64,000 bases of DNA from Gammaproteobacteria bacterium (GTDB lineage: Bacteria > Pseudomonadota > Gammaproteobacteria > JABABF01). The notes under the pieces were generated by a model. The model made no database searches. It was not told where the DNA came from and saw only the letters and a list, made by a program, of their open reading frames with translations. The DNA is taken from contig OZ250153.1 of the NCBI GenBank assembly GCA_965237805.1, positions 1,632,001-1,696,000 of the forward strand, read 5' to 3'. Positions 1 through 64,000 of this stretch are shown in pieces. The number at the start of each line of letters is the position of its first letter. The first letter of the stretch is position 1. The translations under genes and the position numbers were made by a program.

Positions 1-494
1 TGTCGGCGACCCGCTGTTGGAAGAGACCGACATCGGCCCGCTGATCAGCCCTGCAGAGGTGGCACGCGTGGACGAATGGGTGCGCGAGGCGGTGGCCGGT
101 GGCGGCGAGCTGCTGTGTGGTGGCGAGCGGCTCACTGAGACCAGCTACGCCGCCACCGTGGTCTTGGACCCACCTGCCGACAGCCGGCTGGCCTGCGCTG
201 AGATCTTCGGCCCGGTCATCTCAGTGTTCAGCTGCGCCGACCGAGCAGAGGCCATCGCCCGTGCCAACAGCCTCGATGGCCTTCCAAGCGGCGGTCTTCG
301 GGCGCGTCGGCACCTTGCTGGACACGGCGCGGCGGCTGGATGCCTCTGCGGTGATGGTCAACGACCACACCGCCTTCCGCGTCGACTGGATGCCCTTTGC
401 CGGACGGCGCAGCTCTGGTCTCGGGGTCGGCGGCATCGGCCACACGATGGCCGATATGTCGCAGGAGAAGCTGCTGGTGATGCGCTTGGACTGA
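1..494 (+). pseudogene. Aldehyde dehydrogenase C-terminal part, runs off the window edge, frameshifted near 278
   Basis: ETDIGPLISP, EIFGPV and MPFAGRRSSGLG motifs are split over two frames (ORFs 17 and 99). A 2-bp deletion (gat--ggcc) relative to the copy at 3442 causes the shift. Could be a sequencing error. Confidence 0.75.
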
Positions 495-599
495 GACCCG
501 GCAGGGCGGTGGCGCATCCCCGTTCTCCCCATCCTCTAGCTACCGGATGGCTTCATCTTAGCACGGCCAGCTGATTGATCAGAGCTTCCTTAAGTGGTT

Positions 600-1460
600 T
601 TATCCGCTTGAATAATTAACTTTCACAAGTTTAGAGTCAATGTAATGGCCATGCGGATCAGAATCTAATTTATTCTCATCTTGCAGAAAATCAGCAGAAT
701 AGTTTTCGTTTGACACATAAATATGCGCCTTGTTCTCGCTACAATCAAAAGCTATATTTTTTGCGGTATTCTGGGTGATTGTGTTATAGCCTGCGTAATA
801 GTTGATATTTTCTGATGGAGCTTCTCCAATTACAATAATCTTAGGGTCGATGCTCTCTAACCAGTCAGTTGGGCTTTGCCGCTATCTCTTCCATGGTGTG
901 GGGCATGTCGGCTTTACCTGGAGCCTATTTTCCATGAAGTCTGATTCAAGATCTCCCATCCAGAGAAATTCCGCTCCATCTTTTAAACTATATTTAACTA
1001 CACATGAAATGTTATTAGGGCTTTCACCATCCTTTACTTTCCGAGCGATTTAAAATATTCATTTGATGTGATTGGCCATAGATGCCAATGCCAGAAGATC
1101 CTCTCCCATTTAGCTTGATTCAGCAGCATCTTTTGCAGCACTCTTTTTTGAATGATCTCTCAGTTCGCAATAGCGCTTGAAATCGACTGTCTCGGATTCC
1201 TTGGTGGCTGTTGTTGCGCAATAGAAATTTTTAATTTGCATTTTTTTATCCAACGCCACTAGATTTCTTATATGGCACCGTCTGGATGCGTTGAAATAAA
1301 GCGTTCAATTCCTTTGGCTGAAGATTGCCGTTCAATCTCGATTAGAATCCATTCTTTATTTTCATCTGACATGCAACGCAATCATAGTGAAATTATCACT
1401 TTCATGCTTGATATAGAACATGTCGCCATCACCTACGGCTAGTGACTTGACGGTGCTCAT
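600..1460 (-). pseudogene. MBL-fold (ComEC-like) metallo-hydrolase, multiply frameshifted
   Basis: Manual translation of the minus strand gives MSTVKSLAVGDGDMFYIKH, FISTHPD, SPNNISCVVKY, WMGDLE, PHHGR and IIVIGEAPS in shifting frames; low GC. Confidence 0.65.
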
Positions 1461-2391
1461 GAGGCTTTCTCCTGCCGCGCTATTTCGATTCGTTGCCATA
1501 GGAAGTCTGTTTATGATAAGCAGCAAGGAAAAGGATGGTAACCATTATTACAGACCAAAGGTGATGCTGGTTTCAATGAGAACGACAAAATCTAGTTGGC
1601 TGCGGGCCAAATTGTTTCGGTTTGTTCATAGATTCTGGCTATTAAGAGAACTATAAACAAAGCAACAAAAGTGCGGTACATATTATTCACCTCAGAGAGG
1701 AGTTCGATCTTTTCATCTTTTTTTGATGCTGAAATAAAATCCCCGTAATTTTCGTGGCTAGGTAATAGGAATTTTTTCGGCGAGTATTAGAGCCCCCACT
1801 CTACTGATGATTGCCAATAAAGTAGTAGAAGAATACACCGGTGAGGAGGCTGTCTTGTATAAACGAGCGTTGCAGGAAAGCCTCCGCCAAGATGCAAAGA
1901 CCGTCCCTGTCAACAGATAGTTGAAGATGTCGTACGATGAGAATTTATCAGATATTTCATTTGTTATCTATTTTCCTATGGTTTCCTGTTGGTGATTGTC
2001 TGCTACCCGGTCATTACCGTATACGGTTTGGCACTATACCATTATTTTAGGGAATTACATACTTGCTTGCCGCGCAAGTCAAGATCCGCATAGTCGTGGC
2101 TAGGCATGGTTTTATGGATTCGGCTCCAGCCTTGATTCGTAACAAAAAAAGCCGCTCTCGCTTGGCCTGTATCCTTATTGAGGATGAAAATGACATTTTT
2201 GTGGCCACCACGCATCATGCTATACGGCATTTTGTCAACCATGGCCACTAGCGAAGTAAGACTGCGTCACGACTGCCACAAACCGGCAATTGGGGCAGTT
2301 TGGTGGATTGGGACATGCTGAAGCCTTGGTTCGTCTAGGCCAAGCGATGGATGCACTCTTTCATGCGCTTGTTAGCGGGCCAGTCTCATCA

Positions 2392-3246
2392 TCAAAATGA
2401 ACCGCAGCGCGTAGCTATTGGTAAGAATCGATCTAGTGTTATCCGGAATTCTTGCCATGTCCTGCGCTTGCATCCAAGCCAAGACCTTCCCCAGGTGGAC
2501 TTGTAGGCACGAGTGAGCCAATAGTCGTGCCACGGTCGACGGCCTTCCTCATCTGCTGGATTTCGTTTCTCCAGTAGGCGAAGAAGTCCGGGCGGATTGA
2601 GCCTAGCGTAGATCACATCTTTGCTAATGGAGCTACCCACGCGGGGTTTGCGGTTTTCTACCCGGATTGCTGTGGCCAGCATTTCTTCCCACTCATCCAC
2701 GCGCAGCGGTATATATGTTCATAAAATTCTAATGGGAACTGGTGACCGAGCTTAATGTATTCATGAGCCAAGATGGCTTCAAATGTCTCGCGTAGTGTGC
2801 GTTTGCCGAGTCTTCATAGCCAATAGCCCATGGCAACTGGCCACACCCATTAGTGCCCTGCCCAGCATCTCTGCAGCGGCAATGCGCACACTGTGGCTTA
2901 GTCAGCGCCCCATCTTGCTTGGCGCTAAGCCAGACCTGTATCAGGTTGGGTAGCAAGAGGGCGTCAAATCCGCGTGCTCGGCCACCACGCCTCAATGTAT
3001 ACGGAATTGGGCGAAAAGTAGGAAGCGATTTATCCTTTGCTATATATGCCGACTTATGCTCTCGATTCGCATGGCAAAAAGTAGGAATCGGCTCCCAATG
3101 CGGATTGAGAGTGTGGTGCGCCCAATACGTCCTCAAGAGCGCCTGATTACCCGCGCCACAGCGCAGGCAATCTCCGCACATGCCGTCCCTAACCGCTTTG
3201 AATGATTGCGTCGGCCTTCATCTAATTTGCTTTTATTATCTTTCAT
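2392..3246 (-). pseudogene. P63C-domain protein, frameshifted
   Basis: Fragments RPIPYTLRRGGRARGFDALLLPNLIQVWLSAKQDGALT, FPLEFYEHIYR, DVIYARLNPPGLL..RNP..GRR and WQEFRITLDRFLP resemble P63C proteins. Confidence 0.6.
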
Positions 3247-3440
3247 GCCGCGGATAGGTGAGCCGCTTGCCAACCGCCGTAGCGAGGCGATGCGCTCCAT
3301 CGTGTGGCGCGCACATTGCCAGCTCACATGGCAGTGCTTCTGGCTCCAATTGTGGTAAACGCCATTGTAGCCGCGCTTCAGCACCGCCCAGCTCTCTATT
3401 CCATTGGTGCTGCCATGCCATTCACATACTCCCTGCCGAT
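3247..3440 (-). mobile_element. IS1595-family transposase C-terminal remnant
   Basis: STNGIES.WAVLKRGYNGVYHNWSQKHC, ARHTMERIASL and VGKRLTY motifs, broken by small deletions. Confidence 0.7.
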
Positions 3441-3441
3441 G

Positions 3442-3705
3442 GCTGCGCCGACCGAGCAGAGGCCATCGCCCGCGCCAACAGCCTCGATGTGGCCTTCCAA
3501 GCGCGGTTTTCGGGCGCGATATCGGCACCTTGCTGGACACGGCGCGGCGGCTAGACGGCGCGCCTTCCGCGTCGACTGGATGCCCTTTGCCGGACGGCGC
3601 AGCTCCGGTCTCGGGGTCGGCGGCATCGGCCACACGATGGCCGATATGTCGCAGGAGAAGCTGCTGGTGATGCGCTTGGACTGAGACCCGGCAGGGCGGT
3701 GGCGC
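3442..3705 (+). repeat. Near-identical direct copy of the ALDH 3' end plus ~20 bp past the stop (231-515)
   Basis: Direct alignment by eye; differs mainly by short deletions. Confidence 0.95.
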
Positions 3706-3713
3706 GCCGTCAG

Positions 3714-4439
3714 CTAGGTCACCGTGGCCGAGCCGAGTAACCACCAAGCGGCGAGCGCGAGCAATATCAGTGCCGTGGACAGCGCCATCAGTGCGCGCCA
3801 GTTCCCCATCAGTCGGCGCAGCTGTTCTTCGCTCAGGCGTGATGCCACGCCGCTGATGATGGCGAAGCGCGCGCCGCGCCCGCAGCCCGACGCGATGATG
3901 AAGCCCAGCAAGGGCTGCGCCATCACACCTGCGGTGAAGGTGAACAGCTTGAAGGGCAGCGGCGTGAAGCCGACGATCAGCAGCGCCCACACCCCCCAGC
4001 GGTGGAACCAGGAGCGTGCGGTGTCGAAGTGCGCGGCGTAGCTGGGGTGCCGGTAAAGCCACGGCTCCAGCCACTCGAAGAAGAAGCTGCCGATGGCGTA
4101 GCAGCACAGCCCGCCCAGCACTGAGCACAGCGTCGCCAGCAATGCCAGCTGCCACCAGCGCCTGGGCTGCGCCAAAGCCATCGGTGCCAAGATGGCATCG
4201 GGCGGCACCGGCAGGATGATCGCCTCGCTCCAACTGACAAATACCAGCGTCCAGACGGCGTAGCGGTGGCGGGCTGCGGACAGCGCCCAAGTCATCATCG
4301 CCGAGCTCCAAGCCTTCCAGTCCGAGCTCAGTGCCTGATCGGCGGCGGTAGTTGCCCTTGCCGCCACAGCTGGCTCGCTCTCCGCATTGCTCGTCTGAGC
4401 CAGAGCTGGTTGCAGCTCCGGAGAAGATGACTCTGCCAT
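3714..4439 (-). CDS. YqaA/DedA (SNARE-associated) family membrane protein
   Basis: SWSEAIILPVPPDAILAPM, SVLGGLCCYAIG, GFTPLPFKLFTFTAG and GRGARF motifs. Confidence 0.85.
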   Translation of the reverse strand: MAESSSPELQPALAQTSNAESEPAVAARATTAADQALSSDWKAWSSAMMTWALSAARHRYAVWTLVFVSWSEAIILPVPPDAILAPMALAQPRRWWQLALLATLCSVLGGLCCYAIGSFFFEWLEPWLYRHPSYAAHFDTARSWFHRWGVWALLIVGFTPLPFKLFTFTAGVMAQPLLGFIIASGCGRGARFAIISGVASRLSEEQLRRLMGNWRALMALSTALILLALAAWWLLGSATVT

Positions 4440-4510
4440 GGTAGTCTGCCCCTCATGTTGCAGCATCCGCAACGAGTCAGCTATGATGCATTCTAGCACT
4501 GGGGGCGGCC

Positions 4511-4590
4511 TTGCTAAGGCTCCAAAACATGGGCTATAATAGCCGTCTAATCTCCTGCCCAAGTGGTTGGAGACTGCTATTTGTCAACTG
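4511..4590 (+). promoter_or_regulatory. Sigma70-like rRNA promoter with boxA-like element
   Basis: TTGCTA(4511)-18 bp-TATAAT(4535), then TGCTATTTGTCAAC near 4576 resembling rrn boxA. Confidence 0.6.
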
Positions 4591-4849
4591 GTAGAGCCAA
4601 GGTGCGTGGCTGCCCGCAAGGGTACGCCGCGCAAATAAATCGCTTATATAGAAGCGAATTTTTAGCTGATAGATAATTAGTTAATGGGTTTTATTAAGGG
4701 CATGTGCCCTATTAATGCGCATGTCCGGCGAAATAAGATCGCGGGTGCCAGCAAGTAGCTCGGCAACCCGCCTCTGTGATCTCAACGCCCCATAGAGTGG
4801 GCGTTTACCCAGTCTGGTGACACTTCGGTGCCGCTGTTCCGGGTGATAG

Positions 4850-7786
<2,937 letters not shown>

Positions 7787-7889
7787 TATCACCCGGGCCA
7801 GTGGCCCGGACCGGATATGCGTTGTAGCGCGCATCCCTTGATAGCCCATGCGCCGCTTTTGCGGCGGCCTCGGCTCTACCAACCTTTTA

Positions 7890-8008
7890 TGCCTGATGAA
7901 CACAGAGCGCTGGTCCCACCCGATCCCATTCCGAACTCGGCAGTGAAATGGCGTATCGCCGATGGTAGTGCGGGGTCTCCCCGTGTGAGAGTAGGACATC
8001 GTCAGGCA
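7890..8008 (+). rRNA. rrf: 5S ribosomal RNA
   Basis: TGCCTGATGA...CCCATTCCGAACTCGGCAGTGAA...GATGGTAGTG...GAGAGTAGG...TCAGGCA with complementary ends. Confidence 0.96.
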
Positions 8009-8020
8009 CCCTTGGCGCGC

Positions 8021-8054
8021 CGCCGCCCCAGACCAGGGGCGGCAGCCTTTTTTT
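8021..8054 (+). terminator. Rho-independent terminator of the rRNA unit
   Basis: GCCGCCCC-AGACCA-GGGGCGGC hairpin followed by a T7 run. Confidence 0.75.
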
Positions 8055-8187
8055 GTGGCCTCCCTGTCGCGGAAGTCACTGCAATCCGGCTCTGAGGATC
8101 GGCTGGCGTTGCAGCTGTAATTCGCTGTTGTACGCCGCCTCTACGGACTGCGCCACCGTCTCCGAGCGGAGCGTTGCGAAGACACCC

Positions 8188-9086
8188 ATGGCAAAAAACA
8201 GGCGCGACTTCGTAACGCGGGCAAGGAACTGGTTGCAGAACAACAAACACCACTTTGAGGATCTGCCTATCTTTGTGGTCGGCATGGGCCATTCGGGCAC
8301 AAGCGCACTTTGCCAAGCCTTGCAACGGCATTCCCAAGTGAGGATGCTAGCCAAGAGGCCCCGCTATTTGGAGATCTGGGGCAGATGGCTTTCCGCTACG
8401 GTTGCGAGCCCTCAGTATTAGGCAATCCTTATGTGCCGGGTTCGGTGAAGATCAGTGCGGAACAGTTTGGCAAGATGCTCAGGGATTTATGCTACCGTTG
8501 CGCTTTCGGCACCACCTCCCCGGGTTTGAAAGGCTTGCTGGTTTGGCGCAACCGACATCCGCAGTACCGCGGTCACGGCCCCAAAAAATACTGGGGCATC
8601 AAAACCTTCCCTAATGAGCAGCAGGCTGCAGGCTTGCGGTGGCTCTATCCGCAGGCTAAATTCCTGCTCATCGTCAGAAACGGCATGGATGTCGTGCAAT
8701 CGATGTCGGGCTATGGTTATTACTCGCAACAGTCCTTCGAAGAGCGTTGCCGCACTTGGAATACGGTGATGATGAGCTATCGCTTCCTCGGAGACCGTGC
8801 CGAGGCGCTGACCTTGGGCTTCGAGGATTTGCTGGGGGACCCTGCAGCGGTTTTGGCACGCGTTTGGGGTCATTTAGAGCTGGCTGCGGATCCCGCGCCA
8901 GCACATTTCCTATCCTCCACTTTTGTCCACACCCAAAACAACCCGGTAATAAAGGAAAGCGACCCGCTGGTACAGCTGCGCAATCGCTCAGCGGCTTATC
9001 AGGATTGGAGTAGCGAAGAAAAAGCTGTTTTCAAGGAGCTGTGCGCAGAATCCATGGCCGAGCTCCGTTACGACATACCGTTTTGA
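8188..9086 (+). pseudogene. Sulfotransferase family protein with one frameshift near 8355
   Basis: PAPS-binding IFVVGMGHSGTSAL lies in frame 8053; EAPLF, WGIKT, IVRNGMDVVQS and FEDLLGDP lie in frame 8310. Confidence 0.75.
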
Positions 9087-9139
9087 GCGGTGATCGAAAA
9101 AGCAAGGCTGATCATTGCACGAAGCCACAGCCCGCCGCT

Positions 9140-9720
9140 TTAATCCACCACTTCGTGCTTTGAGGGCAGATACCGTTGCAGTGGGTATTTATTCTCGGTG
9201 CATTTCATGCGCTGGATGGCGCTGCTATGCACTTTGGCACCGTCAGGGAGTTTGCGCCGTTTGGGTTGGAGTCTACGCCAGGGCAGCTTCTTCGCTTCGT
9301 CATGCGGCTTGTCATGGGAATCAGCTCGATAGGACTGTTGGCGCAATGCTTGGCGGTTGATTGTTAGACCACGTGCCAGTGCTTTGTGCGCCATCCACTG
9401 CAATGCGCAGTTCGAGAGCCCGCACTCAGCGTAGCCGCCGCCCACATCCGAATGTGATCCGGCAAACCACAGCTGTTCTATAGTCTGCTTCGGTGTTTGT
9501 CGGCTTTCATCCCACAGGGAGGGCTTAAAAGCCGTGCGCCTTTCGTCGATGGCCAGTGCATGGTAGGCAAAGGGGATATCAGGGTTCAGCCGGGCATCGT
9601 GAAAGCGGTGGCGCAGCCGCAGCGGCTCGCAGCGTCCCCCGGCTTGCGGCGCCAGCGTCGCGCCGCTGCGCGTGGGCGGACTATTTGGCCCACCGCCGCC
9701 GAGCGCATCGCCAGCCTGTT
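9140..9720 (-). pseudogene. Degenerate, internally deleted copy of the PEGA-lipoprotein 3' end fused to the DUF2235 C-terminal half
   Basis: PQAGGRCEPLRLR matches PQAGGRCEPLQLR of the 12482 gene. RFHD..YHALAIDERR..QLWFAGSHSDVGGGY..EVVD matches the 11468 gene. Confidence 0.85.
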
Positions 9721-9781
9721 GCCTATTCTTAGGTTGATCTGATATGATGAAAATCTTGCGAGACCAGCTGGAGCCAAGTCG

Positions 9782-11110
9782 ATGAAAGCTATTCCACAGG
9801 TGAGCGGTGCCCAGGGCGAAATGGGTCATTTCGCGGAGTTCTGTGCCAACCCGGCACTGTTTCTCAAACGTGCGCACAAGGAAAACGGCGAGCTGTGCGA
9901 GTTCGACTTGGCTGGCCTTAAAACGGTGCTGATGGTTTCTGCCCAAGCGCAGGAACTGGTTTTCCGGGCACCGGATGAGCAGCTCAATGCCGCCGCGGCC
10001 TACCAGCTGATGGTGCCGGTTTTTGGTGAGGGCATCCAGTACGGGGCACCTCCGGAGATCGAGCGCCAGCAGCTCAAAATGCAGGCACGGGGTCTGCGGC
10101 AGGACCGCATGAAAACCTATGCCGCGATCATCGCCCAGGAAGTGGAAGACTGGATCGGCAGCTGGGGAGATGAGGGCGAGCTCAATATTTATGAGGCCTT
10201 TACCCGGCTGACCCTGAAGACCTCCACTCACTGCCTGATGGGGGCGGATTTTCGCTCGACCATGACCGAAGAATTCGCCGAGCTCTACCACGACTTGGAA
10301 TCGGCGGTCAGTCCCGAGGCCCTGCGCGACCCCGACGACGCACAGGATGCTGTCTTTGTACAGCGCGATAAGGCGCGGGCTAGGCTCGGTGAACTGATCA
10401 GCGAGCGTGTCGCCCAGCGCCGGGCCAGTGGCGTAGTCCACGAGGATATGTTGCAGATCTATATTGATGCGACTTATCAGGATGGCCGCCCGCTCAGCGA
10501 CCATGAAATTACCGGCATGGTGATCTGGTTCATGTTTGCCGGTCATCACACCAGTGGCAATACCTCCAGCTGGACGGCGGTGGAGCTGGCCAAGAACCCA
10601 GCACTGGCCGCCGAGATCACCGCCGAGATCAAAGCGCTCTACCGCCAAACCAGTGAGCTGAGTCGCACCGCCCTCAAGACGATCCCCAAGCTGGAGGCGT
10701 TCATCATGGAAACCCTGCGCCTGCACCCGCCCTTGGTGACGCTGACCCGGCGGGTGATGCAGGACTTTGAGTACAAGGGCTATCCCATCACGGTTGGCAA
10801 GAATGTCATGGTCTCGCCCTATGTGGCGCACCGGCTACCGGAGCATTTCCCTGATCCGGAGCGCTTCGATCCCTCCCGCCAGGAGCCGGACAATGTGTTT
10901 GCGTTTATCCCCTTTGGCGGTGGCCACCGCAAATGTGTCGGCAATGCCTTTGCCATTCTGCAGGTCAAGGCCATCTTTTGTGCGCTGCTGCATCACTACC
11001 GCTTTGAGCTGGTGGATGCGCCGGAGACTTACACCGATGTCATGCCCTCGCTGATCCTGCGCCCCAGCGACCCCTGTCTACTGCGTTATCGGCGTCAAGA
11101 GGCCGCCTGA
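9782..11110 (+). CDS. cyp51: Cytochrome P450, CYP51 (sterol 14-alpha-demethylase) family
   Basis: AYQLMVPVFGEG, MFAGHHTS, ETLRLHPP and the heme motif PFGGGHRKCVG; resembles mycobacterial and Methylococcus CYP51. Confidence 0.85.
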   Translation: MKAIPQVSGAQGEMGHFAEFCANPALFLKRAHKENGELCEFDLAGLKTVLMVSAQAQELVFRAPDEQLNAAAAYQLMVPVFGEGIQYGAPPEIERQQLKMQARGLRQDRMKTYAAIIAQEVEDWIGSWGDEGELNIYEAFTRLTLKTSTHCLMGADFRSTMTEEFAELYHDLESAVSPEALRDPDDAQDAVFVQRDKARARLGELISERVAQRRASGVVHEDMLQIYIDATYQDGRPLSDHEITGMVIWFMFAGHHTSGNTSSWTAVELAKNPALAAEITAEIKALYRQTSELSRTALKTIPKLEAFIMETLRLHPPLVTLTRRVMQDFEYKGYPITVGKNVMVSPYVAHRLPEHFPDPERFDPSRQEPDNVFAFIPFGGGHRKCVGNAFAILQVKAIFCALLHHYRFELVDAPETYTDVMPSLILRPSDPCLLRYRRQEAA

Positions 11111-11113
11111 GCT

Positions 11114-11386
11114 ATGGGCTGTTACCGCATCAAGCTCGATATGCAGCTGTGCCAAGGGCACGGCGAGTGCGCCGAAGAGGCACCGGAGGTCTTCTCGGTG
11201 GATTATGAGCGGGGCGGCTACCCCAAGGTCAGGGTGTCGCAGGCCATGCCCGCTGAGCGTTTTCGTGAACAGGTCGAGGCCGCCGCCAAGTATTGCCCGA
11301 ACCGGGTCATACAGGTGATTGACCTAGACGATGAGCAGCAGCAATGCACCGATCAGGTCGATCAATCCGGCACCGGCCCTGGTTGA
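11114..11386 (+). CDS. 3Fe-4S ferredoxin, P450 partner
   Basis: CQGHGEC...CP motif; lies directly after CYP51, as Rv0763c does. Confidence 0.85.
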   Translation: MGCYRIKLDMQLCQGHGECAEEAPEVFSVDYERGGYPKVRVSQAMPAERFREQVEAAAKYCPNRVIQVIDLDDEQQQCTDQVDQSGTGPG

Positions 11387-11467
11387 AGCTTGTGGCGATC
11401 CCGAGGCGATGATGGAGTGGCATCGCAGCTGGACACGATCTGTCTGTTCTGCGCCGCCAGCTCTGTT

Positions 11468-12436
11468 TTAGTCCACCACCTCGTAGTCCGCGGGCAGCTG
11501 GGGGCGGTAGTGATGCTCGCTCCGCTCCATGCGCTCGCTGACGCTGCGGTGCAACTTGGCACTCTCCGGGATGCGCCGCCGTCGGCTGCCGCGCGCACGC
11601 CACAGGGCTTTGCGCGACTCGTCGTGCTGCTCACAGTGCGGGTTGGCACGATGTTGTCGCATCAATGTCCGGCGATCCAATCGCACCCCGCAGGCCAGCG
11701 CTTTGCGCGCCATCCATTGCAGCGCCCCGTCGGCCAGCCCACAGGCTTCGTAGCCGCCTCCCACATCCGAATGCGCCCCCGGGAACCACAGCTGCTCGAT
11801 AGTCTGTGCGGGCGTTTTGCCGCTCTCATCCCATAGGCAGGGCGGAAAGTCCTTGCGTTTTTCATCGATCGACACGGCGTGATAGCCGAAGCACACTGCG
11901 GGGTTCAGCGCGTGGTCGTGGAAGCGGTCGCCAGCATTTGCCCGCAGCGATGCCACGGTATCCCAGACGCCGATGAAATACACCGGGCAGGGGCGCGCAA
12001 ACACCGTCTTGAAGCTGGCCGCGATCGCCGCGTTGTCGGCGGTGTTGTAGAGCTTGCCAGCGTACTCCACCATATTGTCCAGATCGTCTCGCAACAGCCC
12101 TACCTTGTGCAACATGCCAGCCAGTGAGCGCGCGGTGAACGCGCCGCGAGAAAAGCCGAAAAGATAGATGCGATCGTCCGCCCGATAGTGCCGCATCAAA
12201 TAGCGGTAGGCATCTTGCACATTTTTTTGCACACCGGCACCGCTGGCTTTGTCCCATGCGCCGCGCAGATTTTGCGTGCTGTATTCCCAGCCCCCGGTGC
12301 CCACGCCCGGATCGTAAAAAGCTAATTGATTGGCATCTTTTTGTAGCAACGAGTACAGCTTGACCACATTGCTGTTGATCGCGCCGTACTCATTGCCGGT
12401 GCCGTCACAACATAGAACGATATTGCGCACGGTCAC
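11468..12436 (-). CDS. DUF2235 alpha/beta hydrolase (Tle1 phospholipase-like)
   Basis: CCDGTGN, YDPGVG, GFSRGA, GVWDTV, HAVSIDE and WFPGAHSDVGGGY motifs. Confidence 0.85.
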   Translation of the reverse strand: MTVRNIVLCCDGTGNEYGAINSNVVKLYSLLQKDANQLAFYDPGVGTGGWEYSTQNLRGAWDKASGAGVQKNVQDAYRYLMRHYRADDRIYLFGFSRGAFTARSLAGMLHKVGLLRDDLDNMVEYAGKLYNTADNAAIAASFKTVFARPCPVYFIGVWDTVASLRANAGDRFHDHALNPAVCFGYHAVSIDEKRKDFPPCLWDESGKTPAQTIEQLWFPGAHSDVGGGYEACGLADGALQWMARKALACGVRLDRRTLMRQHRANPHCEQHDESRKALWRARGSRRRRIPESAKLHRSVSERMERSEHHYRPQLPADYEVVD

Positions 12437-12481
12437 CCTCAGCGTAGCAGTCGGTGGGACGACAGTGCCGACACATCCCCG

Positions 12482-13021
12482 CTAGATGCGGTGCCTGGGG
12501 CCACAGCAGTGGCGTGGTTCGCGCAGCTCCTGAGGTGCCTGTGGGCGGCGCAGCTGCAAAGGCTCGCAGCGCCCCCCAGCCTGTGGGATCAGGATGGCCT
12601 CGCTGCGTTCGTGCGGCGTCAATTCCATCAGCGCACCGCTGATCTTGTCTATCCCGGCCATGATAAAGCCGCCGATCATCACCATATTGAAGGCGGTGAA
12701 GCTCTTGCCGCGGGGGCTGAGCTGGGTGCCGATCTCAAGCTCGACTGGCTCGTGGCAGTCTTTGTAGAGTCGCACGTGCAGCGCTTGTTTGCGCTTCAGG
12801 CGCAGCTGACATGGGGTGGTGCAGCGCTTGCCGTTGGAGAGCAGTGCGGTGGCACCCGCTGGCGCGCTGGTGATGACATAGTCCTGCCGCGTGCCCAGCG
12901 CCAGTGTGCCACAACCGCTGAGCGTCAGCACCGCAACCACAGCCGCCATCGCCATGCGGCGGTGGCCGCCGCTAGGACGCTGCGGGCGACGGGAGACCGA
13001 GACGAATTGCAAGCGCAGCAT
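12482..13021 (-). CDS. PEGA-domain lipoprotein (start uncertain; alternative 12955)
   Basis: Lipobox LSGC, then ITSAPAGAT..CTTPC.L.LKRK. Confidence 0.65.
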   Translation of the reverse strand: MLRLQFVSVSRRPQRPSGGHRRMAMAAVVAVLTLSGCGTLALGTRQDYVITSAPAGATALLSNGKRCTTPCQLRLKRKQALHVRLYKDCHEPVELEIGTQLSPRGKSFTAFNMVMIGGFIMAGIDKISGALMELTPHERSEAILIPQAGGRCEPLQLRRPQAPQELREPRHCCGPRHRI

Positions 13022-13122
13022 GGCGCAAGATTATAGGCGCAGCGCAGCGCCCCGCGCCGTCAGTCCCCGGGGGCGCCATAGTAAAATGATTGTTCTGCGT
13101 TTTTGTCGCCATCCAGTCCTCC

Positions 13123-14010
13123 ATGCCCGCAGACAAAACCATGAGTGCTGCCGATGTCGTCGCCGAGCTGCGTGACAGCATGACCATCGGCATCGGTGGT
13201 TGGGGTGGACGGCGCAAGCCGATGGCGCTGGTGCGCGAGATCTTGCGCTCACCACTGCGCGATTTGGAAGTGATCAGCTATGGTGGCCCGGAAGTCGGCA
13301 TGCTGTGCGCGTCCGGCAAGCTGCGCCGGCTGGTCTACGGCTTTGTCTCGCTGGATGTGATCCCACTGGAAGCACATTTCCGCCGTGCTCGCCAAGCTGG
13401 CAAGCTGGCTGTGATGGAGCTCGACGAGGGTCTGGTGCAATGGGGTCTGCGGGCGGCCGCCATGCGCCTGCCCTTCCTGCCAGCCCGCACCGGCTTGGGC
13501 AGTGATCTGATGCGCGTCAACCCGCAGCTGAGCACGGTGCGCTCTCCTTACAGCGATGGCGAGGAGCTGTTGGCCATGCCAGCGCTGACGCTGGATGTGG
13601 CGCTGTTGCATGTCAATCGCGCCGATCGCCGCGGCTCCAGCCAACTGCTCGGCCCCGACCCCTTCTTCGACGAACTCTTCGCCCGCGCCGCAGCGCGTTG
13701 TTATATCAGTTGCGAGTCGCTGGTCGAGACCGGCGATTTCGACAATGCCGAGCAGGCCCGCATCGCGATGCCCATCGAACGCTCCTTGGTCAACGGTGTC
13801 GTCGAGGCACCGTGGGGGGCGCATCCGACTTCCTGCGCACCGCACTATGGCATCGATGTCGCCCATCTCAAGGAGTATTCGGCCACCGCTGGCGATGACG
13901 GGGCTTGGGCGGCGTGGCGACAGCGGTGGATCGACTGCTCGCCAGCGGACTATTTGGCGGCGGCCGGCGGGGCGGAACACATCTCCAGCCTGCCGCTGCC
14001 GGTGTTTTGA
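13123..14010 (+). CDS. ipdA: CoA-transferase-like subunit A (steroid ring C/D hydrolase IpdA)
   Basis: TIGIGGWGGRRKPMALVR, YGFVSLD, RLPFLPARTGLGSD and GPDPFFD, as in Rv3551. Confidence 0.85.
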   Translation: MPADKTMSAADVVAELRDSMTIGIGGWGGRRKPMALVREILRSPLRDLEVISYGGPEVGMLCASGKLRRLVYGFVSLDVIPLEAHFRRARQAGKLAVMELDEGLVQWGLRAAAMRLPFLPARTGLGSDLMRVNPQLSTVRSPYSDGEELLAMPALTLDVALLHVNRADRRGSSQLLGPDPFFDELFARAAARCYISCESLVETGDFDNAEQARIAMPIERSLVNGVVEAPWGAHPTSCAPHYGIDVAHLKEYSATAGDDGAWAAWRQRWIDCSPADYLAAAGGAEHISSLPLPVF

Positions 14011-14822
14011 TGAACGCCTCCGCACCGCAGGAGCCAGCCCAGAGCAGCCTCAGCGAGCTGTGCATCGCCGCCGCCGCCGAGGCCTGGCGCGACGATGGCG
14101 AGGTGCTGGCCACCGGCATCGGCTTGGTGCCGCGCCTCGCCGCCAGCTTGGCGATGGCCAGCTTCAATCCCGATCTGATGATGACCGACGGCGAGGCCTA
14201 TTTGGTGTCCGAGCCGGTGCCTGTTGGCCCGCGCGGCGACTACCGCCCGCGCATCGAGGGCTGGATGCCCTACGCCCGTGTCTTCGATAACCTCTGGGGC
14301 GGTCGCCGCCACGCCATGGTGATGCCGGTGCAGCTCGACCGCTACGGGCAGAGCAATATCAGCTGCATCGGCGACGACTTCCAGCGTCCCAAGGCACAGT
14401 TGCTGGGCTGTCGCGGCTTTCCCGGCAACACCGTCCACCACGCCAACTCGATGTTCATCCAGCAGCACAACCGGCGCGCCTTCGTCGCGGGCGAGGTCGA
14501 TATGGTGGCCGGCATCGGCTACCGGCCCGAGCGCCTGGGCGCAGGCCAGCGCACCTTTGTCGATCTGCGCTTGGTGGTCAGCAATCTCTGTGTGCTGGAT
14601 TTTGGCGGTGTCGACCACGCCATGCGTTTGTGCTCGCTCCATCCCGGGGTGGACTTGGCCGAAGTGCTGGACAACACCGGCTTTGCGCTAGAATGCCCAG
14701 AACAGTTGCCGACCACGCCGCTGCCGTCGCCGGAGCAGCTCGAGCTGATTGCCCAGCTCGACCCACACGGCTTGCGCGCACGGGTGTGGCCGGATGACCC
14801 GCCCGCCGTGCGCGACGACTGA
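14010..14822 (+). CDS. ipdB: CoA-transferase-like subunit B (IpdB)
   Basis: AEAWRDDGE, MMTDGEA, QLDRYGQSNIS and RGFPGNT; TGATG overlap with ipdA. Confidence 0.85.
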   Translation: MNASAPQEPAQSSLSELCIAAAAEAWRDDGEVLATGIGLVPRLAASLAMASFNPDLMMTDGEAYLVSEPVPVGPRGDYRPRIEGWMPYARVFDNLWGGRRHAMVMPVQLDRYGQSNISCIGDDFQRPKAQLLGCRGFPGNTVHHANSMFIQQHNRRAFVAGEVDMVAGIGYRPERLGAGQRTFVDLRLVVSNLCVLDFGGVDHAMRLCSLHPGVDLAEVLDNTGFALECPEQLPTTPLPSPEQLELIAQLDPHGLRARVWPDDPPAVRDD

Positions 14823-14894
14823 AGCGGTGTGCGGCGAGTGCGGTGACGATCAAACAACAACAGCGCCGTGGTGGCGACGCAGGATAGCAACATC

Positions 14895-15746
14895 ATGACT
14901 GACAGTACAACAGAGCAAGGACATCCCTCTTTGGCTGCTCGCACGGCGCTGGTCACCGGCGGCGGCGATGGCATCGGCGGTGCCATCTCACGGCGCTTGG
15001 CAGCTGCCGGTGCCCGCGTGGTCATCGCCGAGATCGACCGCGAGCGCGGCCAGCGAGCGCTGGCTGAGATCGAGGCCAGCGGCGGCCAAGCGCTGCTCTG
15101 TGAGGGCGACATCCGCGATCGCGACACGGTCGCATCCGTCACCCGCCAAGCGCTGGAATACGGCGATGGGGTGGTCGATATCTTGATCAACAATGTCGGC
15201 CACTACAAGCCCTACAAAGTGTTCGCGCTGTCCGACGAGGACGATTGGGAGACGCAGTACCAGATCAGCTTCCTGCATGTATTGCGTTGCACCCGCGCCC
15301 TGTTGCCGGCCATGCTGGAGCGCGGTCGGGGTGCTATCGTCAATGTCTCCACCGTCGAGGCCTTCCGCGGCATCCCCGGCAATGCCGTCTACTCGGCGCT
15401 CAAGGCGGGCTTGGTCAATTTCACCCGCAGCTTGGCGGTCGAGGTCGGCGGCCAAGGGGTGCGGGTCAACGCCGTTGCCCCCGATCTGACGCACACGCCG
15501 CAGACGCCGATGCGCGACTGGCATCCCGACCCGGATATGGTCCGCTGTTGGGTGCCGCTGGGGCGCTTCTCCGAGCCCGAGGAGCAGGCCGACGCGGTGC
15601 TCTTCTTGGCCTCCGATCAGGCGCGTTTTATCACCGGCCAGACCCTGTGCGTCGACGGCGGCACCAGTGCTGCCTCCGGCTGGTACCGCACCGACCCGAG
15701 CCAAGACAAATGGAGCAACACGCCCTATTTTGCGCCGGCGGATTAG
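14895..15746 (+). CDS. SDR family oxidoreductase
   Basis: TGGGDGIG, NNVG, YSALK and RVNAVAP motifs. Confidence 0.85.
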   Translation: MTDSTTEQGHPSLAARTALVTGGGDGIGGAISRRLAAAGARVVIAEIDRERGQRALAEIEASGGQALLCEGDIRDRDTVASVTRQALEYGDGVVDILINNVGHYKPYKVFALSDEDDWETQYQISFLHVLRCTRALLPAMLERGRGAIVNVSTVEAFRGIPGNAVYSALKAGLVNFTRSLAVEVGGQGVRVNAVAPDLTHTPQTPMRDWHPDPDMVRCWVPLGRFSEPEEQADAVLFLASDQARFITGQTLCVDGGTSAASGWYRTDPSQDKWSNTPYFAPAD

Positions 15747-15824
15747 GCCATGTCGCCCGCGTGAGGTGGCATGTAGCGTGCGATAGCCAGCGAGGGCCAA
15801 GTGGCGCGTTGCGGGTGGTGATGG

Positions 15825-16916
15825 ATGCCTACTGAGCCCATCGGGCCGCTGGCCACCCGCGGCTCGGCTTTGCTCGGCTGCCGTTATCCGGTGGTGCAAA
15901 CAGCCATGGGCTGGGTCGCCGACGCCGGACTGGTCGCGGCCAGCAGCAATGCTGGTGCTTTTGGCTTCCTCGCCGGTGCGACGCTGCCGCCAGCCGAGGT
16001 GGAGCGCGAGATCCTGCGGGTGCGCGAGCTCAGCGATCACCCCTTCGGCATCAATTTTCATATGTTCCAGCCCAATGCTGCGGACATCATCGAGCTGGTC
16101 TTGCGCCACCAGCTGCGCGCCGTCAGCTACGGCCGCGCACCGGAGCCCAAGGTCATCGAGCGGTTGCGCGCAGCCGATGTGGTGTGCATGCCCACCGTCG
16201 GCGCATTGCGCCACGCCCAGCGGGCGGTAGAGCTCGGTGCCAATGTGCTGACCGTGCAGGGCGGGGAGGGCGGTGGCCACACCGGCGCGGTGGCCACCTC
16301 CATCCTGTTGCCGCAGGTCTTGGACGCCTTCGGTGGCGAGCTGCCGATCTTCGCCGCTGGCGGTTTTAGCGATGGCCGCGGTTTGGCCGCCGCGCTGGCC
16401 TGGGGGGCCGACGGCATCGCCATGGGCACCCGCTTTCTGCTGACGCGCGAGAGCCCGGTGCCAGAGCAGACCAAGCAACGCTATCTGGACTGTGCCGACC
16501 CGCGCCAGATGGTGGTGTCCAAGGCACTGGATGGCCTGCCGCAGCGCATGTTGAGCAATCGTATGCTGCGACGTCTCGAGCGCGGCGGGCCGCTCTATCG
16601 CCTGCTGACGGCGGCATCCAGCGCGCTGGCCTACCGCCGCTTCACCGGTGCCTCGCTGGGGCAGCTCTTGTCCATTGCCTTCTCGGCAGCGCGCAGTGGT
16701 GGCGCGGAGGGCATGTCGCAGGCACTGATGGCCGCCAATGCGCCGATGATCATCCAAAAGGCGATGGTCGACGGTGAGCCCGACGCCGGGGTCTTGCCCG
16801 GGGGCCAAGTGGCCGGGCTGATCGACGAGTTGCTGAGCTGCGAGGACTTGTTGCGCGGCATCGTCGATGATGCCGAACGACGTCTCGCCGCGCTGGGCGG
16901 CGGAGGGCGGCCGTGA
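15825..16916 (+). CDS. ipdC: Nitronate monooxygenase-family flavoprotein (IpdC-like)
   Basis: VVQTAMGWVA, QGGEGGGHTG, AAGGFSDGRG and AMGTRF; located in the ipd cluster. Confidence 0.75.
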   Translation: MPTEPIGPLATRGSALLGCRYPVVQTAMGWVADAGLVAASSNAGAFGFLAGATLPPAEVEREILRVRELSDHPFGINFHMFQPNAADIIELVLRHQLRAVSYGRAPEPKVIERLRAADVVCMPTVGALRHAQRAVELGANVLTVQGGEGGGHTGAVATSILLPQVLDAFGGELPIFAAGGFSDGRGLAAALAWGADGIAMGTRFLLTRESPVPEQTKQRYLDCADPRQMVVSKALDGLPQRMLSNRMLRRLERGGPLYRLLTAASSALAYRRFTGASLGQLLSIAFSAARSGGAEGMSQALMAANAPMIIQKAMVDGEPDAGVLPGGQVAGLIDELLSCEDLLRGIVDDAERRLAALGGGGRP

Positions 16917-18079
16917 AGCTGGACTACAGCACCGCGCAGCGCGCCTTCCGTGTTGAGGTGCGCGCTTGGCTGGAGCGCGAGCTGCCAGCCGAGCCGCTGC
17001 CCAGCTTCGACACCGCAGAGGGTTTCGCGGCGCATCGGCAGTGGGAGAAGCAGCTGCACGAGGGGCGTTGGGGGATGGTGACCTGGCCCGAGGCCTACGG
17101 TGGCCGCGGCGCGGACCTGATCGAATGGCTGATCTTCGAGGAAGAGTACTACCGCGCCGGGGCACCGCTGCGCGTCAATCAAAACGGCATTTTCCTGCTC
17201 GGCCCGACGCTGATGGAACACGGCACTGAGGCACAGCGCAAGCGCTTCCTGCCGCCGATGGCGAGCGGCGAGGCGGTCTGGGCGCAGGGCTGGTCCGAGC
17301 CCAATGCCGGCAGCGATATGGCCGCCATCCGCTGCACCGCAGAGCGCCGTGGCGAGTGCTATGTGCTCAACGGACAGAAAACTTGGTCCACCCGCGCCGC
17401 TTTTGCCGATTGGCTGTTCGGCATGTTCCGCACCGAGCCCGGCTCCGAGCGCCACCGCGGGCTCAGCTTTCTGTTGGTGCCACTCGACGCGCCCGGCATC
17501 ACCGTGCGTCCGGTGCGCCAGCTCAACGGCCTGCCGGGCTTCGCCGAGATCTTTTTCGACAATGTCGAGTGCCCGGTCGAGAATTTGATCGGCGCAGAGG
17601 GCGGCGGCTGGGCGGTGGCGATGGCCACCGCCGGTTTCGAGCGCGGCCTGATGCTGCGCAGCCCGGCGCGCTTTCAAGAGGCGGCGCGCCGTTTGGTCGC
17701 GCTCTATCTGCGCCACCGTGAGCGGGCCGACCGCGACCCCGCCCTGCGCGGGGCGGTGTTGTCGGCGTGGATGCGCGCCGAGGCCTACACGCTGGCAACC
17801 TATGCCACCGCCTCGCGCCTGCTGTCCGGCGGACGCATCGGCAGCGAGTCCAGCACCAACAAAATTTTCTGGTCGGAGTTGGATCTCGAGCTGCACGATG
17901 CCGCGATGTCCATTCTCGGGGTTCAGGCCGAGCTGCAGGGCTCGGCGGAGGATGCCGTTGCCGACGGCGCTTGGCTGGAGGGCTTCCTCTTTGCCCAAGC
18001 CGGGCCGATCTACGCTGGCACCAACGAGATTCAGCGCAACATCATCGCCGACCGCATGCTCGGTCTGCCGCGCTCATGA
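16913..18079 (+). CDS. fadE31: Acyl-CoA dehydrogenase, FadE31-like
   Basis: SFDTAEGFAAHRQW, FEEEYYRAGAP, LRSPARF and GPIYAGTNEIQRN, as in Rv3562. Confidence 0.8.
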   Translation: MKLDYSTAQRAFRVEVRAWLERELPAEPLPSFDTAEGFAAHRQWEKQLHEGRWGMVTWPEAYGGRGADLIEWLIFEEEYYRAGAPLRVNQNGIFLLGPTLMEHGTEAQRKRFLPPMASGEAVWAQGWSEPNAGSDMAAIRCTAERRGECYVLNGQKTWSTRAAFADWLFGMFRTEPGSERHRGLSFLLVPLDAPGITVRPVRQLNGLPGFAEIFFDNVECPVENLIGAEGGGWAVAMATAGFERGLMLRSPARFQEAARRLVALYLRHRERADRDPALRGAVLSAWMRAEAYTLATYATASRLLSGGRIGSESSTNKIFWSELDLELHDAAMSILGVQAELQGSAEDAVADGAWLEGFLFAQAGPIYAGTNEIQRNIIADRMLGLPRS

Positions 18080-18160
18080 TGGCCATCCGCCGCGCTGTGG
18101 GGCGCGTTGCCAGCCGCTGCCGCCTCGTTGTTGCGGTGGCCTAGCGGGGGGAGCGGGGCG

Positions 18161-19237
18161 ATGGATTTCCAATTCAGCGAAGAGCAGCGCATGTTCGAGC
18201 GCAGCCTGCGCGACTTCCTCGCCGCCGAGCTGTCGACCGAGCGCATCCGGGAGCTGTGGGACAGCGCTAGCGGTCGCTGTGACAAACTGTGGCGCGGCCT
18301 CAGCGAACTCGGTGTGATCGGTGCCTTGGTGCCAGAGGCCGACGGCGGCCTCGGCTTGGACGAGCGCGATTTCGTGTTGATGGCGGAGGCCTGCGGCCAC
18401 GCCGCCCTGCCGGAGCCGCTGGTGGACAGCGCCTTGCTCGCGGCTCCGCTGTTGGCGGCGGCGGGTGGTGAGGCGGCGCAGCGCTGGTTGCCGCCGCTGC
18501 TCAGCGGCGAGGCGCGCGTGGCTGTCGCCACCCCGCTGGATTTGTTGGTGCCAGACGCCGATGTCGCCGCTGCCGTGCTGTTGGCTGGCGGCTGCGCTGG
18601 CGACGACGATGGCGAGCTGCGGCTACTGGCGCTGCCGCCCGCCGCTGGCCTGCGTCGCCAGCACAGTGTGGATCCATCGCGCCGCCTCTTCAGCCGCGCT
18701 CCGCTGGGCGGCGGCGAGTTGCTGGCAATGGGAGACTCGGCGCGGCAGCTGTGGGCGCAAGCCTTGAATCGCGGTGCGCTGGGCGCGGCGGCACAGCAGT
18801 TGGGTGCGGCGGCGCGGATCTTGGAATATGCGGTGGCCTACACCTCCGAGCGCAAGCAGTTCGGGCGCGCAATCGGCTCGTTTCAAGCGGTGCGCAACCA
18901 GTTGGCCGATGTCGCGGTGGCCTTGGAGTTCGCCCGCCCGGTGGTCTATCGCGCCGCCGACAGCTTGGCGCGCGGCGTGGCGACGGCCGCGCGCGATGTC
19001 TCACACGCTTGGCTGGCTGCTGGCGAGGCGGCGCGCATGGCGGCGCGGCACGGCATCCAGTCGCACGGGGCGATCGGCTACACCTGGGAGCTGGACTTGC
19101 AGATCTGGCTCAAGCGCATCTGGGTCACGGATGCGCTGTGGGGCGGTCGCGCATGGCACAGTGCGCGACTCGAGGCGGCGGTATTCGCGCCCGATGCCAT
19201 GCTCGGCGCGGGCCACACTTTTGATGACGGGGGGTGA
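18161..19237 (+). CDS. fadE32: Acyl-CoA dehydrogenase beta subunit, FadE32-like
   Basis: SVDPSRRLF, RKQFGRAIGSFQA and HGAIGYTWELDL; partner of the upstream ACAD. Confidence 0.75.
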   Translation: MDFQFSEEQRMFERSLRDFLAAELSTERIRELWDSASGRCDKLWRGLSELGVIGALVPEADGGLGLDERDFVLMAEACGHAALPEPLVDSALLAAPLLAAAGGEAAQRWLPPLLSGEARVAVATPLDLLVPDADVAAAVLLAGGCAGDDDGELRLLALPPAAGLRRQHSVDPSRRLFSRAPLGGGELLAMGDSARQLWAQALNRGALGAAAQQLGAAARILEYAVAYTSERKQFGRAIGSFQAVRNQLADVAVALEFARPVVYRAADSLARGVATAARDVSHAWLAAGEAARMAARHGIQSHGAIGYTWELDLQIWLKRIWVTDALWGGRAWHSARLEAAVFAPDAMLGAGHTFDDGG

Positions 19238-19562
19238 TGCCAGCAGCTGGTGTGAATTCTGTCTCCTTTTGATGCTACGGAAACATGATTCAGCATTCTG
19301 CCAATCCACTTCGCCATCAGGCATCAGCGAGAGCAAAATGCAGTATTCTTTGAACCTGCCCTTGCTATGGACAGCCTCAGGACAAGGGGCGTGGTGGCGA
19401 CCTACTTTCGTTGCAGCGTGGGCGCACCGCCTCTATCGGCCACCCAGCCCATGCAATGGTATCGCGTCACATCGTACGGGCACTAGAACGGATAGCCTGT
19501 CGGCATCACCCCTACGGGCTGAACAGGACTATCACCCTACGCACGGGATGGTCGGTAGTGGC

Positions 19563-20243
19563 TCAGTTTAATTTGTCGGCCAAAGCCGCGATGTCCTCTA
19601 GGCTCCAAAGGCGCTTTGACACCCCGGCTTCCATCGCCGGGCTGTACCGCAGGGTGCCGTGGATGCGGGCGAAGTTGTAGTGCATGTAGTGCAGGCTGAT
19701 GGCGTGGGCGTGGTTCTCAAGCTTCTTTGAGAAGGCGTTAGTCAGCCGAGCGAAGCGCCGCATGGACATGCGCATCGTGAGGTTCTGGCGCTCTACATAA
19801 GAGGTTGAGACATCCGCCCGCCGTGGACGGCCTGTAACAGCCCGCTTCCTAGCGCCCACGCACTGCGCGGGGCTGTAGCGCCGCTCTGCAGCCTTGTCCG
19901 GTGCTGCTCCATACAACTTGACTAGCTGGGCGTAGTCGATGTCACTCCCAAAGGCTCCGGCCACGGCATCTAGGTAGGCTCCGTGGCCGTCAGTTGTCAG
20001 CTGCACACGCCCCGACAGCCGCTCGGCGAGGTCGTCCATGAAGCGGTTAGCGGCATTTGCGTTGCGCGGCCCAACATGCCAGCAGGGCACCAGCTTGGTG
20101 TCAGCGCAGATGGCTACCCATGTCCAGACATCGCCCAGCCCAAACTCGCCGCGCCTGTCTGGCGGCAGGTTTCGCTGCTTGGCATAGACGAAGCTCCAAA
20201 TCTCGTCGCACTCCACGCGCTTGCAAGGCAATTCCCGCAGGCG
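19563..20243 (-). pseudogene. IS1-family transposase lacking its N-terminal DNA-binding region
   Basis: [16 protein letters not shown] and [27 protein letters not shown] present; the frame starts abruptly at RLRELPCK with a stop just upstream. Confidence 0.8.
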
Positions 20244-20310
20244 CTATACTCAAGTGTGGTATAGTGATTGACCCGTCTTCTTCGATGCGCCCACACAGCC
20301 TCAACCAGTG

Positions 20311-21390
20311 ATGAAATACGCCATATGGAACAACAAGGGAGGGGTGGGCAAGACTTTCCTTACTTTTGCGCTGGCCACCTTAACTGCAGAACGATTCAAT
20401 GCAAAAAAGAGGGGGAGCCATCACGCCCGCCAAGTGGTGGTCATAGATATGTGCCCCCAAGCAAATGTGAGTGAAATACTTCTAGGCGGCAATGGCTCTG
20501 GATCAGATAAGCTATCAGAACTCATAGAAAAAGATAAGACGGTCGCCGCTTATTTTCGTCAACGGATACAGGTAAAGCCTTACCAGCCCATGAATAATGA
20601 AAAGAGTTATGCTATCCGTGTCAGCGAACATAACCAACACATTCCCGAGAACTTACATCTAATCTCTGGAGACCCTGAGTTGGAATTACAAATACCAACC
20701 ATCAATTCTCTAGCTGGGCAGGCTATGCCAGAGAATGCTTGGATTGCCGTGCACCAGTGGGTTACTAATTTGATAGAGGGATGCCAAGGACATCTCGGCC
20801 AAGACACGGTCTTCTTCATCGATTGCAACCCCAGTTTCTCTGCCTATACTGAATTGGCACTGGTTGCAGCAGAACGCTTAATAGTCCCCTGCAGTCCAGA
20901 TGGCTCGTCAGCTAGGGCAATATTTAATGTGGCGCGGCTAGTCTATGGTCATAACCTGCAAACAAAGTATAAACAACTGCGATTTAGCGCAAAAATGGAC
21001 GAATCTAATGCCATCCCTCCCCGAATGCACCTGTTCGTAATGAACAGAGCTACGATGTATGCTGGCGATATGGCTAGAGCATTTGATGCGATGGCACAAG
21101 AGTTAAATGAAAAAGTGCAACAATTACATAGTGGCTCTGGCGGTATAGAGATGTTTTCAACACAGGACGGAAACACCTTGTTTGAGAATCTGGATCATAT
21201 GCCTGATTCTCATAGTGTAGGCATAGTAATGGCACATACAGGTAGACCGCTTAGCGCGATCCACCCCGGGGCTATTAAGTATAACATCAGTAGCGCGCAT
21301 AATATCAATATAACTGTTGGGGCTGAGCAAAAAGCACGCTATCTTGAGGCTTTAGAGAGAATAGTAGACCGCCTTGATCTTGGATTTTAA
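20311..21390 (+). CDS. Orphan ParA-family ATPase (IS passenger)
   Basis: NNKGGVGKT, IDMCPQAN and FIDCNPSF motifs; low GC. Confidence 0.85.
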   Translation: MKYAIWNNKGGVGKTFLTFALATLTAERFNAKKRGSHHARQVVVIDMCPQANVSEILLGGNGSGSDKLSELIEKDKTVAAYFRQRIQVKPYQPMNNEKSYAIRVSEHNQHIPENLHLISGDPELELQIPTINSLAGQAMPENAWIAVHQWVTNLIEGCQGHLGQDTVFFIDCNPSFSAYTELALVAAERLIVPCSPDGSSARAIFNVARLVYGHNLQTKYKQLRFSAKMDESNAIPPRMHLFVMNRATMYAGDMARAFDAMAQELNEKVQQLHSGSGGIEMFSTQDGNTLFENLDHMPDSHSVGIVMAHTGRPLSAIHPGAIKYNISSAHNINITVGAEQKARYLEALERIVDRLDLGF

Positions 21391-21650
21391 CTCTTCGACC
21401 ACCTCGCTTTCACGGCCTGCCGCGCTATCTCGTTGCGCCGCTCTGGCGACATCTTCTCCGCTCTAGCCCTGCCGCCCTTGAGGCCGCCCAGCCTGCCACG
21501 CTCCACAGCCTGAGGGTTCTTGGGCGGCTCAGGCGGCGGCGCATACTCGCCCACGGACTGCTCCATGACCTGCTTGGCGCGCAGGTTGAGGTCGCGGGGG
21601 CGCTTGGGCTTGCCTTTAGGGGGCGTGTGTTCGGGACGGTCTTCGCTCAT
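21387..21650 (-). CDS. Small basic IS-associated protein
   Basis: KRPRDLN...KNPQAVERGRLGGLKGGRARAEKMSPERRNEIARQAVKARW, a motif I recall next to ISMhu11-like transposases. Confidence 0.7.
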   Translation of the reverse strand: MSEDRPEHTPPKGKPKRPRDLNLRAKQVMEQSVGEYAPPPEPPKNPQAVERGRLGGLKGGRARAEKMSPERRNEIARQAVKARWSKS

Positions 21651-21716
21651 GTCGGCGATTGTCGCCTAGCGAGCCAGCGCGTCAACCCCAAACTGAGCCA
21701 CTACCGGATGGTCGTG

Positions 21717-21962
21717 CTACTTGTTCCCAACAAAGAGATTGTTTAGGTAGCATGCATGGTGTAGGATTTCTTTTGCCATAGCGTCTGTCACATCATCTAC
21801 ACAACGATTTTGGTCGCCTTTAGGAATCAGTTCTCTAGCTCTAACTAGACTGTCGTATACAACTACACCAGTAACTAGAGCTTGGGCGCTTGCTAGAGCT
21901 GGACCTTTTTGTGGATGACGGTCCCACAAACCTAGATGTTTATACCCTTCATCACTCATCAT
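21717..21962 (-). CDS. Hypothetical protein
   Basis: 81-aa ORF preceded by an AGGAGG RBS; low GC. Confidence 0.45.
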   Translation of the reverse strand: MMSDEGYKHLGLWDRHPQKGPALASAQALVTGVVVYDSLVRARELIPKGDQNRCVDDVTDAMAKEILHHACYLNNLFVGNK

Positions 21963-22150
21963 TAATTCCCTCCTAGGAACCATTATTTATCAGTATATAA
22001 CAGACACCAGAGCAGACGGAGGGTCTAGCTCCTGGCGCTCACGTCGATAAGGGAATGCGAAGCGCTTATCTCCACCGCTCGGCTAATGGTTACTGGCTGC
22101 GCAGGGAACTGATACATACACCCCCATAGCACTCAATATCTCCCGCCTAC

Positions 22151-22204
22151 TTCTCCCCCGACGCTGCGCTCGGCGCAGGGTATACTTTTGATGATGAGGA
22201 GTGA
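22151..22204 (+). repeat. Degenerate copy of the fadE32 3' end
   Basis: FSPDAALGAGYTFDDEE* versus FAPDAMLGAGHTFDDGG* (19184-19237); same length to the stop. Confidence 0.8.
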
Positions 22205-22299
22205 TCTCGGTCGCTGACGCGAATACAGCTTGCATTTTTCTTTATTGGTTGGCAGCCCGCTGCTCAATCGATGCAGAATCTGAATTGTAGAAGAACTTA

Positions 22300-22904
22300 G
22301 TGATGGAACCATCACTAATAAACTGCACTTAAAGATGTCGGTATCTTCAGAAAAAACAAAATATCAAGCGTGCCATGAAATGATTCATATCTGGACGGCG
22401 CTCTGTTGTTGCCCAATTCGGATTATCCTTTAGCAGTTGGACATAGAGCTGATTGAGTTGACTAGTCGCTCGCATGTCCAAGCTGCTCTCACGGATTTGT
22501 TTGACGGTGCTGATTCCGGCGAGAGGCAAGAAAAAACCCAAATAATCAGGTAATTCGGCATATTTGCAAGCGATGGATTCACCCCTAACAAGATCTTCGG
22601 AGAGCAAGATCTCTCCATCAGTTGCTAAAATAAATTTTGCGTTTGCAGTGGTGGTTTTGACGTTATCCCGCAAAGCGATAAGTGTCGCATCGACAGCGCC
22701 TGGATCACACATCGCCATATGGATATTATTGCGCTGTAAAACGCCACCGGGAACATCTGACGTATTAGAGATGCCACGTTGTAGTTTGTTGATGGTGGTT
22801 GATGTGTTCCCAAATGCCGCAAGAAATTGATAAGGGAATACCTGCATATCAAATGGCTGACCAGCTAATTCTGACACTGCCTGTTCAATTTCAACGGCAT
22901 TCAA
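22300..22904 (-). pseudogene. MmeI/YeeA-like type IIG restriction-modification protein, N-terminal fragment
   Basis: NAVEIEQAVSELA..FPYQFLAAFG..GVLQRNNIH..FFLPLAGI..NHFMARLIFCFF, then a frameshift into EDTDIF and truncation. Confidence 0.7.
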
Positions 22905-22944
22905 AACTTGGTCCTCTCGCTATTCACAGTAAACAGTCATCTGG

Positions 22945-24975
22945 CTAATGAACCCCCGCTCCCCGCCGCGCCGTAGCCTCAGCAGCAACAATCTCTACAT
23001 AATACTCGCGCAGGACCTGGAAGGCCAGTTTTTTGCGGCCGTCGTCGCTGATCAGCCCCTTGCGGTTCCAGTGATCCTGCACCCCTTGGTAGAGCCGTAG
23101 CGGCGAGCGGAAATCCTTCAGGACCCACGGTGTCATGCCGACGACGCCGGGCTGCTCTTTCAGCATCGCGATCTGCTGCTGGTAGACCAGTGCTTGGTAT
23201 TCTTCACTGAACACCACCAGCTCTTCGCTCGGCGCGTGCATCCCGGCCAGCGCACCGGCCCCGAGCTCGCTGATGATCAACGCTTGGTCGGGCGGATGCT
23301 CGATGCGGATGCGCGGCATATTCTCGAGCATGATGCGGCGCGCATAGTGGCTGTCAAAGGGAGTGAAGAGCGCCAGCGCACCAGCGTAATACCAGCCGAA
23401 ATATTGGTTCAGTGCCGGCACATCCAAGACCTCGGCGAGTGGGTCGAGCAGCGGGTAGCTCCAGCGCTCGGGCGAGAAGCCCAGCAGCGCTGGCAGATAG
23501 CTGCCCAACATGAAATCCTGCAGCTCCTCTGCGGTGGTCCGCAGGGCGGCGGTCACCAGTCGCGAGCCGTCCAAGCTGCGTACATGGTCGGCCAGCGCGG
23601 ACATGAAGCGCAGCCTCTCCTCGTTGCTCGGCGTCTCGTTGCCGATACTCCACAGGATGACCGAGGCGCGGTTGCGGTCGCGTGCAATCACGGCGCTGAG
23701 CTGAGCGCGCGCCGAGCGCAGGGTATTGGGATTGGTGAAATCAATGCTCCAGTAGACCGGGATCTCTTCCCACAGCAATAGCCCCATGCGGTCGGCGACC
23801 AGCGCCAGATGCCGGCTGTGTGGGTAGTGGGCGAGGCGCACGAAGTTGCAGCCCAGCTCGCTGGCCCAGCCCAACAGCCGCTCGGCATCGGCGCGGCTGT
23901 GGCCACGCCCGCGCCCCATGCCAGCCTCATCGTGCGCGGCGATGCCGCGCAGGAAAATCGGCTCGCCGTTGAGCAGCAGCTGTGCGCCCCTGAGCTCGAT
24001 GGTGCGGAAGCCGACCTCGTCGACCAGCGCGTCCTCGGCGGCTTGCCACTCCACTCGGTAGAGCCGCGGATTGTGCGGTGACCAGCGCTCGGGCGCAGCC
24101 GGTAGCTCAAAGCGCCCCCGCCCGTCGGCATCGGTGTCGATGTGCCGCTGCAGCCCGAGCTCGGGAATGCGTAGCTCGGCACCCTCGGCGCGGCGCGGGC
24201 CAGCCACTTCGATCTGCCCTTGCAGCCGCTCGCCGTCGGCGCTGAGTTCGATGCTGTATGCGCGGATATAGCTGTCCGGCACTTCTATTAGCAGCACATC
24301 GCGCGTCAGGCCGCCGTAGTTGTGCCAATCGGTGAGCGCGGTGGGGATGTCGGCCTCCGCTGAGCGATTGTCCACCTCGATCACCAGCAGATTCTCGCCG
24401 TTGCGCAGTCGCTCGCTGACATCGAAGTTGAAGGGCGTGAAGCCGCCGCTGTGACGGCCGAGCAGCTGGCCGTTGAGATAGAGCGCGCTGTGGTAATTGG
24501 CGGCGCCCAGCCACAGGAAGACGCGCTTGCCGGGGCGTGGCGCGTAGTTGAAGACGCGCTTGTACCAGACGGTGCCCTGATAGAACAGCAGGCTCGGATG
24601 CTGGCTGTTCCAGTCGCCGGGAACCGCCAGCGTCAGGCCGTTATCAAAGGAGAACTCGGCCAGATCACTGGGGTGGCCCGGCTCCGAGGCGCGGGGTGCG
24701 ATCCCCAGCAGCGCGCCGCGCCCATAGGGATCGACAACCGCTTGCCAAGTGCCGTTCAGGGAGTGCTGCTCGCGCAGCTGCACCGATTGCAACAGCGCCT
24801 CGCCGCTGTGCCCGCCGCGCTCGCCGAGAGAGCGCTGGTAGTCGACCATCTGTTTGACTTCCTGCGGCCAGTTGCCGAACCAGATGTAGCCGGTCAGAGC
24901 GAGCAGCAGGACACCGAGCGCGAAGCAGACAGCGCCGAGCGCCGCCCACCATTTGGACTTGAGTGCAATGTGCAT
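22945..24975 (-). CDS. GH2 beta-glucuronidase-like glycosidase with N-terminal membrane anchor
   Basis: VPGDWN, DWHNYGGL, RLAHYPH, WSIGNE, ISELG and the WNRKG (N-K) motif. Confidence 0.85.
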   Translation of the reverse strand: MHIALKSKWWAALGAVCFALGVLLLALTGYIWFGNWPQEVKQMVDYQRSLGERGGHSGEALLQSVQLREQHSLNGTWQAVVDPYGRGALLGIAPRASEPGHPSDLAEFSFDNGLTLAVPGDWNSQHPSLLFYQGTVWYKRVFNYAPRPGKRVFLWLGAANYHSALYLNGQLLGRHSGGFTPFNFDVSERLRNGENLLVIEVDNRSAEADIPTALTDWHNYGGLTRDVLLIEVPDSYIRAYSIELSADGERLQGQIEVAGPRRAEGAELRIPELGLQRHIDTDADGRGRFELPAAPERWSPHNPRLYRVEWQAAEDALVDEVGFRTIELRGAQLLLNGEPIFLRGIAAHDEAGMGRGRGHSRADAERLLGWASELGCNFVRLAHYPHSRHLALVADRMGLLLWEEIPVYWSIDFTNPNTLRSARAQLSAVIARDRNRASVILWSIGNETPSNEERLRFMSALADHVRSLDGSRLVTAALRTTAEELQDFMLGSYLPALLGFSPERWSYPLLDPLAEVLDVPALNQYFGWYYAGALALFTPFDSHYARRIMLENMPRIRIEHPPDQALIISELGAGALAGMHAPSEELVVFSEEYQALVYQQQIAMLKEQPGVVGMTPWVLKDFRSPLRLYQGVQDHWNRKGLISDDGRKKLAFQVLREYYVEIVAAEATARRGAGVH

Positions 24976-25025
24976 GCGTGAACCCATCCATCAGGATTCC
25001 GGCGATGCGTTATTCTAAGGAGATA

Positions 25026-26177
25026 ATGAGTGAAGCCTACATTGTCGATGCCCTGCGCAGCCCCACCGGTCGCCGCAACGGCAGCCTCGCCAGCTGGCAT
25101 GGTGCCGATCTCGGTGCCGCGGTGTTGCGCGCCTTGGTCGATCGCAATGCGGTGCCAGCCGAGGACTACGACGATGTGGTCTTCGGTTGCGTCGATGCCA
25201 TCGGCCCACTGGCTGGCGACATCGCCCGCACCGCATGGCTCGCCGCCGGTTTGCCGGATGCCGTGCCCGGGGTGACGGTGGATCGCCAGTGCGGTTCTTC
25301 GCAGCAGGCGCTGCACTTTGCCGCCCAGGGGATCATGAGCGGCACCCAAGATGTGGTGGCGGTCGGCGGCGTACAGACCATGAACGCGATCCCGATCTCA
25401 GCGGCCATGCTGGCGGGGCGCGAATACGGCTTTGAGGATCCTTTTTCCGGCTCCGAGGGTTGGGTGGCGCGCTACGGCACAGAGACAGTGTCGCAATTCC
25501 ACGCCGCCGAGCGCATTGCCGAGAAATGGGATTTGAGCCGCGAAGAGCTGGAGCGCTACGCCCTGCAGAGCCACCAGCGGGCGGTGGCCGCCATCAAAGC
25601 CGGTTATTTCGACAGCCAGCTGTTGCCGGTAGGGGGTTTGGAGCATGACGAGACACCGCGTGCATCCACGACGCCAGAGAAGATGGCCAGCTTGGAGCCG
25701 CTGCTCGAAGGTGGTCGTCTGACGGCTGCCACCTCCAGCCAGACCTGCGATGCCTCGGCGGCTCTGCTGATGGTGTCCGAGAGTGCTATGAAGCGTTATC
25801 AGTTGCGCCCACGGGCACGCATTCACCATCTGAGCGTGCGCGGTGACGATCCGATCTGGATGCTGACAGCACCGATCCCGGCCACCCGCTACGCGATGGA
25901 AAAGAGCGGCATGTCCTTGGCGGACATCGATCTGGTCGAGATCAACGAGGCCTTCGCCTCAGTGCCACTGGCTTGGTTAGCAGAGACCGGCTATCCCGAG
26001 GAGCAGACCAATGTCAACGGCGGTGCCATCGCCTTGGGCCATCCCCTGGGGGCCACCGGAGCCCGCCTGATGACCGCCCTGCTATGCGAGCTGGAGCGGC
26101 GCGGTGGCCGCTACGGCCTGCAGACCATGTGCGAGGGCGGTGGGCAGGCGAATGTGACGATTATTGAGCGGGTTTGA
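25026..26177 (+). CDS. fadA6: Acetyl-CoA C-acyltransferase (thiolase), FadA6-like
   Basis: [22 protein letters not shown] and MCEGGG; close to Rv3556c. Confidence 0.85.
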
Positions 26178-26363
26178 TGTCTCAGCATTGTATTATTTTG
26201 ACCTTATGTATTTAGGGAGCCTAAAATCAGGTGCCTATAACACCGCTAAGGATACCAGAGAACCTGCCGAACCGAATGATCAGATTTCTGCAGACACGGT
26301 TAAATATGATATAGTCAGGAACTATGCCAACAAACCAGTAGATTTGGCTCGTAGCGTGGCAAC

Positions 26364-28649
26364 ATGATTACTAAGTTTCAGCTTATTAGAAACATTGGCA
26401 TTTTCGATTCAGTCGATACTGGCGCTCGACTGCTATTAAACCGATTTGCGCTGATCTACGCCGAAAACGGAAGAGGTAAGACTACGTTAGCGGAGATACT
26501 TAGGTCCCTTGGTAGCAACAACCCTCTTCCCATTTTGGAAAGACACCGCCTTGGTGCAAAGGGGCCACCACATGTTGTAATTGTAGATGACACTGATAAA
26601 GAATCTGTATTTGAGAACGGCATTTGGAGCAACTATTTCTCTAGTATTACGGTCTTTGATGATCACTTTGTTACAGAGAATATTTGCTCCGGCATGGAGG
26701 TTGAGATTACGCATCGGAAGAAGCTTCATGAGCTGATCATTGGTGAGCAAGGTGTCAAGCTAAACACAGATCTTCAAGGGCACATCGATCGCATTGAGCA
26801 ACATAATCGCGACTTAAAAATCAAAAAAGATAGAATTCCACATAATATCCTGCACAGCCTCACTGTCGATGCATTTTGTGAGTTAAAGGAGCAACCAGAC
26901 ATTGATGCATTGATAACAGAGGCAGAACGTGCTCTTGCTGCGGCACATCAGGCTGATGCCGTTCGACAGGCACCCTCTTTTGAACCCATTTCATTGCCAC
27001 CGATTAATTTATCAGACATCGAGGTGGTTCTGAGCACTCAACTCCAAAATCTAGAAGAAAGAACAGTGGGGCTTGTTCAAAAACACCTCAAAAAAATAGG
27101 AGACGCTGGAGAAGCTTGGGTCGGAGATGGTATGCTCCGTATCAAAGGTGCGTCCAACAATAGTGATAAGGGGACATGCCCCTTCTGCGCCCAAGACTTG
27201 AGTGGATCGCCAATTATTACCCACTACCGAGCCTATTTTAGCGGTGTATATGCGGAATTAAAAAGTCATATCGACACTGCTATCGGGAACGTTGAATCAG
27301 TACACACTGGAAAAGCTCTGGCAATCTTTGAGCGTAGCATTCGTCATGCTGAGCGCTCTAGAGAATTCTGGAAAACTTTTGTCAATGTTCCTGATATCTC
27401 AATTAATACAGAGGAAATCTCACTAGCATGGAACGAAGCAATTCAAGGTATTCTCAGAGATCTAAGAACCAAACAATCCGCGCCGCTCGATCCCGTTTCC
27501 ATTGATGATTCAATTCGCGAGAAGGTTCGTGCATTTGATCAGTTTCGAAGGGAAATTGAGCGACTTAGCGCAGACTTGCTACAGACTGGACAACAGATCG
27601 ATCGCGCTAAGGCAGAGGTTGCGGCAGCTGATGTCGCTGTATTGACAACCCGTCTTGGTAAACTTAAGGCTACCAAGGAACGATTTCTTCCACAAGTTAT
27701 AGTATTATGCGGTGCCTACCTTCAGGAAATTAGCGACAAGATCGCCACTGAGCATCGAAGGCAGACCGCGCGTGAAGCCTTGGATCAATATCGAGAACAT
27801 ATTTTCACGAATTATGAAACCGCGATCAATGAATATCTCGAAAAGTTCAATGTCGGATTTCAGTTAGGTAGTGTTAAGGCGGGGAATAGGGGGAAAAGTT
27901 CGACCTGTAATTATAACGTTTTAATCAATGACAAGGCTGTAGAATTGGCTCCCAGAGAAGGAGAGCAATCTTTCAAGAATACGCTCAGTGCAGGTGACAG
28001 AAATGCACTCGCGTTGGCATTTTTTTTGGCATGCCTTGAGCTTGACCCCAATCATAATCAAAAGATCGTGGTAGTTGATGACCCCATGACCAGCCTTGAC
28101 GAACATCGGCAGGGCACAACGATTCATGAAATTCGGCGGCTTTCAGGTAACGTTGCCCAGCTAATTATCTTCTCACACTCTAAGCAGTTTCTTTGCGGTC
28201 TCTGGGAAGGGGCCGACACGAATCTTCGTTCGGCTTGCCAGATTTCACGCGCTAACGATGGTTCCAAGCTTACTGAGTGGAATGTGAGTCAAGATTGTAT
28301 TACCGAGCATGACAGACGTCATGCGCTGGTCCGTTCTTACATTGATGGCTCTGCAAGCTCTAACAAGCGAGAAGTTGCTAGTGCTCTGCGGCTGATCTTG
28401 GAGTCGTTTGTACGGGTTGCATACCCAGAGTCATTTTGTCCTGGAGATTCATTGGGGGAGTTCATTCATCATTGCAAACGAGAAGAGGCTATCCTCTCTT
28501 GTGCAGATATCAGCAGCCTCGACGGCTTGCTGGTCTATGCGAATAAATTCCATCACGACAAAAACGTAGGCAGCCAGACTGCTGAGATCAATGAAACCGA
28601 GCTCCTTCATTTTGCCCGTGAAACATTGAGTTTTACAAAACGAGCCTAA
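26364..28649 (+). CDS. AAA_13 / RloC-like SMC-type ATPase
   Basis: Walker A ENGRGKT, zinc-hook CPFC, signature LSAGDR, Walker B VVDDP and a C-terminal NKFHH; low GC. Confidence 0.8.
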   Translation: MITKFQLIRNIGIFDSVDTGARLLLNRFALIYAENGRGKTTLAEILRSLGSNNPLPILERHRLGAKGPPHVVIVDDTDKESVFENGIWSNYFSSITVFDDHFVTENICSGMEVEITHRKKLHELIIGEQGVKLNTDLQGHIDRIEQHNRDLKIKKDRIPHNILHSLTVDAFCELKEQPDIDALITEAERALAAAHQADAVRQAPSFEPISLPPINLSDIEVVLSTQLQNLEERTVGLVQKHLKKIGDAGEAWVGDGMLRIKGASNNSDKGTCPFCAQDLSGSPIITHYRAYFSGVYAELKSHIDTAIGNVESVHTGKALAIFERSIRHAERSREFWKTFVNVPDISINTEEISLAWNEAIQGILRDLRTKQSAPLDPVSIDDSIREKVRAFDQFRREIERLSADLLQTGQQIDRAKAEVAAADVAVLTTRLGKLKATKERFLPQVIVLCGAYLQEISDKIATEHRRQTAREALDQYREHIFTNYETAINEYLEKFNVGFQLGSVKAGNRGKSSTCNYNVLINDKAVELAPREGEQSFKNTLSAGDRNALALAFFLACLELDPNHNQKIVVVDDPMTSLDEHRQGTTIHEIRRLSGNVAQLIIFSHSKQFLCGLWEGADTNLRSACQISRANDGSKLTEWNVSQDCITEHDRRHALVRSYIDGSASSNKREVASALRLILESFVRVAYPESFCPGDSLGEFIHHCKREEAILSCADISSLDGLLVYANKFHHDKNVGSQTAEINETELLHFARETLSFTKRA

Positions 28650-28871
28650 TCGAATCAACGGAGAATAATATAGAGCCAATAATTACAATTTTATATAGAG
28701 GATATGAACACCGGATTCGACGTGTCATTGTTTTGAGCATGATCATGTGGAAATCTTCTGTTCGTTGTTGATAAGATAACTTGGCAATGCCAGTGACAAG
28801 TGATATTGATTCCATCTCTCGCGTTTCGAACTGCTGCGTCTTCTTGTTCCCTACCCCACTTTCTCTTTACT

Positions 28872-29083
28872 ACTGGCCTAGCTAGCCGAAACCGACTACC
28901 CCAAAGAGCAGACCAACGTCAACGGCGGAGCCGTCGCCCTCGGCCACTCCCTCGGCACCACCGGTGCCCGCCTGATGACCCCTTGCTGTGCGAGTTGGAA
29001 CGGGCGGGGGGAGCTACGGCCTGCAGATCAGGTGCGAGGGCGGCAGGCAGGCAAATGTGACGATTATTGAGCGGCTGGGGTAG
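28872..29083 (+). pseudogene. Degenerate copy of the fadA6 3' end
   Basis: [24 protein letters not shown]...ANVTIIER aligns to 25967-26177 with substitutions and indels. Confidence 0.9.
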
Positions 29084-29157
29084 AGCCGCATAGCCACTCG
29101 CCCTAGGCGTTGGGATAACGCGGATACACAACGGCGAGGAAGTGGTTCTTGCCGTCT

Positions 29158-30345
29158 CTATTTGTCTGTACTTTTGCTCATCATATTTGACAGCGCTTCA
29201 TAGAAACCATGAGGTCCACTATCTTTAACGAATCCACTTGCACTTGGTCTGAATAGTGTTTGCAGCATCAGCTGCCTCTCTTCGCTTGATGGACCTTTGT
29301 CTTCACTTAGCAGTGCAAGATAGGTTTGGATCATGGTGGTGCGCTCATGTGCATCGCTATTTAGATGAAGGTTTGACATAAATATCTTGGCAGACAACTG
29401 CGTGAGCCATATAGTGAATGTTGAGGTGGCGAATACGATGCCAATCTTCCATAATGGGGTGTTTGTCGCAGTATCTTGGAGCAGCCAGACAGCAAGACAA
29501 ATGATCAATCCTAGGGAGATAAGCCCGCAGCCAAAGGTGAACCAGCCTGCTTTCTGCATGCCGTGCCGGTGAGATTCCTGTTTTTCTTTCCAGTACGTAA
29601 CTGGCGCTCGGAGTGCTATTGCTTCTTTGAAGGTTTTTTCCATGTTTGCAATCTTCGTTTCAGATTCTTGCATAAATTTGAGAAACCTCGCATCAGATTC
29701 TTGCATAAATCCTCGAAACCCCGCATCAGATTCTTGTGTAAATGTGTTGAACCACTCTTGCTGTTCCTGTACTTCTCGGTGTTGATTGCTGAATTTTGGC
29801 CCCCAGTCTTTCTTTAATCTCTCCAGAGATGCTACTTGCGCTGTTGCCGTCTCGGAAGTCCCCTGCCTATATTGCAGAGCTCGATATATGCCTTCTAGAC
29901 CGTGCATATTTATCATCCCATGGAGATTTATATTCTCACGACTCAAATTGAGTAGCGCATAGGCAGCGATGCCGTCGGCATGCTCATTATCTTCGTTGCG
30001 CAGATTAGAGACAAACTCGGCATCTGCCGATCCAGCTGTGATTGTATACCGTCCTAGTCTATTTATATCTGAGATCAGACTTTCTTTGAGCTGCTGTTGA
30101 ACTTCTGGATGGCCCCCACGGGCCTCATAATTTAAAATGAAGCCACCGATATGATCCCACCATTGGGCCATATTGCTCCAGATGGCCTGAAGATTCCTAT
30201 CTTCACGCTGTATCGTCTGAATCCATCCAAATGCATTTCTTTCTCCGTCGACCCACGTACGCAGCTCTTCAATACTGGCGAAATTTTGCTCGCCAGTATC
30301 AATTTTTAATGTAATTAAAGGTTGAGTGTCCTCTGCTTCGCTCAT
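29158..30345 (-). CDS. Coiled-coil, two-TM protein (DUF6161-like)
   Basis: [10 protein letters not shown], two TM helices, SNLHL..DAHER...TYLAL and LFRPSASG; contains three 33-bp internal repeats. Confidence 0.7.
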
Positions 30346-30411
30346 GGGTCACTTCACCTCATCGAACAGCTACTATAAACTCAGCCGATACCCGCTGAGC
30401 AGACAACCACT

Positions 30412-30487
30412 TGGTGGAGCCGAGGGGAATCGAACCCCTGACCTCGACGTTGCGAACGTCGCGCTCTCCCGACTGAGCTACGGCCCC
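30412..30487 (-). tRNA. tRNA-Ala(CGC)
   Basis: GGGGCCGTAGCTCAGTCGGGAGAGCGCGACGTT-CGC-AACGTCGAGGTCAGGGGTTCGATTCCCCTCGGCTCCACCA; G3:U70 pair; encoded CCA. Confidence 0.95.
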
Positions 30488-30584
30488 CCTGAAGCCTGTA
30501 TTTTAAGGGCGCGGCACCGCTCTTGCCAAGACAGCGCGCCGCCGAGCAGCGCTGGCGGTGCCACCTCAGCCAGCTCAATCCGCT

Positions 30585-30616
30585 ATTCTTGACTTATTTA
30601 CTAGGTTATATATAAT
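30585..30616 (+). promoter_or_regulatory. iscR promoter with a type-1 IscR-like site
   Basis: ATTCTTGACTTATTTACTAGGTTAT overlaps TTGACT-16 bp-TATAAT. Confidence 0.65.
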
Positions 30617-30646
30617 AAGGCTCATGCAAGTCCCCCGTCTTCGCTT

Positions 30647-31099
30647 ATGAATCTCACCACTCGCGGTCGCTATGCGGTCACAGCCCTGCTGGATTTGACC
30701 ATGAACGAGGGTCGTACGCCCAGCACTCTGGCATCTGTGGCCGAGCGTCAAGGCATTCCGAGCTCCTATCTGGAGCAGCTCTTTGCGCGCCTGCGCCGCC
30801 GCCGCTTGGTGGTGGGTGTGCGCGGTCCGGGCGGCGGCTATCGCTTGGCCCAGCCGGCGGATAGCATCTCGGTGGCGCAGATTCTACGCGCCGCAGGCGA
30901 GGGGATTGAGGCCACCCGTTGCGGTGGCACAGCCGATTGTCATGGCGGCTCGCGTTGCCTGACCCATCAGCTGTGGAGCGATCTGGAGCAGTGCATCGAG
31001 AGCTTTTGTGATGGCATCACGCTGGGCGGCTTGGCGCGGCGTGAGCGGCATTGCGCCATCGCACCCCAAGCACCAGCATCTCTGGTGCTGGTCGACTGA
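30647..31099 (+). CDS. iscR: Fe-S cluster regulator IscR
   Basis: LTTRGRYAV, SYLEQLF, RGPGGGY and the three-Cys RC..C..CLTH motif. Confidence 0.92.
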   Translation: MNLTTRGRYAVTALLDLTMNEGRTPSTLASVAERQGIPSSYLEQLFARLRRRRLVVGVRGPGGGYRLAQPADSISVAQILRAAGEGIEATRCGGTADCHGGSRCLTHQLWSDLEQCIESFCDGITLGGLARRERHCAIAPQAPASLVLVD

Positions 31100-31123
31100 A
31101 AGACAGGACACCGGTACTCAATC

Positions 31124-32362
31124 ATGTCCACAGTGGCAAATATACAACCCCAGCGGCAGGTCTATATGGACTATGCGGCGACGACTCCGGTCGACCCGCG
31201 GGTCGTCGAGCGCATGGTCGAGTTCATGGGGCCACAGGGGGAGTTCGGCAATGCGGCCTCGCGTTCCCATGCCTATGGCTGGAAAGCGGAGGAGGCGGTC
31301 GAGGCGGCGCGTCAGCAGGTGGCCGATCTGATCGGTGCCGATGCCCGCGAGATTGTCTGGACCTCCGGTGCCACCGAGGCCGATAACTTGGCGATCAAGG
31401 GCGCGGCGACTTTTTATGCCGAGCAGCGCGGTCGCCACATCATCACTTCACGCATCGAGCACAAGGCGGTGTTGGACAGCTGTAGGCAGCTGGAGCGCGA
31501 GGGTTTTGAACTCAGCTATCTGGATCCGGATGCCGATGGTCTGGTGTCGGCGGACAGTGTCGCCGCCGCTCTGCGCGACGATACGGTGCTGGTCTCGCTG
31601 ATGCATGCCAACAATGAGATCGGCACGGTCAACGACATCGAGGCCATCGGCGCGGTCACGCGCGAACGCGGTGTGCTGTTCCACAGCGATGCGGCTCAGA
31701 GCGCCGGTAAGGTGCCGCTCAATGTGGAGCGTGCCCAAGTCGATCTGCTGTCGTTGTCGGCGCATAAGGTCTATGGTCCCAAGGGCATCGGCGCGCTCTA
31801 TGTGCGCCGTCGGCCGCGGGTGCGCATCGCCGCCCAATTGCACGGCGGCGGCCACGAGCGCGGCATGCGCTCGGGCACGCTGGCCACCCATCAGATCGTC
31901 GGCATGGGTGAGGCGATGGCGATCGCGGCGCGTGAGATGTCGGCCGAGGCGGAGCGCTTGTCCAAGTTGCGCGACCGTATGTGGGATGGGGTCAAAGACA
32001 TCGAGCAGGTCTTTCTCAATGGCCACGCCGAGCGGCACCTGCCGGGCCTGCTCAACTTCAGCATCAATTTTGTCGAGGGAGAATCTTTGCTGATGGCGCT
32101 CAAGGATGTGGCGGTGTCCTCCGGCTCGGCCTGCACCTCGGCCAGTCTGGAGCCCTCCTATGTGTTGCGGGCGCTGGGCCTAGAGGACGAATTGGCGCAT
32201 AGCTCGCTGCGCTTTTCGATGGGGCGCTACACCACCGAGGACGATGTCGATCAAGTGCTGGGGCAGCTGCTCGGTGCCATCGAGCGCCTGCGCGCGCTGT
32301 CGCCACTGTGGGATATGCACCGCGCCGGTGTCGATCTCAAACAGGTGCAGTGGGCGAGCTGA
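31124..32362 (+). CDS. iscS: Cysteine desulfurase IscS
   Basis: [27 protein letters not shown] and LSPLWDM motifs. Confidence 0.96.
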
Positions 32363-32473
32363 ACGGAACGGATATCATGCTGTCAGCCCGCGCCGGAAAC
32401 GGCGCTGTCTGGTGGCGTGGAACACAAGGATTGCGGCCCAGGCCAGCAGTCCGATGATCAGAGGAGATCAATC

Positions 32474-32887
32474 ATGGCTTATAGCGACAAGGTACTCGAC
32501 CACTACGAGAATCCGCGCAATGTGGGGGCGCTGGATGAGAAAGATGTCAACACCGGCACTGGCATGGTCGGCGCGCCGGCCTGTGGCGATGTCATGCGCC
32601 TGCAAATCCGCGTCGGCGAGAGCGATGTCATTGAAGATGCGCGTTTCAAGACCTATGGCTGCGGCTCGGCCATCGCCTCCAGTTCGCTGTTGACCGAATG
32701 GGTCAAGGGGCGCACTCTGGATGAGGCGATGGCGATACGCAATACCGATATCGTCGAGGAATTGGCGCTGCCGCCAGTGAAAATCCACTGCTCGGTGCTG
32801 GCCGAGGATGCCATCCGTGCCGCCATCGCCGATCTGCGGCGCAAGCGGGGCGAGGGCGGTGACAGCGCCGAGGCCAGCGAGGGCTGA
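32474..32887 (+). CDS. iscU: Fe-S scaffold IscU
   Basis: MAYSDKVLDHYENPRN, APACGD and LPPVKIHC. Confidence 0.96.
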   Translation: MAYSDKVLDHYENPRNVGALDEKDVNTGTGMVGAPACGDVMRLQIRVGESDVIEDARFKTYGCGSAIASSSLLTEWVKGRTLDEAMAIRNTDIVEELALPPVKIHCSVLAEDAIRAAIADLRRKRGEGGDSAEASEG

Positions 32888-32897
32888 CAGTGTGCCG

Positions 32898-33275
32898 ATG
32901 GCGACTGAGACAGCGCAGAGCGTTGCCGCACCCCCTGCCAGCGGTGCGGCGCGCGGTATCCAGCTGAGCGAAGCTGCCGCCGCCCACATCCGCGGCCAGT
33001 TGGAGCAGCGCGGCTGCGGCCTCGGCGTGCGCCTGGGGGTTAAGACCACCGGTTGCTCGGGCCTGGCCTACACGCTGGAGTTTGTCGACACCGCTGCCTA
33101 TGGTGACCAGGTCTACGAGGCGCACGGCATCAAGTTGTATGTCGATCCCAAGAGCTTGGTCTACCTAGATGGCACGGCGATGGACTTTACCCGCGAGGGA
33201 GTCAACGAAGGTTTGGTTTTCAGCAATCCGAACAGCAGCGGCGAGTGCGGTTGCGGCGAAAGCTTTCACATCTAG
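32898..33275 (+). CDS. iscA: A-type carrier IscA
   Basis: TTGCSGLAY and CGCGESF. Confidence 0.93.
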   Translation: MATETAQSVAAPPASGAARGIQLSEAAAAHIRGQLEQRGCGLGVRLGVKTTGCSGLAYTLEFVDTAAYGDQVYEAHGIKLYVDPKSLVYLDGTAMDFTREGVNEGLVFSNPNSSGECGCGESFHI

Positions 33276-33288
33276 CGGGGCGCTGGCC

Positions 33289-33858
33289 GTGGCGGAACTG
33301 GCTGCTGAGGCGATGGCTGCGGCGGCTGACTTGGCAGCGCCGCCTGCCACCATCGACTTTTTTGCATTGTTTGGCTTGCCGTGCCGCTATCCGATGGATC
33401 GCCCGCAGTTGGATCGCCATTACGATGCCTTGCAGCGCCAGCTGCATCCCGACAACTATGTCGCCGCCAGCGCCGCCGAGCGCGACTTGGCCCTGCGCCG
33501 CTCCAGCCAAGTGAACGAGGCCTATCAGACACTGCGCTCGCCGCTGGCACGCGCCCGCCATCTGCTCGTCTGCCGAGGGGTGGCCAGCGATGACGAGTTG
33601 CAGGAGGGCACTGTCGACGACAGCGCCTTTCTGATGGCCAATCTCGAGCTGCGCGAGCAGATCGCGGCGCTGGCCGAGCGCGGTGACGGCCCTGGCCTGC
33701 GTCAGCTGGCACACTCCCAGACGGCGGCCTTTGAGGCCTTGGCCGAGGACTTTGGCCGCGCCGATGTCGAGGGCCGCGGCGCTGCCGCGCTGGAGCTGTT
33801 CCGGCGCATGCAATTTGTCGCCAAGCTGCGCGACGATGCCGAGCAGCGAGCCGCCTGA
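33289..33858 (+). CDS. hscB: Co-chaperone HscB (start approximate)
   Basis: J-domain HPD, NEAYQTL and FLM..LELRE. Confidence 0.88.
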
Positions 33859-35777
33859 TGGCCCTGTTACAGATCCAAGAGCCCGGCACCGCCCCGCAGG
33901 AGCGCCCCCGGCGCCGTGCGGTCGGCATCGATCTCGGCACCACCCACAGCTTGGTGGCGACGGTGCGCGACGGTGTCCCCCAGCTGCTCGCCGATGCCGC
34001 CGGGCACGAGCTATTGCCCTCCGCTGTCTATTACCCTGAGGGCGGCGAGGCGGTGGTGGGAGCCGAGGCACTGGCGGCGAGCAGGCGGGAGCCGGAGCGC
34101 GTCCTGCTGTCGATCAAGCGCTTGCTCGGCCGCGGGCGCGACGAAGTCGAAGAGCACGGTGGGCAGCGTTTGGTGGCCGATGGCGATGGCGCGGTCAAAC
34201 TGCTCAGCGCCGCCGGTGAGCACAGCCCGGTGCTCGTCTCCGCCGAGATTCTCGGTGCCCTCAAGCGACGCGCCGAGCAGGCATTGGGCGGCGCGCCAGA
34301 GGGTGTCGTCATCACCGTGCCGGCCTATTTCGACGACGGCCAACGCCAGGCCACCGCGGCGGCGGCGCAGCTCGCCGGTTTGCCCTTGTTGCGCCTGATC
34401 AATGAGCCCACCGCGGCGGCTTTGGCCTACGGCTTGGACAGCGGTGCGCAGGGGCTGATCGCAGTCTACGACCTGGGCGGCGGCACCTTCGATCTGTCGC
34501 TGCTGCGGCTCGAGCGCGGCGTCTTCCAGGTGTTGGCGACCGGCGGCGATACCTCACTCGGCGGCGATGACTTCGACCGCGCCGTGGCGCTGTGGTTGAT
34601 CGGCCCGGACACCGCTTGGGCAGAGCTGCCGCCGCCGACGCGCCAGCGCCTGTTGGCGGCGGCGCGCGAGGCGCGCGAGGCGCTGGGTGATGCGCCACAA
34701 GTCGAGCTGCGCTGGGATGGCGGCGAGGGCCTCGCGGCGCTCAGCCGCACCTTGACGCAGCAGGATTTTGCGGCGCTCGCCACCCCCTTGGTCGAGCGCA
34801 GTCTGGCGGTTTGTGAGCGCAGTCTGCGCGATGCCGGTCTGGCGGTCGGCGATATCGGCCAGCTGATTCTGGTCGGCGGTGCCACCCGCATGCCGGTGGT
34901 GCGCCGTGCGGTGGCCGAGTGGTGCGGGCGCGAGCCGTTGGCTGGCATCGATCCCGATCGGGTGGTCGCGATGGGGGCCGCCCTGCAGGCCGACAGTTTG
35001 ATCGGCAACCGCAGCGGGGGCGATGCCCTATTGCTCGATGTGGCACCGCTGTCGCTGGGTATCGAGTTGATGGGGGGATTGGCCGAGGTGGTCGTGCCCC
35101 GCAACACGCCCTTGCCCGCCCAGCGGCAGCGCACCTTTACCACCGCCCGCAATGGGCAGACGGCGCTCTCTGTGCATGTGGTGCAGGGAGAGCGCGATCT
35201 GGCGAGCGATTGCCGCTCGCTGGCACACTTCGAGCTGCGTGGCATCCCGCCGCTGACGGCCGGTGCGGCGCGCATCGAGGTTGGCTTCCAAGTCGATGCC
35301 GACGGCCTGCTCTCGGTGACGGCGCGCGAACTCAGCACCGGGGTGCGCAGCGAGATCGAGGCGCGTCCTTCTTATGGCATCGGTGGTGATGATGTGCAGC
35401 GCATGTTGCGCCAAGCCTTCGACAGCGCTGAGGAGGACAGCCGAGTTCGTCTGCTGGTCGAGCAGCGGCTGGCGGCGGAGCAGCTGCTGGACAGCGTGGA
35501 GGGGGCCTTGAGCAGCGATGGTGAGCGTCTGCTGGCAGCCGCCGAGCGGGAGCAGCTGGCGCAGGCCAGCCAACAGCTGCGCAGCCATGTCGCGGCGCTG
35601 TCTGAGTCTGCCGACGAGGGGCAGATCGCCGAGTTGCGCACACAGGTAGAGCACTTGAACGAACTCAGCACGCCCTTTGCCGAGCGGCGCATGGACGATG
35701 CCCTGCGCACCACCTTGGTCGGTCGCTCGGTGACGCAGTTGCAAGGCGATATCACCGCCGAGGCCGAGCTGTCGTGA
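33858..35777 (+). CDS. hscA: Chaperone HscA
   Basis: [25 protein letters not shown] and QVDADGLL. Confidence 0.94.
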
Positions 35778-36118
35778 CCCGCATCGTCGTATTGCCGCAC
35801 GACGGGCTGTGTCCCGGTGGCGCGGTGCTGGAAGCCGCGCCGGGCGAGAGCATCTGCGCCGCGCTATTGCGCGATGGCATCGAGCTCGAGCACGCCTGCG
35901 AGATGTCCTGCGCCTGCACCACCTGTCATGTCATCGTGCGCGAGGGCTATGATTCGATGGAGCCGCCAGACGAGCTCGAGGACGATTTGCTCGACAAGGC
36001 TTGGGGCTTGGAGCCCCAGTCGCGGCTCGGCTGCCAGGCGGTGCCGTCGCAAGACCAAGACGAGCTGGTCGTCGAGATTCCGCGCTATACCATCAACATG
36101 ATCTCGGAGAGCCACTGA
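35774..36118 (+). CDS. fdx: ISC 2Fe-2S ferredoxin
   Basis: [14 protein letters not shown] and SRLGCQ. Confidence 0.94.
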
Positions 36119-36159
36119 GCGTCGGTGTGCGCCGAGGGCAAAGCGTCACAGGGAAAATC

Positions 36160-36354
36160 ATGCGTTGGACTGATGTGCAAGAGATAGCGATCGCTTTGGC
36201 CGACAGCGGGATCGAGCGCGACCCACTCACGGTGCGCTTCACCGACTTGCGTCGCTGGGTGATCGAGTTAGCGGATTTCGACGACGATCCAGATCGCTGC
36301 AACGAGCGTATTCTCGAGGCCATTCAAGCGGCGTGGCTGGAGGAGATAGATTAG
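36160..36354 (+). CDS. iscX: IscX
   Basis: MRWTDVQEIAIAL..VRFTDL..LEAIQAAW. Confidence 0.92.
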   Translation: MRWTDVQEIAIALADSGIERDPLTVRFTDLRRWVIELADFDDDPDRCNERILEAIQAAWLEEID

Positions 36355-36460
36355 GCGCTTTCGCGCAAGACGCTTGGCAATACGCGCACGATGGCCTTAC
36401 AATAAGTAGCTGTCCTGATTTTAGGGCATTTCCCCCTGAGCAAATGTCGCGATGCCCGCC

Positions 36461-36874
36461 ATGGCCGTTGAGCGTACCCTCTGCATTGTCAAGCCCGATA
36501 TTGTCGGTGCCCAGCGCATCGGTGCCCTGTGTGAGCGCATTGAACGCAACGGTCTGCGCATCGTCGAAATGCGCATGGTGCGGCTGGCGCGCGAGCGTGT
36601 CGCTACGTTTTACGGCGAGCACCGGGGCAAGGCTTTTTTTGATTCCCTGCTCGATTTCATGTGCTCTGGTCCAGTTGTGGCACAGGTGTTGGAGGGGGAG
36701 GGTGCGGTGGCCAGCTTCCGCCAGCTGATGGGCCATACCGACCCGACTCAGGCGGCCCCCGGCACCCTGCGTGCAGACTTTGCCCAGTCCATTGATGCCA
36801 ATGCGGTACACGGCTCCGATTCCACTGACTCTGCGCGCCGCGAGATCGATTTTTTCTTCGGTCAATCGTCGTGA
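36461..36874 (+). CDS. ndk: Nucleoside-diphosphate kinase
   Basis: ERTLCIVKPD, PGTLRADFA and NAVHGSD. Confidence 0.95.
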   Translation: MAVERTLCIVKPDIVGAQRIGALCERIERNGLRIVEMRMVRLARERVATFYGEHRGKAFFDSLLDFMCSGPVVAQVLEGEGAVASFRQLMGHTDPTQAAPGTLRADFAQSIDANAVHGSDSTDSARREIDFFFGQSS

Positions 36875-37989
36875 GCACAGCGCAGACCGGCCTGTTGGCG
36901 GCGGTGCCGAGCCAGCCCTTATTGGGTGTGCCGCGCTCTGGGCTCGAAGCTTTTTTCCACCGTTTGGGAGAGCCCTCTTTCCGCGCCTCACAACTGTTGC
37001 AATGGGTGCACCATGCCGGTGTCACCGACTTTGCCCAGATGAGCAACTTCGGCCTGCGCCTGCGCTCTCGGCTCAGCGGTGCCGCCGAGCTGTTGCCAGC
37101 GCGTTTCAGCGAAGAGCAGCGCGCTGCCGACGGCTGCCGCAAGTGGCTGTTGCCGCTGGCTGGTGGCGGCGCTGTCGAGACGGTGTTCATCCCCGAGCAG
37201 CGGCGCGGCACACTGTGTGTTTCCACCCAGTTGGGCTGCGCGCTGGGATGCACTTTTTGCGCCACCGCTCAGGGTGGGTTCAAGCGCAACCTCAGCAGCG
37301 CTGAGATCATCGCTCAGGTGTGGCGTGCCCACGAGGCTCTGGATGCCTTTAGCCGCGGCCCGCCGCGTCGTATCACCAACATCGTCTTCATGGGCATGGG
37401 CGAACCCCTGCTCAACTTGGAGCAGCTCAGCGCCGCCGTGCGCCTGCTGCGCGACGATGATGCCTATGGCATTCCAGGTCGCAAGCTGACGCTGAGCACG
37501 GTGGGTGTGGTGCCGATGCTCGATCGCTTGGATGCCTCCCTGCAGCTGGCGCTGGCCTTGTCCCTACACGCGCCCAACGATGAGCTGCGCGAGCGCTTGG
37601 TACCGCTCAATCGGCGTTTCCCCATCGCCGAGCTGCTGGCTGCCTGCCGCCGCTATCTGGATCGTCTCGGGGATTCGCGCCGCTCGATCACCATCGAGTA
37701 CACGCTGATCGACGGCATCAACGATACGCCAGCGCTGGCACAGGATACGGCGCGGCTGTTGCGCGGGCTGCGCTGCAAGATCAATTTGATCCCCTGCAAT
37801 CCGATCGCGGGTGCGCCGTGGCGCAGCTCCCCTCCGGCGGCGGTGGCGGCCTTCCGTCAAGTGCTGCGCGAGGCTGGCTACACGGTGACGGTGCGCTCCA
37901 CCCGCGGCGAGGACATCGCCGCCGCCTGCGGTCAGCTGCGCGGCCAAGTGCCCGGCGGCATCGCACGACGGCAGGAGTTGCGGGCATGA
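36871..37989 (+). CDS. rlmN: 23S rRNA/tRNA adenine C2-methyltransferase RlmN
   Basis: CALGCTFC radical-SAM motif, MGMGEP, SLHAP and AACGQL. Confidence 0.95.
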   Translation: MSTAQTGLLAAVPSQPLLGVPRSGLEAFFHRLGEPSFRASQLLQWVHHAGVTDFAQMSNFGLRLRSRLSGAAELLPARFSEEQRAADGCRKWLLPLAGGGAVETVFIPEQRRGTLCVSTQLGCALGCTFCATAQGGFKRNLSSAEIIAQVWRAHEALDAFSRGPPRRITNIVFMGMGEPLLNLEQLSAAVRLLRDDDAYGIPGRKLTLSTVGVVPMLDRLDASLQLALALSLHAPNDELRERLVPLNRRFPIAELLAACRRYLDRLGDSRRSITIEYTLIDGINDTPALAQDTARLLRGLRCKINLIPCNPIAGAPWRSSPPAAVAAFRQVLREAGYTVTVRSTRGEDIAAACGQLRGQVPGGIARRQELRA

Positions 37990-38379
37990 CACGGCGGCAG
38001 GAGTTGCGAGCATGACACGACGGCAGGAGTTGCGAGCATGACACGACGGCAGGAGTTGCGAGCATGACACGACGGCAGGAGTTGCGGGCATGACACGGCG
38101 GCAGGAGTTGCGGGCATGACACGACGGCAGGAGTTGCGGGCATGACACGACGGCAGGAGTTGCGGGCATGACACGACGGCAGGAGTTGCGGGCATGACAC
38201 GACGGCAGGAGTTGCGAGCATGACACGGCGGCAGGAGTTGCGGGCATGACACGACGGCAGGAGTTGCGGGCATGACACGACGGCAGGAGTTGCGGGCATG
38301 ACACGGCGGCAGGAGTTGCGAGCATGACACGGCGGCAGGAGTTGCGGGCATGACACGACGGCAGGAGTTGCGGGCATGA
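37964..38379 (+). repeat. 16 x 26-bp tandem array, CACGRCGGCAGGAGTTGCGRGCATGA
   Basis: 416 bp = 16 units counted directly; the first unit holds the rlmN stop and the last holds the ispG start. Confidence 0.97.
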
Positions 38380-39473
38380 AATGTCAGCTGCCACCGCCAC
38401 CGCGGCGTGCCAGTCGCCAGCTGCATGTCGGTGCTGTCCCGGTCGGCGGCGGCGCGCCGATTTCAGTGCAGACGATGACCAATACCGACACCTGCGATGT
38501 GCAGGCGACGGTGGCTCAGCTGCTGAGCGTGGAGCGTGCCGGAGCCGACATCGCCCGCGTCTCGGTGCCGAGCCAAGATGCCGCCAAGGCCTTCGCCGAG
38601 ATTCGCCAGCGCGTCTCGCTGCCGCTGGTGGCCGACATTCATTTTGATCACCTCATCGCCCTGTCGGTCCTCGAGCAGGGCGTGGATTGCCTGCGCCTGA
38701 ATCCGGGCAACATCGGGCGCGAGCCGCATATTCGCAGCGTGGTCGATTCCGCGCGCGAGCACGGGGTGCCGCTGCGCATCGGTGTCAATGCCGGTTCGCT
38801 GGAGCGCGATATCCTGCACCGCTACGGCGCACCCAGCGCCGAGGCGATGGTGGAATCGGCACTGCGCCATGTGGCCATTCTCGAGCGGCTCGACTACAGC
38901 GATTTCAAAATCAGCGTCAAATCCTCCGATCCGCGCATGGCCATCGCGGCCTATCGCAGCCTGGCCGCACGCGTCGAGCAGCCGCTCCATCTGGGCATCA
39001 CCGAGGCTGGCGGCAGTCTGTCCGGCACGGTGAAATCGGCGATCGGTCTCGGTGCCTTACTGCTGGAAGGCATTGGCGATACCCTGCGCATTTCGCTGGC
39101 CGCGCCGCCCGAAGAGGAGGTGCGCGTGGGTTGGGAGCTGCTCAAGGCCTTGCGCCTGCGCAGCCGCGGGATCAATCTCATCGCCTGCCCCGGTTGTGCG
39201 CGGCAGAACTTTGATGTCATCAATGTGGTGGGGGAGCTGGAGCAGCGTCTGGCCGATGTCAGTACGGATCTGGATGTTGCGGTGATCGGCTGCCATGTCA
39301 ATGGCCCCGGCGAGTCGCGTAGCGCCGATGTCGGCTTGACCGGCGCGTCTCCCCAGAGCTTGGCTTATGTCGACGGCAAAAAATCTCGCAAAGTTGCCGC
39401 TGGCGAGATTGTCGATGTGGTGGAATCGCTGGTGCGTGAGCGCGCCGCGCGCCCGATCGCCAGCGAGGGCTGA
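38376..39473 (+). CDS. ispG: HMBPP synthase IspG
   Basis: [32 protein letters not shown] and GCHVNGPGE. Confidence 0.95.
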
Positions 39474-39480
39474 GCGAGCG

Positions 39481-40779
39481 ATGGCCGCCAGCGGGGATTT
39501 TCAGAGCCTGCGCGGCATGTCGGATTGCCTGCCGGCCGATGTGATGCCGCGGCGGCGCATCGAGCAGGAAGCTTGCGCACTGTTAGAGGGTGCTGGCTAC
39601 GCCGAGATCCGCCTGCCATTGCTGGAAGACGAAGCGTTGTTTCAGCGCTCTTTGGGCGGCGCTGACGATATCGTCGTCAAGGAGATGTACCGCTGTGTTG
39701 GCAGCGGTGGCGAGGCCACCAGTGGCGTTGCCTGCCTGCGTCCGGAGGGCACCGCCCCCTGTGTGCGCGCCGCGCTGCAACACGGCCTGTTGCGCAGCGG
39801 TGCCAAGCAGAGGCTGTGGTACGGCGGTGCCATGTTCCGGCACGAGCGGCCACAGCGTGGCCGCGAGCGCCAGTTCCACCAGATCGGCGTCGAAGCCTTC
39901 GGCTTTGCCGGGCCGGATTTGGATGCTGAACTGATCGCCCTCAGCGCGCGCCTGTGGCATCGGCTCGGCATCGCCCAGCACCTCAGCTTGCAGCTCAACT
40001 CGCTGGGGGATGCCGAGGATCGGCAGCGCTACAGCGAGGCACTGGCCGAGTTCTTGCGCGGCCACGCCGCTCAGCTCGGCCCCGATGACCGTCTGCGCTT
40101 GGAGCGCAGTCCGTTGCGCGTTTTGGACAGCAAGGATGCAGCGACCCGTGCGTTGCTGTCCGAGGCACCGCTGATTGATGACTATATCGGCGATGCCGCA
40201 CGGAGCCACTGCGAGGAGCTGAGGCAGTTGCTGGCGGCCATCGGCATCGATTGCCACCTGAATCAACGCCTCGTGCGCGGACTCGACTATTACAATCGCA
40301 CAGTTTTCGAATGGCAGGCCAAGAGTTTGGGGGCACAGAGCGCTGTGGCTGCTGGCGGGCGTTATGATGGCTTGGTGGAGCAGCTTGGCGGGGCGGCGAT
40401 GCCAGCGGCTGGTTTTGCACTCGGCGTAGAGCGCCTCGCCCTGCTGTTGGCCGACGATTCGCCGCCGCCGCCGGATGTCTACCTAGTGTCGGCGGACGGT
40501 GTCGCAGCCAGCGCCGCGCAGCTGGCCGAGACATTGCGCGATCGGCTGCCGCGGCTGCGCCTGGTGTTGCACTGCGGCGGGGGCAGCTTCAAGACCCAGC
40601 TGCGCAGTGCCGATCGCAGCGGTGCCGCGATGGCGCTGTTGCTGGGAGAGGACGAGCTGCGAGAGCACCATGTGGTGGTCAAGGAGTTGCGCCGACCCGG
40701 TGCCAAGCAACTCAGCTTGCCGGTGGATGCAGTCACCGAACTGTTGGATACCCATATAGCAGAGCGAGACGATGGCTGA
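39481..40779 (+). CDS. hisS: Histidine--tRNA ligase
   Basis: LRPEGTA, FRHERPQRGR, RGLDYY and AGGRYD. Confidence 0.95.
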   Translation: MAASGDFQSLRGMSDCLPADVMPRRRIEQEACALLEGAGYAEIRLPLLEDEALFQRSLGGADDIVVKEMYRCVGSGGEATSGVACLRPEGTAPCVRAALQHGLLRSGAKQRLWYGGAMFRHERPQRGRERQFHQIGVEAFGFAGPDLDAELIALSARLWHRLGIAQHLSLQLNSLGDAEDRQRYSEALAEFLRGHAAQLGPDDRLRLERSPLRVLDSKDAATRALLSEAPLIDDYIGDAARSHCEELRQLLAAIGIDCHLNQRLVRGLDYYNRTVFEWQAKSLGAQSAVAAGGRYDGLVEQLGGAAMPAAGFALGVERLALLLADDSPPPPDVYLVSADGVAASAAQLAETLRDRLPRLRLVLHCGGGSFKTQLRSADRSGAAMALLLGEDELREHHVVVKELRRPGAKQLSLPVDAVTELLDTHIAERDDG

Positions 40780-41578
40780 TCAGCCGATCTACGATAGCGA
40801 GTTGTTGGAAACGCTACAGGACTGGTGGCAGCGCTACGGTCGCAACTTGGTGGTATTGGTGGCGGTGGCCGCGGTGGGTGTGGGTGTTTGGCAGTGGCGC
40901 GAGCGTGCCCTGTCCGTGGCGATGCGAGCCGCTTCGGATGACTACGAAGCGCTGGTCGTGCAGCTGGCCGAGTGGGATGACCGGCCAATCTCGGCGGGTG
41001 CCGGGCAGGCCGTGCCAGAGCGACAGGAATTGGCGCAGCAGCTCATGGTGGCGGCCGATACCATCAGCGAGCACTATCCCGACAGCCACTACGCCCACTA
41101 TGCGCAATCTATCAAAGCGCGCCTGTTGATCGAAGGCGGCGACTTGGAGGGTGCCTTGCAGTTGTTGGAGGCGCTCGCCCTGCGCCTGCCAGCGGACAGC
41201 GATTTGCAGGAATTGCTGGTGATGCGCCGTGCCCGCATCTTGGAGGCGCTGGGGCACCCCGCCGCTGCAGAGCGCTTGTTACGCACCAGCCCGCAGCTGA
41301 TCTACCCACAAGAATATCAGCTGCTGCTGGGCGATCTATTGCGTCGCCAAGGGCACCCCAAGGCGGCCATGCAGGCCTATGCCAGCGCGGTGGAGCTGTA
41401 CCGCGGGCAACAGCGGGGAGAGAATATCCCCGTCAGTTTGCGCCTGCATTTGGAATCGCTGTCTAGTACGCTCGCCACGCTGCAGCTGGCCGAGGCTGCC
41501 AGTAGCACCGGCATCCCCGGCATTGACATCGACGCGCCGTTGCAGCTGCTCACAGAAGAGCCTGACGAGCAGCCCTGA
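40772..41578 (+). CDS. yfgM: YfgM family TPR membrane protein
   Basis: WW..YG followed by a TM helix and TPR-like helices; syntenic position. Confidence 0.75.
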   Translation: MADQPIYDSELLETLQDWWQRYGRNLVVLVAVAAVGVGVWQWRERALSVAMRAASDDYEALVVQLAEWDDRPISAGAGQAVPERQELAQQLMVAADTISEHYPDSHYAHYAQSIKARLLIEGGDLEGALQLLEALALRLPADSDLQELLVMRRARILEALGHPAAAERLLRTSPQLIYPQEYQLLLGDLLRRQGHPKAAMQAYASAVELYRGQQRGENIPVSLRLHLESLSSTLATLQLAEAASSTGIPGIDIDAPLQLLTEEPDEQP

Positions 41579-42714
41579 TGCGCTGCGCACTGTCCCTCTT
41601 GCCGCTGCTATTGCTGGCTGCCTGTAATTTTCTCGGTAGCCCGGGGGAGCGCCCACAGCCACTACCAGAGTTCACCGCACAGCTGGCAGCCTCGCTGCTT
41701 TGGCAACGCGATATCGGCAACGGTCAGCCACGCAGCGGGCGGCTGCAACCGGTGGTGCACGATGGGATCCTCTATGTTGCCACTGCCAATGGCGTGGTCG
41801 AGGCCGTGCGCACTGAGGATGGTGAGCCGCTGTGGTCGGCCCGTCCGCTGTCCTCGATCACCGGCGGGGTCAGTTTGGGGGCTGGTGTGGTCTTGGTCGC
41901 TGGTTCCGTCGGGGCCGTCGTGGCGCTGGCGATGCGCGATGGCATACCGCGCTGGCAAAGTCAGCTGGATTCAGCAATACTGGCACCGCCAGCCAGTGGC
42001 GATGGGCTGGTCGCGATCAGCACGGCGGACGGGCGGCTCTACGCGGTGGCGACCGAAGACGGTGCCCCCTTGTGGAACTACCGTAGCCGCACCCCGTTGC
42101 TGGACTTGCACGGGCACAGCTCGCCCTTGGTGTTGGATGATGCGGTGGTGGCGGGCTTCTCGGGTTCCCGCTTGGCGTCCTTGGATCGCTCTGACGGCAC
42201 GCTGCGCTGGGTTGTGCGCACCGACAATCCCTCCGGCTCGACACCGGTGGCACGGCTGCGCGATATCGATGGCCAGCTGTTGCTGGATGGTGACACGATC
42301 TACATCACGACCTATCAAGGGGGTATCACCGCTGTCGACAGGAACCGCGGGCGCTTGCTCTGGTCACAGCCGGTGACGGCATTACACGGCCCGGTCAGTG
42401 CGCTCGGCTCATTGTTTGTGGTCGGTAGTGATGGCGAGATCAGCGCGTGGGACAAACTCAGCGGGGTCGTACGCTGGCGAGTCGAAAGCCTGCGCCACCG
42501 GCAGCTCAGCCCGCCGTCGGTGGTGTCGCACTACTTGGCTTTTTGCGGCCAAGCAGGTTGGTGCCAAGTGCTCAAGCAGAGCGACGGCTCCTATGCGGCG
42601 CGTTTCCAACACAGTGCGGGCGGTGTCAGTGCAGCACCGGTCGCCGATGGCGACCGCCTTTATATCTACGGTGACAGCGGTGTGCTCGAAGCTTGGCAAC
42701 TGGTCGAGCTTTGA
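41578..42714 (+). CDS. bamB: Outer-membrane assembly lipoprotein BamB
   Basis: Lipobox LLAAC, PQQ-type repeats and RLRDIDG; syntenic position. Confidence 0.88.
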   Translation: MRCALSLLPLLLLAACNFLGSPGERPQPLPEFTAQLAASLLWQRDIGNGQPRSGRLQPVVHDGILYVATANGVVEAVRTEDGEPLWSARPLSSITGGVSLGAGVVLVAGSVGAVVALAMRDGIPRWQSQLDSAILAPPASGDGLVAISTADGRLYAVATEDGAPLWNYRSRTPLLDLHGHSSPLVLDDAVVAGFSGSRLASLDRSDGTLRWVVRTDNPSGSTPVARLRDIDGQLLLDGDTIYITTYQGGITAVDRNRGRLLWSQPVTALHGPVSALGSLFVVGSDGEISAWDKLSGVVRWRVESLRHRQLSPPSVVSHYLAFCGQAGWCQVLKQSDGSYAARFQHSAGGVSAAPVADGDRLYIYGDSGVLEAWQLVEL

Positions 42715-42732
42715 CCCTGAGCTGGGTGTGTG

Positions 42733-44175
42733 ATGACACTGCCTGTCGCGACCTTGATCGGGCGGCCGAATGTCGGTAAGTCGATGCTATTCAATTGCCT
42801 GTGCGGTGGCCGCGATGCCTTGGTGGGTGCCGAACCGGGGCTGACCCGAGATCGCCGCTACGGTCGTTGCCGCGACCGGCACGGCGATTTCCGTTTGGTC
42901 GATGTGGGCGGCGTCGATGATGCCGCGCAGCTGGCACCGGCCCCGCTGGCGGCGATGGTGCAAGAGCAGCTGGCGCAGGCCATCGACGAAGCCGCCTTGC
43001 TGCTGTTCGTCGTCAGCGCACGCGAGGGTCTATTGCCCGTCGAGCGCAGCATCGCCGAGCGGCTGCGGCGTGCAGGGAGACCTTGGTGGCTTGCGATCAA
43101 CAAGATCGATGGCCTTGACCCCGACTTGGCGCAGGCCGAATTCAGTCCACTGGCCGCTGCCCGCAACTTTGTGCTGAGCTCTGCCCACCGGCGGGGGATC
43201 GCCGAGTTGCGTGGCGGCGTGGCGCAGGAGTTGGCCGGTCGCACCGAGGCGACGGCACCGGGGCAGTCCGCCGATGTCGCGCCAGCGCAGGATGTGGAGC
43301 AGCCTTTGCGCGTGGCTGTGATCGGCCGCCCCAACGCTGGCAAGTCGACCCTGCTCAACTGCTTGCTCGGCGAGCGACGCATGGTGGTGGATGCGCAGCC
43401 CGGGGCGACGCGGGACAGCATCGCGGTGCCGCTGAGTCGCGGTGGCTGTGACTACAGCTTGGTGGACACCGCTGGCCTGCGCCGACACGGTGACCGCGGC
43501 AGCAGGGTGGAGCGGCTGGCTGCGATGAAAGCGCTGGATGCGGTGCGCGCCAGCGATGCGGTCGTGCTCATGGTCGATGCCACGCAGGGTGCGGTGGATC
43601 AGGATCTGCGGCTACTCGGGCAGGTGTTGGAGCTCGGGCGTCCCCTGGTGTTGGCCCTGAGCAAATGGGATGCGGTGTCGCCGGTGCAGGGGGAGGCTCT
43701 GAGGGCCGAGCTGCGCCGCCGCTCGGCCTTCGCCGATTTTGTGCGCGAGCTCCCCGTGTCTGCTCACAGTGGCCACGGCATCGCCGAGCTGTTTCGAGTG
43801 CTGGAGGAGCTGCGTGCGAACTCGTTGCGTGTTCCGGGCAGCGCCACGGCGCTCAACGACATCTTGCGCCGAGCAGTTGCCGAGTGTGCACCGCCGCTGT
43901 CCGGGCGGCACCGCATTCGGCTGCGCTACGCTCATTCGGGCGGTAACCGCCCGCCCTGTGTCGTCATTCACGGCAGTCAGGCGAGCAGTACGCCGGTGTC
44001 CTATAGACGCTATTTGGAGCGCCGCTTCCGCGTCGCGATGGCACTGGTCGGATCGCCGCTGAAATTGGTGTTCCGCGATGCTGACAATCCCTACGCCGAT
44101 CGCCCCAACCGGCTGACACCGCGTCAGCAACGCCGCCGCCGCCGGCTGTTGCGCCATGTGCGCAAGGTGCGCTGA
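42733..44175 (+). CDS. der: Ribosome biogenesis GTPase Der (EngA)
   Basis: Tandem GRPN.GKS domains and a KH-like C-terminus (RLRYAH, SYRRYLE). Confidence 0.92.
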   Translation: MTLPVATLIGRPNVGKSMLFNCLCGGRDALVGAEPGLTRDRRYGRCRDRHGDFRLVDVGGVDDAAQLAPAPLAAMVQEQLAQAIDEAALLLFVVSAREGLLPVERSIAERLRRAGRPWWLAINKIDGLDPDLAQAEFSPLAAARNFVLSSAHRRGIAELRGGVAQELAGRTEATAPGQSADVAPAQDVEQPLRVAVIGRPNAGKSTLLNCLLGERRMVVDAQPGATRDSIAVPLSRGGCDYSLVDTAGLRRHGDRGSRVERLAAMKALDAVRASDAVVLMVDATQGAVDQDLRLLGQVLELGRPLVLALSKWDAVSPVQGEALRAELRRRSAFADFVRELPVSAHSGHGIAELFRVLEELRANSLRVPGSATALNDILRRAVAECAPPLSGRHRIRLRYAHSGGNRPPCVVIHGSQASSTPVSYRRYLERRFRVAMALVGSPLKLVFRDADNPYADRPNRLTPRQQRRRRRLLRHVRKVR

Positions 44176-44196
44176 GTCGCAGCGCCGACCCGGCAC

Positions 44197-45390
44197 TCAG
44201 TGTGGGCGCATATAGAGTTGTGCCTGCTCTGGTTCGATGCGGAAATCGAAACGCCGAAGATAATCCATGCCGAGTAAGCCAGCAGCGTTGGATAGCCACG
44301 CCATGTTGGTGGTGGCGATGACCAACCCGTCGACCGTGCGCCCCTCAATGCCGAGGGGGCCGGCTTCGATCAGCTGGGCGGGCACATTGCCGCCGATAGT
44401 TTGCAGATAGGTGATGCCGCGGTCGCTATAGGACATGTGTGTGCGCTGTAGCACAGCGCCGTCAATCACGGTCAGCGAGGCTCCGGTGTCGATCAAAAAT
44501 GGCAGTTTGATCCCGCCGAAGTCCAGCTCGACCAGAAAATGGCGCCCGTGCCGTTTGAGTGGGATAGGCTGTCCCCAGCTGTACTCGTCGCTGTACTCGT
44601 TGCTGTGCTCGCGGTTGCTGTCCTCGACCACGGTTTTAGCCTCGGAGACTGCTTCCTCCTCCTCCCCCTCTTCCGTGCCGAACTGCTTGCGCTCTAAGGC
44701 CTGTGCGCGTTCGCCCCACTGCGGGTGATAGTAGATGCGGTTCAGGCTGTCGCGCGCGTCTGAGCGATCGCCGAGCTGCAGTTGGGTTGTCGCCAGCCGG
44801 TAGAACCACTCGCCATTGCCCGGGTCGAGTATGCTCAGCTCTCGCAACAGTGCCTTCACAGCTGGCCACTGTTTGCCTTGTTGCAATTCGGCCAGCTGCT
44901 GGTTGGCGGTGTTGGTGAATTCGGCTTCCAAGTCGCCGTAGGGTGCCAGTGCCGCATCGTTGCGCAGGGCTTGGTTGCGCAGTGCGCCCAACAGTTCCAA
45001 GGCTTGCTCGAGCTCGCCTTGGCTGCGCAAGATGCGGGCTTTGAGCAATCGGGCGGGGGCATCGTCCGGCACGTACTCCAGTAGCAGATTGAGCAGTTGC
45101 ACTAGCGGCTTGCTGCCGCGTTCGCCGACCCGGGGGATGGTGTATTCGAGCAGCTGCTTGCGGCAGCGATCCCAGCGCGCTGTATTTGTGCGGCAACGCA
45201 GGCGCAATCTCATCGCGGCAGCGGCGTAGTTGCTGGTGGCGAGTAGCTCGTCGAGCTGCCCCGAGGGTGCGGCGCGTGAGGATGTGTTGGGGGGGCTGTG
45301 CGAAGCTAGCCGTGGCGGCGCGTTATTCCGCCACGGCACTGCCCAAGCGATCACCAAGCCGATGACCAGTAGCATTGCCAAGCCCCGCAT
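44197..45390 (-). CDS. TPR plus retropepsin-like aspartic protease
   Basis: N-terminal signal/TM, TPR-like helices, FLIDTGAS and GLLGMDYL. Confidence 0.75.
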   Translation of the reverse strand: MRGLAMLLVIGLVIAWAVPWRNNAPPRLASHSPPNTSSRAAPSGQLDELLATSNYAAAAMRLRLRCRTNTARWDRCRKQLLEYTIPRVGERGSKPLVQLLNLLLEYVPDDAPARLLKARILRSQGELEQALELLGALRNQALRNDAALAPYGDLEAEFTNTANQQLAELQQGKQWPAVKALLRELSILDPGNGEWFYRLATTQLQLGDRSDARDSLNRIYYHPQWGERAQALERKQFGTEEGEEEEAVSEAKTVVEDSNREHSNEYSDEYSWGQPIPLKRHGRHFLVELDFGGIKLPFLIDTGASLTVIDGAVLQRTHMSYSDRGITYLQTIGGNVPAQLIEAGPLGIEGRTVDGLVIATTNMAWLSNAAGLLGMDYLRRFDFRIEPEQAQLYMRPH

Positions 45391-45473
45391 GACGGTTCTC
45401 TACCAGCCCCTCTCCCCCGTCTATTCAGTTCTATAATAATGCGTTGCGGCGCTTTGGGTACCAGAGGAATCCG

Positions 45474-46673
45474 ATGATGGCTGAGTTGGAGGCTTTTCGC
45501 AGCGAGGTGCGGGCGTGGTTGGAGAGCAATTGCCCCGAGTCGATACGCCGCCAGATGCGCCCGGAGGATCGGGTTTGGGCTGCCAGCAAAATCAATTTTC
45601 CCAGCGAGGATGCCAAGCTGTGGTTCGAGCGCATGTCGCAGAAAGGCTGGTGCGCCCCCGACTGGCCGACCGAATACGGTGGTGGCGGTTTGGATCCCGA
45701 GCAGTGCCGGGTGTTGCGCCAAGAGCTGCGTCGGCTGCGCTGTCGCGAGTCGCAGTACAGCTTTGGTCTGACGATGATCGGCCCGGTGTTGTTGGAGTTC
45801 GGTAGCGAAGAGCAAAAACAGGAGTTTCTGCCGCCAATCGTGCGCGGCGAGCTGCGCTGGTGCCAAGGCTACAGCGAGCCGGGTGCTGGCTCTGACCTCG
45901 CCAGTCTGAGCACCAGCGCACGCGACCTGGGCGATCACTATTTGGTCAACGGCCAGAAGATTTGGACCAGCGATGCCGACAAGGCCGATTGGATGTATTG
46001 CTTGGTTCGCACTGATTCCGAGCCAGCGAGCCGCCAGTACGGCATCAGCTTTGTGTTGCTCAAAATGCACCAGCCCGGCATCACGATCAAACCGATCCGG
46101 TTGATCAGTGGAGAATCGCCTTTCTGCGAGGTTTTTTTCGACGATGTCCGGGTCGAGAAACAACACCTGATCGGCCAAGAGAACGCTGGCTGGGCGTTGG
46201 CCAAGCGCCTGTTGCAGCACGAGCGCACGATGATGGCAGACCTCGCTACCGAGAGCGGCACCGAGATCTCCGTGCAGGATATCATCGCCCAAAACCGCGA
46301 GTATCTGTGCGATGAAGACGGGCGCGTCGCCGATCCGGTGTTGCGCAGCCGCTTGGCACAGCATTTGATCAATCGCAGCTGTGTGGCGCAGACCAATGAC
46401 CGGGTGGTCGCCGAGCTGGGTGCCGGTCTGCCAGCACCGGCTTCTCTGGTGATCAAGTACGCCGGCACCGAGGAGGAGAAGCGCCGCAACCAGCTGATCG
46501 TCGATCTGCTCGGCAACCGTGGTCTGGTCTGGGAGGGCGAAGATTTCGACGCGATCGAATGCGATAGTGTGCGTAAATGGCTCAATTCGAGAGCCTATAC
46601 CATCGCTGGCGGCAGCTCGGAAGTGCAGTTGAATATCATCGCCAAGCGCGTGCTGGAGCTGCCTGGGCTATGA
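45474..46673 (+). CDS. Acyl-CoA dehydrogenase
   Basis: WCQGYSEPGAGSDLA, NGQKIWTS and TIAGGSSEVQ. Confidence 0.9.
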   Translation: MMAELEAFRSEVRAWLESNCPESIRRQMRPEDRVWAASKINFPSEDAKLWFERMSQKGWCAPDWPTEYGGGGLDPEQCRVLRQELRRLRCRESQYSFGLTMIGPVLLEFGSEEQKQEFLPPIVRGELRWCQGYSEPGAGSDLASLSTSARDLGDHYLVNGQKIWTSDADKADWMYCLVRTDSEPASRQYGISFVLLKMHQPGITIKPIRLISGESPFCEVFFDDVRVEKQHLIGQENAGWALAKRLLQHERTMMADLATESGTEISVQDIIAQNREYLCDEDGRVADPVLRSRLAQHLINRSCVAQTNDRVVAELGAGLPAPASLVIKYAGTEEEKRRNQLIVDLLGNRGLVWEGEDFDAIECDSVRKWLNSRAYTIAGGSSEVQLNIIAKRVLELPGL

Positions 46674-46862
46674 GCTGGGTGGCGCATTGATGTCCGCCGC
46701 AGGGTGTGTGGCTGAGGTAGAATGCACTCCCTCATATTTGATGCCAGAGCTGGCTGTCATGCCCCTGATCATGGAGCGGTGATGGCACGGTCACGGTTAT
46801 AGTGCGCAGGGATTGTGCGATGGAGCATGGGGCACCGAAGTGCCGAGGCAGCGGGTAACTTG

Positions 46863-47333
46863 ATGGGCGAGACGCACAACTTATTGCGGCAGGATTTCGA
46901 GCTGGGTTATTGCTATACCCGCTCCACCGGGCCGGTGATCGGTCGCTTCCTGACTGGTTTGCGCGATCGGCGTATCGTCGGCGTGCGCGCCAGCGATGGG
47001 CGGGTATTGGTGCCACCGATGGAATTCGACCCGCTCACATCGGAGCCGTTGGCCGATGGCGATTTTGTGGAATTGGAGTCCCACGGCGAGGTGCTCTCGT
47101 GGGCGTGGGTTGCCCAGCCCAGGGCGCAGCAGCCCTTGGAGCAACCATTTGCCTACGCGTTGATTCGGCTGTCCAACGAGGGCACGGGCGATGCCGAGGT
47201 GGTGCCGATGCTACATGCGGTCGCTGTTGACGGTGACGAGTCGGCGATGCACAGCGGCATGTCGGTGCGCGCTTGTTGGGCTGATGAGCGTGTCGGCACC
47301 ATGGCCGATCTGCGTTACTTCACAGCTATTTAG
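46863..47333 (+). CDS. DUF35/OB-fold protein (like the Rv3521 N-half)
   Basis: RRIVGVRASDGRVLVPP.EFDP and QPLEQPFAYALI. Confidence 0.8.
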   Translation: MGETHNLLRQDFELGYCYTRSTGPVIGRFLTGLRDRRIVGVRASDGRVLVPPMEFDPLTSEPLADGDFVELESHGEVLSWAWVAQPRAQQPLEQPFAYALIRLSNEGTGDAEVVPMLHAVAVDGDESAMHSGMSVRACWADERVGTMADLRYFTAI

Positions 47334-47409
47334 ACATCGAGCGGACGGTCTGTGTTGCGATGCGATCGATGCCAGGGCATGCTTTGCCCGTGATTGAAGG
47401 AGGCTAGCG

Positions 47410-47949
47410 ATGGCCGATGACAAATCCGGTGCGGCGGTCGACGGGCCGGTGACGATGGTCGACTCGCCGATCCACCTGCAGTACACCGGCACCGCCGGTC
47501 GCTCAGCCAGCGTGTTTCTGAGAGGCATCGCCGAGGGGCGCATCGTCGGGATGCACTGTGCTGGCAGCGACGAGGTCTACATGCCGCCGCGCGGTTCCTG
47601 TCCCAAGCTGGGGCAGCCGACTACCGAGGAGGTAGAGCTCAGCGGCAAGGGGACGGTCACCAGCTTCACCATCGTGCATATCCCGATTCCGGGCAATCCG
47701 ATCAAGCCGCCATTTGCCGTCGGCGAGATCCGCTTTGATGGTTGCGCGCTCAGCTTTATCCACCTGATCAGCGGCATCGACCCCGCCGATGTGCGCATCG
47801 GCATGCGCGTGGAGCCGCATTGGCGCCCGCGTGAGGAGTGGACTTATAGTTTTGAGAACATCAAGTACTTCCAGCCGCTGGACGAGCCGGACATCGACCC
47901 CGAGGAATTATTGCGCGCGCCACCCGGCACGGTGGGGGCGAGGTCATGA
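47410..47949 (+). CDS. DUF35/OB-fold protein (like the Rv3521 C-half)
   Basis: VYMPPRGSCP, GTVTSFTIV and VRIGMRVEPHWRPREEW. Confidence 0.8.
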   Translation: MADDKSGAAVDGPVTMVDSPIHLQYTGTAGRSASVFLRGIAEGRIVGMHCAGSDEVYMPPRGSCPKLGQPTTEEVELSGKGTVTSFTIVHIPIPGNPIKPPFAVGEIRFDGCALSFIHLISGIDPADVRIGMRVEPHWRPREEWTYSFENIKYFQPLDEPDIDPEELLRAPPGTVGARS

Positions 47950-47983
47950 GCTTTTGCGGGCGCGTGCTGCGGGAGCTGTGGCG

Positions 47984-49039
47984 ATGAAAGAAGTGGCCTT
48001 GGTCGCCTATGCGCAGACCCCGATGCGCAGTGATGCGGGGGCGCTCAACGAAGTCGAGTTGCTGATGCCGCCGATCACCGAGGTGCGCGAGCGGGCTGGC
48101 CTCGCCATGTCGGAGATCGATTTCACTTGCTCGGGCAGCTGCGACTACCTGCAGGGGGCGTCTTTCGCTTTTGTCGAAGGTGTCGACGCGGTCGGCGCGG
48201 TGCCGCCGATCTGCGAATCCCATGTCGAGATGGATGCGGCGTGGGCGCTGTACGAGGCTTGGCTGGAAATCCAATCCGGCGCGGCACAAACTGCATTGGT
48301 CTACGGTTTCAGCAAGTCCTCGCCCGGCGATTTGCCGTTGATATTGGCTTTGCAGCTGGATCCCTATTACCTGTTGCCGCTGTGGCCAGATGCCGTCAGC
48401 TTGGCGGCGCTGCAGGCGCGGGTAGCCTTGGAGGGCAAGCTGATCAGTGAGCGGGAGATGGCCGAGGTGGTCTCGCGTAGCCGTCGTGCGGCGATGGGTA
48501 ATCAGCACGCACTGCTCAGCGGCGAGTACAGCGTCGATGAGCTGCTGGCAGAGCCGCTATTTGCCTCGCCGTTGCGGCGTCACGACTGCCCGCCAATCAC
48601 CGACGGTGCCTCGGCACTGATCTTGGCCACCGCCGAGCGGGCGCGGGAACTCTGCGAGCGACCGGTGTATCTGCGCGGCATTGAGCACCGCATCGAGTCT
48701 TCACATCTGGGTCTGCGCGACTTGGCGCGCTCGGTGTCCACCGCCCAAGCTGCCGAGGCCGCCGGTGTGGCAGGAGACAAAGTGGAGGTGGCCGAGCTGC
48801 ATGCCCAGTTCAGCCATCAGGAGCTGTTGCTCCAGCAGGCTTTGGGTTTGTCTGAGCAGACGCTGATCAATCCTTCGGGTGGGCCGTTGGCGGGCAATAT
48901 CATGATGGCTGCCGGTTTGGATCGTATCGGCTCGGCGATGGAGCATATCGCCGCCGGGCGCGCCGACCGCGGCCTTGCCCACGCCAGTTCGGGGCCTTGT
49001 ATGCAACAGAATATGGTCGTTGTGATGGAGGGTGCCTGA
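47984..49039 (+). CDS. ltp4: Thiolase-superfamily aldolase subunit Ltp4
   Basis: CSGSCDYL, ESHVEMDAAWALYEAW and QLDPY, as in Rv3522. Confidence 0.8.
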   Translation: MKEVALVAYAQTPMRSDAGALNEVELLMPPITEVRERAGLAMSEIDFTCSGSCDYLQGASFAFVEGVDAVGAVPPICESHVEMDAAWALYEAWLEIQSGAAQTALVYGFSKSSPGDLPLILALQLDPYYLLPLWPDAVSLAALQARVALEGKLISEREMAEVVSRSRRAAMGNQHALLSGEYSVDELLAEPLFASPLRRHDCPPITDGASALILATAERARELCERPVYLRGIEHRIESSHLGLRDLARSVSTAQAAEAAGVAGDKVEVAELHAQFSHQELLLQQALGLSEQTLINPSGGPLAGNIMMAAGLDRIGSAMEHIAAGRADRGLAHASSGPCMQQNMVVVMEGA

Positions 49040-50196
49040 TGGCGGAACTGGCTGCAGTGGTCGGTATTGGGCAGACCAAATACCAGACCCGACACATCGA
49101 TGTGTCGATTCCAGGTCTGGTGCGCCAAGCGGCACAGCTGGCGCTCGACGATGCTGGGATGAGTTGGGATGACATCGACGCGGTGGTGCTCGGCAAGGCA
49201 CCGGATATGTTTGAGGGCGTGATGATGCCCGAGCTGTCGATGGCCGATGCCCTCGGCGCGGTCGGCAAACCGATCTTGCGCGTGCATACCGCTGGCTCGG
49301 TCGGCGGTGCCACCGGCCTAGTCGCCGCCTCCCATGTGCACAGCGGTGTCTTCCGCCGCGTGTTGACGGTCTGCTACGAGAAGCAGTCGGAGTCCAACGC
49401 CATGTGGGCACTGTCCTCCAAGCGCCCGTTCATGGTGCATGTCAACGCCGGTGCCGGTGGCAACTTCGCCCCGCATATGCGCGAGTACATCCGGCGCCAC
49501 AAAGTGCCGTCTCATATCGGCATGAAAGTGGCGGTCAAAGACCGCCTTCATGCTCTAAAAAATCCCTTGGCTCACTTGCAGTTACCAGATATCAGTATGA
49601 AGATGGTAGAGGACTCCCCAATGCTCTGGGATCCGATCCGTTTCCTCGAGAGCTGCCCCTCTTCCGACGGTGCCTGCGCGATGGTGATCACCGACGCCAA
49701 GACAGCGGCGGCGTGCCCGCAGCCGCCGGTGTGGATCCGGGCGATGGCGCGGCGTACCGAGCCGACGATGTACGCTTGGCGCGAGATGGTCAACCCATGG
49801 GCGGGGCGCGATTGCGCCCACGAGCTCTACCGCCAAGTGGGCATCCGCAACCCGCGCAAGGAGTTGGACTTGGCCGAGCTCTATGTGCCCTTCAGTTGGT
49901 ACGAGCCGATGTGGCTGGAGAATTTGGGTTTTGCCGAAGAGGGTCAAGGTTGGCGCCTGACCGACGAGGATGTGACCGCCATCGGCGGCGACATGCCGAT
50001 CAACCCCTCGGGTGGTGTGCTGTCCTCCAATCCCATCGGTGCCTCCGGCATGATCCGTTTCGCCGAGGCGGCGCTCCAAGTGCGCGGCACCGCCGGTGGT
50101 CACCAAATCGATGGTGCACGCATGGCGATGGGGCATGCTTACGGCGGCAATTCGCAGTTCTTCGCCATGTGGATCGTCAGCTCGGAGCGCCCCTGA
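49039..50196 (+). CDS. ltp3: Thiolase-superfamily aldolase subunit Ltp3
   Basis: GKAPDMFEGVMMPEL, RVHTAGSVGG and GHAYGG.SQFFAMW, as in Rv3523. Confidence 0.82.
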   Translation: MAELAAVVGIGQTKYQTRHIDVSIPGLVRQAAQLALDDAGMSWDDIDAVVLGKAPDMFEGVMMPELSMADALGAVGKPILRVHTAGSVGGATGLVAASHVHSGVFRRVLTVCYEKQSESNAMWALSSKRPFMVHVNAGAGGNFAPHMREYIRRHKVPSHIGMKVAVKDRLHALKNPLAHLQLPDISMKMVEDSPMLWDPIRFLESCPSSDGACAMVITDAKTAAACPQPPVWIRAMARRTEPTMYAWREMVNPWAGRDCAHELYRQVGIRNPRKELDLAELYVPFSWYEPMWLENLGFAEEGQGWRLTDEDVTAIGGDMPINPSGGVLSSNPIGASGMIRFAEAALQVRGTAGGHQIDGARMAMGHAYGGNSQFFAMWIVSSERP

Positions 50197-50254
50197 TGCG
50201 GTCACAGCGACAGTGGCGGCGGACTAGGTGGTCTAGTGCGAGCGGCGCGGCGAG

Positions 50255-51907
50255 ATGAGCGGGGCAACTTTGAATTTGGCAGATCTCTTTGAGATCACCG
50301 CCGACACGGTCGGCGAGGAACGCGAGGCCATGATCTGCGACGAGCGTCGCTACAGTTACCGAGAGTACGACGAGCGGGCCACCCGCTTGGCCAACCACCT
50401 GCTGGCACAGGGTGTTGCGCCCGGCGACCATATCGGCCTCTATATGTACAGCCGCCCGGAATACATTGAGGCCACGGTGGCCTGCATGAAAATCCGTGCG
50501 GTGCCGATCAATATCAATTATCGCTATGTCGGTGAGGAGCTGCTCTATGTCTTCGACAATGCCGATTTGGTCGGCCTGATCCACGCCCGCGAGTTCAGCC
50601 CACTGATCGACAGTGTGCGCCCCAAGCTGCCCAAGCTGCGGCAATTCATCGTGGTGGAGGATGACACAGATGCCGCCACCGATGCCATTGAATACGAGGC
50701 GGCTTTGGCCGCGGCCTCGCCGGAGCGCGACTTCGCACCGCGCTCTGGGGACGATCTGTTCATCCTCTACACCGGCGGCACTACCGGCCTGCCCAAGGGG
50801 GTGATGTGGCCACACAAAGATCTGATCTACAGCAGCATGGGGGGCTTTGGCTACTACCACCCAGACGGTCCGATCAAGAGTGCGGACGAGCTGCCCGCGC
50901 GGGTGCGTGACGGCCTCTACCTGCGCGGCCTGCCGTTGGCACCGCTGATGCACGGTGCCTGTTGGTGGTACTCCTGCATCGCGCTGGGTTGTGGGCAGAC
51001 ACTGGTGCTGTACCCGGATCGCTCGCTGGTCGGCGAGCGCGCTTGGGATATCGCCGAGCGCGAGAAAGTCAACTCCATCAGCTTCGTCGGTGATGCGATG
51101 GGGATGCCCTTGCTCGATGCTCTGCGCGCCAATCCAGAGCGCTGGAAATTGGACAGCCTGTTTCAGATCGGCTCCGGCGGCGCGGTGTTTTCTGAAACCG
51201 TGCAAGCGGGCTTCAAGGAATTTTTCCCCGAGATCGTGATCAGCAACACCTTTGGCTCTTCGGAGACTGGCATGCAGGGGCAAGATGACGGCTCCGGCGG
51301 TGGCGGTGGCTTAGGTCGCATCGCCCGTGGCGAGCAGGCCGATGTCATCACTGAGGATCACCGTTTCGTGCAGCCGGGCTCCGGCGAGCAGGGTTATCTG
51401 GCGCGCTCTGGGCATGTGCCGCTGGGCTATTACAACGACCCCGAGCGCACTGCCAAATCTGTGATCAATGTGGATGGCAAGCGCTGGATGCTGACCGGCG
51501 ATTGGGCGACCATCGATGAATACGGTGGCATTGTTATCTTCGGTCGCGGCAGCAATTGCATCAACAGCGGCGGCGAGAAAATTTTTCCGGAGGAGGTCGA
51601 GCAGGCGCTCAAGCACCATCCCGATATTTTCGATGCGCTGGTGATCGGCACGGCGGATGAGCGCTTCACCGAGCGTGTCTGCGCGGTGGTGCGCCCGCGT
51701 GATGGTGGCGATGCTCCTTCGCTGTCTTCGCTGCAGGAAGTGTGCCGCCGCCATATCGCTGGCTACAAAGTGCCACGCGAGTTGCATCTCGTCGACGAGG
51801 TGCCGCGCACGGCGAGTGGCAAGCCGGATTACCCGGCGGTGCGCAAACTGGCAGCCGCCGGGGAGTTCTTCTGCGAAGCACAAGCGGCGGGGAGCAAGGC
51901 GAGCTAG
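50255..51907 (+). CDS. fadD19: Acyl-CoA synthetase, FadD19-like
   Basis: LNLADLFE, YTGGTTGLPKGVMW, GRGSNCINSGGEK and SGKPDY; cluster context. Confidence 0.75.
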   Translation: MSGATLNLADLFEITADTVGEEREAMICDERRYSYREYDERATRLANHLLAQGVAPGDHIGLYMYSRPEYIEATVACMKIRAVPININYRYVGEELLYVFDNADLVGLIHAREFSPLIDSVRPKLPKLRQFIVVEDDTDAATDAIEYEAALAAASPERDFAPRSGDDLFILYTGGTTGLPKGVMWPHKDLIYSSMGGFGYYHPDGPIKSADELPARVRDGLYLRGLPLAPLMHGACWWYSCIALGCGQTLVLYPDRSLVGERAWDIAEREKVNSISFVGDAMGMPLLDALRANPERWKLDSLFQIGSGGAVFSETVQAGFKEFFPEIVISNTFGSSETGMQGQDDGSGGGGGLGRIARGEQADVITEDHRFVQPGSGEQGYLARSGHVPLGYYNDPERTAKSVINVDGKRWMLTGDWATIDEYGGIVIFGRGSNCINSGGEKIFPEEVEQALKHHPDIFDALVIGTADERFTERVCAVVRPRDGGDAPSLSSLQEVCRRHIAGYKVPRELHLVDEVPRTASGKPDYPAVRKLAAAGEFFCEAQAAGSKAS

Positions 51908-51967
51908 CGTTGCTCCTCGGACACCACGACAAATGATTTCACCATTCACTTCAAGGAGTGACACACC

Positions 51968-52795
51968 ATGACTAGAGCAGCACTGGATTGCAGCAGCGAG
52001 CATTGCATCATCGAGCGCGACGGGCCGATTTTGCTCGTCACGCTAAACCGCCCGGAGAAAAAGAATGCGCTGAGCCCGTCGATGTTGCTCGGCCTCTACG
52101 ACGCTTGGCAGGCTCTGCGTGAGGACGACTCATTGATGTGTGCGGTGTTGACCGGCAATGGCAATAACTTCTGCTCTGGGATGGATCTCAAGCAGGGCAG
52201 AACCCTCGAGGAGTCCGAGGCCGGTCGCGCGATTGTGGAGCGCATGAAGGCTGTTCCAGATCTGCACTGGCAAGCGCTGTTGCGCGACAAGCGGCCAGCC
52301 AAGCCGATTCTCTTGGCGGTGGAGAGTTATGCGGTGGCTGGTGGCAGCGAGATCCTGCAGGGCACAGACATTCGCGTGGCCTCAGACAATGCGGTGTTTG
52401 GCATCACCGAAGTGGTGCGCGGCCTCTACCCGATGGGTGGCTCGGCGGTGCGCTTGCGCCGTCAGATACCCTATTGCTTGGCAGCGGAGATGCTGTTGCT
52501 CGGTCGCAATATCAGCGCCGAGGAAGCGCTGCGCTTCGGCCTGATCAACAAGGTCGTGCCGGTCGGCATGGCCTTTGAGTGTGCGCTGGCGATGGCGCGC
52601 CAGCTGTGCCGCAACGGCCCATTGTCGATTATTGCCACGATGCGCACCTTGCGTGAGATTGAGGAGTGCGACAGCGAAGCGGTGGCGATGCCCAAGGTGG
52701 ATGAGATCGGTTGGCCAGTGATCCAGAGCGAGGATGCCAAAGAGGGCATGAGCGCCTTTGTTGAGCGTCGCCTCGCCAATTTCAAAGGGCGCTAG
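51968..52795 (+). CDS. echA19: Enoyl-CoA hydratase, EchA19-like
   Basis: FCSGMDLK, GGSEILQGTDIRVA and LYPMGGSAVRL.RQIPY. Confidence 0.8.
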   Translation: MTRAALDCSSEHCIIERDGPILLVTLNRPEKKNALSPSMLLGLYDAWQALREDDSLMCAVLTGNGNNFCSGMDLKQGRTLEESEAGRAIVERMKAVPDLHWQALLRDKRPAKPILLAVESYAVAGGSEILQGTDIRVASDNAVFGITEVVRGLYPMGGSAVRLRRQIPYCLAAEMLLLGRNISAEEALRFGLINKVVPVGMAFECALAMARQLCRNGPLSIIATMRTLREIEECDSEAVAMPKVDEIGWPVIQSEDAKEGMSAFVERRLANFKGR

Positions 52796-52853
52796 TATCC
52801 GTGGCGATGCCACCCGTTGACCATCGCAGCTCGCGACTGGGGAGGATGCACTG

Positions 52854-54017
52854 ATGGGGCCGCTGGCGGGTCTGCGCATCGTCGAATTCGCCGGCTTGGG
52901 GCCGGCACCTTTTGCCTGCATGTTATTGGCCGACCTCGGTGCAGAAGTCATCCGCATCGACCGCCCTGGAAATTCGCTGCTGGGGCCTACTGGCACCCCC
53001 GGCGATGTCATGAACCGGGGGCGGCGTACCATCGCACTTAATTTGAAAGCGTCCGAGGGCATCGAGTTGGCCTTGCGCTTAGTCGACAGTGCCGATGCCT
53101 TGGTCGAGGGATTTCGCCCCGGCGTGATGGAGAAACTTGGCTTGGGTCCCGCTGTCTGCACCGCACGCAATCAGGCTTTGGTCTATGCCCGCATGACCGG
53201 TTGGGGGCAGGACGGTCCACTGGCCCATGCAGCTGGTCACGATTTAAATTACATCGCTATTACCGGTGCGCTGGCAGCCATCGGGCGGCACGATTCCGGA
53301 CCGGTGCCACCATTAAATTTGATCGGCGATTTCGGTGGTGGCTCGCTGTATTTGGTGTTCGGCATCTGTGCGGCGCTGTTGGAGCGCGGACGTTCCGGGC
53401 AGGGGCAGGTACTCGATGTGGCGATTAGCGATGGTGTCGCCTCTTTGATGGCACCGCTGTTTGCCTTCCACGGTAGCGGCCTGTGGAGCGGTCAGCGCCA
53501 AGACAATATGCTCGACGGCGGCGCACCTTTTTACGATAGCTACGAGTGCGCTGATGGCGAGTGGATTAGCATCGGCTCCATCGAGACCCAGTTCTATGCC
53601 GAGCTGGCTGAAAAGCTCGGCGAAGATTTGGGCGCGGCCGATTTGATGCAGCGTTTGGATCGCGCCGAGTGGCCGCAGCGCAAGGCCCAGCTGCGGGAGA
53701 TTTTCCTGCGCCGCACACGCGAGCAGTGGTGCGAGCTACTCGAGGGAAGCGATGTCTGTTTTGCGCCAGTGCTGTCGATGGCCGAGGCTCCCGATCATCC
53801 TCACAACCGTGCGCGCGATACTTTTGTGGAGCGAGACGGCATCGTGCAGCCGACACCGACACCGAATTTTTCTCGCAGTGATTGTGAGCTACCCAGCCCG
53901 CCGCCGGTGCCGGGTCGAGACACTCGGGCGCTGTTGGCTGAACTCGGCTGCGTCGACGCTGAGATCGAGCAGCTGCTGGCGGGCGGTATCGCCTCCGAGC
54001 CGATAGCAGAAAAATAG
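52854..54017 (+). CDS. mcr: CaiB/BaiF family, alpha-methylacyl-CoA racemase-like
   Basis: AGLGPAP, EGFRPGV, GHDLNY, GDFGGG and LDGGAPFY. Confidence 0.75.
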   Translation: MGPLAGLRIVEFAGLGPAPFACMLLADLGAEVIRIDRPGNSLLGPTGTPGDVMNRGRRTIALNLKASEGIELALRLVDSADALVEGFRPGVMEKLGLGPAVCTARNQALVYARMTGWGQDGPLAHAAGHDLNYIAITGALAAIGRHDSGPVPPLNLIGDFGGGSLYLVFGICAALLERGRSGQGQVLDVAISDGVASLMAPLFAFHGSGLWSGQRQDNMLDGGAPFYDSYECADGEWISIGSIETQFYAELAEKLGEDLGAADLMQRLDRAEWPQRKAQLREIFLRRTREQWCELLEGSDVCFAPVLSMAEAPDHPHNRARDTFVERDGIVQPTPTPNFSRSDCELPSPPPVPGRDTRALLAELGCVDAEIEQLLAGGIASEPIAEK

Positions 54018-54194
54018 CTTGAACGATGCCGTCGTGGCATCGCAACATCGGTTGACAGCGCTGGTGGAAATCCCTTGCCATATATCGTTTATACTGCCCA
54101 TTGATCGTTTGACATGTCTTTGATTTTTTGCATTGCGTCGGTGACACTGCGTTGTCCCGCCGCATTCATCAGGGCTTTGTCCGACCGGTAGGGG

Positions 54195-55226
54195 ATGACA
54201 GTGAAATTAGGTGTGCAGCTCGGCTATTGGCAACGTCATCCCTATGCCCACACCGTGGAGTTGGTGCAAGAGGCCGAACGCCTCGGCTACGATTCTGTGT
54301 GGACTGGCGAGGCCTACGGTTCGGATGCGCTGTCGCCGCTGATCTGGGTCGGCGCTCACACCGAAAAGATTCGCTTGGGCACCTCGGTGGTGCAGCTGTC
54401 GGCGCGCACTCCAACCTGCGCGGCGATGACGGCGATGACCATCGATCACCTCAGCGGCGGGCGCTTCATCATGGGGATCGGCGTCTCCGGTCCGCAAATC
54501 GTCGAGGGTTGGTACGGCCAGTCTTTTCGGCGGCCGTTGGAGCGCACGCGGGAATGGGTTGACATTTTCCGGCAAGTCGTCGCCCGCGAAGAACCAGTGC
54601 AGCTGCAGGGAAATAGTTTTAGACTGCCCTACGATGGTGAGGGATCGATGGGGTTGGGCAAGCCGCTCAAAAGTATCACCCATCCGCTGCGCAAAAAAAT
54701 TCCTGTGTTCATCGGTGCCGAGGGGCCGAAAAATGTCGCCCAGACGATTGCGATCGCCGATGGTTGGTTTCCACTTTATATGTCGCCTTATAACTGGAAT
54801 ATCTATGGCGATTTGCTGGAAAATCTGCCACCGGATTTCGAGGTGGTGATGCCTGCCATCTCGATCAATATCGGCGATGATATACCGCAGGCTTTGATGA
54901 TGACAAAACAGACCTTGGCGCTGTATATCGGTGGCATGGGTGCCCGCAATATGAACTTTCATAAAGAGCTGGTCACGCGCATGGGCTACGGCGATGCGGC
55001 ACAAGAAATCCAAGACCTCTATCTGGACGGGCGCAAGGAAGAGGCGGTGGCAGCTGTGCCCGACCAGCTGGCCGATGAGATCTCTCTGAGCGGGCCGCGC
55101 GAGCGCATCGCTGAGCGCTTGGTCGATTGGGAAAAAACACCGTTGACCACACTGGCCATCGGGCGCACGGATGATTACGAGCGCGATGTCGAGAATCTGC
55201 GCTTTTTCGCGGAGCAAATGTTGTAG
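54195..55226 (+). CDS. LLM-class F420-dependent oxidoreductase (Rv3520c-like)
   Basis: WTGEAYGSDA, GVSGPQIVEGWYG, GAEGPKNV and LYIGGMGA..NFH. Confidence 0.8.
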   Translation: MTVKLGVQLGYWQRHPYAHTVELVQEAERLGYDSVWTGEAYGSDALSPLIWVGAHTEKIRLGTSVVQLSARTPTCAAMTAMTIDHLSGGRFIMGIGVSGPQIVEGWYGQSFRRPLERTREWVDIFRQVVAREEPVQLQGNSFRLPYDGEGSMGLGKPLKSITHPLRKKIPVFIGAEGPKNVAQTIAIADGWFPLYMSPYNWNIYGDLLENLPPDFEVVMPAISINIGDDIPQALMMTKQTLALYIGGMGARNMNFHKELVTRMGYGDAAQEIQDLYLDGRKEEAVAAVPDQLADEISLSGPRERIAERLVDWEKTPLTTLAIGRTDDYERDVENLRFFAEQML

Positions 55227-55350
55227 CCGAGTCGTTTCGAACTGCTGTTGATATGTGTGCTATCCACGCTCCGCTCCCTGTGCGCAGATTGTTGCGAAGG
55301 GCTATAATTGCACAGTCGTTTTGGGTGCCTTGCTACCGTGGAGCGCCACA

Positions 55351-57204
55351 GTGAAAGCCACCGACATTGCTGATCCGGAATATTTCCACCGAGTGGTGGA
55401 TTGCCAGTACGCCTGCCCGTCGCACACTCCCGTGCCGGAGTACATTCGTCTGATCGCTGCTGGTCGCCATGCCGATGCCTACATGGTGAACTGGCAATCC
55501 AATGTTTTCCCCGGCATTCTCGGTCGCACCTGCGATCGGCCATGCGAGCCAGCGTGCCGTCGCGGGCGCTTGGGTGACGGTCAGGAAGCGGTGGCGATTT
55601 GCCGCCTCAAGCGCGTCGCTTCAGATAACAAAGGAGATATCAGCCATCGCCTGCCACGGACGCAGACGGCGGCGGAAAAAAATGGTCGCCGCATCGCGCT
55701 GATCGGTGCCGGTCCCACCTCGTTGACGGTGGCGCGCGATCTGATTCCGCTCGGTTACGAGATCCACATTTACGATGACCAAAAAGCGGGCGGCGGCATG
55801 ATGCGTAGCCAGATTCCCGCCTTTAGATTGCCGCAGGAAGTGTTGATCGAGGAAGTGGACTATATTCTCGACATGGGGGTAGTGCAACACTTCAATCAGC
55901 GTGTTGACAGTATGAAAGCGATTCTCGATCGCCGCCCCGCCTATGATGCCGTGCTCATCGGTACCGGCGCACCGTGCGGACGCGATCTGAAAATTCCGGG
56001 GCGCGAAGAGGCCGATGCCGACATCCACATCGGCATCAATTGGCTCGCCTCAGTGGCTTTCGGCCACACCGATACTATCGGTCGCCGTGTGATCGTGCTC
56101 GGCGGCGGCAATACGGCGATGGACTGTTGCCGCACCTCGATCCGCCTCGGCGGCACTGATGTCAAAGTGATTGTGCGCAGCCCCTTTGAGGAGATGAAAG
56201 CATCGCCGTGGGAAAAAGAGGATGCGATACGCGAAGGCATTCCGATTCTCAACAACCATGTGCCCAAGGAATTCCTGGTCGAGGACGGCCACCTCAGCGG
56301 TGTGCGCTTCGAGAAGGTCGAGGCCCACTACGACGACAAGGGCAAGCGCAGCTTGATCCCGACCGGCGAGCCCTTGGTGGATGTTCCCTGCGACAAAGTG
56401 TTGATCGCTATCGGCCAAGACAACGCCTTCCCGTGGATCGAGCGTGACATCGGTATCGAATTTGGCGATTGGGATATACCGGTCATCAACAAGACGACTT
56501 TCGGCACCACCCACGAGCGCATCTTTATCGGCGGCGATGCCGCACTGGGGCCGGAGAACATCATCACCGCCGTCGCCCATGGGCATCAGGCCGCGATTTC
56601 CATTCACCACTTGTGCCAAGGCAAAAGTGTTGACGAGCGCTTGGCACCTGGGGTCACGCTGTTCAGCCAGCGCATGGGTATCCACGAGTGGAGTTACGAC
56701 AGCGCGGTCGAGAATGATCAGCGCTACATCGTGCCACACGAAGTGACCGAGCACGCGCTCAGCAACCCCAAACTCGAGGTCGAGCTGGGCTTTGATGCCA
56801 ACGACGGCTACGCTGAGGCGCAGCGTTGCCTGAACTGCGATGCACAGACAGTGTTTGCGCCGTCGCTATGCATTGAATGCGATGCCTGCGTCGACATCTG
56901 CCCCACCGATTGCATCACCTTTACCACGATTGGCGATGACGAGGACGAGCAGCAGTTGCGCGCTTCGAGTCGATTGACCGCCCCGGCTAAAAACGATGAT
57001 CAACCGCTGTATTTGGCCGATCAAATCGCCACTGACAGTGGCCGCTTTATGGTCAAAGACGAAAACATTTGTCTGCATTGCGGGCTGTGCGCCGAGCGCT
57101 GCCCGACGGCTGCTTGGGATATGCAACGCTTCCTCTACAGTGTCACTCAAGCGGGTGAGAGCACGATGGAAAGCGCTCAAGCACTGGCGGCGGATGCCGC
57201 CTGA
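55351..57204 (+). CDS. GltD-like FAD/NAD(P) oxidoreductase with ferredoxin domain (KorC-like)
   Basis: VDCQYACP, GRTCDRPCEPAC, IGAGP, GGGNTAMD, CIECDACVDICP and CLHCGLCAERCP. Confidence 0.85.
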   Translation: MKATDIADPEYFHRVVDCQYACPSHTPVPEYIRLIAAGRHADAYMVNWQSNVFPGILGRTCDRPCEPACRRGRLGDGQEAVAICRLKRVASDNKGDISHRLPRTQTAAEKNGRRIALIGAGPTSLTVARDLIPLGYEIHIYDDQKAGGGMMRSQIPAFRLPQEVLIEEVDYILDMGVVQHFNQRVDSMKAILDRRPAYDAVLIGTGAPCGRDLKIPGREEADADIHIGINWLASVAFGHTDTIGRRVIVLGGGNTAMDCCRTSIRLGGTDVKVIVRSPFEEMKASPWEKEDAIREGIPILNNHVPKEFLVEDGHLSGVRFEKVEAHYDDKGKRSLIPTGEPLVDVPCDKVLIAIGQDNAFPWIERDIGIEFGDWDIPVINKTTFGTTHERIFIGGDAALGPENIITAVAHGHQAAISIHHLCQGKSVDERLAPGVTLFSQRMGIHEWSYDSAVENDQRYIVPHEVTEHALSNPKLEVELGFDANDGYAEAQRCLNCDAQTVFAPSLCIECDACVDICPTDCITFTTIGDDEDEQQLRASSRLTAPAKNDDQPLYLADQIATDSGRFMVKDENICLHCGLCAERCPTAAWDMQRFLYSVTQAGESTMESAQALAADAA

Positions 57205-57229
57205 TCGCGTCGCGGAGCAAGGGAGTTTA

Positions 57230-59185
57230 GTGGTGACGCAAGCGGCAGCTGTGCCGATCGCTGCAGTCAACGACTTCGTTATCAAATTCGCGACGGTCAA
57301 CGGTAGCGGATCGTCGCGCACAAACAGCTTATTCGCCTCGGCGTTATTTCGCATGGGGCTCAGCGTCGCGCCCAAGAATATATTCCCATCTAATATCCAA
57401 GGCCTGCCGACTTGGTTTGAGGTGCGCGTCAGCGATCGCGGTTTTATCGGACGGCGCGGCGGGGTGGATTTGGCGGTGGCGCTCAATCCGCAGAGCGCGG
57501 CCAAGGATTTGGCCGAGCTGTCGTCCGGCGGATATTTTCTCTACGATTCGACGCGGCCGCTGGATCCCGCATTGCATCGTGACGACATCAATTATCTGCC
57601 GGTGCCGTTGACGCGTCTCTGCGCCAAAGAGTTCTTGCAGGCGCGCCAGCGGGAGCTGTTGCGCAATATGTGCTATGTCGGGGTGCTCGCCGAGCTGTTG
57701 GGCATCGAGACGACCGTGTTGCACCAATTGCTCGAGGAGCAGTTCGGACACAAGCCCAAACTGGTGGCATTGAACAAGCGCGCACTGGAACTCAGCCGCG
57801 ACTACGCCCGCGAGCATCAGCTGTCTATTGGTCTGCGTGTCGAGCGCCGCGAGCGAGATTTGCCCGATGCCATTTTGCTCAATGGCAACGCCGCCTTAGC
57901 GTTGGGAGCTATCTACGCCGGAGCGACGGTGGCGGCTTGGTATCCGATCACGCCATCCACTTCGGTGGTGGAGGCTTTTGAGCGCTATGCCAAACGTTTT
58001 CGCCACACAGAGGACGGTGCTGCCAACTATGCCGTGGTGCAAGCCGAGGACGAGTTGGCTGCCATCGGCATGGTCATTGGTGCTGGCTGGAACGGTGCTC
58101 GCGCTTTTACCGCCACCAGTGGCCCCGGCATTTCGCTGATGGCGGAATTTTTGGGCTTGGCCTATTTCGCCGAGCTGCCAGTGGTGCTCTACGATGTGCA
58201 GCGTGTTGGTCCTTCTACCGGGCTGCCGACCCGCACCCAGCAATCCGATGTGCTGGCAGCTGCCTACGCCTCCCACGGCGACACCCGCCATGTGCTGCTA
58301 TTCCCCGCCAGTGTCGCGGAGTGTTTTGAGTTGAGTGCGCAGGCCTTCGATTTGGCAGAGCAGCTGCAGACGCCGATTATCGTCATGACCGATTTGGACA
58401 CTGGCATGAACGATCATATTTCGCCACCGTTGCGCTGGACTGAGGGGCGGCGCTACGATCGCGGGCGGGTACTGGATGCCGAGGACTTGGATCGGCGCAC
58501 GCAGCGCTATGGACGCTACTTAGACGAGGAGGGTGATGGCATCTGCGCGCGCACCTTGCCCGGCACCCATGCCGATAAAGGTGCTTTTTTCACCCGCGGT
58601 ACCGCGCGCGATCCCTATGCGATCTACAGCGAGGAGGGCGGGCACTACGAGGCCAATATGCAACGTCTGCTACGGAAATGGCGCACGGCGGCTGGCTTGG
58701 TTCCAGAGCCAGTGCTCGAACACGGCGACGGTAGCGCCGAGTTGGGGGTGCTCTGTTACGGTAGTAGTGCGGATGCGATGCTGGAGGCGGCGCAACGCCT
58801 CGGCGCAGAGCGCGGCTTGGCGATGGATGTGTTGCGCGTGCGAGCCTTTCCGTTCAGCGATTCGGTGCGGGAGTTTTGCGCAGCTCACCGGCAGCTATTC
58901 ATTGTCGAACAGAATCGTGATGCGCAGTTGCGCACCTTGCTGATACAGGAATGCGGCAGTGCTCTGATCGGCTTGCAGGCGTTGTGCCACTACGATGGCA
59001 CGCCGATCACCGCCGATTTCATCGTCGCGGGCATCAGCGCTGGCATTGAGCAGTTGGCTGATGGTGCCGCGATTGAGCATATCGGTGCTGGATCGCAAGC
59101 CAAATCGAAACCCGCCACGCAACGTGCTGGCAAGGGGGGCAAAAAGAGCCGTGCGAGGCGAGTCCGCCCGGCGGCGGTATCATGA
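57230..59185 (+). CDS. korA: 2-oxoacid:acceptor oxidoreductase alpha subunit (start approximate)
   Basis: NIFPSNIQG, WYPITPS, QAEDE, ATSGPG and QRVGPSTGLPT. Confidence 0.85.
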   Translation: MVTQAAAVPIAAVNDFVIKFATVNGSGSSRTNSLFASALFRMGLSVAPKNIFPSNIQGLPTWFEVRVSDRGFIGRRGGVDLAVALNPQSAAKDLAELSSGGYFLYDSTRPLDPALHRDDINYLPVPLTRLCAKEFLQARQRELLRNMCYVGVLAELLGIETTVLHQLLEEQFGHKPKLVALNKRALELSRDYAREHQLSIGLRVERRERDLPDAILLNGNAALALGAIYAGATVAAWYPITPSTSVVEAFERYAKRFRHTEDGAANYAVVQAEDELAAIGMVIGAGWNGARAFTATSGPGISLMAEFLGLAYFAELPVVLYDVQRVGPSTGLPTRTQQSDVLAAAYASHGDTRHVLLFPASVAECFELSAQAFDLAEQLQTPIIVMTDLDTGMNDHISPPLRWTEGRRYDRGRVLDAEDLDRRTQRYGRYLDEEGDGICARTLPGTHADKGAFFTRGTARDPYAIYSEEGGHYEANMQRLLRKWRTAAGLVPEPVLEHGDGSAELGVLCYGSSADAMLEAAQRLGAERGLAMDVLRVRAFPFSDSVREFCAAHRQLFIVEQNRDAQLRTLLIQECGSALIGLQALCHYDGTPITADFIVAGISAGIEQLADGAAIEHIGAGSQAKSKPATQRAGKGGKKSRARRVRPAAVS

Positions 59186-60234
59186 CTTATATCGCGCCGG
59201 GCTTCCGCCATCCCGACCAGGCGCTCAATGAGATCGGGCTGAGTCGCCGCGATTACGAGGGGGCTCTGTCGACGCTGTGTGCCGGTTGTGGTCACGATTC
59301 GGTGAGCGCGGCGATCGTGCAGGCCAGTTTCGAGTTGTCATTGCCACCGCACCGTTTCGCCAAGATATCTGGCATCGGTTGTTCCTCCAAAACACCGACC
59401 TATTTCTTGGGTCGCTCGCACGGTTTCAACGCCGTGCATGGGCGCATGCCGTCCATCGCCAGCGGCGCACATTTGGCCAATGGCGAATTGCACTATGTGG
59501 CCATATCCGGCGATGGCGACACCGCTTCCATCGGCATCGGCCAATTCGTACATGTGATCCGCCGCAATGTGAATATGCTTTATCTATTGGAGAACAACGG
59601 CTGCTACGGATTGACCAAGGGTCAAGATTCAGCCACTACCGACATCGGCTCCAAAGCCAAGGCAGGGCACGAGGGTTTTCTGCCGCCGGTGGATCTGTGC
59701 GCGATGGCTCTGCAGCTCGGTGCTGGCTTTGTAGCGCGCAGTTTTTCTGGCGACAAGCAGCAGTTGGTGCCGCTGATCAAAGCGGCGATCAAGTATCGTG
59801 GCTTTGCCTTCATCGATGTGATTTCTCCTTGTGTGACTTTCAACAACAACGACGAGTCGACCAAGAGCTACAGCCATGCGCGCCGCGCCATCCACGCAAC
59901 CAATACGATCGACTATGTGCCTGAGCGCACTGAGATCAGTACTGAATACGCCCCGGGAGAGCGCGTGGCGGTTCCCCTGCACGATGGCGGCGAGATCGTG
60001 TTGCGCAAGGCGGAATCCGATTTTCAGCCCCGCGATGGGATGGCTGCGCTGAACGCGATGCACAAGGCCGCCACCAGCGGCGAGATATTGACCGGCTTGC
60101 TCTACTTAGATCCAGACAAGCCAGACCTGCATACGATGCTCAAGACCTCTACCCGCCATTTGGCCGCGCTGGGAGAAGATGTGCTATGTCCGGGCGTAGC
60201 GGCGCTGGAGCAGATCAACGAAGAGTGCCGCTGA
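59182..60234 (+). CDS. korB: 2-oxoacid:ferredoxin oxidoreductase beta subunit
   Basis: CAGCG, SGIGCS, the TPP motif GDGD..N and SPCVTFN. Confidence 0.88.
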   Translation: MTYIAPGFRHPDQALNEIGLSRRDYEGALSTLCAGCGHDSVSAAIVQASFELSLPPHRFAKISGIGCSSKTPTYFLGRSHGFNAVHGRMPSIASGAHLANGELHYVAISGDGDTASIGIGQFVHVIRRNVNMLYLLENNGCYGLTKGQDSATTDIGSKAKAGHEGFLPPVDLCAMALQLGAGFVARSFSGDKQQLVPLIKAAIKYRGFAFIDVISPCVTFNNNDESTKSYSHARRAIHATNTIDYVPERTEISTEYAPGERVAVPLHDGGEIVLRKAESDFQPRDGMAALNAMHKAATSGEILTGLLYLDPDKPDLHTMLKTSTRHLAALGEDVLCPGVAALEQINEECR

Positions 60235-60245
60235 CGCTGTACTGA

Positions 60246-61724
60246 CTAGTTTTTAGGCGGTAGGGGGTGCGGTGCGCTACGGCGCCCATGTTGATGTGCT
60301 GGATATGCACTCAACTGTTGTTCGAGCTGCTGCGCGCTTGTTGCGTTCCCTTGAGCATGGTACAGCGTGGCGAGGTGTTCCATGACAATGGGGAGACTCT
60401 CACTCTGGGGATAATTGCTTTGCAAAGTGCTCAGCGAGCGCTCCAAGAGCGGTTGGGCCTTGCTGTATAAACCTTGGAATAGGTAGACGATAGCGAGGCT
60501 GCTGGCACTTGTCGCGGTGTCCAAATGTTCTGCCCCCAAGGCCTGCTCGTTGATTGCCAGCGCACGTTTTGCGAGCGACTCGGATTTGCCATACTTGCCT
60601 TGGTTTTGGTACAGCGAGGCTAGGTTGTTCAGCGTGCGCGCAGTGTTTGGGTGGTCCTCTCCAAAGATTGACCTACTGATTGCCAAATTGCGTCGGTAGA
60701 GCGACTCAGCTTTGGCGTAATTGCCACGGTTGTGATAGATGATGGCAAGGACGTTGATGGTGGCTGCGGTCTGTGGGTGGTCCAGACCCAGCGCCGCCTC
60801 TTCGATCTTGAGGGCACGATTAATCAGTGTCTCAACTTTTTGAAATTGCCCTTGGTGCTCATAAATCTTGGCAAGATGGTTGAGTGCGGTCGCTGCGTTT
60901 GGCGTTTCTTTATCGATCAATTGCGCTTCAATCGACCGCAGCTGTTCGCTGAAATCCTGCAGCTTAGCACCGAGCTGTAGAGCACTCTCGATTGCGTTGA
61001 GCTGATTGAGGGTGCTGGCAATTTTTGAAGTGCCCTCGGGAGCGCCATCTGTCAGCGCCAAGGCGCGTTTGAAGAGCTGATCTGCCTTGCTGTATTCGCC
61101 TTGGTATCGCTTGGTCTTAGCGAGCTGATTGAGTGCTGACACAGTGTCTGGATGTTTGTCACCCAGCACTTTTTTATTAATGGCCAGAGCGCGTTTGAAC
61201 TGTACTTCGGCACGATCGTATTCTGCGTTGGCTTGATGTAATATGCCGATGGATCTGAGGGTGCGCGCGGTGTAGCGGTGCTCATGACCTAATTCTTGCT
61301 CGGCAATTGCCAAAGCGCGAACTAACAGCGGCTCGGCTTGTTGGGGTTTTCCTTGGGCGATGTAGAGTATGGCAAGGTTGTTGAGGGTGGCCGCGGTGTT
61401 GTGATTGTCTGAGCCGTGGATTTTTTGGCTGATTTCCAAAGCGCGGTTGAACAGCGGTTCAGCTTGTCTGTGGTTTCCTTGGCGCAGATACAGATCAGCC
61501 AAGTTGTTGAGTGCGGCTGCGGTGGCGATATGCTCAGGACCCAGGATGAATTCTCTGATGTATAACGCACTTTTGACTGTCTTTTCGGCTTCGGCAAAAT
61601 CGCCGCGTTGCAGTGCGGCTTGGGCGTGGCGGTCAGCGATGCCGCCGCTCAGCCATATGACCGTTGCACCCAACACCATACAGATGAGCAGTACGACGAT
61701 ACTAGTATTCTTTTTGAGGGTCAT
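60246..61724 (-). CDS. Membrane-anchored or secreted TPR protein (kinesin-light-chain-type repeats)
   Basis: N-terminal hydrophobic helix; repeated HP.TA..LNNLA.LY..QG...AE.L..RAL.I units. Confidence 0.85.
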   Translation of the reverse strand: MTLKKNTSIVVLLICMVLGATVIWLSGGIADRHAQAALQRGDFAEAEKTVKSALYIREFILGPEHIATAAALNNLADLYLRQGNHRQAEPLFNRALEISQKIHGSDNHNTAATLNNLAILYIAQGKPQQAEPLLVRALAIAEQELGHEHRYTARTLRSIGILHQANAEYDRAEVQFKRALAINKKVLGDKHPDTVSALNQLAKTKRYQGEYSKADQLFKRALALTDGAPEGTSKIASTLNQLNAIESALQLGAKLQDFSEQLRSIEAQLIDKETPNAATALNHLAKIYEHQGQFQKVETLINRALKIEEAALGLDHPQTAATINVLAIIYHNRGNYAKAESLYRRNLAISRSIFGEDHPNTARTLNNLASLYQNQGKYGKSESLAKRALAINEQALGAEHLDTATSASSLAIVYLFQGLYSKAQPLLERSLSTLQSNYPQSESLPIVMEHLATLYHAQGNATSAQQLEQQLSAYPAHQHGRRSAPHPLPPKN

Positions 61725-61788
61725 CGCTTTGATCCTGATTTTTGAGCAATTGATATTAATACGCAATAAGCGTCCTGATCCCTTGCTT

Positions 61789-62652
61789 TTATTCCATCGG
61801 GAATTCGCTGGGCGCTTTGATGTGGGGTGGGTCATTTTCCATGATCCCGCGCATGCGGCGCTCGACTTGCGCGATACTCCCCTGCTTGTGTGTCAGGATG
61901 TAGAAGCGCTCCTCGCGCACAGCGTCGAAAACCAGCTCGGCCACTTGACTTGTCCCCATGGCGATGGCGTCCAAAATATCGCTGAAATCCTTGGCTTGAT
62001 CCAAGCTCTGTTGGCGTGCTGTCTCGTCGTATTCTTCGCTCAGTGCGCGGTTGCGCGCTGACAAGTGGAGTTTGGTGTTGACGAAGCTCGGGCACAGCAC
62101 CGAGATGCCGACCTTGGCATCCTCGTTGCGCAGCTCGGAGAACAGCCCCTCCGACAGCGATACCACCGCGTGTTTGCTGAGGTTATAGGGCGACATGTCT
62201 GGCACTGACATCAAGCCAGCGACAGAGCCGGTGTTGACGACATGCCCGCCCTCTTCCTGTGCCAGCATCCCCGGAAGGAAGTAGTGTAAACCATAGATTA
62301 CGCTCCACATATTGACATCGATCACCCAGCGCCATTCCGCCAGTGGGATCTCCCACAACTTGCCGCCACCGCCGACGCCAGCGTTGTTGCACAGCAGGTG
62401 CACTGCCCCGAAACGCTCCCGCACGCTGCGTTCCAAGTCGCGCACCGCATCGGGGTCGCCGACATCGCATGGCAAGGCCAACAGTTCGGCACCATCTTTT
62501 GCCAAACGCTCGGCTTCGCTTTGCAAGCGCGCGGCCTCGATATCGGCCATCACCACCCGCATCCCTTCGGCGACCGCACGCTCGGCCAGCGCCAAGCCGA
62601 TACCGCTGGCGGCTCCAGTGATCACAGCGACTTTATTCGTGAAAGTTTTAAT
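61789..62652 (-). CDS. SDR oxidoreductase, apparent ATT start
   Basis: TGAASGIG, NNAG and YNLSK; in-frame ATT-KTFTNKVAVITG 7 nt after GGGGGAG. Confidence 0.85.
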   Translation of the reverse strand: MKTFTNKVAVITGAASGIGLALAERAVAEGMRVVMADIEAARLQSEAERLAKDGAELLALPCDVGDPDAVRDLERSVRERFGAVHLLCNNAGVGGGGKLWEIPLAEWRWVIDVNMWSVIYGLHYFLPGMLAQEEGGHVVNTGSVAGLMSVPDMSPYNLSKHAVVSLSEGLFSELRNEDAKVGISVLCPSFVNTKLHLSARNRALSEEYDETARQQSLDQAKDFSDILDAIAMGTSQVAELVFDAVREERFYILTHKQGSIAQVERRMRGIMENDPPHIKAPSEFPME

Positions 62653-62683
62653 CGCTGCACTCCCCCGATTTAAGTTGGCTGAT

Positions 62684-62878
62684 TTAGCCGCCTTGTTGGT
62701 CGCTTGCGCTTTGCAAAAGATGTCTTCCCAATACGAGACAGATAACGACAGTCACCAAATCGGCCACATGCCACCCCAGAGTCGGCACGAAGCCAAACAT
62801 GCCCGCCGAAAACAGTAGCAGGATCACAATACCCCAGCCAATACTGAGTTTTCCGAGCTGATTGCTGTTGAGATTCAT
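62684..62878 (-). CDS. Small two-TM hypothetical protein
   Basis: 64-aa ORF with a GGAG RBS and two hydrophobic segments. Confidence 0.5.
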   Translation of the reverse strand: MNLNSNQLGKLSIGWGIVILLLFSAGMFGFVPTLGWHVADLVTVVICLVLGRHLLQSASDQQGG

Positions 62879-62954
62879 GATGGTCTCCGCTGGGATCGCA
62901 ATATTGCACACTGCAGTTGCAGTGCGTTATCAGTATATCACGCGATCCGCCCGC

Positions 62955-63032
62955 TTATTGCCATTCCAGCGGGAATGCACTCGGCTCAGTGATGTGTGGT
63001 GGGTCGTTTTCCACTGATGCCGCGCATGCGGC
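62955..63032 (-). repeat. Degenerate copy of the SDR 3' end
   Basis: ENDPPHITEPSAFPLE versus ENDPPHIKAPSEFPME (61789-61860). Confidence 0.8.
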
Positions 63033-63054
63033 CAGTACCCCAAGGAGGTGATAC

Positions 63055-63465
63055 AGCACTAAGGTTTTGCCTTCATCGATGTTATTTCTCCCTGCGTGAC
63101 CTTCAACAACAACGAGTAATCGACCAAGAGTGACAGCCATGCCCCGTCGCTCAATCCACACCGCCAATGCGGTGGACTATGTACACGAGCGCGCCGAGCT
63201 CAGCGCCGACTACGCGCCGGACGAGAGCGTGGCGGTAGCGCTACACAACGGTGGCGAGATCGTCTTGCCTAAGGTGGCAATAGCATTCCAGCCCGGCGAC
63301 GAGATGGCAGCACTAACAGCAATGCACCGCGCTACTGCCGCCAGCGAAATCCTGACGAGGCTACTTTAGCTAGAGACCTCAACCCGCCATCTGGCCGCAC
63401 TGGGTGAGGAAGAACTGTGCCTAGCGGTGGAACTGCTGGAGCAGATTAGCGAGGAGTGCCGCTGA
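63055..63465 (+). pseudogene. Degenerate copy of the korB 3' end
   Basis: GFAFIDVISPCVTFNNNE*...DYVHERAELSADYAP..LHNGGEIVL...EECR* aligns to ~59795-60234, with stops and a deletion. Confidence 0.9.
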
Positions 63466-63498
63466 GAGGAGGGGGATGGCATCCTCGAATAGTGAGGA

Positions 63499-64000
63499 TT
63501 ATTTCTTGACACTCTCTAACCATTGCTCGTATTGCTTGGCTTTATGAGGTTCTCCTATAGAGTGGTAGAGATTGGCGAGGTTATAGAGGGATGTTGCAGT
63601 GTCGGGGTGATCAGAGCCGAGGGATTTCTCTCTGATAGCCAAGGCGCGCAGTAAGAGGGGCTCAGCTTTAGCATATAGGCCTTGGGAATAGTACAGATTG
63701 GCGAGGTTATAGAGGGATGTTGCGGTGTCAGGGTGAGCAGAGCCGAGGGATTTCTCGTTGATAGCCAAGGCGTATTGGTAGAGCGGCTTAGCTTTAGCGT
63801 ATAGGCCTTGGGATTTGTACAGTAGGGCGAGGTTATTGAGGGATATTGCAGTGTCGGGGTGATCAGAGCCGAGGGATTTCTCTTGGATAGTCAAGGCGCG
63901 TAGCAAGAGCGGCTCGGCTTTGGCGTATAGGCCTTGGGATTCGTAAAGTGCGGCGAGGTTATTGAGGGATGTTGCGGTGTCAGGGTGATCAGAGCCGAGG
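63499..64000 (-). CDS. TPR protein C-terminus with near-identical 126-bp repeats (continues beyond the window)
   Basis: LGSDHPDTATSL.NLA.LY.SQGLYAKAEPL units at a 126-bp period. Confidence 0.88.
   Translation of the reverse strand, partial: LGSDHPDTATSLNNLAALYESQGLYAKAEPLLLRALTIQEKSLGSDHPDTAISLNNLALLYKSQGLYAKAKPLYQYALAINEKSLGSAHPDTATSLYNLANLYYSQGLYAKAEPLLLRALAIREKSLGSDHPDTATSLYNLANLYHSIGEPHKAKQYEQWLESVKK

Follow-up and report, generated by a model that had tools for sequence, protein, structure and literature searches.

Gene-tail copies in an uncultured gammaproteobacterium are footprints of at least three already described processes

The window analyzed here is a stretch of 64,000 nucleotides from the genome of an uncultured gammaproteobacterium, and the main comparison was made with a same-genus genome, G001, which is only ~76–85% identical to it. 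A first-pass annotation had reported six genes of the window lying beside a copy of their own 3' end, and had suggested that one general, integrase-free route may load accessory DNA behind genes. The six tail copies are present, five being recovered by self-BLASTN of the window (E ≤ 1e-5) and that of an acyl-CoA dehydrogenase at the protein level, and five of the six lie downstream of the gene in its own orientation, at a distance of 2.3–3.3 kb. The gene labels also hold, namely CYP51 with a separate ferredoxin gene, an IS1-like transposase, an AAA_13 ATPase, and TPR with SDR. Variable slots host these loci (e.g., thiolase/tRNA-Ala and ACAD2/thiolase), and their content differs between close relatives.

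At the left end of the window lies an aldehyde dehydrogenase (ALDH) gene that starts upstream of it, with the following features:

2..494, + strand: 3' part of the aldehyde dehydrogenase gene (Pfam Aldedh, 5.9e-23), stop at 492-494
231..515, + strand: ALDH repeat copy 1, comprising the final 264 nt of the gene and 21 nt beyond the stop
516..3441: insert between the ALDH repeats, low GC (40% at 1001-2000), absent from G001
3329..3435, − strand: IS1595-family transposase fragment, abutting ALDH repeat copy 2
3442..3705, + strand: ALDH repeat copy 2 (remnant), followed by DedA/VTT as in G001
3714-4562, − strand: DedA/VTT gene, downstream of ALDH repeat copy 2

The two copies (231-515 vs. 3442-3705) are 87.6% identical over 290 columns by self-BLASTN, with flanks that are 98–99% identical and a middle full of indels, and they have lineage-specific substitutions relative to G001 in common. 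In G001, the order ALDH-DedA-23S occurs without the 3.2-kb insert, and ~250 nt stand where the window has 3.4 kb. The insert carries a weak P63C fragment and no intact gene, and has no second copy elsewhere in the genome, while its IS1595 fragment has 76–77% matches inside PF12762 ORFs of G001 and of another genome, G003. The live ALDH is frameshifted in the window near 278 (three-frame translation), a frameshift missing from public-run contigs, where TG follows 276 and ATA follows 306, both at full depth. One run contig continues out of the insert for 30 nt of repeat copy 1, and a second links the IS fragment with the ALDH tail; the right junction in the run contigs differs from that of the window (3434, followed by 20 other letters and then by position 223). 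The contig of the insert shows 274 gap positions against the window, and therefore the window is either poorly polished there or represents a different haplotype. The depth of insert contigs is 7.9 in X1 and 5–9 in X2, compared with 30–33 and 92–112, respectively, for the flanks, which, contig depth figures being weak evidence of frequency, suggests that the low-GC insert is present in only a minority of cells.

The second and third loci are adjacent. The features at the acyl-CoA dehydrogenase are:

18107..19257, + strand: IpdE2-like acyl-CoA dehydrogenase gene (ACAD2) and 20 nt past its stop, contiguous with G001 to 19257
19258..24783: 5,526-nt insertion relative to G001, between ACAD2 and thiolase
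19563-20231, − strand: IS1-like transposase, in the ACAD2 insertion
20308-21390: ParA-like ATPase, in the ACAD2 insertion
22136..22224, + strand: ACAD2 tail remnant, the last ~20 codons, stop and ~20 nt
22347-22904, − strand: MmeI_N/type IIG fragment (3.2e-22), in the ACAD2 insertion
22945-24987, − strand: GH2 gene, listed in the ACAD2 insertion

The ACAD pair (18107-19237 vs. 22136-22204) was missed by BLASTN. TBLASTN recovered it, 13 of 20 residues being identical and the stop aligned (E = 1.5e-4 in a 5.7-kb search space), and its nucleotide local alignment scored 45, compared with 18.1 ± 2.1 (maximum 26) for 200 shuffles. The remnant ends in GCGAAT like the live copy, and three different sequences come after the same "...GAAT" point. 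ACAD2 and thiolase are contiguous in G001; in the window, the remnant lies within the 5.5-kb insert, with further foreign genes behind it instead of the ancestral neighbor, and therefore at least two events or a composite insert are needed.

The thiolase locus comprises:

24963..26177, + strand: FadA6-like thiolase gene, repeat copy at 25967-26171
26172..28871, + strand: low-GC insert after thiolase, carrying the AAA_13/PDC-S06 ATPase
26364-28649: AAA_13/PDC-S06 candidate defense ATPase (PADLOC, 1.8e-60)
28872..29083, + strand: thiolase tail remnant with two 1-nt deletions
29158-30345, − strand: DUF6161/AbiZ-like gene (AbiZ-like, 7.7e-13)
30412-30487, − strand: tRNA-Ala(CGC), near the thiolase island

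The thiolase copies (25967-26171 vs. 28872-29074) are 83% identical by self-BLASTN. The repeat ends at 26171, the last two codons of the live gene (GTT TGA) being insert-derived, and it is the remnant that has the "LG-stop" ending and the downstream flank in common with the live gene of G001. The private changes of the remnant (13 derived vs. 1 ancestral) form the pattern of decay in the native lineage. In G003, thiolase lies 300 nt from tRNA-Ala, and G001 has its own, different thiolase tail copy (93.5% over 356 nt), while a tail-only fragment was found at none of 80 distant metagenomic thiolase loci.

Compared with G001, ALDH, ACAD2 and thiolase each carry a true insertion. Both repeat copies are shown to be native at all three loci, and the inserts to be free of recombinases: none of the 84 ORF fragments scanned (123 generated from the three inserts) matched a recombinase, in line with the annotation of these loci as integrase-free. 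Genome-wide, PF00589 (tyrosine recombinase) is represented twice, at 327 kb and at 1,484 kb, well away from the window, and PF00239 (serine recombinase) has no match; RecA and ComEC are encoded. An integrase-free landing by homology at a gene end fits ALDH, ACAD2 and thiolase, but not korB, SDR and DUF2235. The expectation that remnant plus downstream flank would match the uninserted state of relatives was borne out at ALDH and thiolase and failed at ACAD2, where other foreign genes follow. A live tail discordant with the 5' part of its gene, also predicted, was seen at none of ALDH, thiolase and ACAD2, and neither ACAD2 nor thiolase shows an identity step at the repeat boundary relative to G001.

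Taken together, these three loci have probably undergone insertion with long target duplication, a phenomenon reportedly described by Nobusato et al. in 2000. Foreign, mostly low-GC DNA of ~2.7–2.9 kb lies between two direct native copies of 75–285 bp, with a cargo of IS debris, a ParA-like gene and the PDC-S06 defense ATPase. The duplicated sequence reaches the gene end, the upstream copy keeping the gene whole while the downstream copy decays. RecA-dependent integration with one-sided homology seems the most likely route, either through a Campbell-type single crossover in which a small circle bore part of the gene end, or, after uptake of linear DNA by a competent cell, through homology-facilitated illegitimate recombination. 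We infer this route, since the three loci showed neither microhomology at the junctions nor a circular form or donor sequence. Gene ends might be favored because selection would spare only those duplications that reach the gene end and thereby keep the gene intact.

Several known systems resemble these loci. Furuta, Abe and Kobayashi (2010; PMC2853133) describe long target duplications of 46–423 bp on either side of restriction-modification (RM) genes with no mobility genes, for the most part in competent species, and amplification can proceed through the repeats. The class is like ours in having direct target duplications with no transposase or integrase involved, repeats that often overlap a gene 3' end, inserts whose GC often differs from that of the host, and a cargo that is partly defense-related, so that ALDH (285 bp), thiolase (205 bp), ACAD2 (~75–90 bp) and the amplified kor unit described below fit it. 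However, that work centers on RM systems and on within-species comparison. Here type IIG occurs only as a dead fragment, the PDC-S06 ATPase being accompanied otherwise by debris of IS and ParA type and by unidentified DNA, and identity to the comparison genome is only ~76–85%. In rhs C-terminal displacement (Jackson et al., 2009; PMC2935791) and T6SS effector-immunity arrays (Kirchberger et al., 2017; PMC5361080), incoming DNA likewise supplies a new 3' end, the old end is displaced downstream, and orphaned 3' pieces accumulate in arrays with no integrase; the mechanisms proposed there invoke either circular intermediates in homologous recombination or homology-facilitated illegitimate recombination. 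Those systems combine a conserved core, variable toxic tips and paired immunity genes with selection on the new tip, whereas our genes are metabolic and regain the same native sequence as their "new" tail, the duplication restoring the gene without altering it; DUF2235 is an effector-like family, yet no immunity array was seen. Finally, in E. coli conjugation experiments, single crossover of circular molecules produced duplications of 109–950 bp (56 of 60 clones PCR-positive for a duplication, 14 sequenced; PMC3240628). Our repeat sizes are in this range, with the homologous segment duplicated on both sides of the insert, although that is a laboratory result with a constructed plasmid, of which the ACAD2 insert offers no more than a hint in its ParA-like gene. 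Nor is the mechanism itself novel, having been proposed for rhs (PMC2935791); the scar type, too, has a published description (PMC2853133).

The korB and SDR copies are of a different nature. The features are:

59182..60234, + strand: korB (2-oxoacid:ferredoxin oxidoreductase beta), repeated part from ~59779/59800 to the stop
60246-61835, − strand: TPR gene, order korB-TPR-SDR as in G001
61789-62625, − strand: SDR1, order korB-TPR-SDR as in G001
62961..64000: start of a tandem array, continuing beyond the window
62961-63032: SDR2-tail copy, first part of the array unit
63042-63465: korB-tail pseudogene, second part of the array unit
63499 to 65763: array TPR gene, ending beyond the window

By self-BLASTN, korB 59800-60063 and 60143-60234 match 63063-63327 and 63374-63465 at 76%, and SDR 61791-61859 matches 62963-63032 at 84%. 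The SDR tail copy is real, but it had been assigned to the wrong gene, as it is 94% identical to the tail of a second SDR just beyond the window and only 84% to that of the SDR inside. In window numbering, the array unit recurs at 65918-68091 (91%) and is followed by an intact SDR2 at 68387-69256; the match between 62961-65137 and 65918-68091 (91% over 2,180 nt) includes the junction, and both korB remnants carry identical stops, frameshift and 11-aa deletion. The korB and SDR copies are therefore the junction of a tandemly repeated 2,957-nt unit. The order korB-TPR-SDR is also that of G001, so TPR and SDR are not foreign, contrary to their annotation as an accessory insert, and a further genome, G002, has tandem SDRs. 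We suggest tandem amplification. The 2,957-nt unit, which joins 72 nt from the SDR2 tail and 425 nt from the korB tail to the TPR gene, is repeated head to tail, its flanking repeats permit unequal crossing-over, and the korB piece had become a pseudogene before the unit was copied. An intact SDR1 lies between the first and second kor units, which is unexpected under simple tandem triplication, and therefore an extra unequal crossover or insertion is needed.

The remaining locus comprises:

9143..9607, − strand: DUF2235/Tle1-like paralog, C-terminal half (aa 171-322 equivalent; TBLASTN E 4e-52)
9782-11110, + strand: CYP51 (Pfam; PDB CYP51 3.9e-119)
11114-11386, + strand: ferredoxin (Pfam), in a cassette with CYP51 (9782..11386)
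11468..12436, − strand: full-length DUF2235 (T6SS_Tle1-like_cat) gene (Pfam 1.7e-75)

The DUF2235 copies (9375-9617 vs. 11694-11935) are 72% identical by self-BLASTN. What had been taken for a dead tail is really 152 of 322 residues of a diverged paralog, with 55% amino acid identity in a single frame without stops. Given a dN/dS of 0.21, a dS of 1.45 and a probability of 0.016 of having no stop under neutral substitution, this partial copy evolved under purifying selection. The full-length gene, used as query, had no match in G001–G004. The closest relatives of CYP51-ferredoxin are from Halioglobus/Halieaceae (73–76% amino acid identity), and ferredoxin is adjacent at 32 of 53 CYP51 loci, DUF2235 at none of the 53. 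The copy is a truncated old paralog within an accessory block; plausibly, the CYP51-ferredoxin cassette, acquired from a Halieaceae-like source, now occupies the place where this anciently diverged paralog lost its 5' half.

The tail copies beside genes are thus footprints of at least three ordinary, already described processes, and the six scars are not evidence for a single novel gene-loading mechanism. The particular assignment made here, with insertion at ALDH, ACAD2 and thiolase, amplification at korB/SDR and a truncated paralog at DUF2235, we consider probable, if modestly so. It is unlikely that a single, general homology-driven single-crossover route acted at all six, importing the live tail and displacing the old one. 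Such a route would accord with the K-A-X-A' architecture at ALDH, ACAD2 and thiolase, the ancestral remnant and flank at ALDH and thiolase, the presence of RecA and absence of recombinases, a kor array that looks like gene-cargo-tail-cargo-tail when read from SDR2, and the rhs precedent (PMC2935791). However, TPR and SDR are common to G001, the kor unit is a head-to-tail repeat, an outcome (tandem duplication) that the first-pass annotation had itself named beforehand as refuting one route for all, the DUF2235 copies (72% at the nucleotide level) are too diverged for homologous crossover and the remnant evolved under purifying selection, and the live tails lack discordance. Downstream tail fragments are also few genome-wide (1,333 ORFs gave 8 clusters, and the window accounts for 4 of these); this survey, which rests on crude ORF calls, returned 4 upstream tails and 5 heads as well.

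Integrative elements are well known to rebuild the 3' end of a gene, and the inserts could be decayed site-specific elements at a gene 3' end or tRNA whose integrase was later lost. Like integrase-driven islands, they sit at tRNA-Ala and gene ends, with foreign GC and flanking direct repeats; the thiolase island abuts the 3' side of tRNA-Ala, and low-GC inserts hold IS and ParA-like debris. We nevertheless regard this as quite improbable, since, unlike such islands, they lack an integrase (none of the 84 scanned ORF fragments gave a recombinase match) and a short att core, 19000-30405 holds no repeat of the tRNA 3' end (best match 14 nt, E 0.93), their repeats are long (75–285 bp), variable in length and native in both copies, and G001 has different sequences in the same slots.

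A comparably low probability attaches to the origin of all copies from tandem duplications of a gene or segment, the inner copy being then deleted and replaced. The kor array is such a case, a further 3.1-kb tandem duplication with a tail copy lies at 1,323.8–1,330 kb, and the G002 SDRs are tandem, but at ALDH, ACAD2 and thiolase the sequences after copies 1 and 2 are unrelated, the ALDH and ACAD2 inserts are missing from G001, and extra, precisely placed deletions would be required. An assembly artefact, with mixed-strain haplotypes threaded in series into false repeats, is very improbable despite the low depth of the ALDH insert contig, its gap positions and the ALDH frameshift missing from run contigs, since the copies are 72–88% identical with private changes, unlike strain-level variation, run contigs pass from the ALDH insert into repeat copy 1 and from the IS fragment to the ALDH tail, and a thiolase tail copy also occurs in the independent assembly of G001.

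The six genes with displaced copies of their own tails that the first-pass annotation described in the window are not alike, and the origins of the copies are mixed. The copies of ALDH, ACAD2 (an IpdE2-like acyl-CoA dehydrogenase) and thiolase belong to insertions that occupy variable slots and come with long target duplication, and for these we infer the route of entry. The korB and SDR copies mark a tandem-amplification junction, and the DUF2235 copy is a truncated old paralog. The genome is a single contig of 1,725,584 bp with 61.6% GC, and the window, which spans bases 1,632,001-1,696,000, carries these blocks in order:

First block: ALDH 3' end, DedA/VTT gene, 23S and 5S rRNA
Second block: accessory genes, namely a sulfotransferase-like gene, DUF2235 genes, CYP51 and ferredoxin
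Third block: steroid-type beta-oxidation operon with CoA transferase, SDR, NMO, two acyl-CoA dehydrogenases and a FadA6-like thiolase
Fourth block: tRNA-Ala(CGC), isc operon and many core genes
Last block: korA and korB, then TPR and SDR genes

That all six copies exist, far beyond chance, was borne out by self-BLASTN of the whole window, which recovered five of the six claimed pairs, and by protein comparison for the ACAD pair. In five of the six, the copy lies downstream in the gene's own orientation, 2.3–3.3 kb away.

Tail pairs recovered by self-BLASTN
231-515 and 3442-3705, ALDH
9375-9617 and 11694-11935, DUF2235
25967-26171 and 28872-29074, thiolase
59800-60234 and 63063-63465, korB
61791-61859 and 62963-63032, SDR

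The ACAD pair is only visible as protein (13 of 20 residues identical with the stop aligned, E = 1.5e-4); local alignment of its nucleotides scored 45, against 18.1 ± 2.1 in 200 shuffles.

The ALDH repeat takes in the final 264 nt of the gene and continues for 21 nt beyond its stop, and its two copies are 98–99% identical outside a central indel patch. Substitutions relative to the sister-species genome of the same genus (G001) are common to both copies, and therefore both are native. In G001 (C187), one ALDH tail is followed in a row by DedA and 23S, and the insert is absent. The insert in the window (516-3441) is low in GC, its right end is a fragment of an IS1595-family transposase gene, and no second copy of it was found elsewhere in the genome. 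The 23S and 5S rRNA genes that follow (4850-8007) have no 16S gene nearby.

Contigs from two public sequencing runs of one sample (X1 and X2) bear on the state of this insert. A 3,099-nt run contig spans 486-3323, with 274 gap positions relative to the window over 2.8 kb, and another run contig links the IS fragment to ALDH position 223 with 20 other letters in between. As judged from one depth figure per contig, which gives a hint of heterogeneity only and for the ALDH locus only, the insert contigs have a depth of 7.9 against 30–33 for its flanks in X1, and of 5–9 against 92–112 in X2, where some parts of the insert are uncovered. We read the ALDH insertion as present in the sample, as probably confined to part of the population, and as poorly polished in the assembly. 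Between the assembly and the short-read-derived contigs there are many indels at 231-515 and 516-3441. The "live" ALDH carries a frameshift near 278 in the window, whereas in the run contigs TG and ATA, which the window lacks, are present at full depth and there is no frameshift. Low-depth parts of the genome may be poorly polished, and apparent pseudogenes there therefore need care.

At the thiolase locus, the remnant shares its "LG-stop" ending and its downstream flank with the live gene of G001, and is therefore the original native tail. Its private changes (13 derived versus 1 ancestral) and two 1-nt deletions indicate decay rather than a foreign origin. Since the repeat stops at 26171, it is the inserted low-GC DNA that supplies the final two codons of the live gene (GTT TGA). 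The comparison genomes G003 and G002 each have a single thiolase tail, and the 300 nt between thiolase and tRNA-Ala(CGC) in G003 was taken as the ancestral state; in the window this gap is filled by an ATPase of the candidate defence type PDC-S06, the remnant and an AbiZ-like gene. G001 has other DNA in the same slot, together with a separate tail copy 190 nt downstream that is 93.5% identical to its own live tail. The thiolase/tRNA-Ala slot is a lineage-specific hotspot. The slot in G001 also contains, beside its thiolase remnant and tRNA-Ala, two very long ORFs of >1,467 aa (L011, C66 1-4401) and 1,201 aa (L022, C82 3343-6948), for which a Pfam search returned no family. Four-taxon site patterns of the thiolase tails gave 2, 3 and 2 informative sites for the three groupings, too few to resolve the tree. 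A metagenome scan for relatives of the locus found none close (best 73% aa) and no uninserted or alternative haplotypes, and as a background control, a tail-only thiolase fragment was present in 0 of 80 distant metagenomic loci.

In G001, both ACAD genes and thiolase are contiguous, and alignment of the window with the G001 junction reveals a clean 5,526-nt insertion (19258-24783) that begins 20 nt past the ACAD2 stop. Because G001 is contiguous across 19257/24784, the live ACAD2 tail is the one joined to ancestral sequence. The remnant (22136-22224) sits within the insert and ends at the "...GAAT" point of the live copy, and behind it come a type IIG restriction-enzyme fragment and a GH2 gene instead of thiolase. 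Either two or more events or a composite insert are therefore required at this locus.

These observations bear on two predictions attached to the tail copies. The expectation that a remnant and its neighbor represent the ancestral locus held for ALDH and, for the flank only, for thiolase; it failed for ACAD2, and korB was uninformative. The expectation that the live tail would be discordant with the 5' part of its gene was seen nowhere tested: the ALDH copies share their changes, and sliding identity against G001, by which imported tails were sought, detected no step at the boundary of the thiolase or the ACAD2 repeat. For korB, identity to G001 shows an ambiguous drop from ~83% to ~75% near the boundary, in a tail that has little conservation in the family, G002 and G003 included.

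The absence of an integrase was borne out. None of the 84 insert ORF fragments that were scanned has a recombinase domain (40 of 40 in the ALDH insert, 30 of 37 in the ACAD2 insert and 14 of 46 in the thiolase insert), the other fragments being antisense to or within ParA-like, AAA_13 and DUF6161 genes that were themselves scanned whole. Across the genome, PF00589 is matched twice (at 327 kb and 1,484 kb) and PF00239 not at all, and no tyrosine or serine recombinase gene was found in or beside the inserts. Fragments of IS1595 and IS1-like transposases occur within two of the three inserts, where they may have had a role in insertion; no integrase or resolvase accompanies them. Nor do the two ends of any insert share a short identical att core, the repeats being long and either diverged or indel-bearing, and in 19000-30405 no match to the tRNA-Ala 3' end was longer than 14 nt. 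In these respects (no recombinase gene, no att core and no tRNA-Ala 3' repeat), the loci differ from site-specific elements.

Insertions of this type have been described. Furuta, Abe and Kobayashi (PMC2853133) report, mainly for restriction-modification genes, insertion with long target duplications of 46–423 bp and no mobility genes, in which the repeats often touch a gene 3' end, most cases are from competent species, amplification via the repeats can follow, and the mechanism is given as unknown. T6SS arrays have been attributed to homology-facilitated illegitimate recombination (Kirchberger et al., PMC5361080), and in E. coli, the homologous locus was duplicated over 109–950 bp by single crossover of circles (56 of 60 clones PCR-positive for a duplication, 14 sequenced; PMC3240628). 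With these precedents and the rhs-type displacement model (Jackson et al., PMC2935791), the mechanism put forward in the first-pass annotation is a known proposal. None of the listed papers on genomic islands, on partial duplication or on single crossover was pertinent.

We conclude that ALDH, ACAD2 and thiolase add three loci to the class described by Furuta, Abe and Kobayashi (PMC2853133). As in that class, each insert is missing from a related genome whose single target fits both repeats, although G001 is only ~80–85% identical, which makes this a between-species test, and the flanking direct repeats exceed 30 bp and vary in length (285, 205 and ~75–90 bp here). The cargo differs in that it is not restriction-modification: there is only an MmeI_N fragment, and otherwise PDC-S06, AbiZ-like, ParA-like and unknown genes. 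In contrast to rhs-type displacement, the live 3' end here shows no sign of lateral acquisition, given the shared lineage-specific changes in ALDH and the lack of an identity step in thiolase and ACAD2. Two SDR2-tail and two korB-tail copies do form an array, but by the copying of one unit, and the other loci have a single remnant each.

The kor locus is a tandem amplification of a unit bounded by repeats. Read past the window end, the order is korB, TPR, SDR1, two unit copies and an intact SDR2, each unit consisting of a 72-nt SDR tail, a 425-nt korB tail and a TPR gene. The unit copies (62961-65137 and 65918-68091) are 91% identical over 2,180 nt, the junction between SDR tail and korB tail included, and the window's short SDR copy matches the SDR2 tail at 94% identity and the SDR1 tail at 84%. 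Both korB remnants carry identical stops, a frameshift and an 11-aa deletion, and the korB piece was therefore dead before the unit was copied. Since G001 has korB-TPR-SDR and G002 has two tandem SDRs, TPR and SDR are not foreign cargo. One further event is needed to explain why an intact SDR1 separates the first unit from the second. A head-to-tail unit with a repeated novel junction is present at the kor locus only and absent at ALDH, ACAD2 and thiolase, where the two copies lead into unrelated sequences.

The DUF2235 remnant (9143-9607) corresponds to residues 171–322 of its paralog with 55% identity, in one frame and with no stops. The pair has a dN/dS of 0.21 and a dS of 1.45, and only 1.6% of neutral-substitution simulations to equal divergence were stop-free; the remnant is therefore a recently truncated, long functional gene rather than the decayed tail of its neighbor. 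With the query used, neither DUF2235 gene was found in G001 or the further comparison genomes G002–G004. Between the two lies a CYP51-ferredoxin pair (9782-11386), the P450 matching solved CYP51 structures at 3.9e-119 and having its nearest relatives in Halioglobus/Halieaceae MAGs (73–76% aa). The pair occurs in 32 of 53 loci, with DUF2235 nearby in 0 of 53. In the window this bacterial CYP51 stands beside a steroid-type ipd/fadE/fadA6-like operon (13090-26177).

The proposal of one homology-driven single-crossover route therefore stands in part, for ALDH, ACAD2 and thiolase as insertion-type loci, and does not extend to all six, korB and SDR being a tandem junction and DUF2235 an old paralog. 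A partial copy beside an intact gene can have several origins, and tandem amplification junctions and truncated old paralogs resemble insertion scars at first sight.

A genome survey (TBLASTN of 1,333 ORFs within 10 kb), which used crude ORF calls and in which ALDH, ACAD and SDR fell below the thresholds, yielded 58 fragment clusters, comprising 12 tails (8 downstream and 4 upstream), 5 heads and 41 internal fragments. Four of the 8 downstream tails lie inside the window, that is, in 3.7% of the genome, and the scar is thus concentrated there rather than genome-wide; upstream tails and heads were also found, as tandem duplications predict. Elsewhere, a 103-nt tail copy (86%) lies 2.6 kb downstream of a 456-aa ORF (genome 1,113,642-1,116,377), and a 47-nt exact tail copy accompanies a 3.1-kb tandem duplication (genome 1,323,806-1,329,955). 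The repeat periods of the units in the window are 3211, 2953, 2905 and 2957 nt. Regular ~3-kb spacing was considered as a sign of a size-limited vehicle, and is not taken as evidence because other local repeat pairs in the genome are 1.3–7.1 kb apart.

Many genomic islands are without any recombinase, and their entry into genomes is poorly understood. Here, several such scars lie within 64 kb of an uncultured, small-genome gammaproteobacterium, and the apparent heterogeneity of the ALDH insert in one sample, together with the independent thiolase tail copy in G001, makes for a natural test case. The genome is small, has two tyrosine recombinases, both far from the window, and encodes RecA and ComEC. 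It is conceivable, though in our view unlikely, that this genome places defence and accessory genes behind housekeeping genes mainly through integrase-free insertion with long target duplication and is still doing so, whereby ~3-kb units would enter by one-sided homologous recombination at gene ends and could then amplify via the repeats so created. If so, the ALDH insert with its low depth and the independent thiolase tail copy in G001 would be snapshots of the process.

Two further repeats were observed in and near the window. A tandem array of a 26-nt unit (16.3 copies, 95% matches) at 37957-38379 fills the spacer from rlmN (36871-37989) to ispG/gcpE (38376-39473); its period is not a multiple of three and it has no evident function. 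At genome 1,598,100-1,618,900, 13–34 kb upstream of the window, ~20 kb of highly repetitive coding sequence with internal repeats 71–90% identical probably encodes one or more giant repeat proteins.

Follow-up and report, generated by a model that had tools for sequence, protein, structure and literature searches.

A 16-copy tandem repeat of the rlmN/ispG junction in a gammaproteobacterial genome, probably a tolerated minisatellite that carries a chain of nine-codon ORFs

The window analysed in this work, a continuous stretch of 64,000 nucleotides from the genome of an uncultured gammaproteobacterium, includes an operon in which rlmN and ispG are separated by a short sequence repeated many times over. 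The question raised by this locus is whether the repeats form a device that passes ribosomes on to ispG and sets its expression, or a tandem array that the operon merely tolerates. At positions 37964-38379 of the forward strand, 16 copies of the 26-bp unit CACGRCGGCAGGAGTTGCGRGCATGA stand head to tail, all in register. Tandem Repeats Finder (TRF) placed the array at 37957-38379, with a period of 26, 16.3 copies, 95% matches, no indels and a score of 762, and 10 of the 416 array positions deviate from the consensus. A search with a degenerate 26-nt pattern of the unit gave 16 matches on the forward strand, spaced exactly 26 nt apart, and none on the reverse strand; a reversed-pattern control also gave none. 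Outside the array, the unit had no match anywhere in the genome (1,725,584 bases in a single contig), even with up to 3 mismatches allowed. The array therefore has the head-to-tail order and the high identity between copies by which a tandem repeat, or VNTR (minisatellite), is recognised.

Each unit consists of the final eight codons of rlmN and its TGA stop codon, and doubles as the Shine-Dalgarno (SD) site (AGGAG), 8-nt spacer and ATG of ispG. The first copy is the end of rlmN itself and, ahead of the first ATG, encodes the RlmN C-terminus IARRQELRA*. An earlier sequence-only reading of the locus had taken the 26-bp unit to be the junction between the rlmN stop and the ispG start, and the TRF result, the pattern search and the translations all bear this out. 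Further long and clean tandem arrays are present in the same genome, with units of 84 bp (6.8 copies, at a tRNA gene), 126 bp (15 copies in one array and 12 in another) and 141 bp (9.5 copies). Among the short-period non-coding arrays of the genome the 26-bp array is an outlier in copy number, the others with a period that is not a multiple of 3 having at most 5.1 copies.

Table 1. Features in and around the repeat array (window coordinates).
Feature	Position	Strand	Remarks
ndk (nucleoside-diphosphate kinase)	36452..36874	+	NF001908, 187.9 bits (cut-off 155); Pfam NDK
rlmN (dual-specificity RNA methyltransferase), 372 aa	36871..37989	+	TIGR00048, 396.9 bits (cut-off 290)
Three antisense ORFs (278, 198 and 164 aa)	37564..38426	-	Reverse complement of the unit is stop-free in every frame
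Partial homology preceding the array	37957..37963	+	TRF array start at 37957
Repeat array	37964..38379	+	Per copy: rlmN tail, SD AGGAG, 8-nt spacer, ATGA
Chain of 15 mini-ORFs	37986..38379	+	Nine codons and stop each; ATGA overlap with the next; 15/15 translations identical
ispG (HMBPP synthase), 365 aa	38376..39473	+	NF001540, 481.5 bits (cut-off 345)
hisS (probable start)	39481..40779	+	TIGR00442, 401.9 bits (match begins at residue 46 of the long ORF)
yfgM-like TPR_21 protein	40772..41578	+	PF09976, 80.7 bits; 8-nt overlap with hisS
bamB	41578..42714	+	TIGR03300, 320.3 bits (cut-off 285.2); 1-nt overlap with the yfgM-like stop (TGATG)
der (engA) GTPase	42730..44175	+	TIGR03594, 410.3 bits (cut-off 306.7)

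The genes on either side of the array were assigned by family matches (Table 1). The start of ispG is confirmed by conservation of the N-terminus in a genome of the same genus (MKCS... there, MKCQ... here). For hisS, the ATG 7 nt past the ispG stop is the probable start, the longest ORF beginning at 39367. The genes expected downstream of the array from the sequence-only reading, ispG, hisS, bamB and der, are all present, but a yfgM-like gene between hisS and bamB had been missed. Junctions of the coupling type are found elsewhere in the operon, at ndk/rlmN (-4, the ndk TGA overlapping the rlmN GTG start as GTGA), ispG/hisS (+7), hisS/yfgM-like (-8) and yfgM-like/bamB (-1). The three antisense ORFs were judged to be artefacts of the stop-free repeat; a Pfam family was found for none of the three, and the 164-aa ORF had no homologue at E <= 0.001 among 6658 candidates of 90-287 aa.

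Within the array, ATG codons fall at 37986+26k, and the sixteenth (38376) is the IspG start. Translation from the preceding ATGs gave the same product, MTRRQELRA*, for 15/15 units, and the ATG, the SD site, the spacing and the frame are intact in every one of these internal units. All 16 junctions have a stop/start overlap ATGA (-4) with an upstream AGGAG that ends 8 nt before the ATG. The 16S rRNA 3' end in this genome reads ...GGAUUACCUCCUAA and contains the anti-SD sequence CCUCC, so that pairing with AGGAG is possible. The anatomy given in the sequence-only reading (15 mini-ORFs, their start positions, ispG at the sixteenth ATG, and an SD site and overlap at each junction) was thus correct in all details. 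Given that each mini-ORF bears the real ispG initiation region, the mini-ORFs are probably translated, and de novo initiation is likely at all 16 ATGs.

Fifteen identical ORFs with a good SD site might encode a functional peptide, MTRRQELRA, in many copies, as had also been proposed. However, this peptide descends from the RlmN tail and differs from it in having Met-Thr instead of Ile-Ala; the junction alters only these first two residues. The internal units repeat bases 37964-37989 exactly, and the Met-Thr codons are created at the seam between copies, with no substitution needed. The congener, moreover, does not have such an ORF. A peptide function is therefore unsupported and exceedingly improbable, and the mini-ORFs are likely a by-product of the duplication.

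That by-product can be accounted for by the length of the unit. The chain arises because an ATGA junction was duplicated with a unit of 26 bp, which is 2 mod 3. With this length, an internal ATG and the TGA that follows it share one reading frame, that of rlmN, which is open by definition. The condition would be satisfied by one unit length in three. Units of the other length classes would place the internal ATGs in different frames, and in frame with ispG where the length is 0 mod 3. Tolerance would therefore act as a filter in favour of the length class observed. Nothing about the chain indicates design or selection.

An array of this kind could have been inflated during assembly from a true genome with one or a few units. 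Read support was assessed in two runs, X1 and X2, which come from one sample, are represented by contigs only and probably supplied the data for the assembly, hence are not independent support; this dependence favours an artefact somewhat. Two further runs with the same study or species label (X3 and X4) gave no pieces at the locus, which does not prove that the array is absent from them; none of the four runs is an RNA run. Both runs fragment into unitigs of 41-51 nt within the array, and among the contig pieces listed none spans it entirely. In X1, however, the depth of the unitigs relative to the flanks agrees with the 31-mer multiplicity predicted from the assembly for 5/5 of the pieces listed (observed/predicted 2.4/2.76, 7.1/6.57, 3.1/3.0, 1.7/2.0 and 2.2/2.0), ranging from 1.7 to 7.1 times the flanks against a predicted 2.0-6.6. 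These k-mer depths are consistent with about 16 copies. In addition, the unitigs carry specific variant combinations with 0 mismatches. Hence, the reads contain a multi-copy array that has approximately this size and carries these variant combinations. The depth in X2 departs from prediction, a point in favour of an artefact, 3/3 of the pieces listed being 1.5-2.5 times deeper than the assembly predicts; if anything, this hints at more copies rather than fewer, and may be due to library bias or to a subpopulation with longer arrays. On the evidence of the contigs, the array is not an assembly artefact, and inflation by the assembler is very unlikely.

Comparison of the 16 units revealed two variable positions out of 26, both of them A/G in CGA/CGG codons. 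The four haplotypes AG, AA, GG and GA occur 8, 3, 3 and 2 times, respectively, and are interleaved along the array. The remaining 24 positions are invariant in all units, and there are no singletons. This agrees with the sequence-only reading, in which only these two codons varied, in all four combinations. Of the 26 possible transitions in a unit, 8 are silent and keep the ATG and TGA, so the probability that two variable sites are both silent by chance is 0.086. The silence of both sites is therefore not significant (P about 0.09), as the same reading had anticipated in calling two sites weak evidence of selection. The mixed order of the haplotypes is what unequal exchange would give. The invariance of the other positions fits a very recent expansion and equally fits purifying selection. 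As to how the first duplication began, the sequence GGCAT just before unit 1 recurs 26 nt further on, at the end of the unit, and is a possible microhomology for that event.

The copy number in related genomes, to which the sequence-only reading had pointed as informative, was compared. In the sole congener compared (G001), whose IspG is only 81% identical, there is a single copy of the junction with a GTGA overlap, the RlmN tail ending in ...QRRELRA* and IspG beginning with MKCS. In two complete genomes related at the family level (G002 and G003), rlmN is immediately followed by ispG, the spacers are short and without repetition, and there is no array. Contig collections were scanned with a pattern chosen to fit both the array unit and the congener junction. 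It matched at 19 loci in genome_contigs and 33 in metagenome_contigs, once at each, and only one of these 52 loci is an rlmN/ispG junction, that of a metagenome-assembled genome of the congener (L057). No second array was found either in the genome or in these two scans. The single junction in the congener and the results of the scans indicate that a coupled single junction is ancestral. As far as the collections show, the 16-copy array would be specific to this lineage.

Taken together, these data are best explained by a lineage-specific VNTR (minisatellite) that expanded by slippage or unequal crossover and is tolerated rather than purpose-built, a reading to which we assign a probability of about 0.7. 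Neutral slippage had been only a fallback in the sequence-only reading; it is the better supported, given the single copy in the congener and the P value of 0.086. The process would have started with a tandem duplication of a 26-bp segment across the coupled junction of the rlmN stop and the ispG start, followed by expansion to 16 copies through replication slippage, unequal recombination or both. Loss of mismatch repair or of recombination as the cause of expansion was rejected, since mutS, mutL and recA are all present in the genome. As had been pointed out earlier, any number of copies keeps both genes intact, the rlmN stop and the ispG SD site and ATG being regenerated each time. The first copy would let rlmN end at its native TGA, and the last would supply the native SD site, spacer and ATG of ispG. 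Translation from the internal ATGs would proceed in the old rlmN frame and stop nine codons on at the TGA that follows, and for this reason no IspG with an N-terminal extension is expected from any in-frame upstream ATG.

The RNA of the array would likewise do little harm. Its composition is 42.3% G and 23.1% C, and it folds less stably than 100 of 100 dinucleotide shuffles (z = +3.42). Rho prefers C-rich, G-poor RNA, so an array that is rich in G and poor in C would be a poor loading site. Being weakly self-complementary as well, the transcript should not bury the ispG ribosome site. A scan of positions 33000-45000 revealed a single promoter-like site, which precedes ndk (36374-36403), and six terminator-like sites, counts no higher than in shuffled sequences, and none of either kind lies within the array. 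With native signals kept, internal ATGs closed and a weakly structured RNA, we infer that the array would persist because it is harmless.

The predicted fold of each unit includes a hairpin, CGGC[AGGA]GUUG, in which AGGA is unpaired with a probability of 0.71-0.89, and the genome has a csrA-like ORF (67.2 bits). The array could thus be imagined as a sponge within the mRNA, its 16 CAGGAG motifs in hairpin loops titrating a CsrA-like protein as RNAs of the CsrB/RsmZ type do. CsrB has about 18-22 repeats of CAGGA(N)G. However, the GGA motif is simply the ispG SD site, the stem has just 4 pairs, two of them G-U, and the csrA-like match does not reach the curated cut-off (70.1 bits). RNAs of the CsrB/RsmZ type have many GGA motifs in hairpin loops, for which the array units offer AGGA tetraloops predicted on weak 4-bp stems. 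They are also separate small RNAs that have their own promoter and terminator and belong to curated families. Neither a promoter-like nor a terminator-like site turned up within the array or next to it, and no Rfam family matched within it at E up to 1. The sole Rfam match outside the array was to IRES_Bip, with 11.8 bits against 40, which is at chance level. Together with the lack of conservation among the relatives compared, this makes a sponge highly improbable.

The most developed alternative is the one favoured by the sequence-only reading, a selected relay or rheostat in which the mini-cistrons pass ribosomes from rlmN to ispG, the 15 extra SD sites add to them, and the copy number tunes expression of ispG-hisS-yfgM-bamB-der. 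Work on translational coupling with reporters in E. coli and Haloferax (PMC6728339, PMC10666635) bears on its mechanism. According to PMC10666635, termination-reinitiation in E. coli needs no more of the upstream gene than its final 15 nt, and a gap of ~20 nt nearly abolishes the coupling; PMC6728339 gives strict coupling for 13 of 14 gene pairs of the -4 type. Each array unit has 22 nt of upstream sequence, an SD site and a -4 overlap. Everything that is sufficient for termination-reinitiation in E. coli is therefore present at every junction, so a relay is credible. Judging from PMC10666635, no coupling would survive an ordinary spacer of 390 nt, but the array need not have this effect. Hence a terminate-reinitiate relay along the array is plausible by analogy, and ribosomes would be able to move between successive mini-ORFs in the tolerated repeat as well.

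Whether such a relay would respond to copy number was considered with a toy model, flux_k = p x flux_(k-1) + d, in which p denotes the reinitiation efficiency and d the de novo initiation at each site. At values of p up to 0.5, the flux arriving at ispG no longer depends on rlmN and levels off at d/(1-p) after at most 5 units, and 16 copies would add nothing. For p of 0.9-0.97, it climbs with copy number and reaches 8-16 d at ispG (16 junctions, 15 units), which is the behaviour that a selected relay calls for. Given the saturation, insulation of ispG is more likely than graded tuning. On this model, the most likely functional consequence is that the unit's own ribosome site would set ispG translation, uncoupled from the translation rate of rlmN and at a modest cost, with no graded tuner. 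The cost would consist of the time that ribosomes spend on the array and of the 15 nonapeptides made in each pass.

The standing of the array as the copy-number outlier of the genome, with 15/15 units intact, also speaks for a selected relay. However, intact units are expected from a recent expansion alone, the silent variants are not significant (P = 0.086), and the array is not conserved, being single-copy in the only congener and absent from the two family members. The mechanistic part of the earlier proposal thus stands as credible, whereas selection and tuning are not supported by the single junction in the congener, by that P value or by the saturation of the flux, and we consider a selected relay unlikely. 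A stronger form, in which the chain is a selected device of variable copy number that insulates the essential genes ispG-hisS-yfgM-bamB-der, funnels ribosomes from 16 SD sites at a reinitiation efficiency of at least 0.9 and acts through slippage as a heritable, reversible rheostat, is somewhat more doubtful still.

Even as a tolerated repeat, the array shows which tandem duplications operons can absorb, namely those that regenerate the stop, the ribosome site and the start while keeping internal starts closed. It is also a natural test object, with fifteen identical minimal cistrons joined by textbook -4 junctions ahead of an essential gene. Both the processivity of termination-reinitiation and the contribution of de novo initiation at each site could be measured on it, where published reporters addressed single junctions only. 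Should copy number prove to control ispG and the genes downstream, the array would represent a new kind of contingency locus, acting via translational coupling.

Known contingency loci, at which simple sequence repeats give phase variation, likewise have slippage-prone tandem repeats beside a gene start. In the array, by contrast, a change in copy number shifts neither the frame of either gene nor the spacing of a promoter, and there is no on/off switch. With toxic minigenes of the lambda bar type, which act through peptidyl-tRNA drop-off, the mini-ORFs share shortness and a strong SD site. According to PMC2490762, inhibition by minigenes weakens with increasing ORF length in the range of 3-8 codons, and Pth counteracts it. 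The array ORFs have nine sense codons and thus lie outside this series of very short ORFs; given this length, their toxicity should be weak.

Gene pairs of the -4 (ATGA) type that undergo termination-reinitiation resemble the array in the ATGA overlap, the SD site within the upstream ORF and a stretch of 15 nt or more of that ORF ahead of the overlap (PMC6728339, PMC10666635). The known cases join two real genes, whereas the array has 15 successive nine-codon by-products. Short upstream ORFs that deliver ribosomes are alike in being mini-ORFs with no likely protein function that terminate in an overlap with the start of a genuine gene (PMC12548453). Known ones, however, are single, lie in leaders and are often conserved, unlike this unconserved 15-fold chain inside an operon.

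Outside subscription journals and supplements, a search for a published duplicated SD/start junction that forms such a chain found none, with MIRUs as the sole analogue. Beggiatoaceae reportedly have intergenic repeats of TAACTGA. The units of MIRUs measure some tens of bases. The nearest known parallel is provided by the MIRU-VNTRs of the Mycobacterium tuberculosis complex, such as those of senX3-regX3, which have in common with the array tandem units between the genes of an operon and a small ORF coupled at -4 nt. In the array, that coupling takes the form of ATGA at 16/16 junctions. PMC12548453 describes MIRU-VNTRs between operon genes as having a unit ORF coupled at -4 nt to its neighbour, which is thought to keep the effect of the repeat on expression small, and PMC4213456 describes 77-bp and 53-bp tandem copies in senX3-regX3 that vary in number between strains. 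Compared with these, the unit of the array is shorter (26 bp) and its copies are more numerous (16 versus 2-3). Furthermore, MIRUs are dispersed over many loci and seemingly mobile, whereas the array is confined to one locus, and its unit copies the very gene junction at which it lies.

In the ndk-rlmN-ispG-hisS-yfgM-like-bamB block, the junctions between genes are almost throughout of the coupling type (window 36845-36885, 40750-40790 and 41555-41590), taking the forms GTGA (-4), ATGnnTGA (-8) and TGATG (-1). In more distant relatives, pilW and rodZ are located between rlmN and ispG, as exemplified by the rodZ-like gene at this locus (L013) in the relative G004; both genes are missing from this position in the source genome and in its family-level relatives.

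Two public sequencing runs of one sample were used to assess read depth over the rlmN/ispG array and its flanks (window 37600-38800). Among the unitigs listed for each run, those of the array in run X2 were 1.5-2.5x deeper than the copy number in the assembly predicts, and those in run X1 had depths in agreement with it. The excess in X2 may be due to copy-number heterogeneity or library bias.

Further tandem arrays are present in the source genome (see the table). In each of the two 126-bp arrays, one minus-strand frame and no other is free of stop codons, and hence they probably represent 42-residue coding repeats of large proteins. The 282-bp array presumably encodes a giant repeat protein. 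A short tandem repeat that is non-coding lies ~330 bp downstream of a csrA-like ORF.

Tandem arrays and a nearby ORF on the single contig (C1) of the source genome
Feature	Position	Copies	Matches
126-bp array 1	1695563-1697506 (window 63563-64000 and beyond)	15.4	92%
126-bp array 2	1698522-1700027	12	89%
282-bp array, 20.8 kb	1598132-1618917 (~13 kb before the window)	74	78%
84-bp array	1211995-1212576 (outside the window)	6.8 (Tandem Repeats Finder)	97%
13-bp repeat	309433-309497	5.1	
csrA-like ORF	308937-309107		

The 84-bp array consists of a tRNA-Arg(CCG) gene followed by ~6 head-to-tail tRNA-like copies, whose 5' acceptor arm differs. Aragorn called a tRNA for the first unit of the array only. 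In this genome, the 84-bp array and the rlmN/ispG array are both tandem expansions anchored at the end of a gene.
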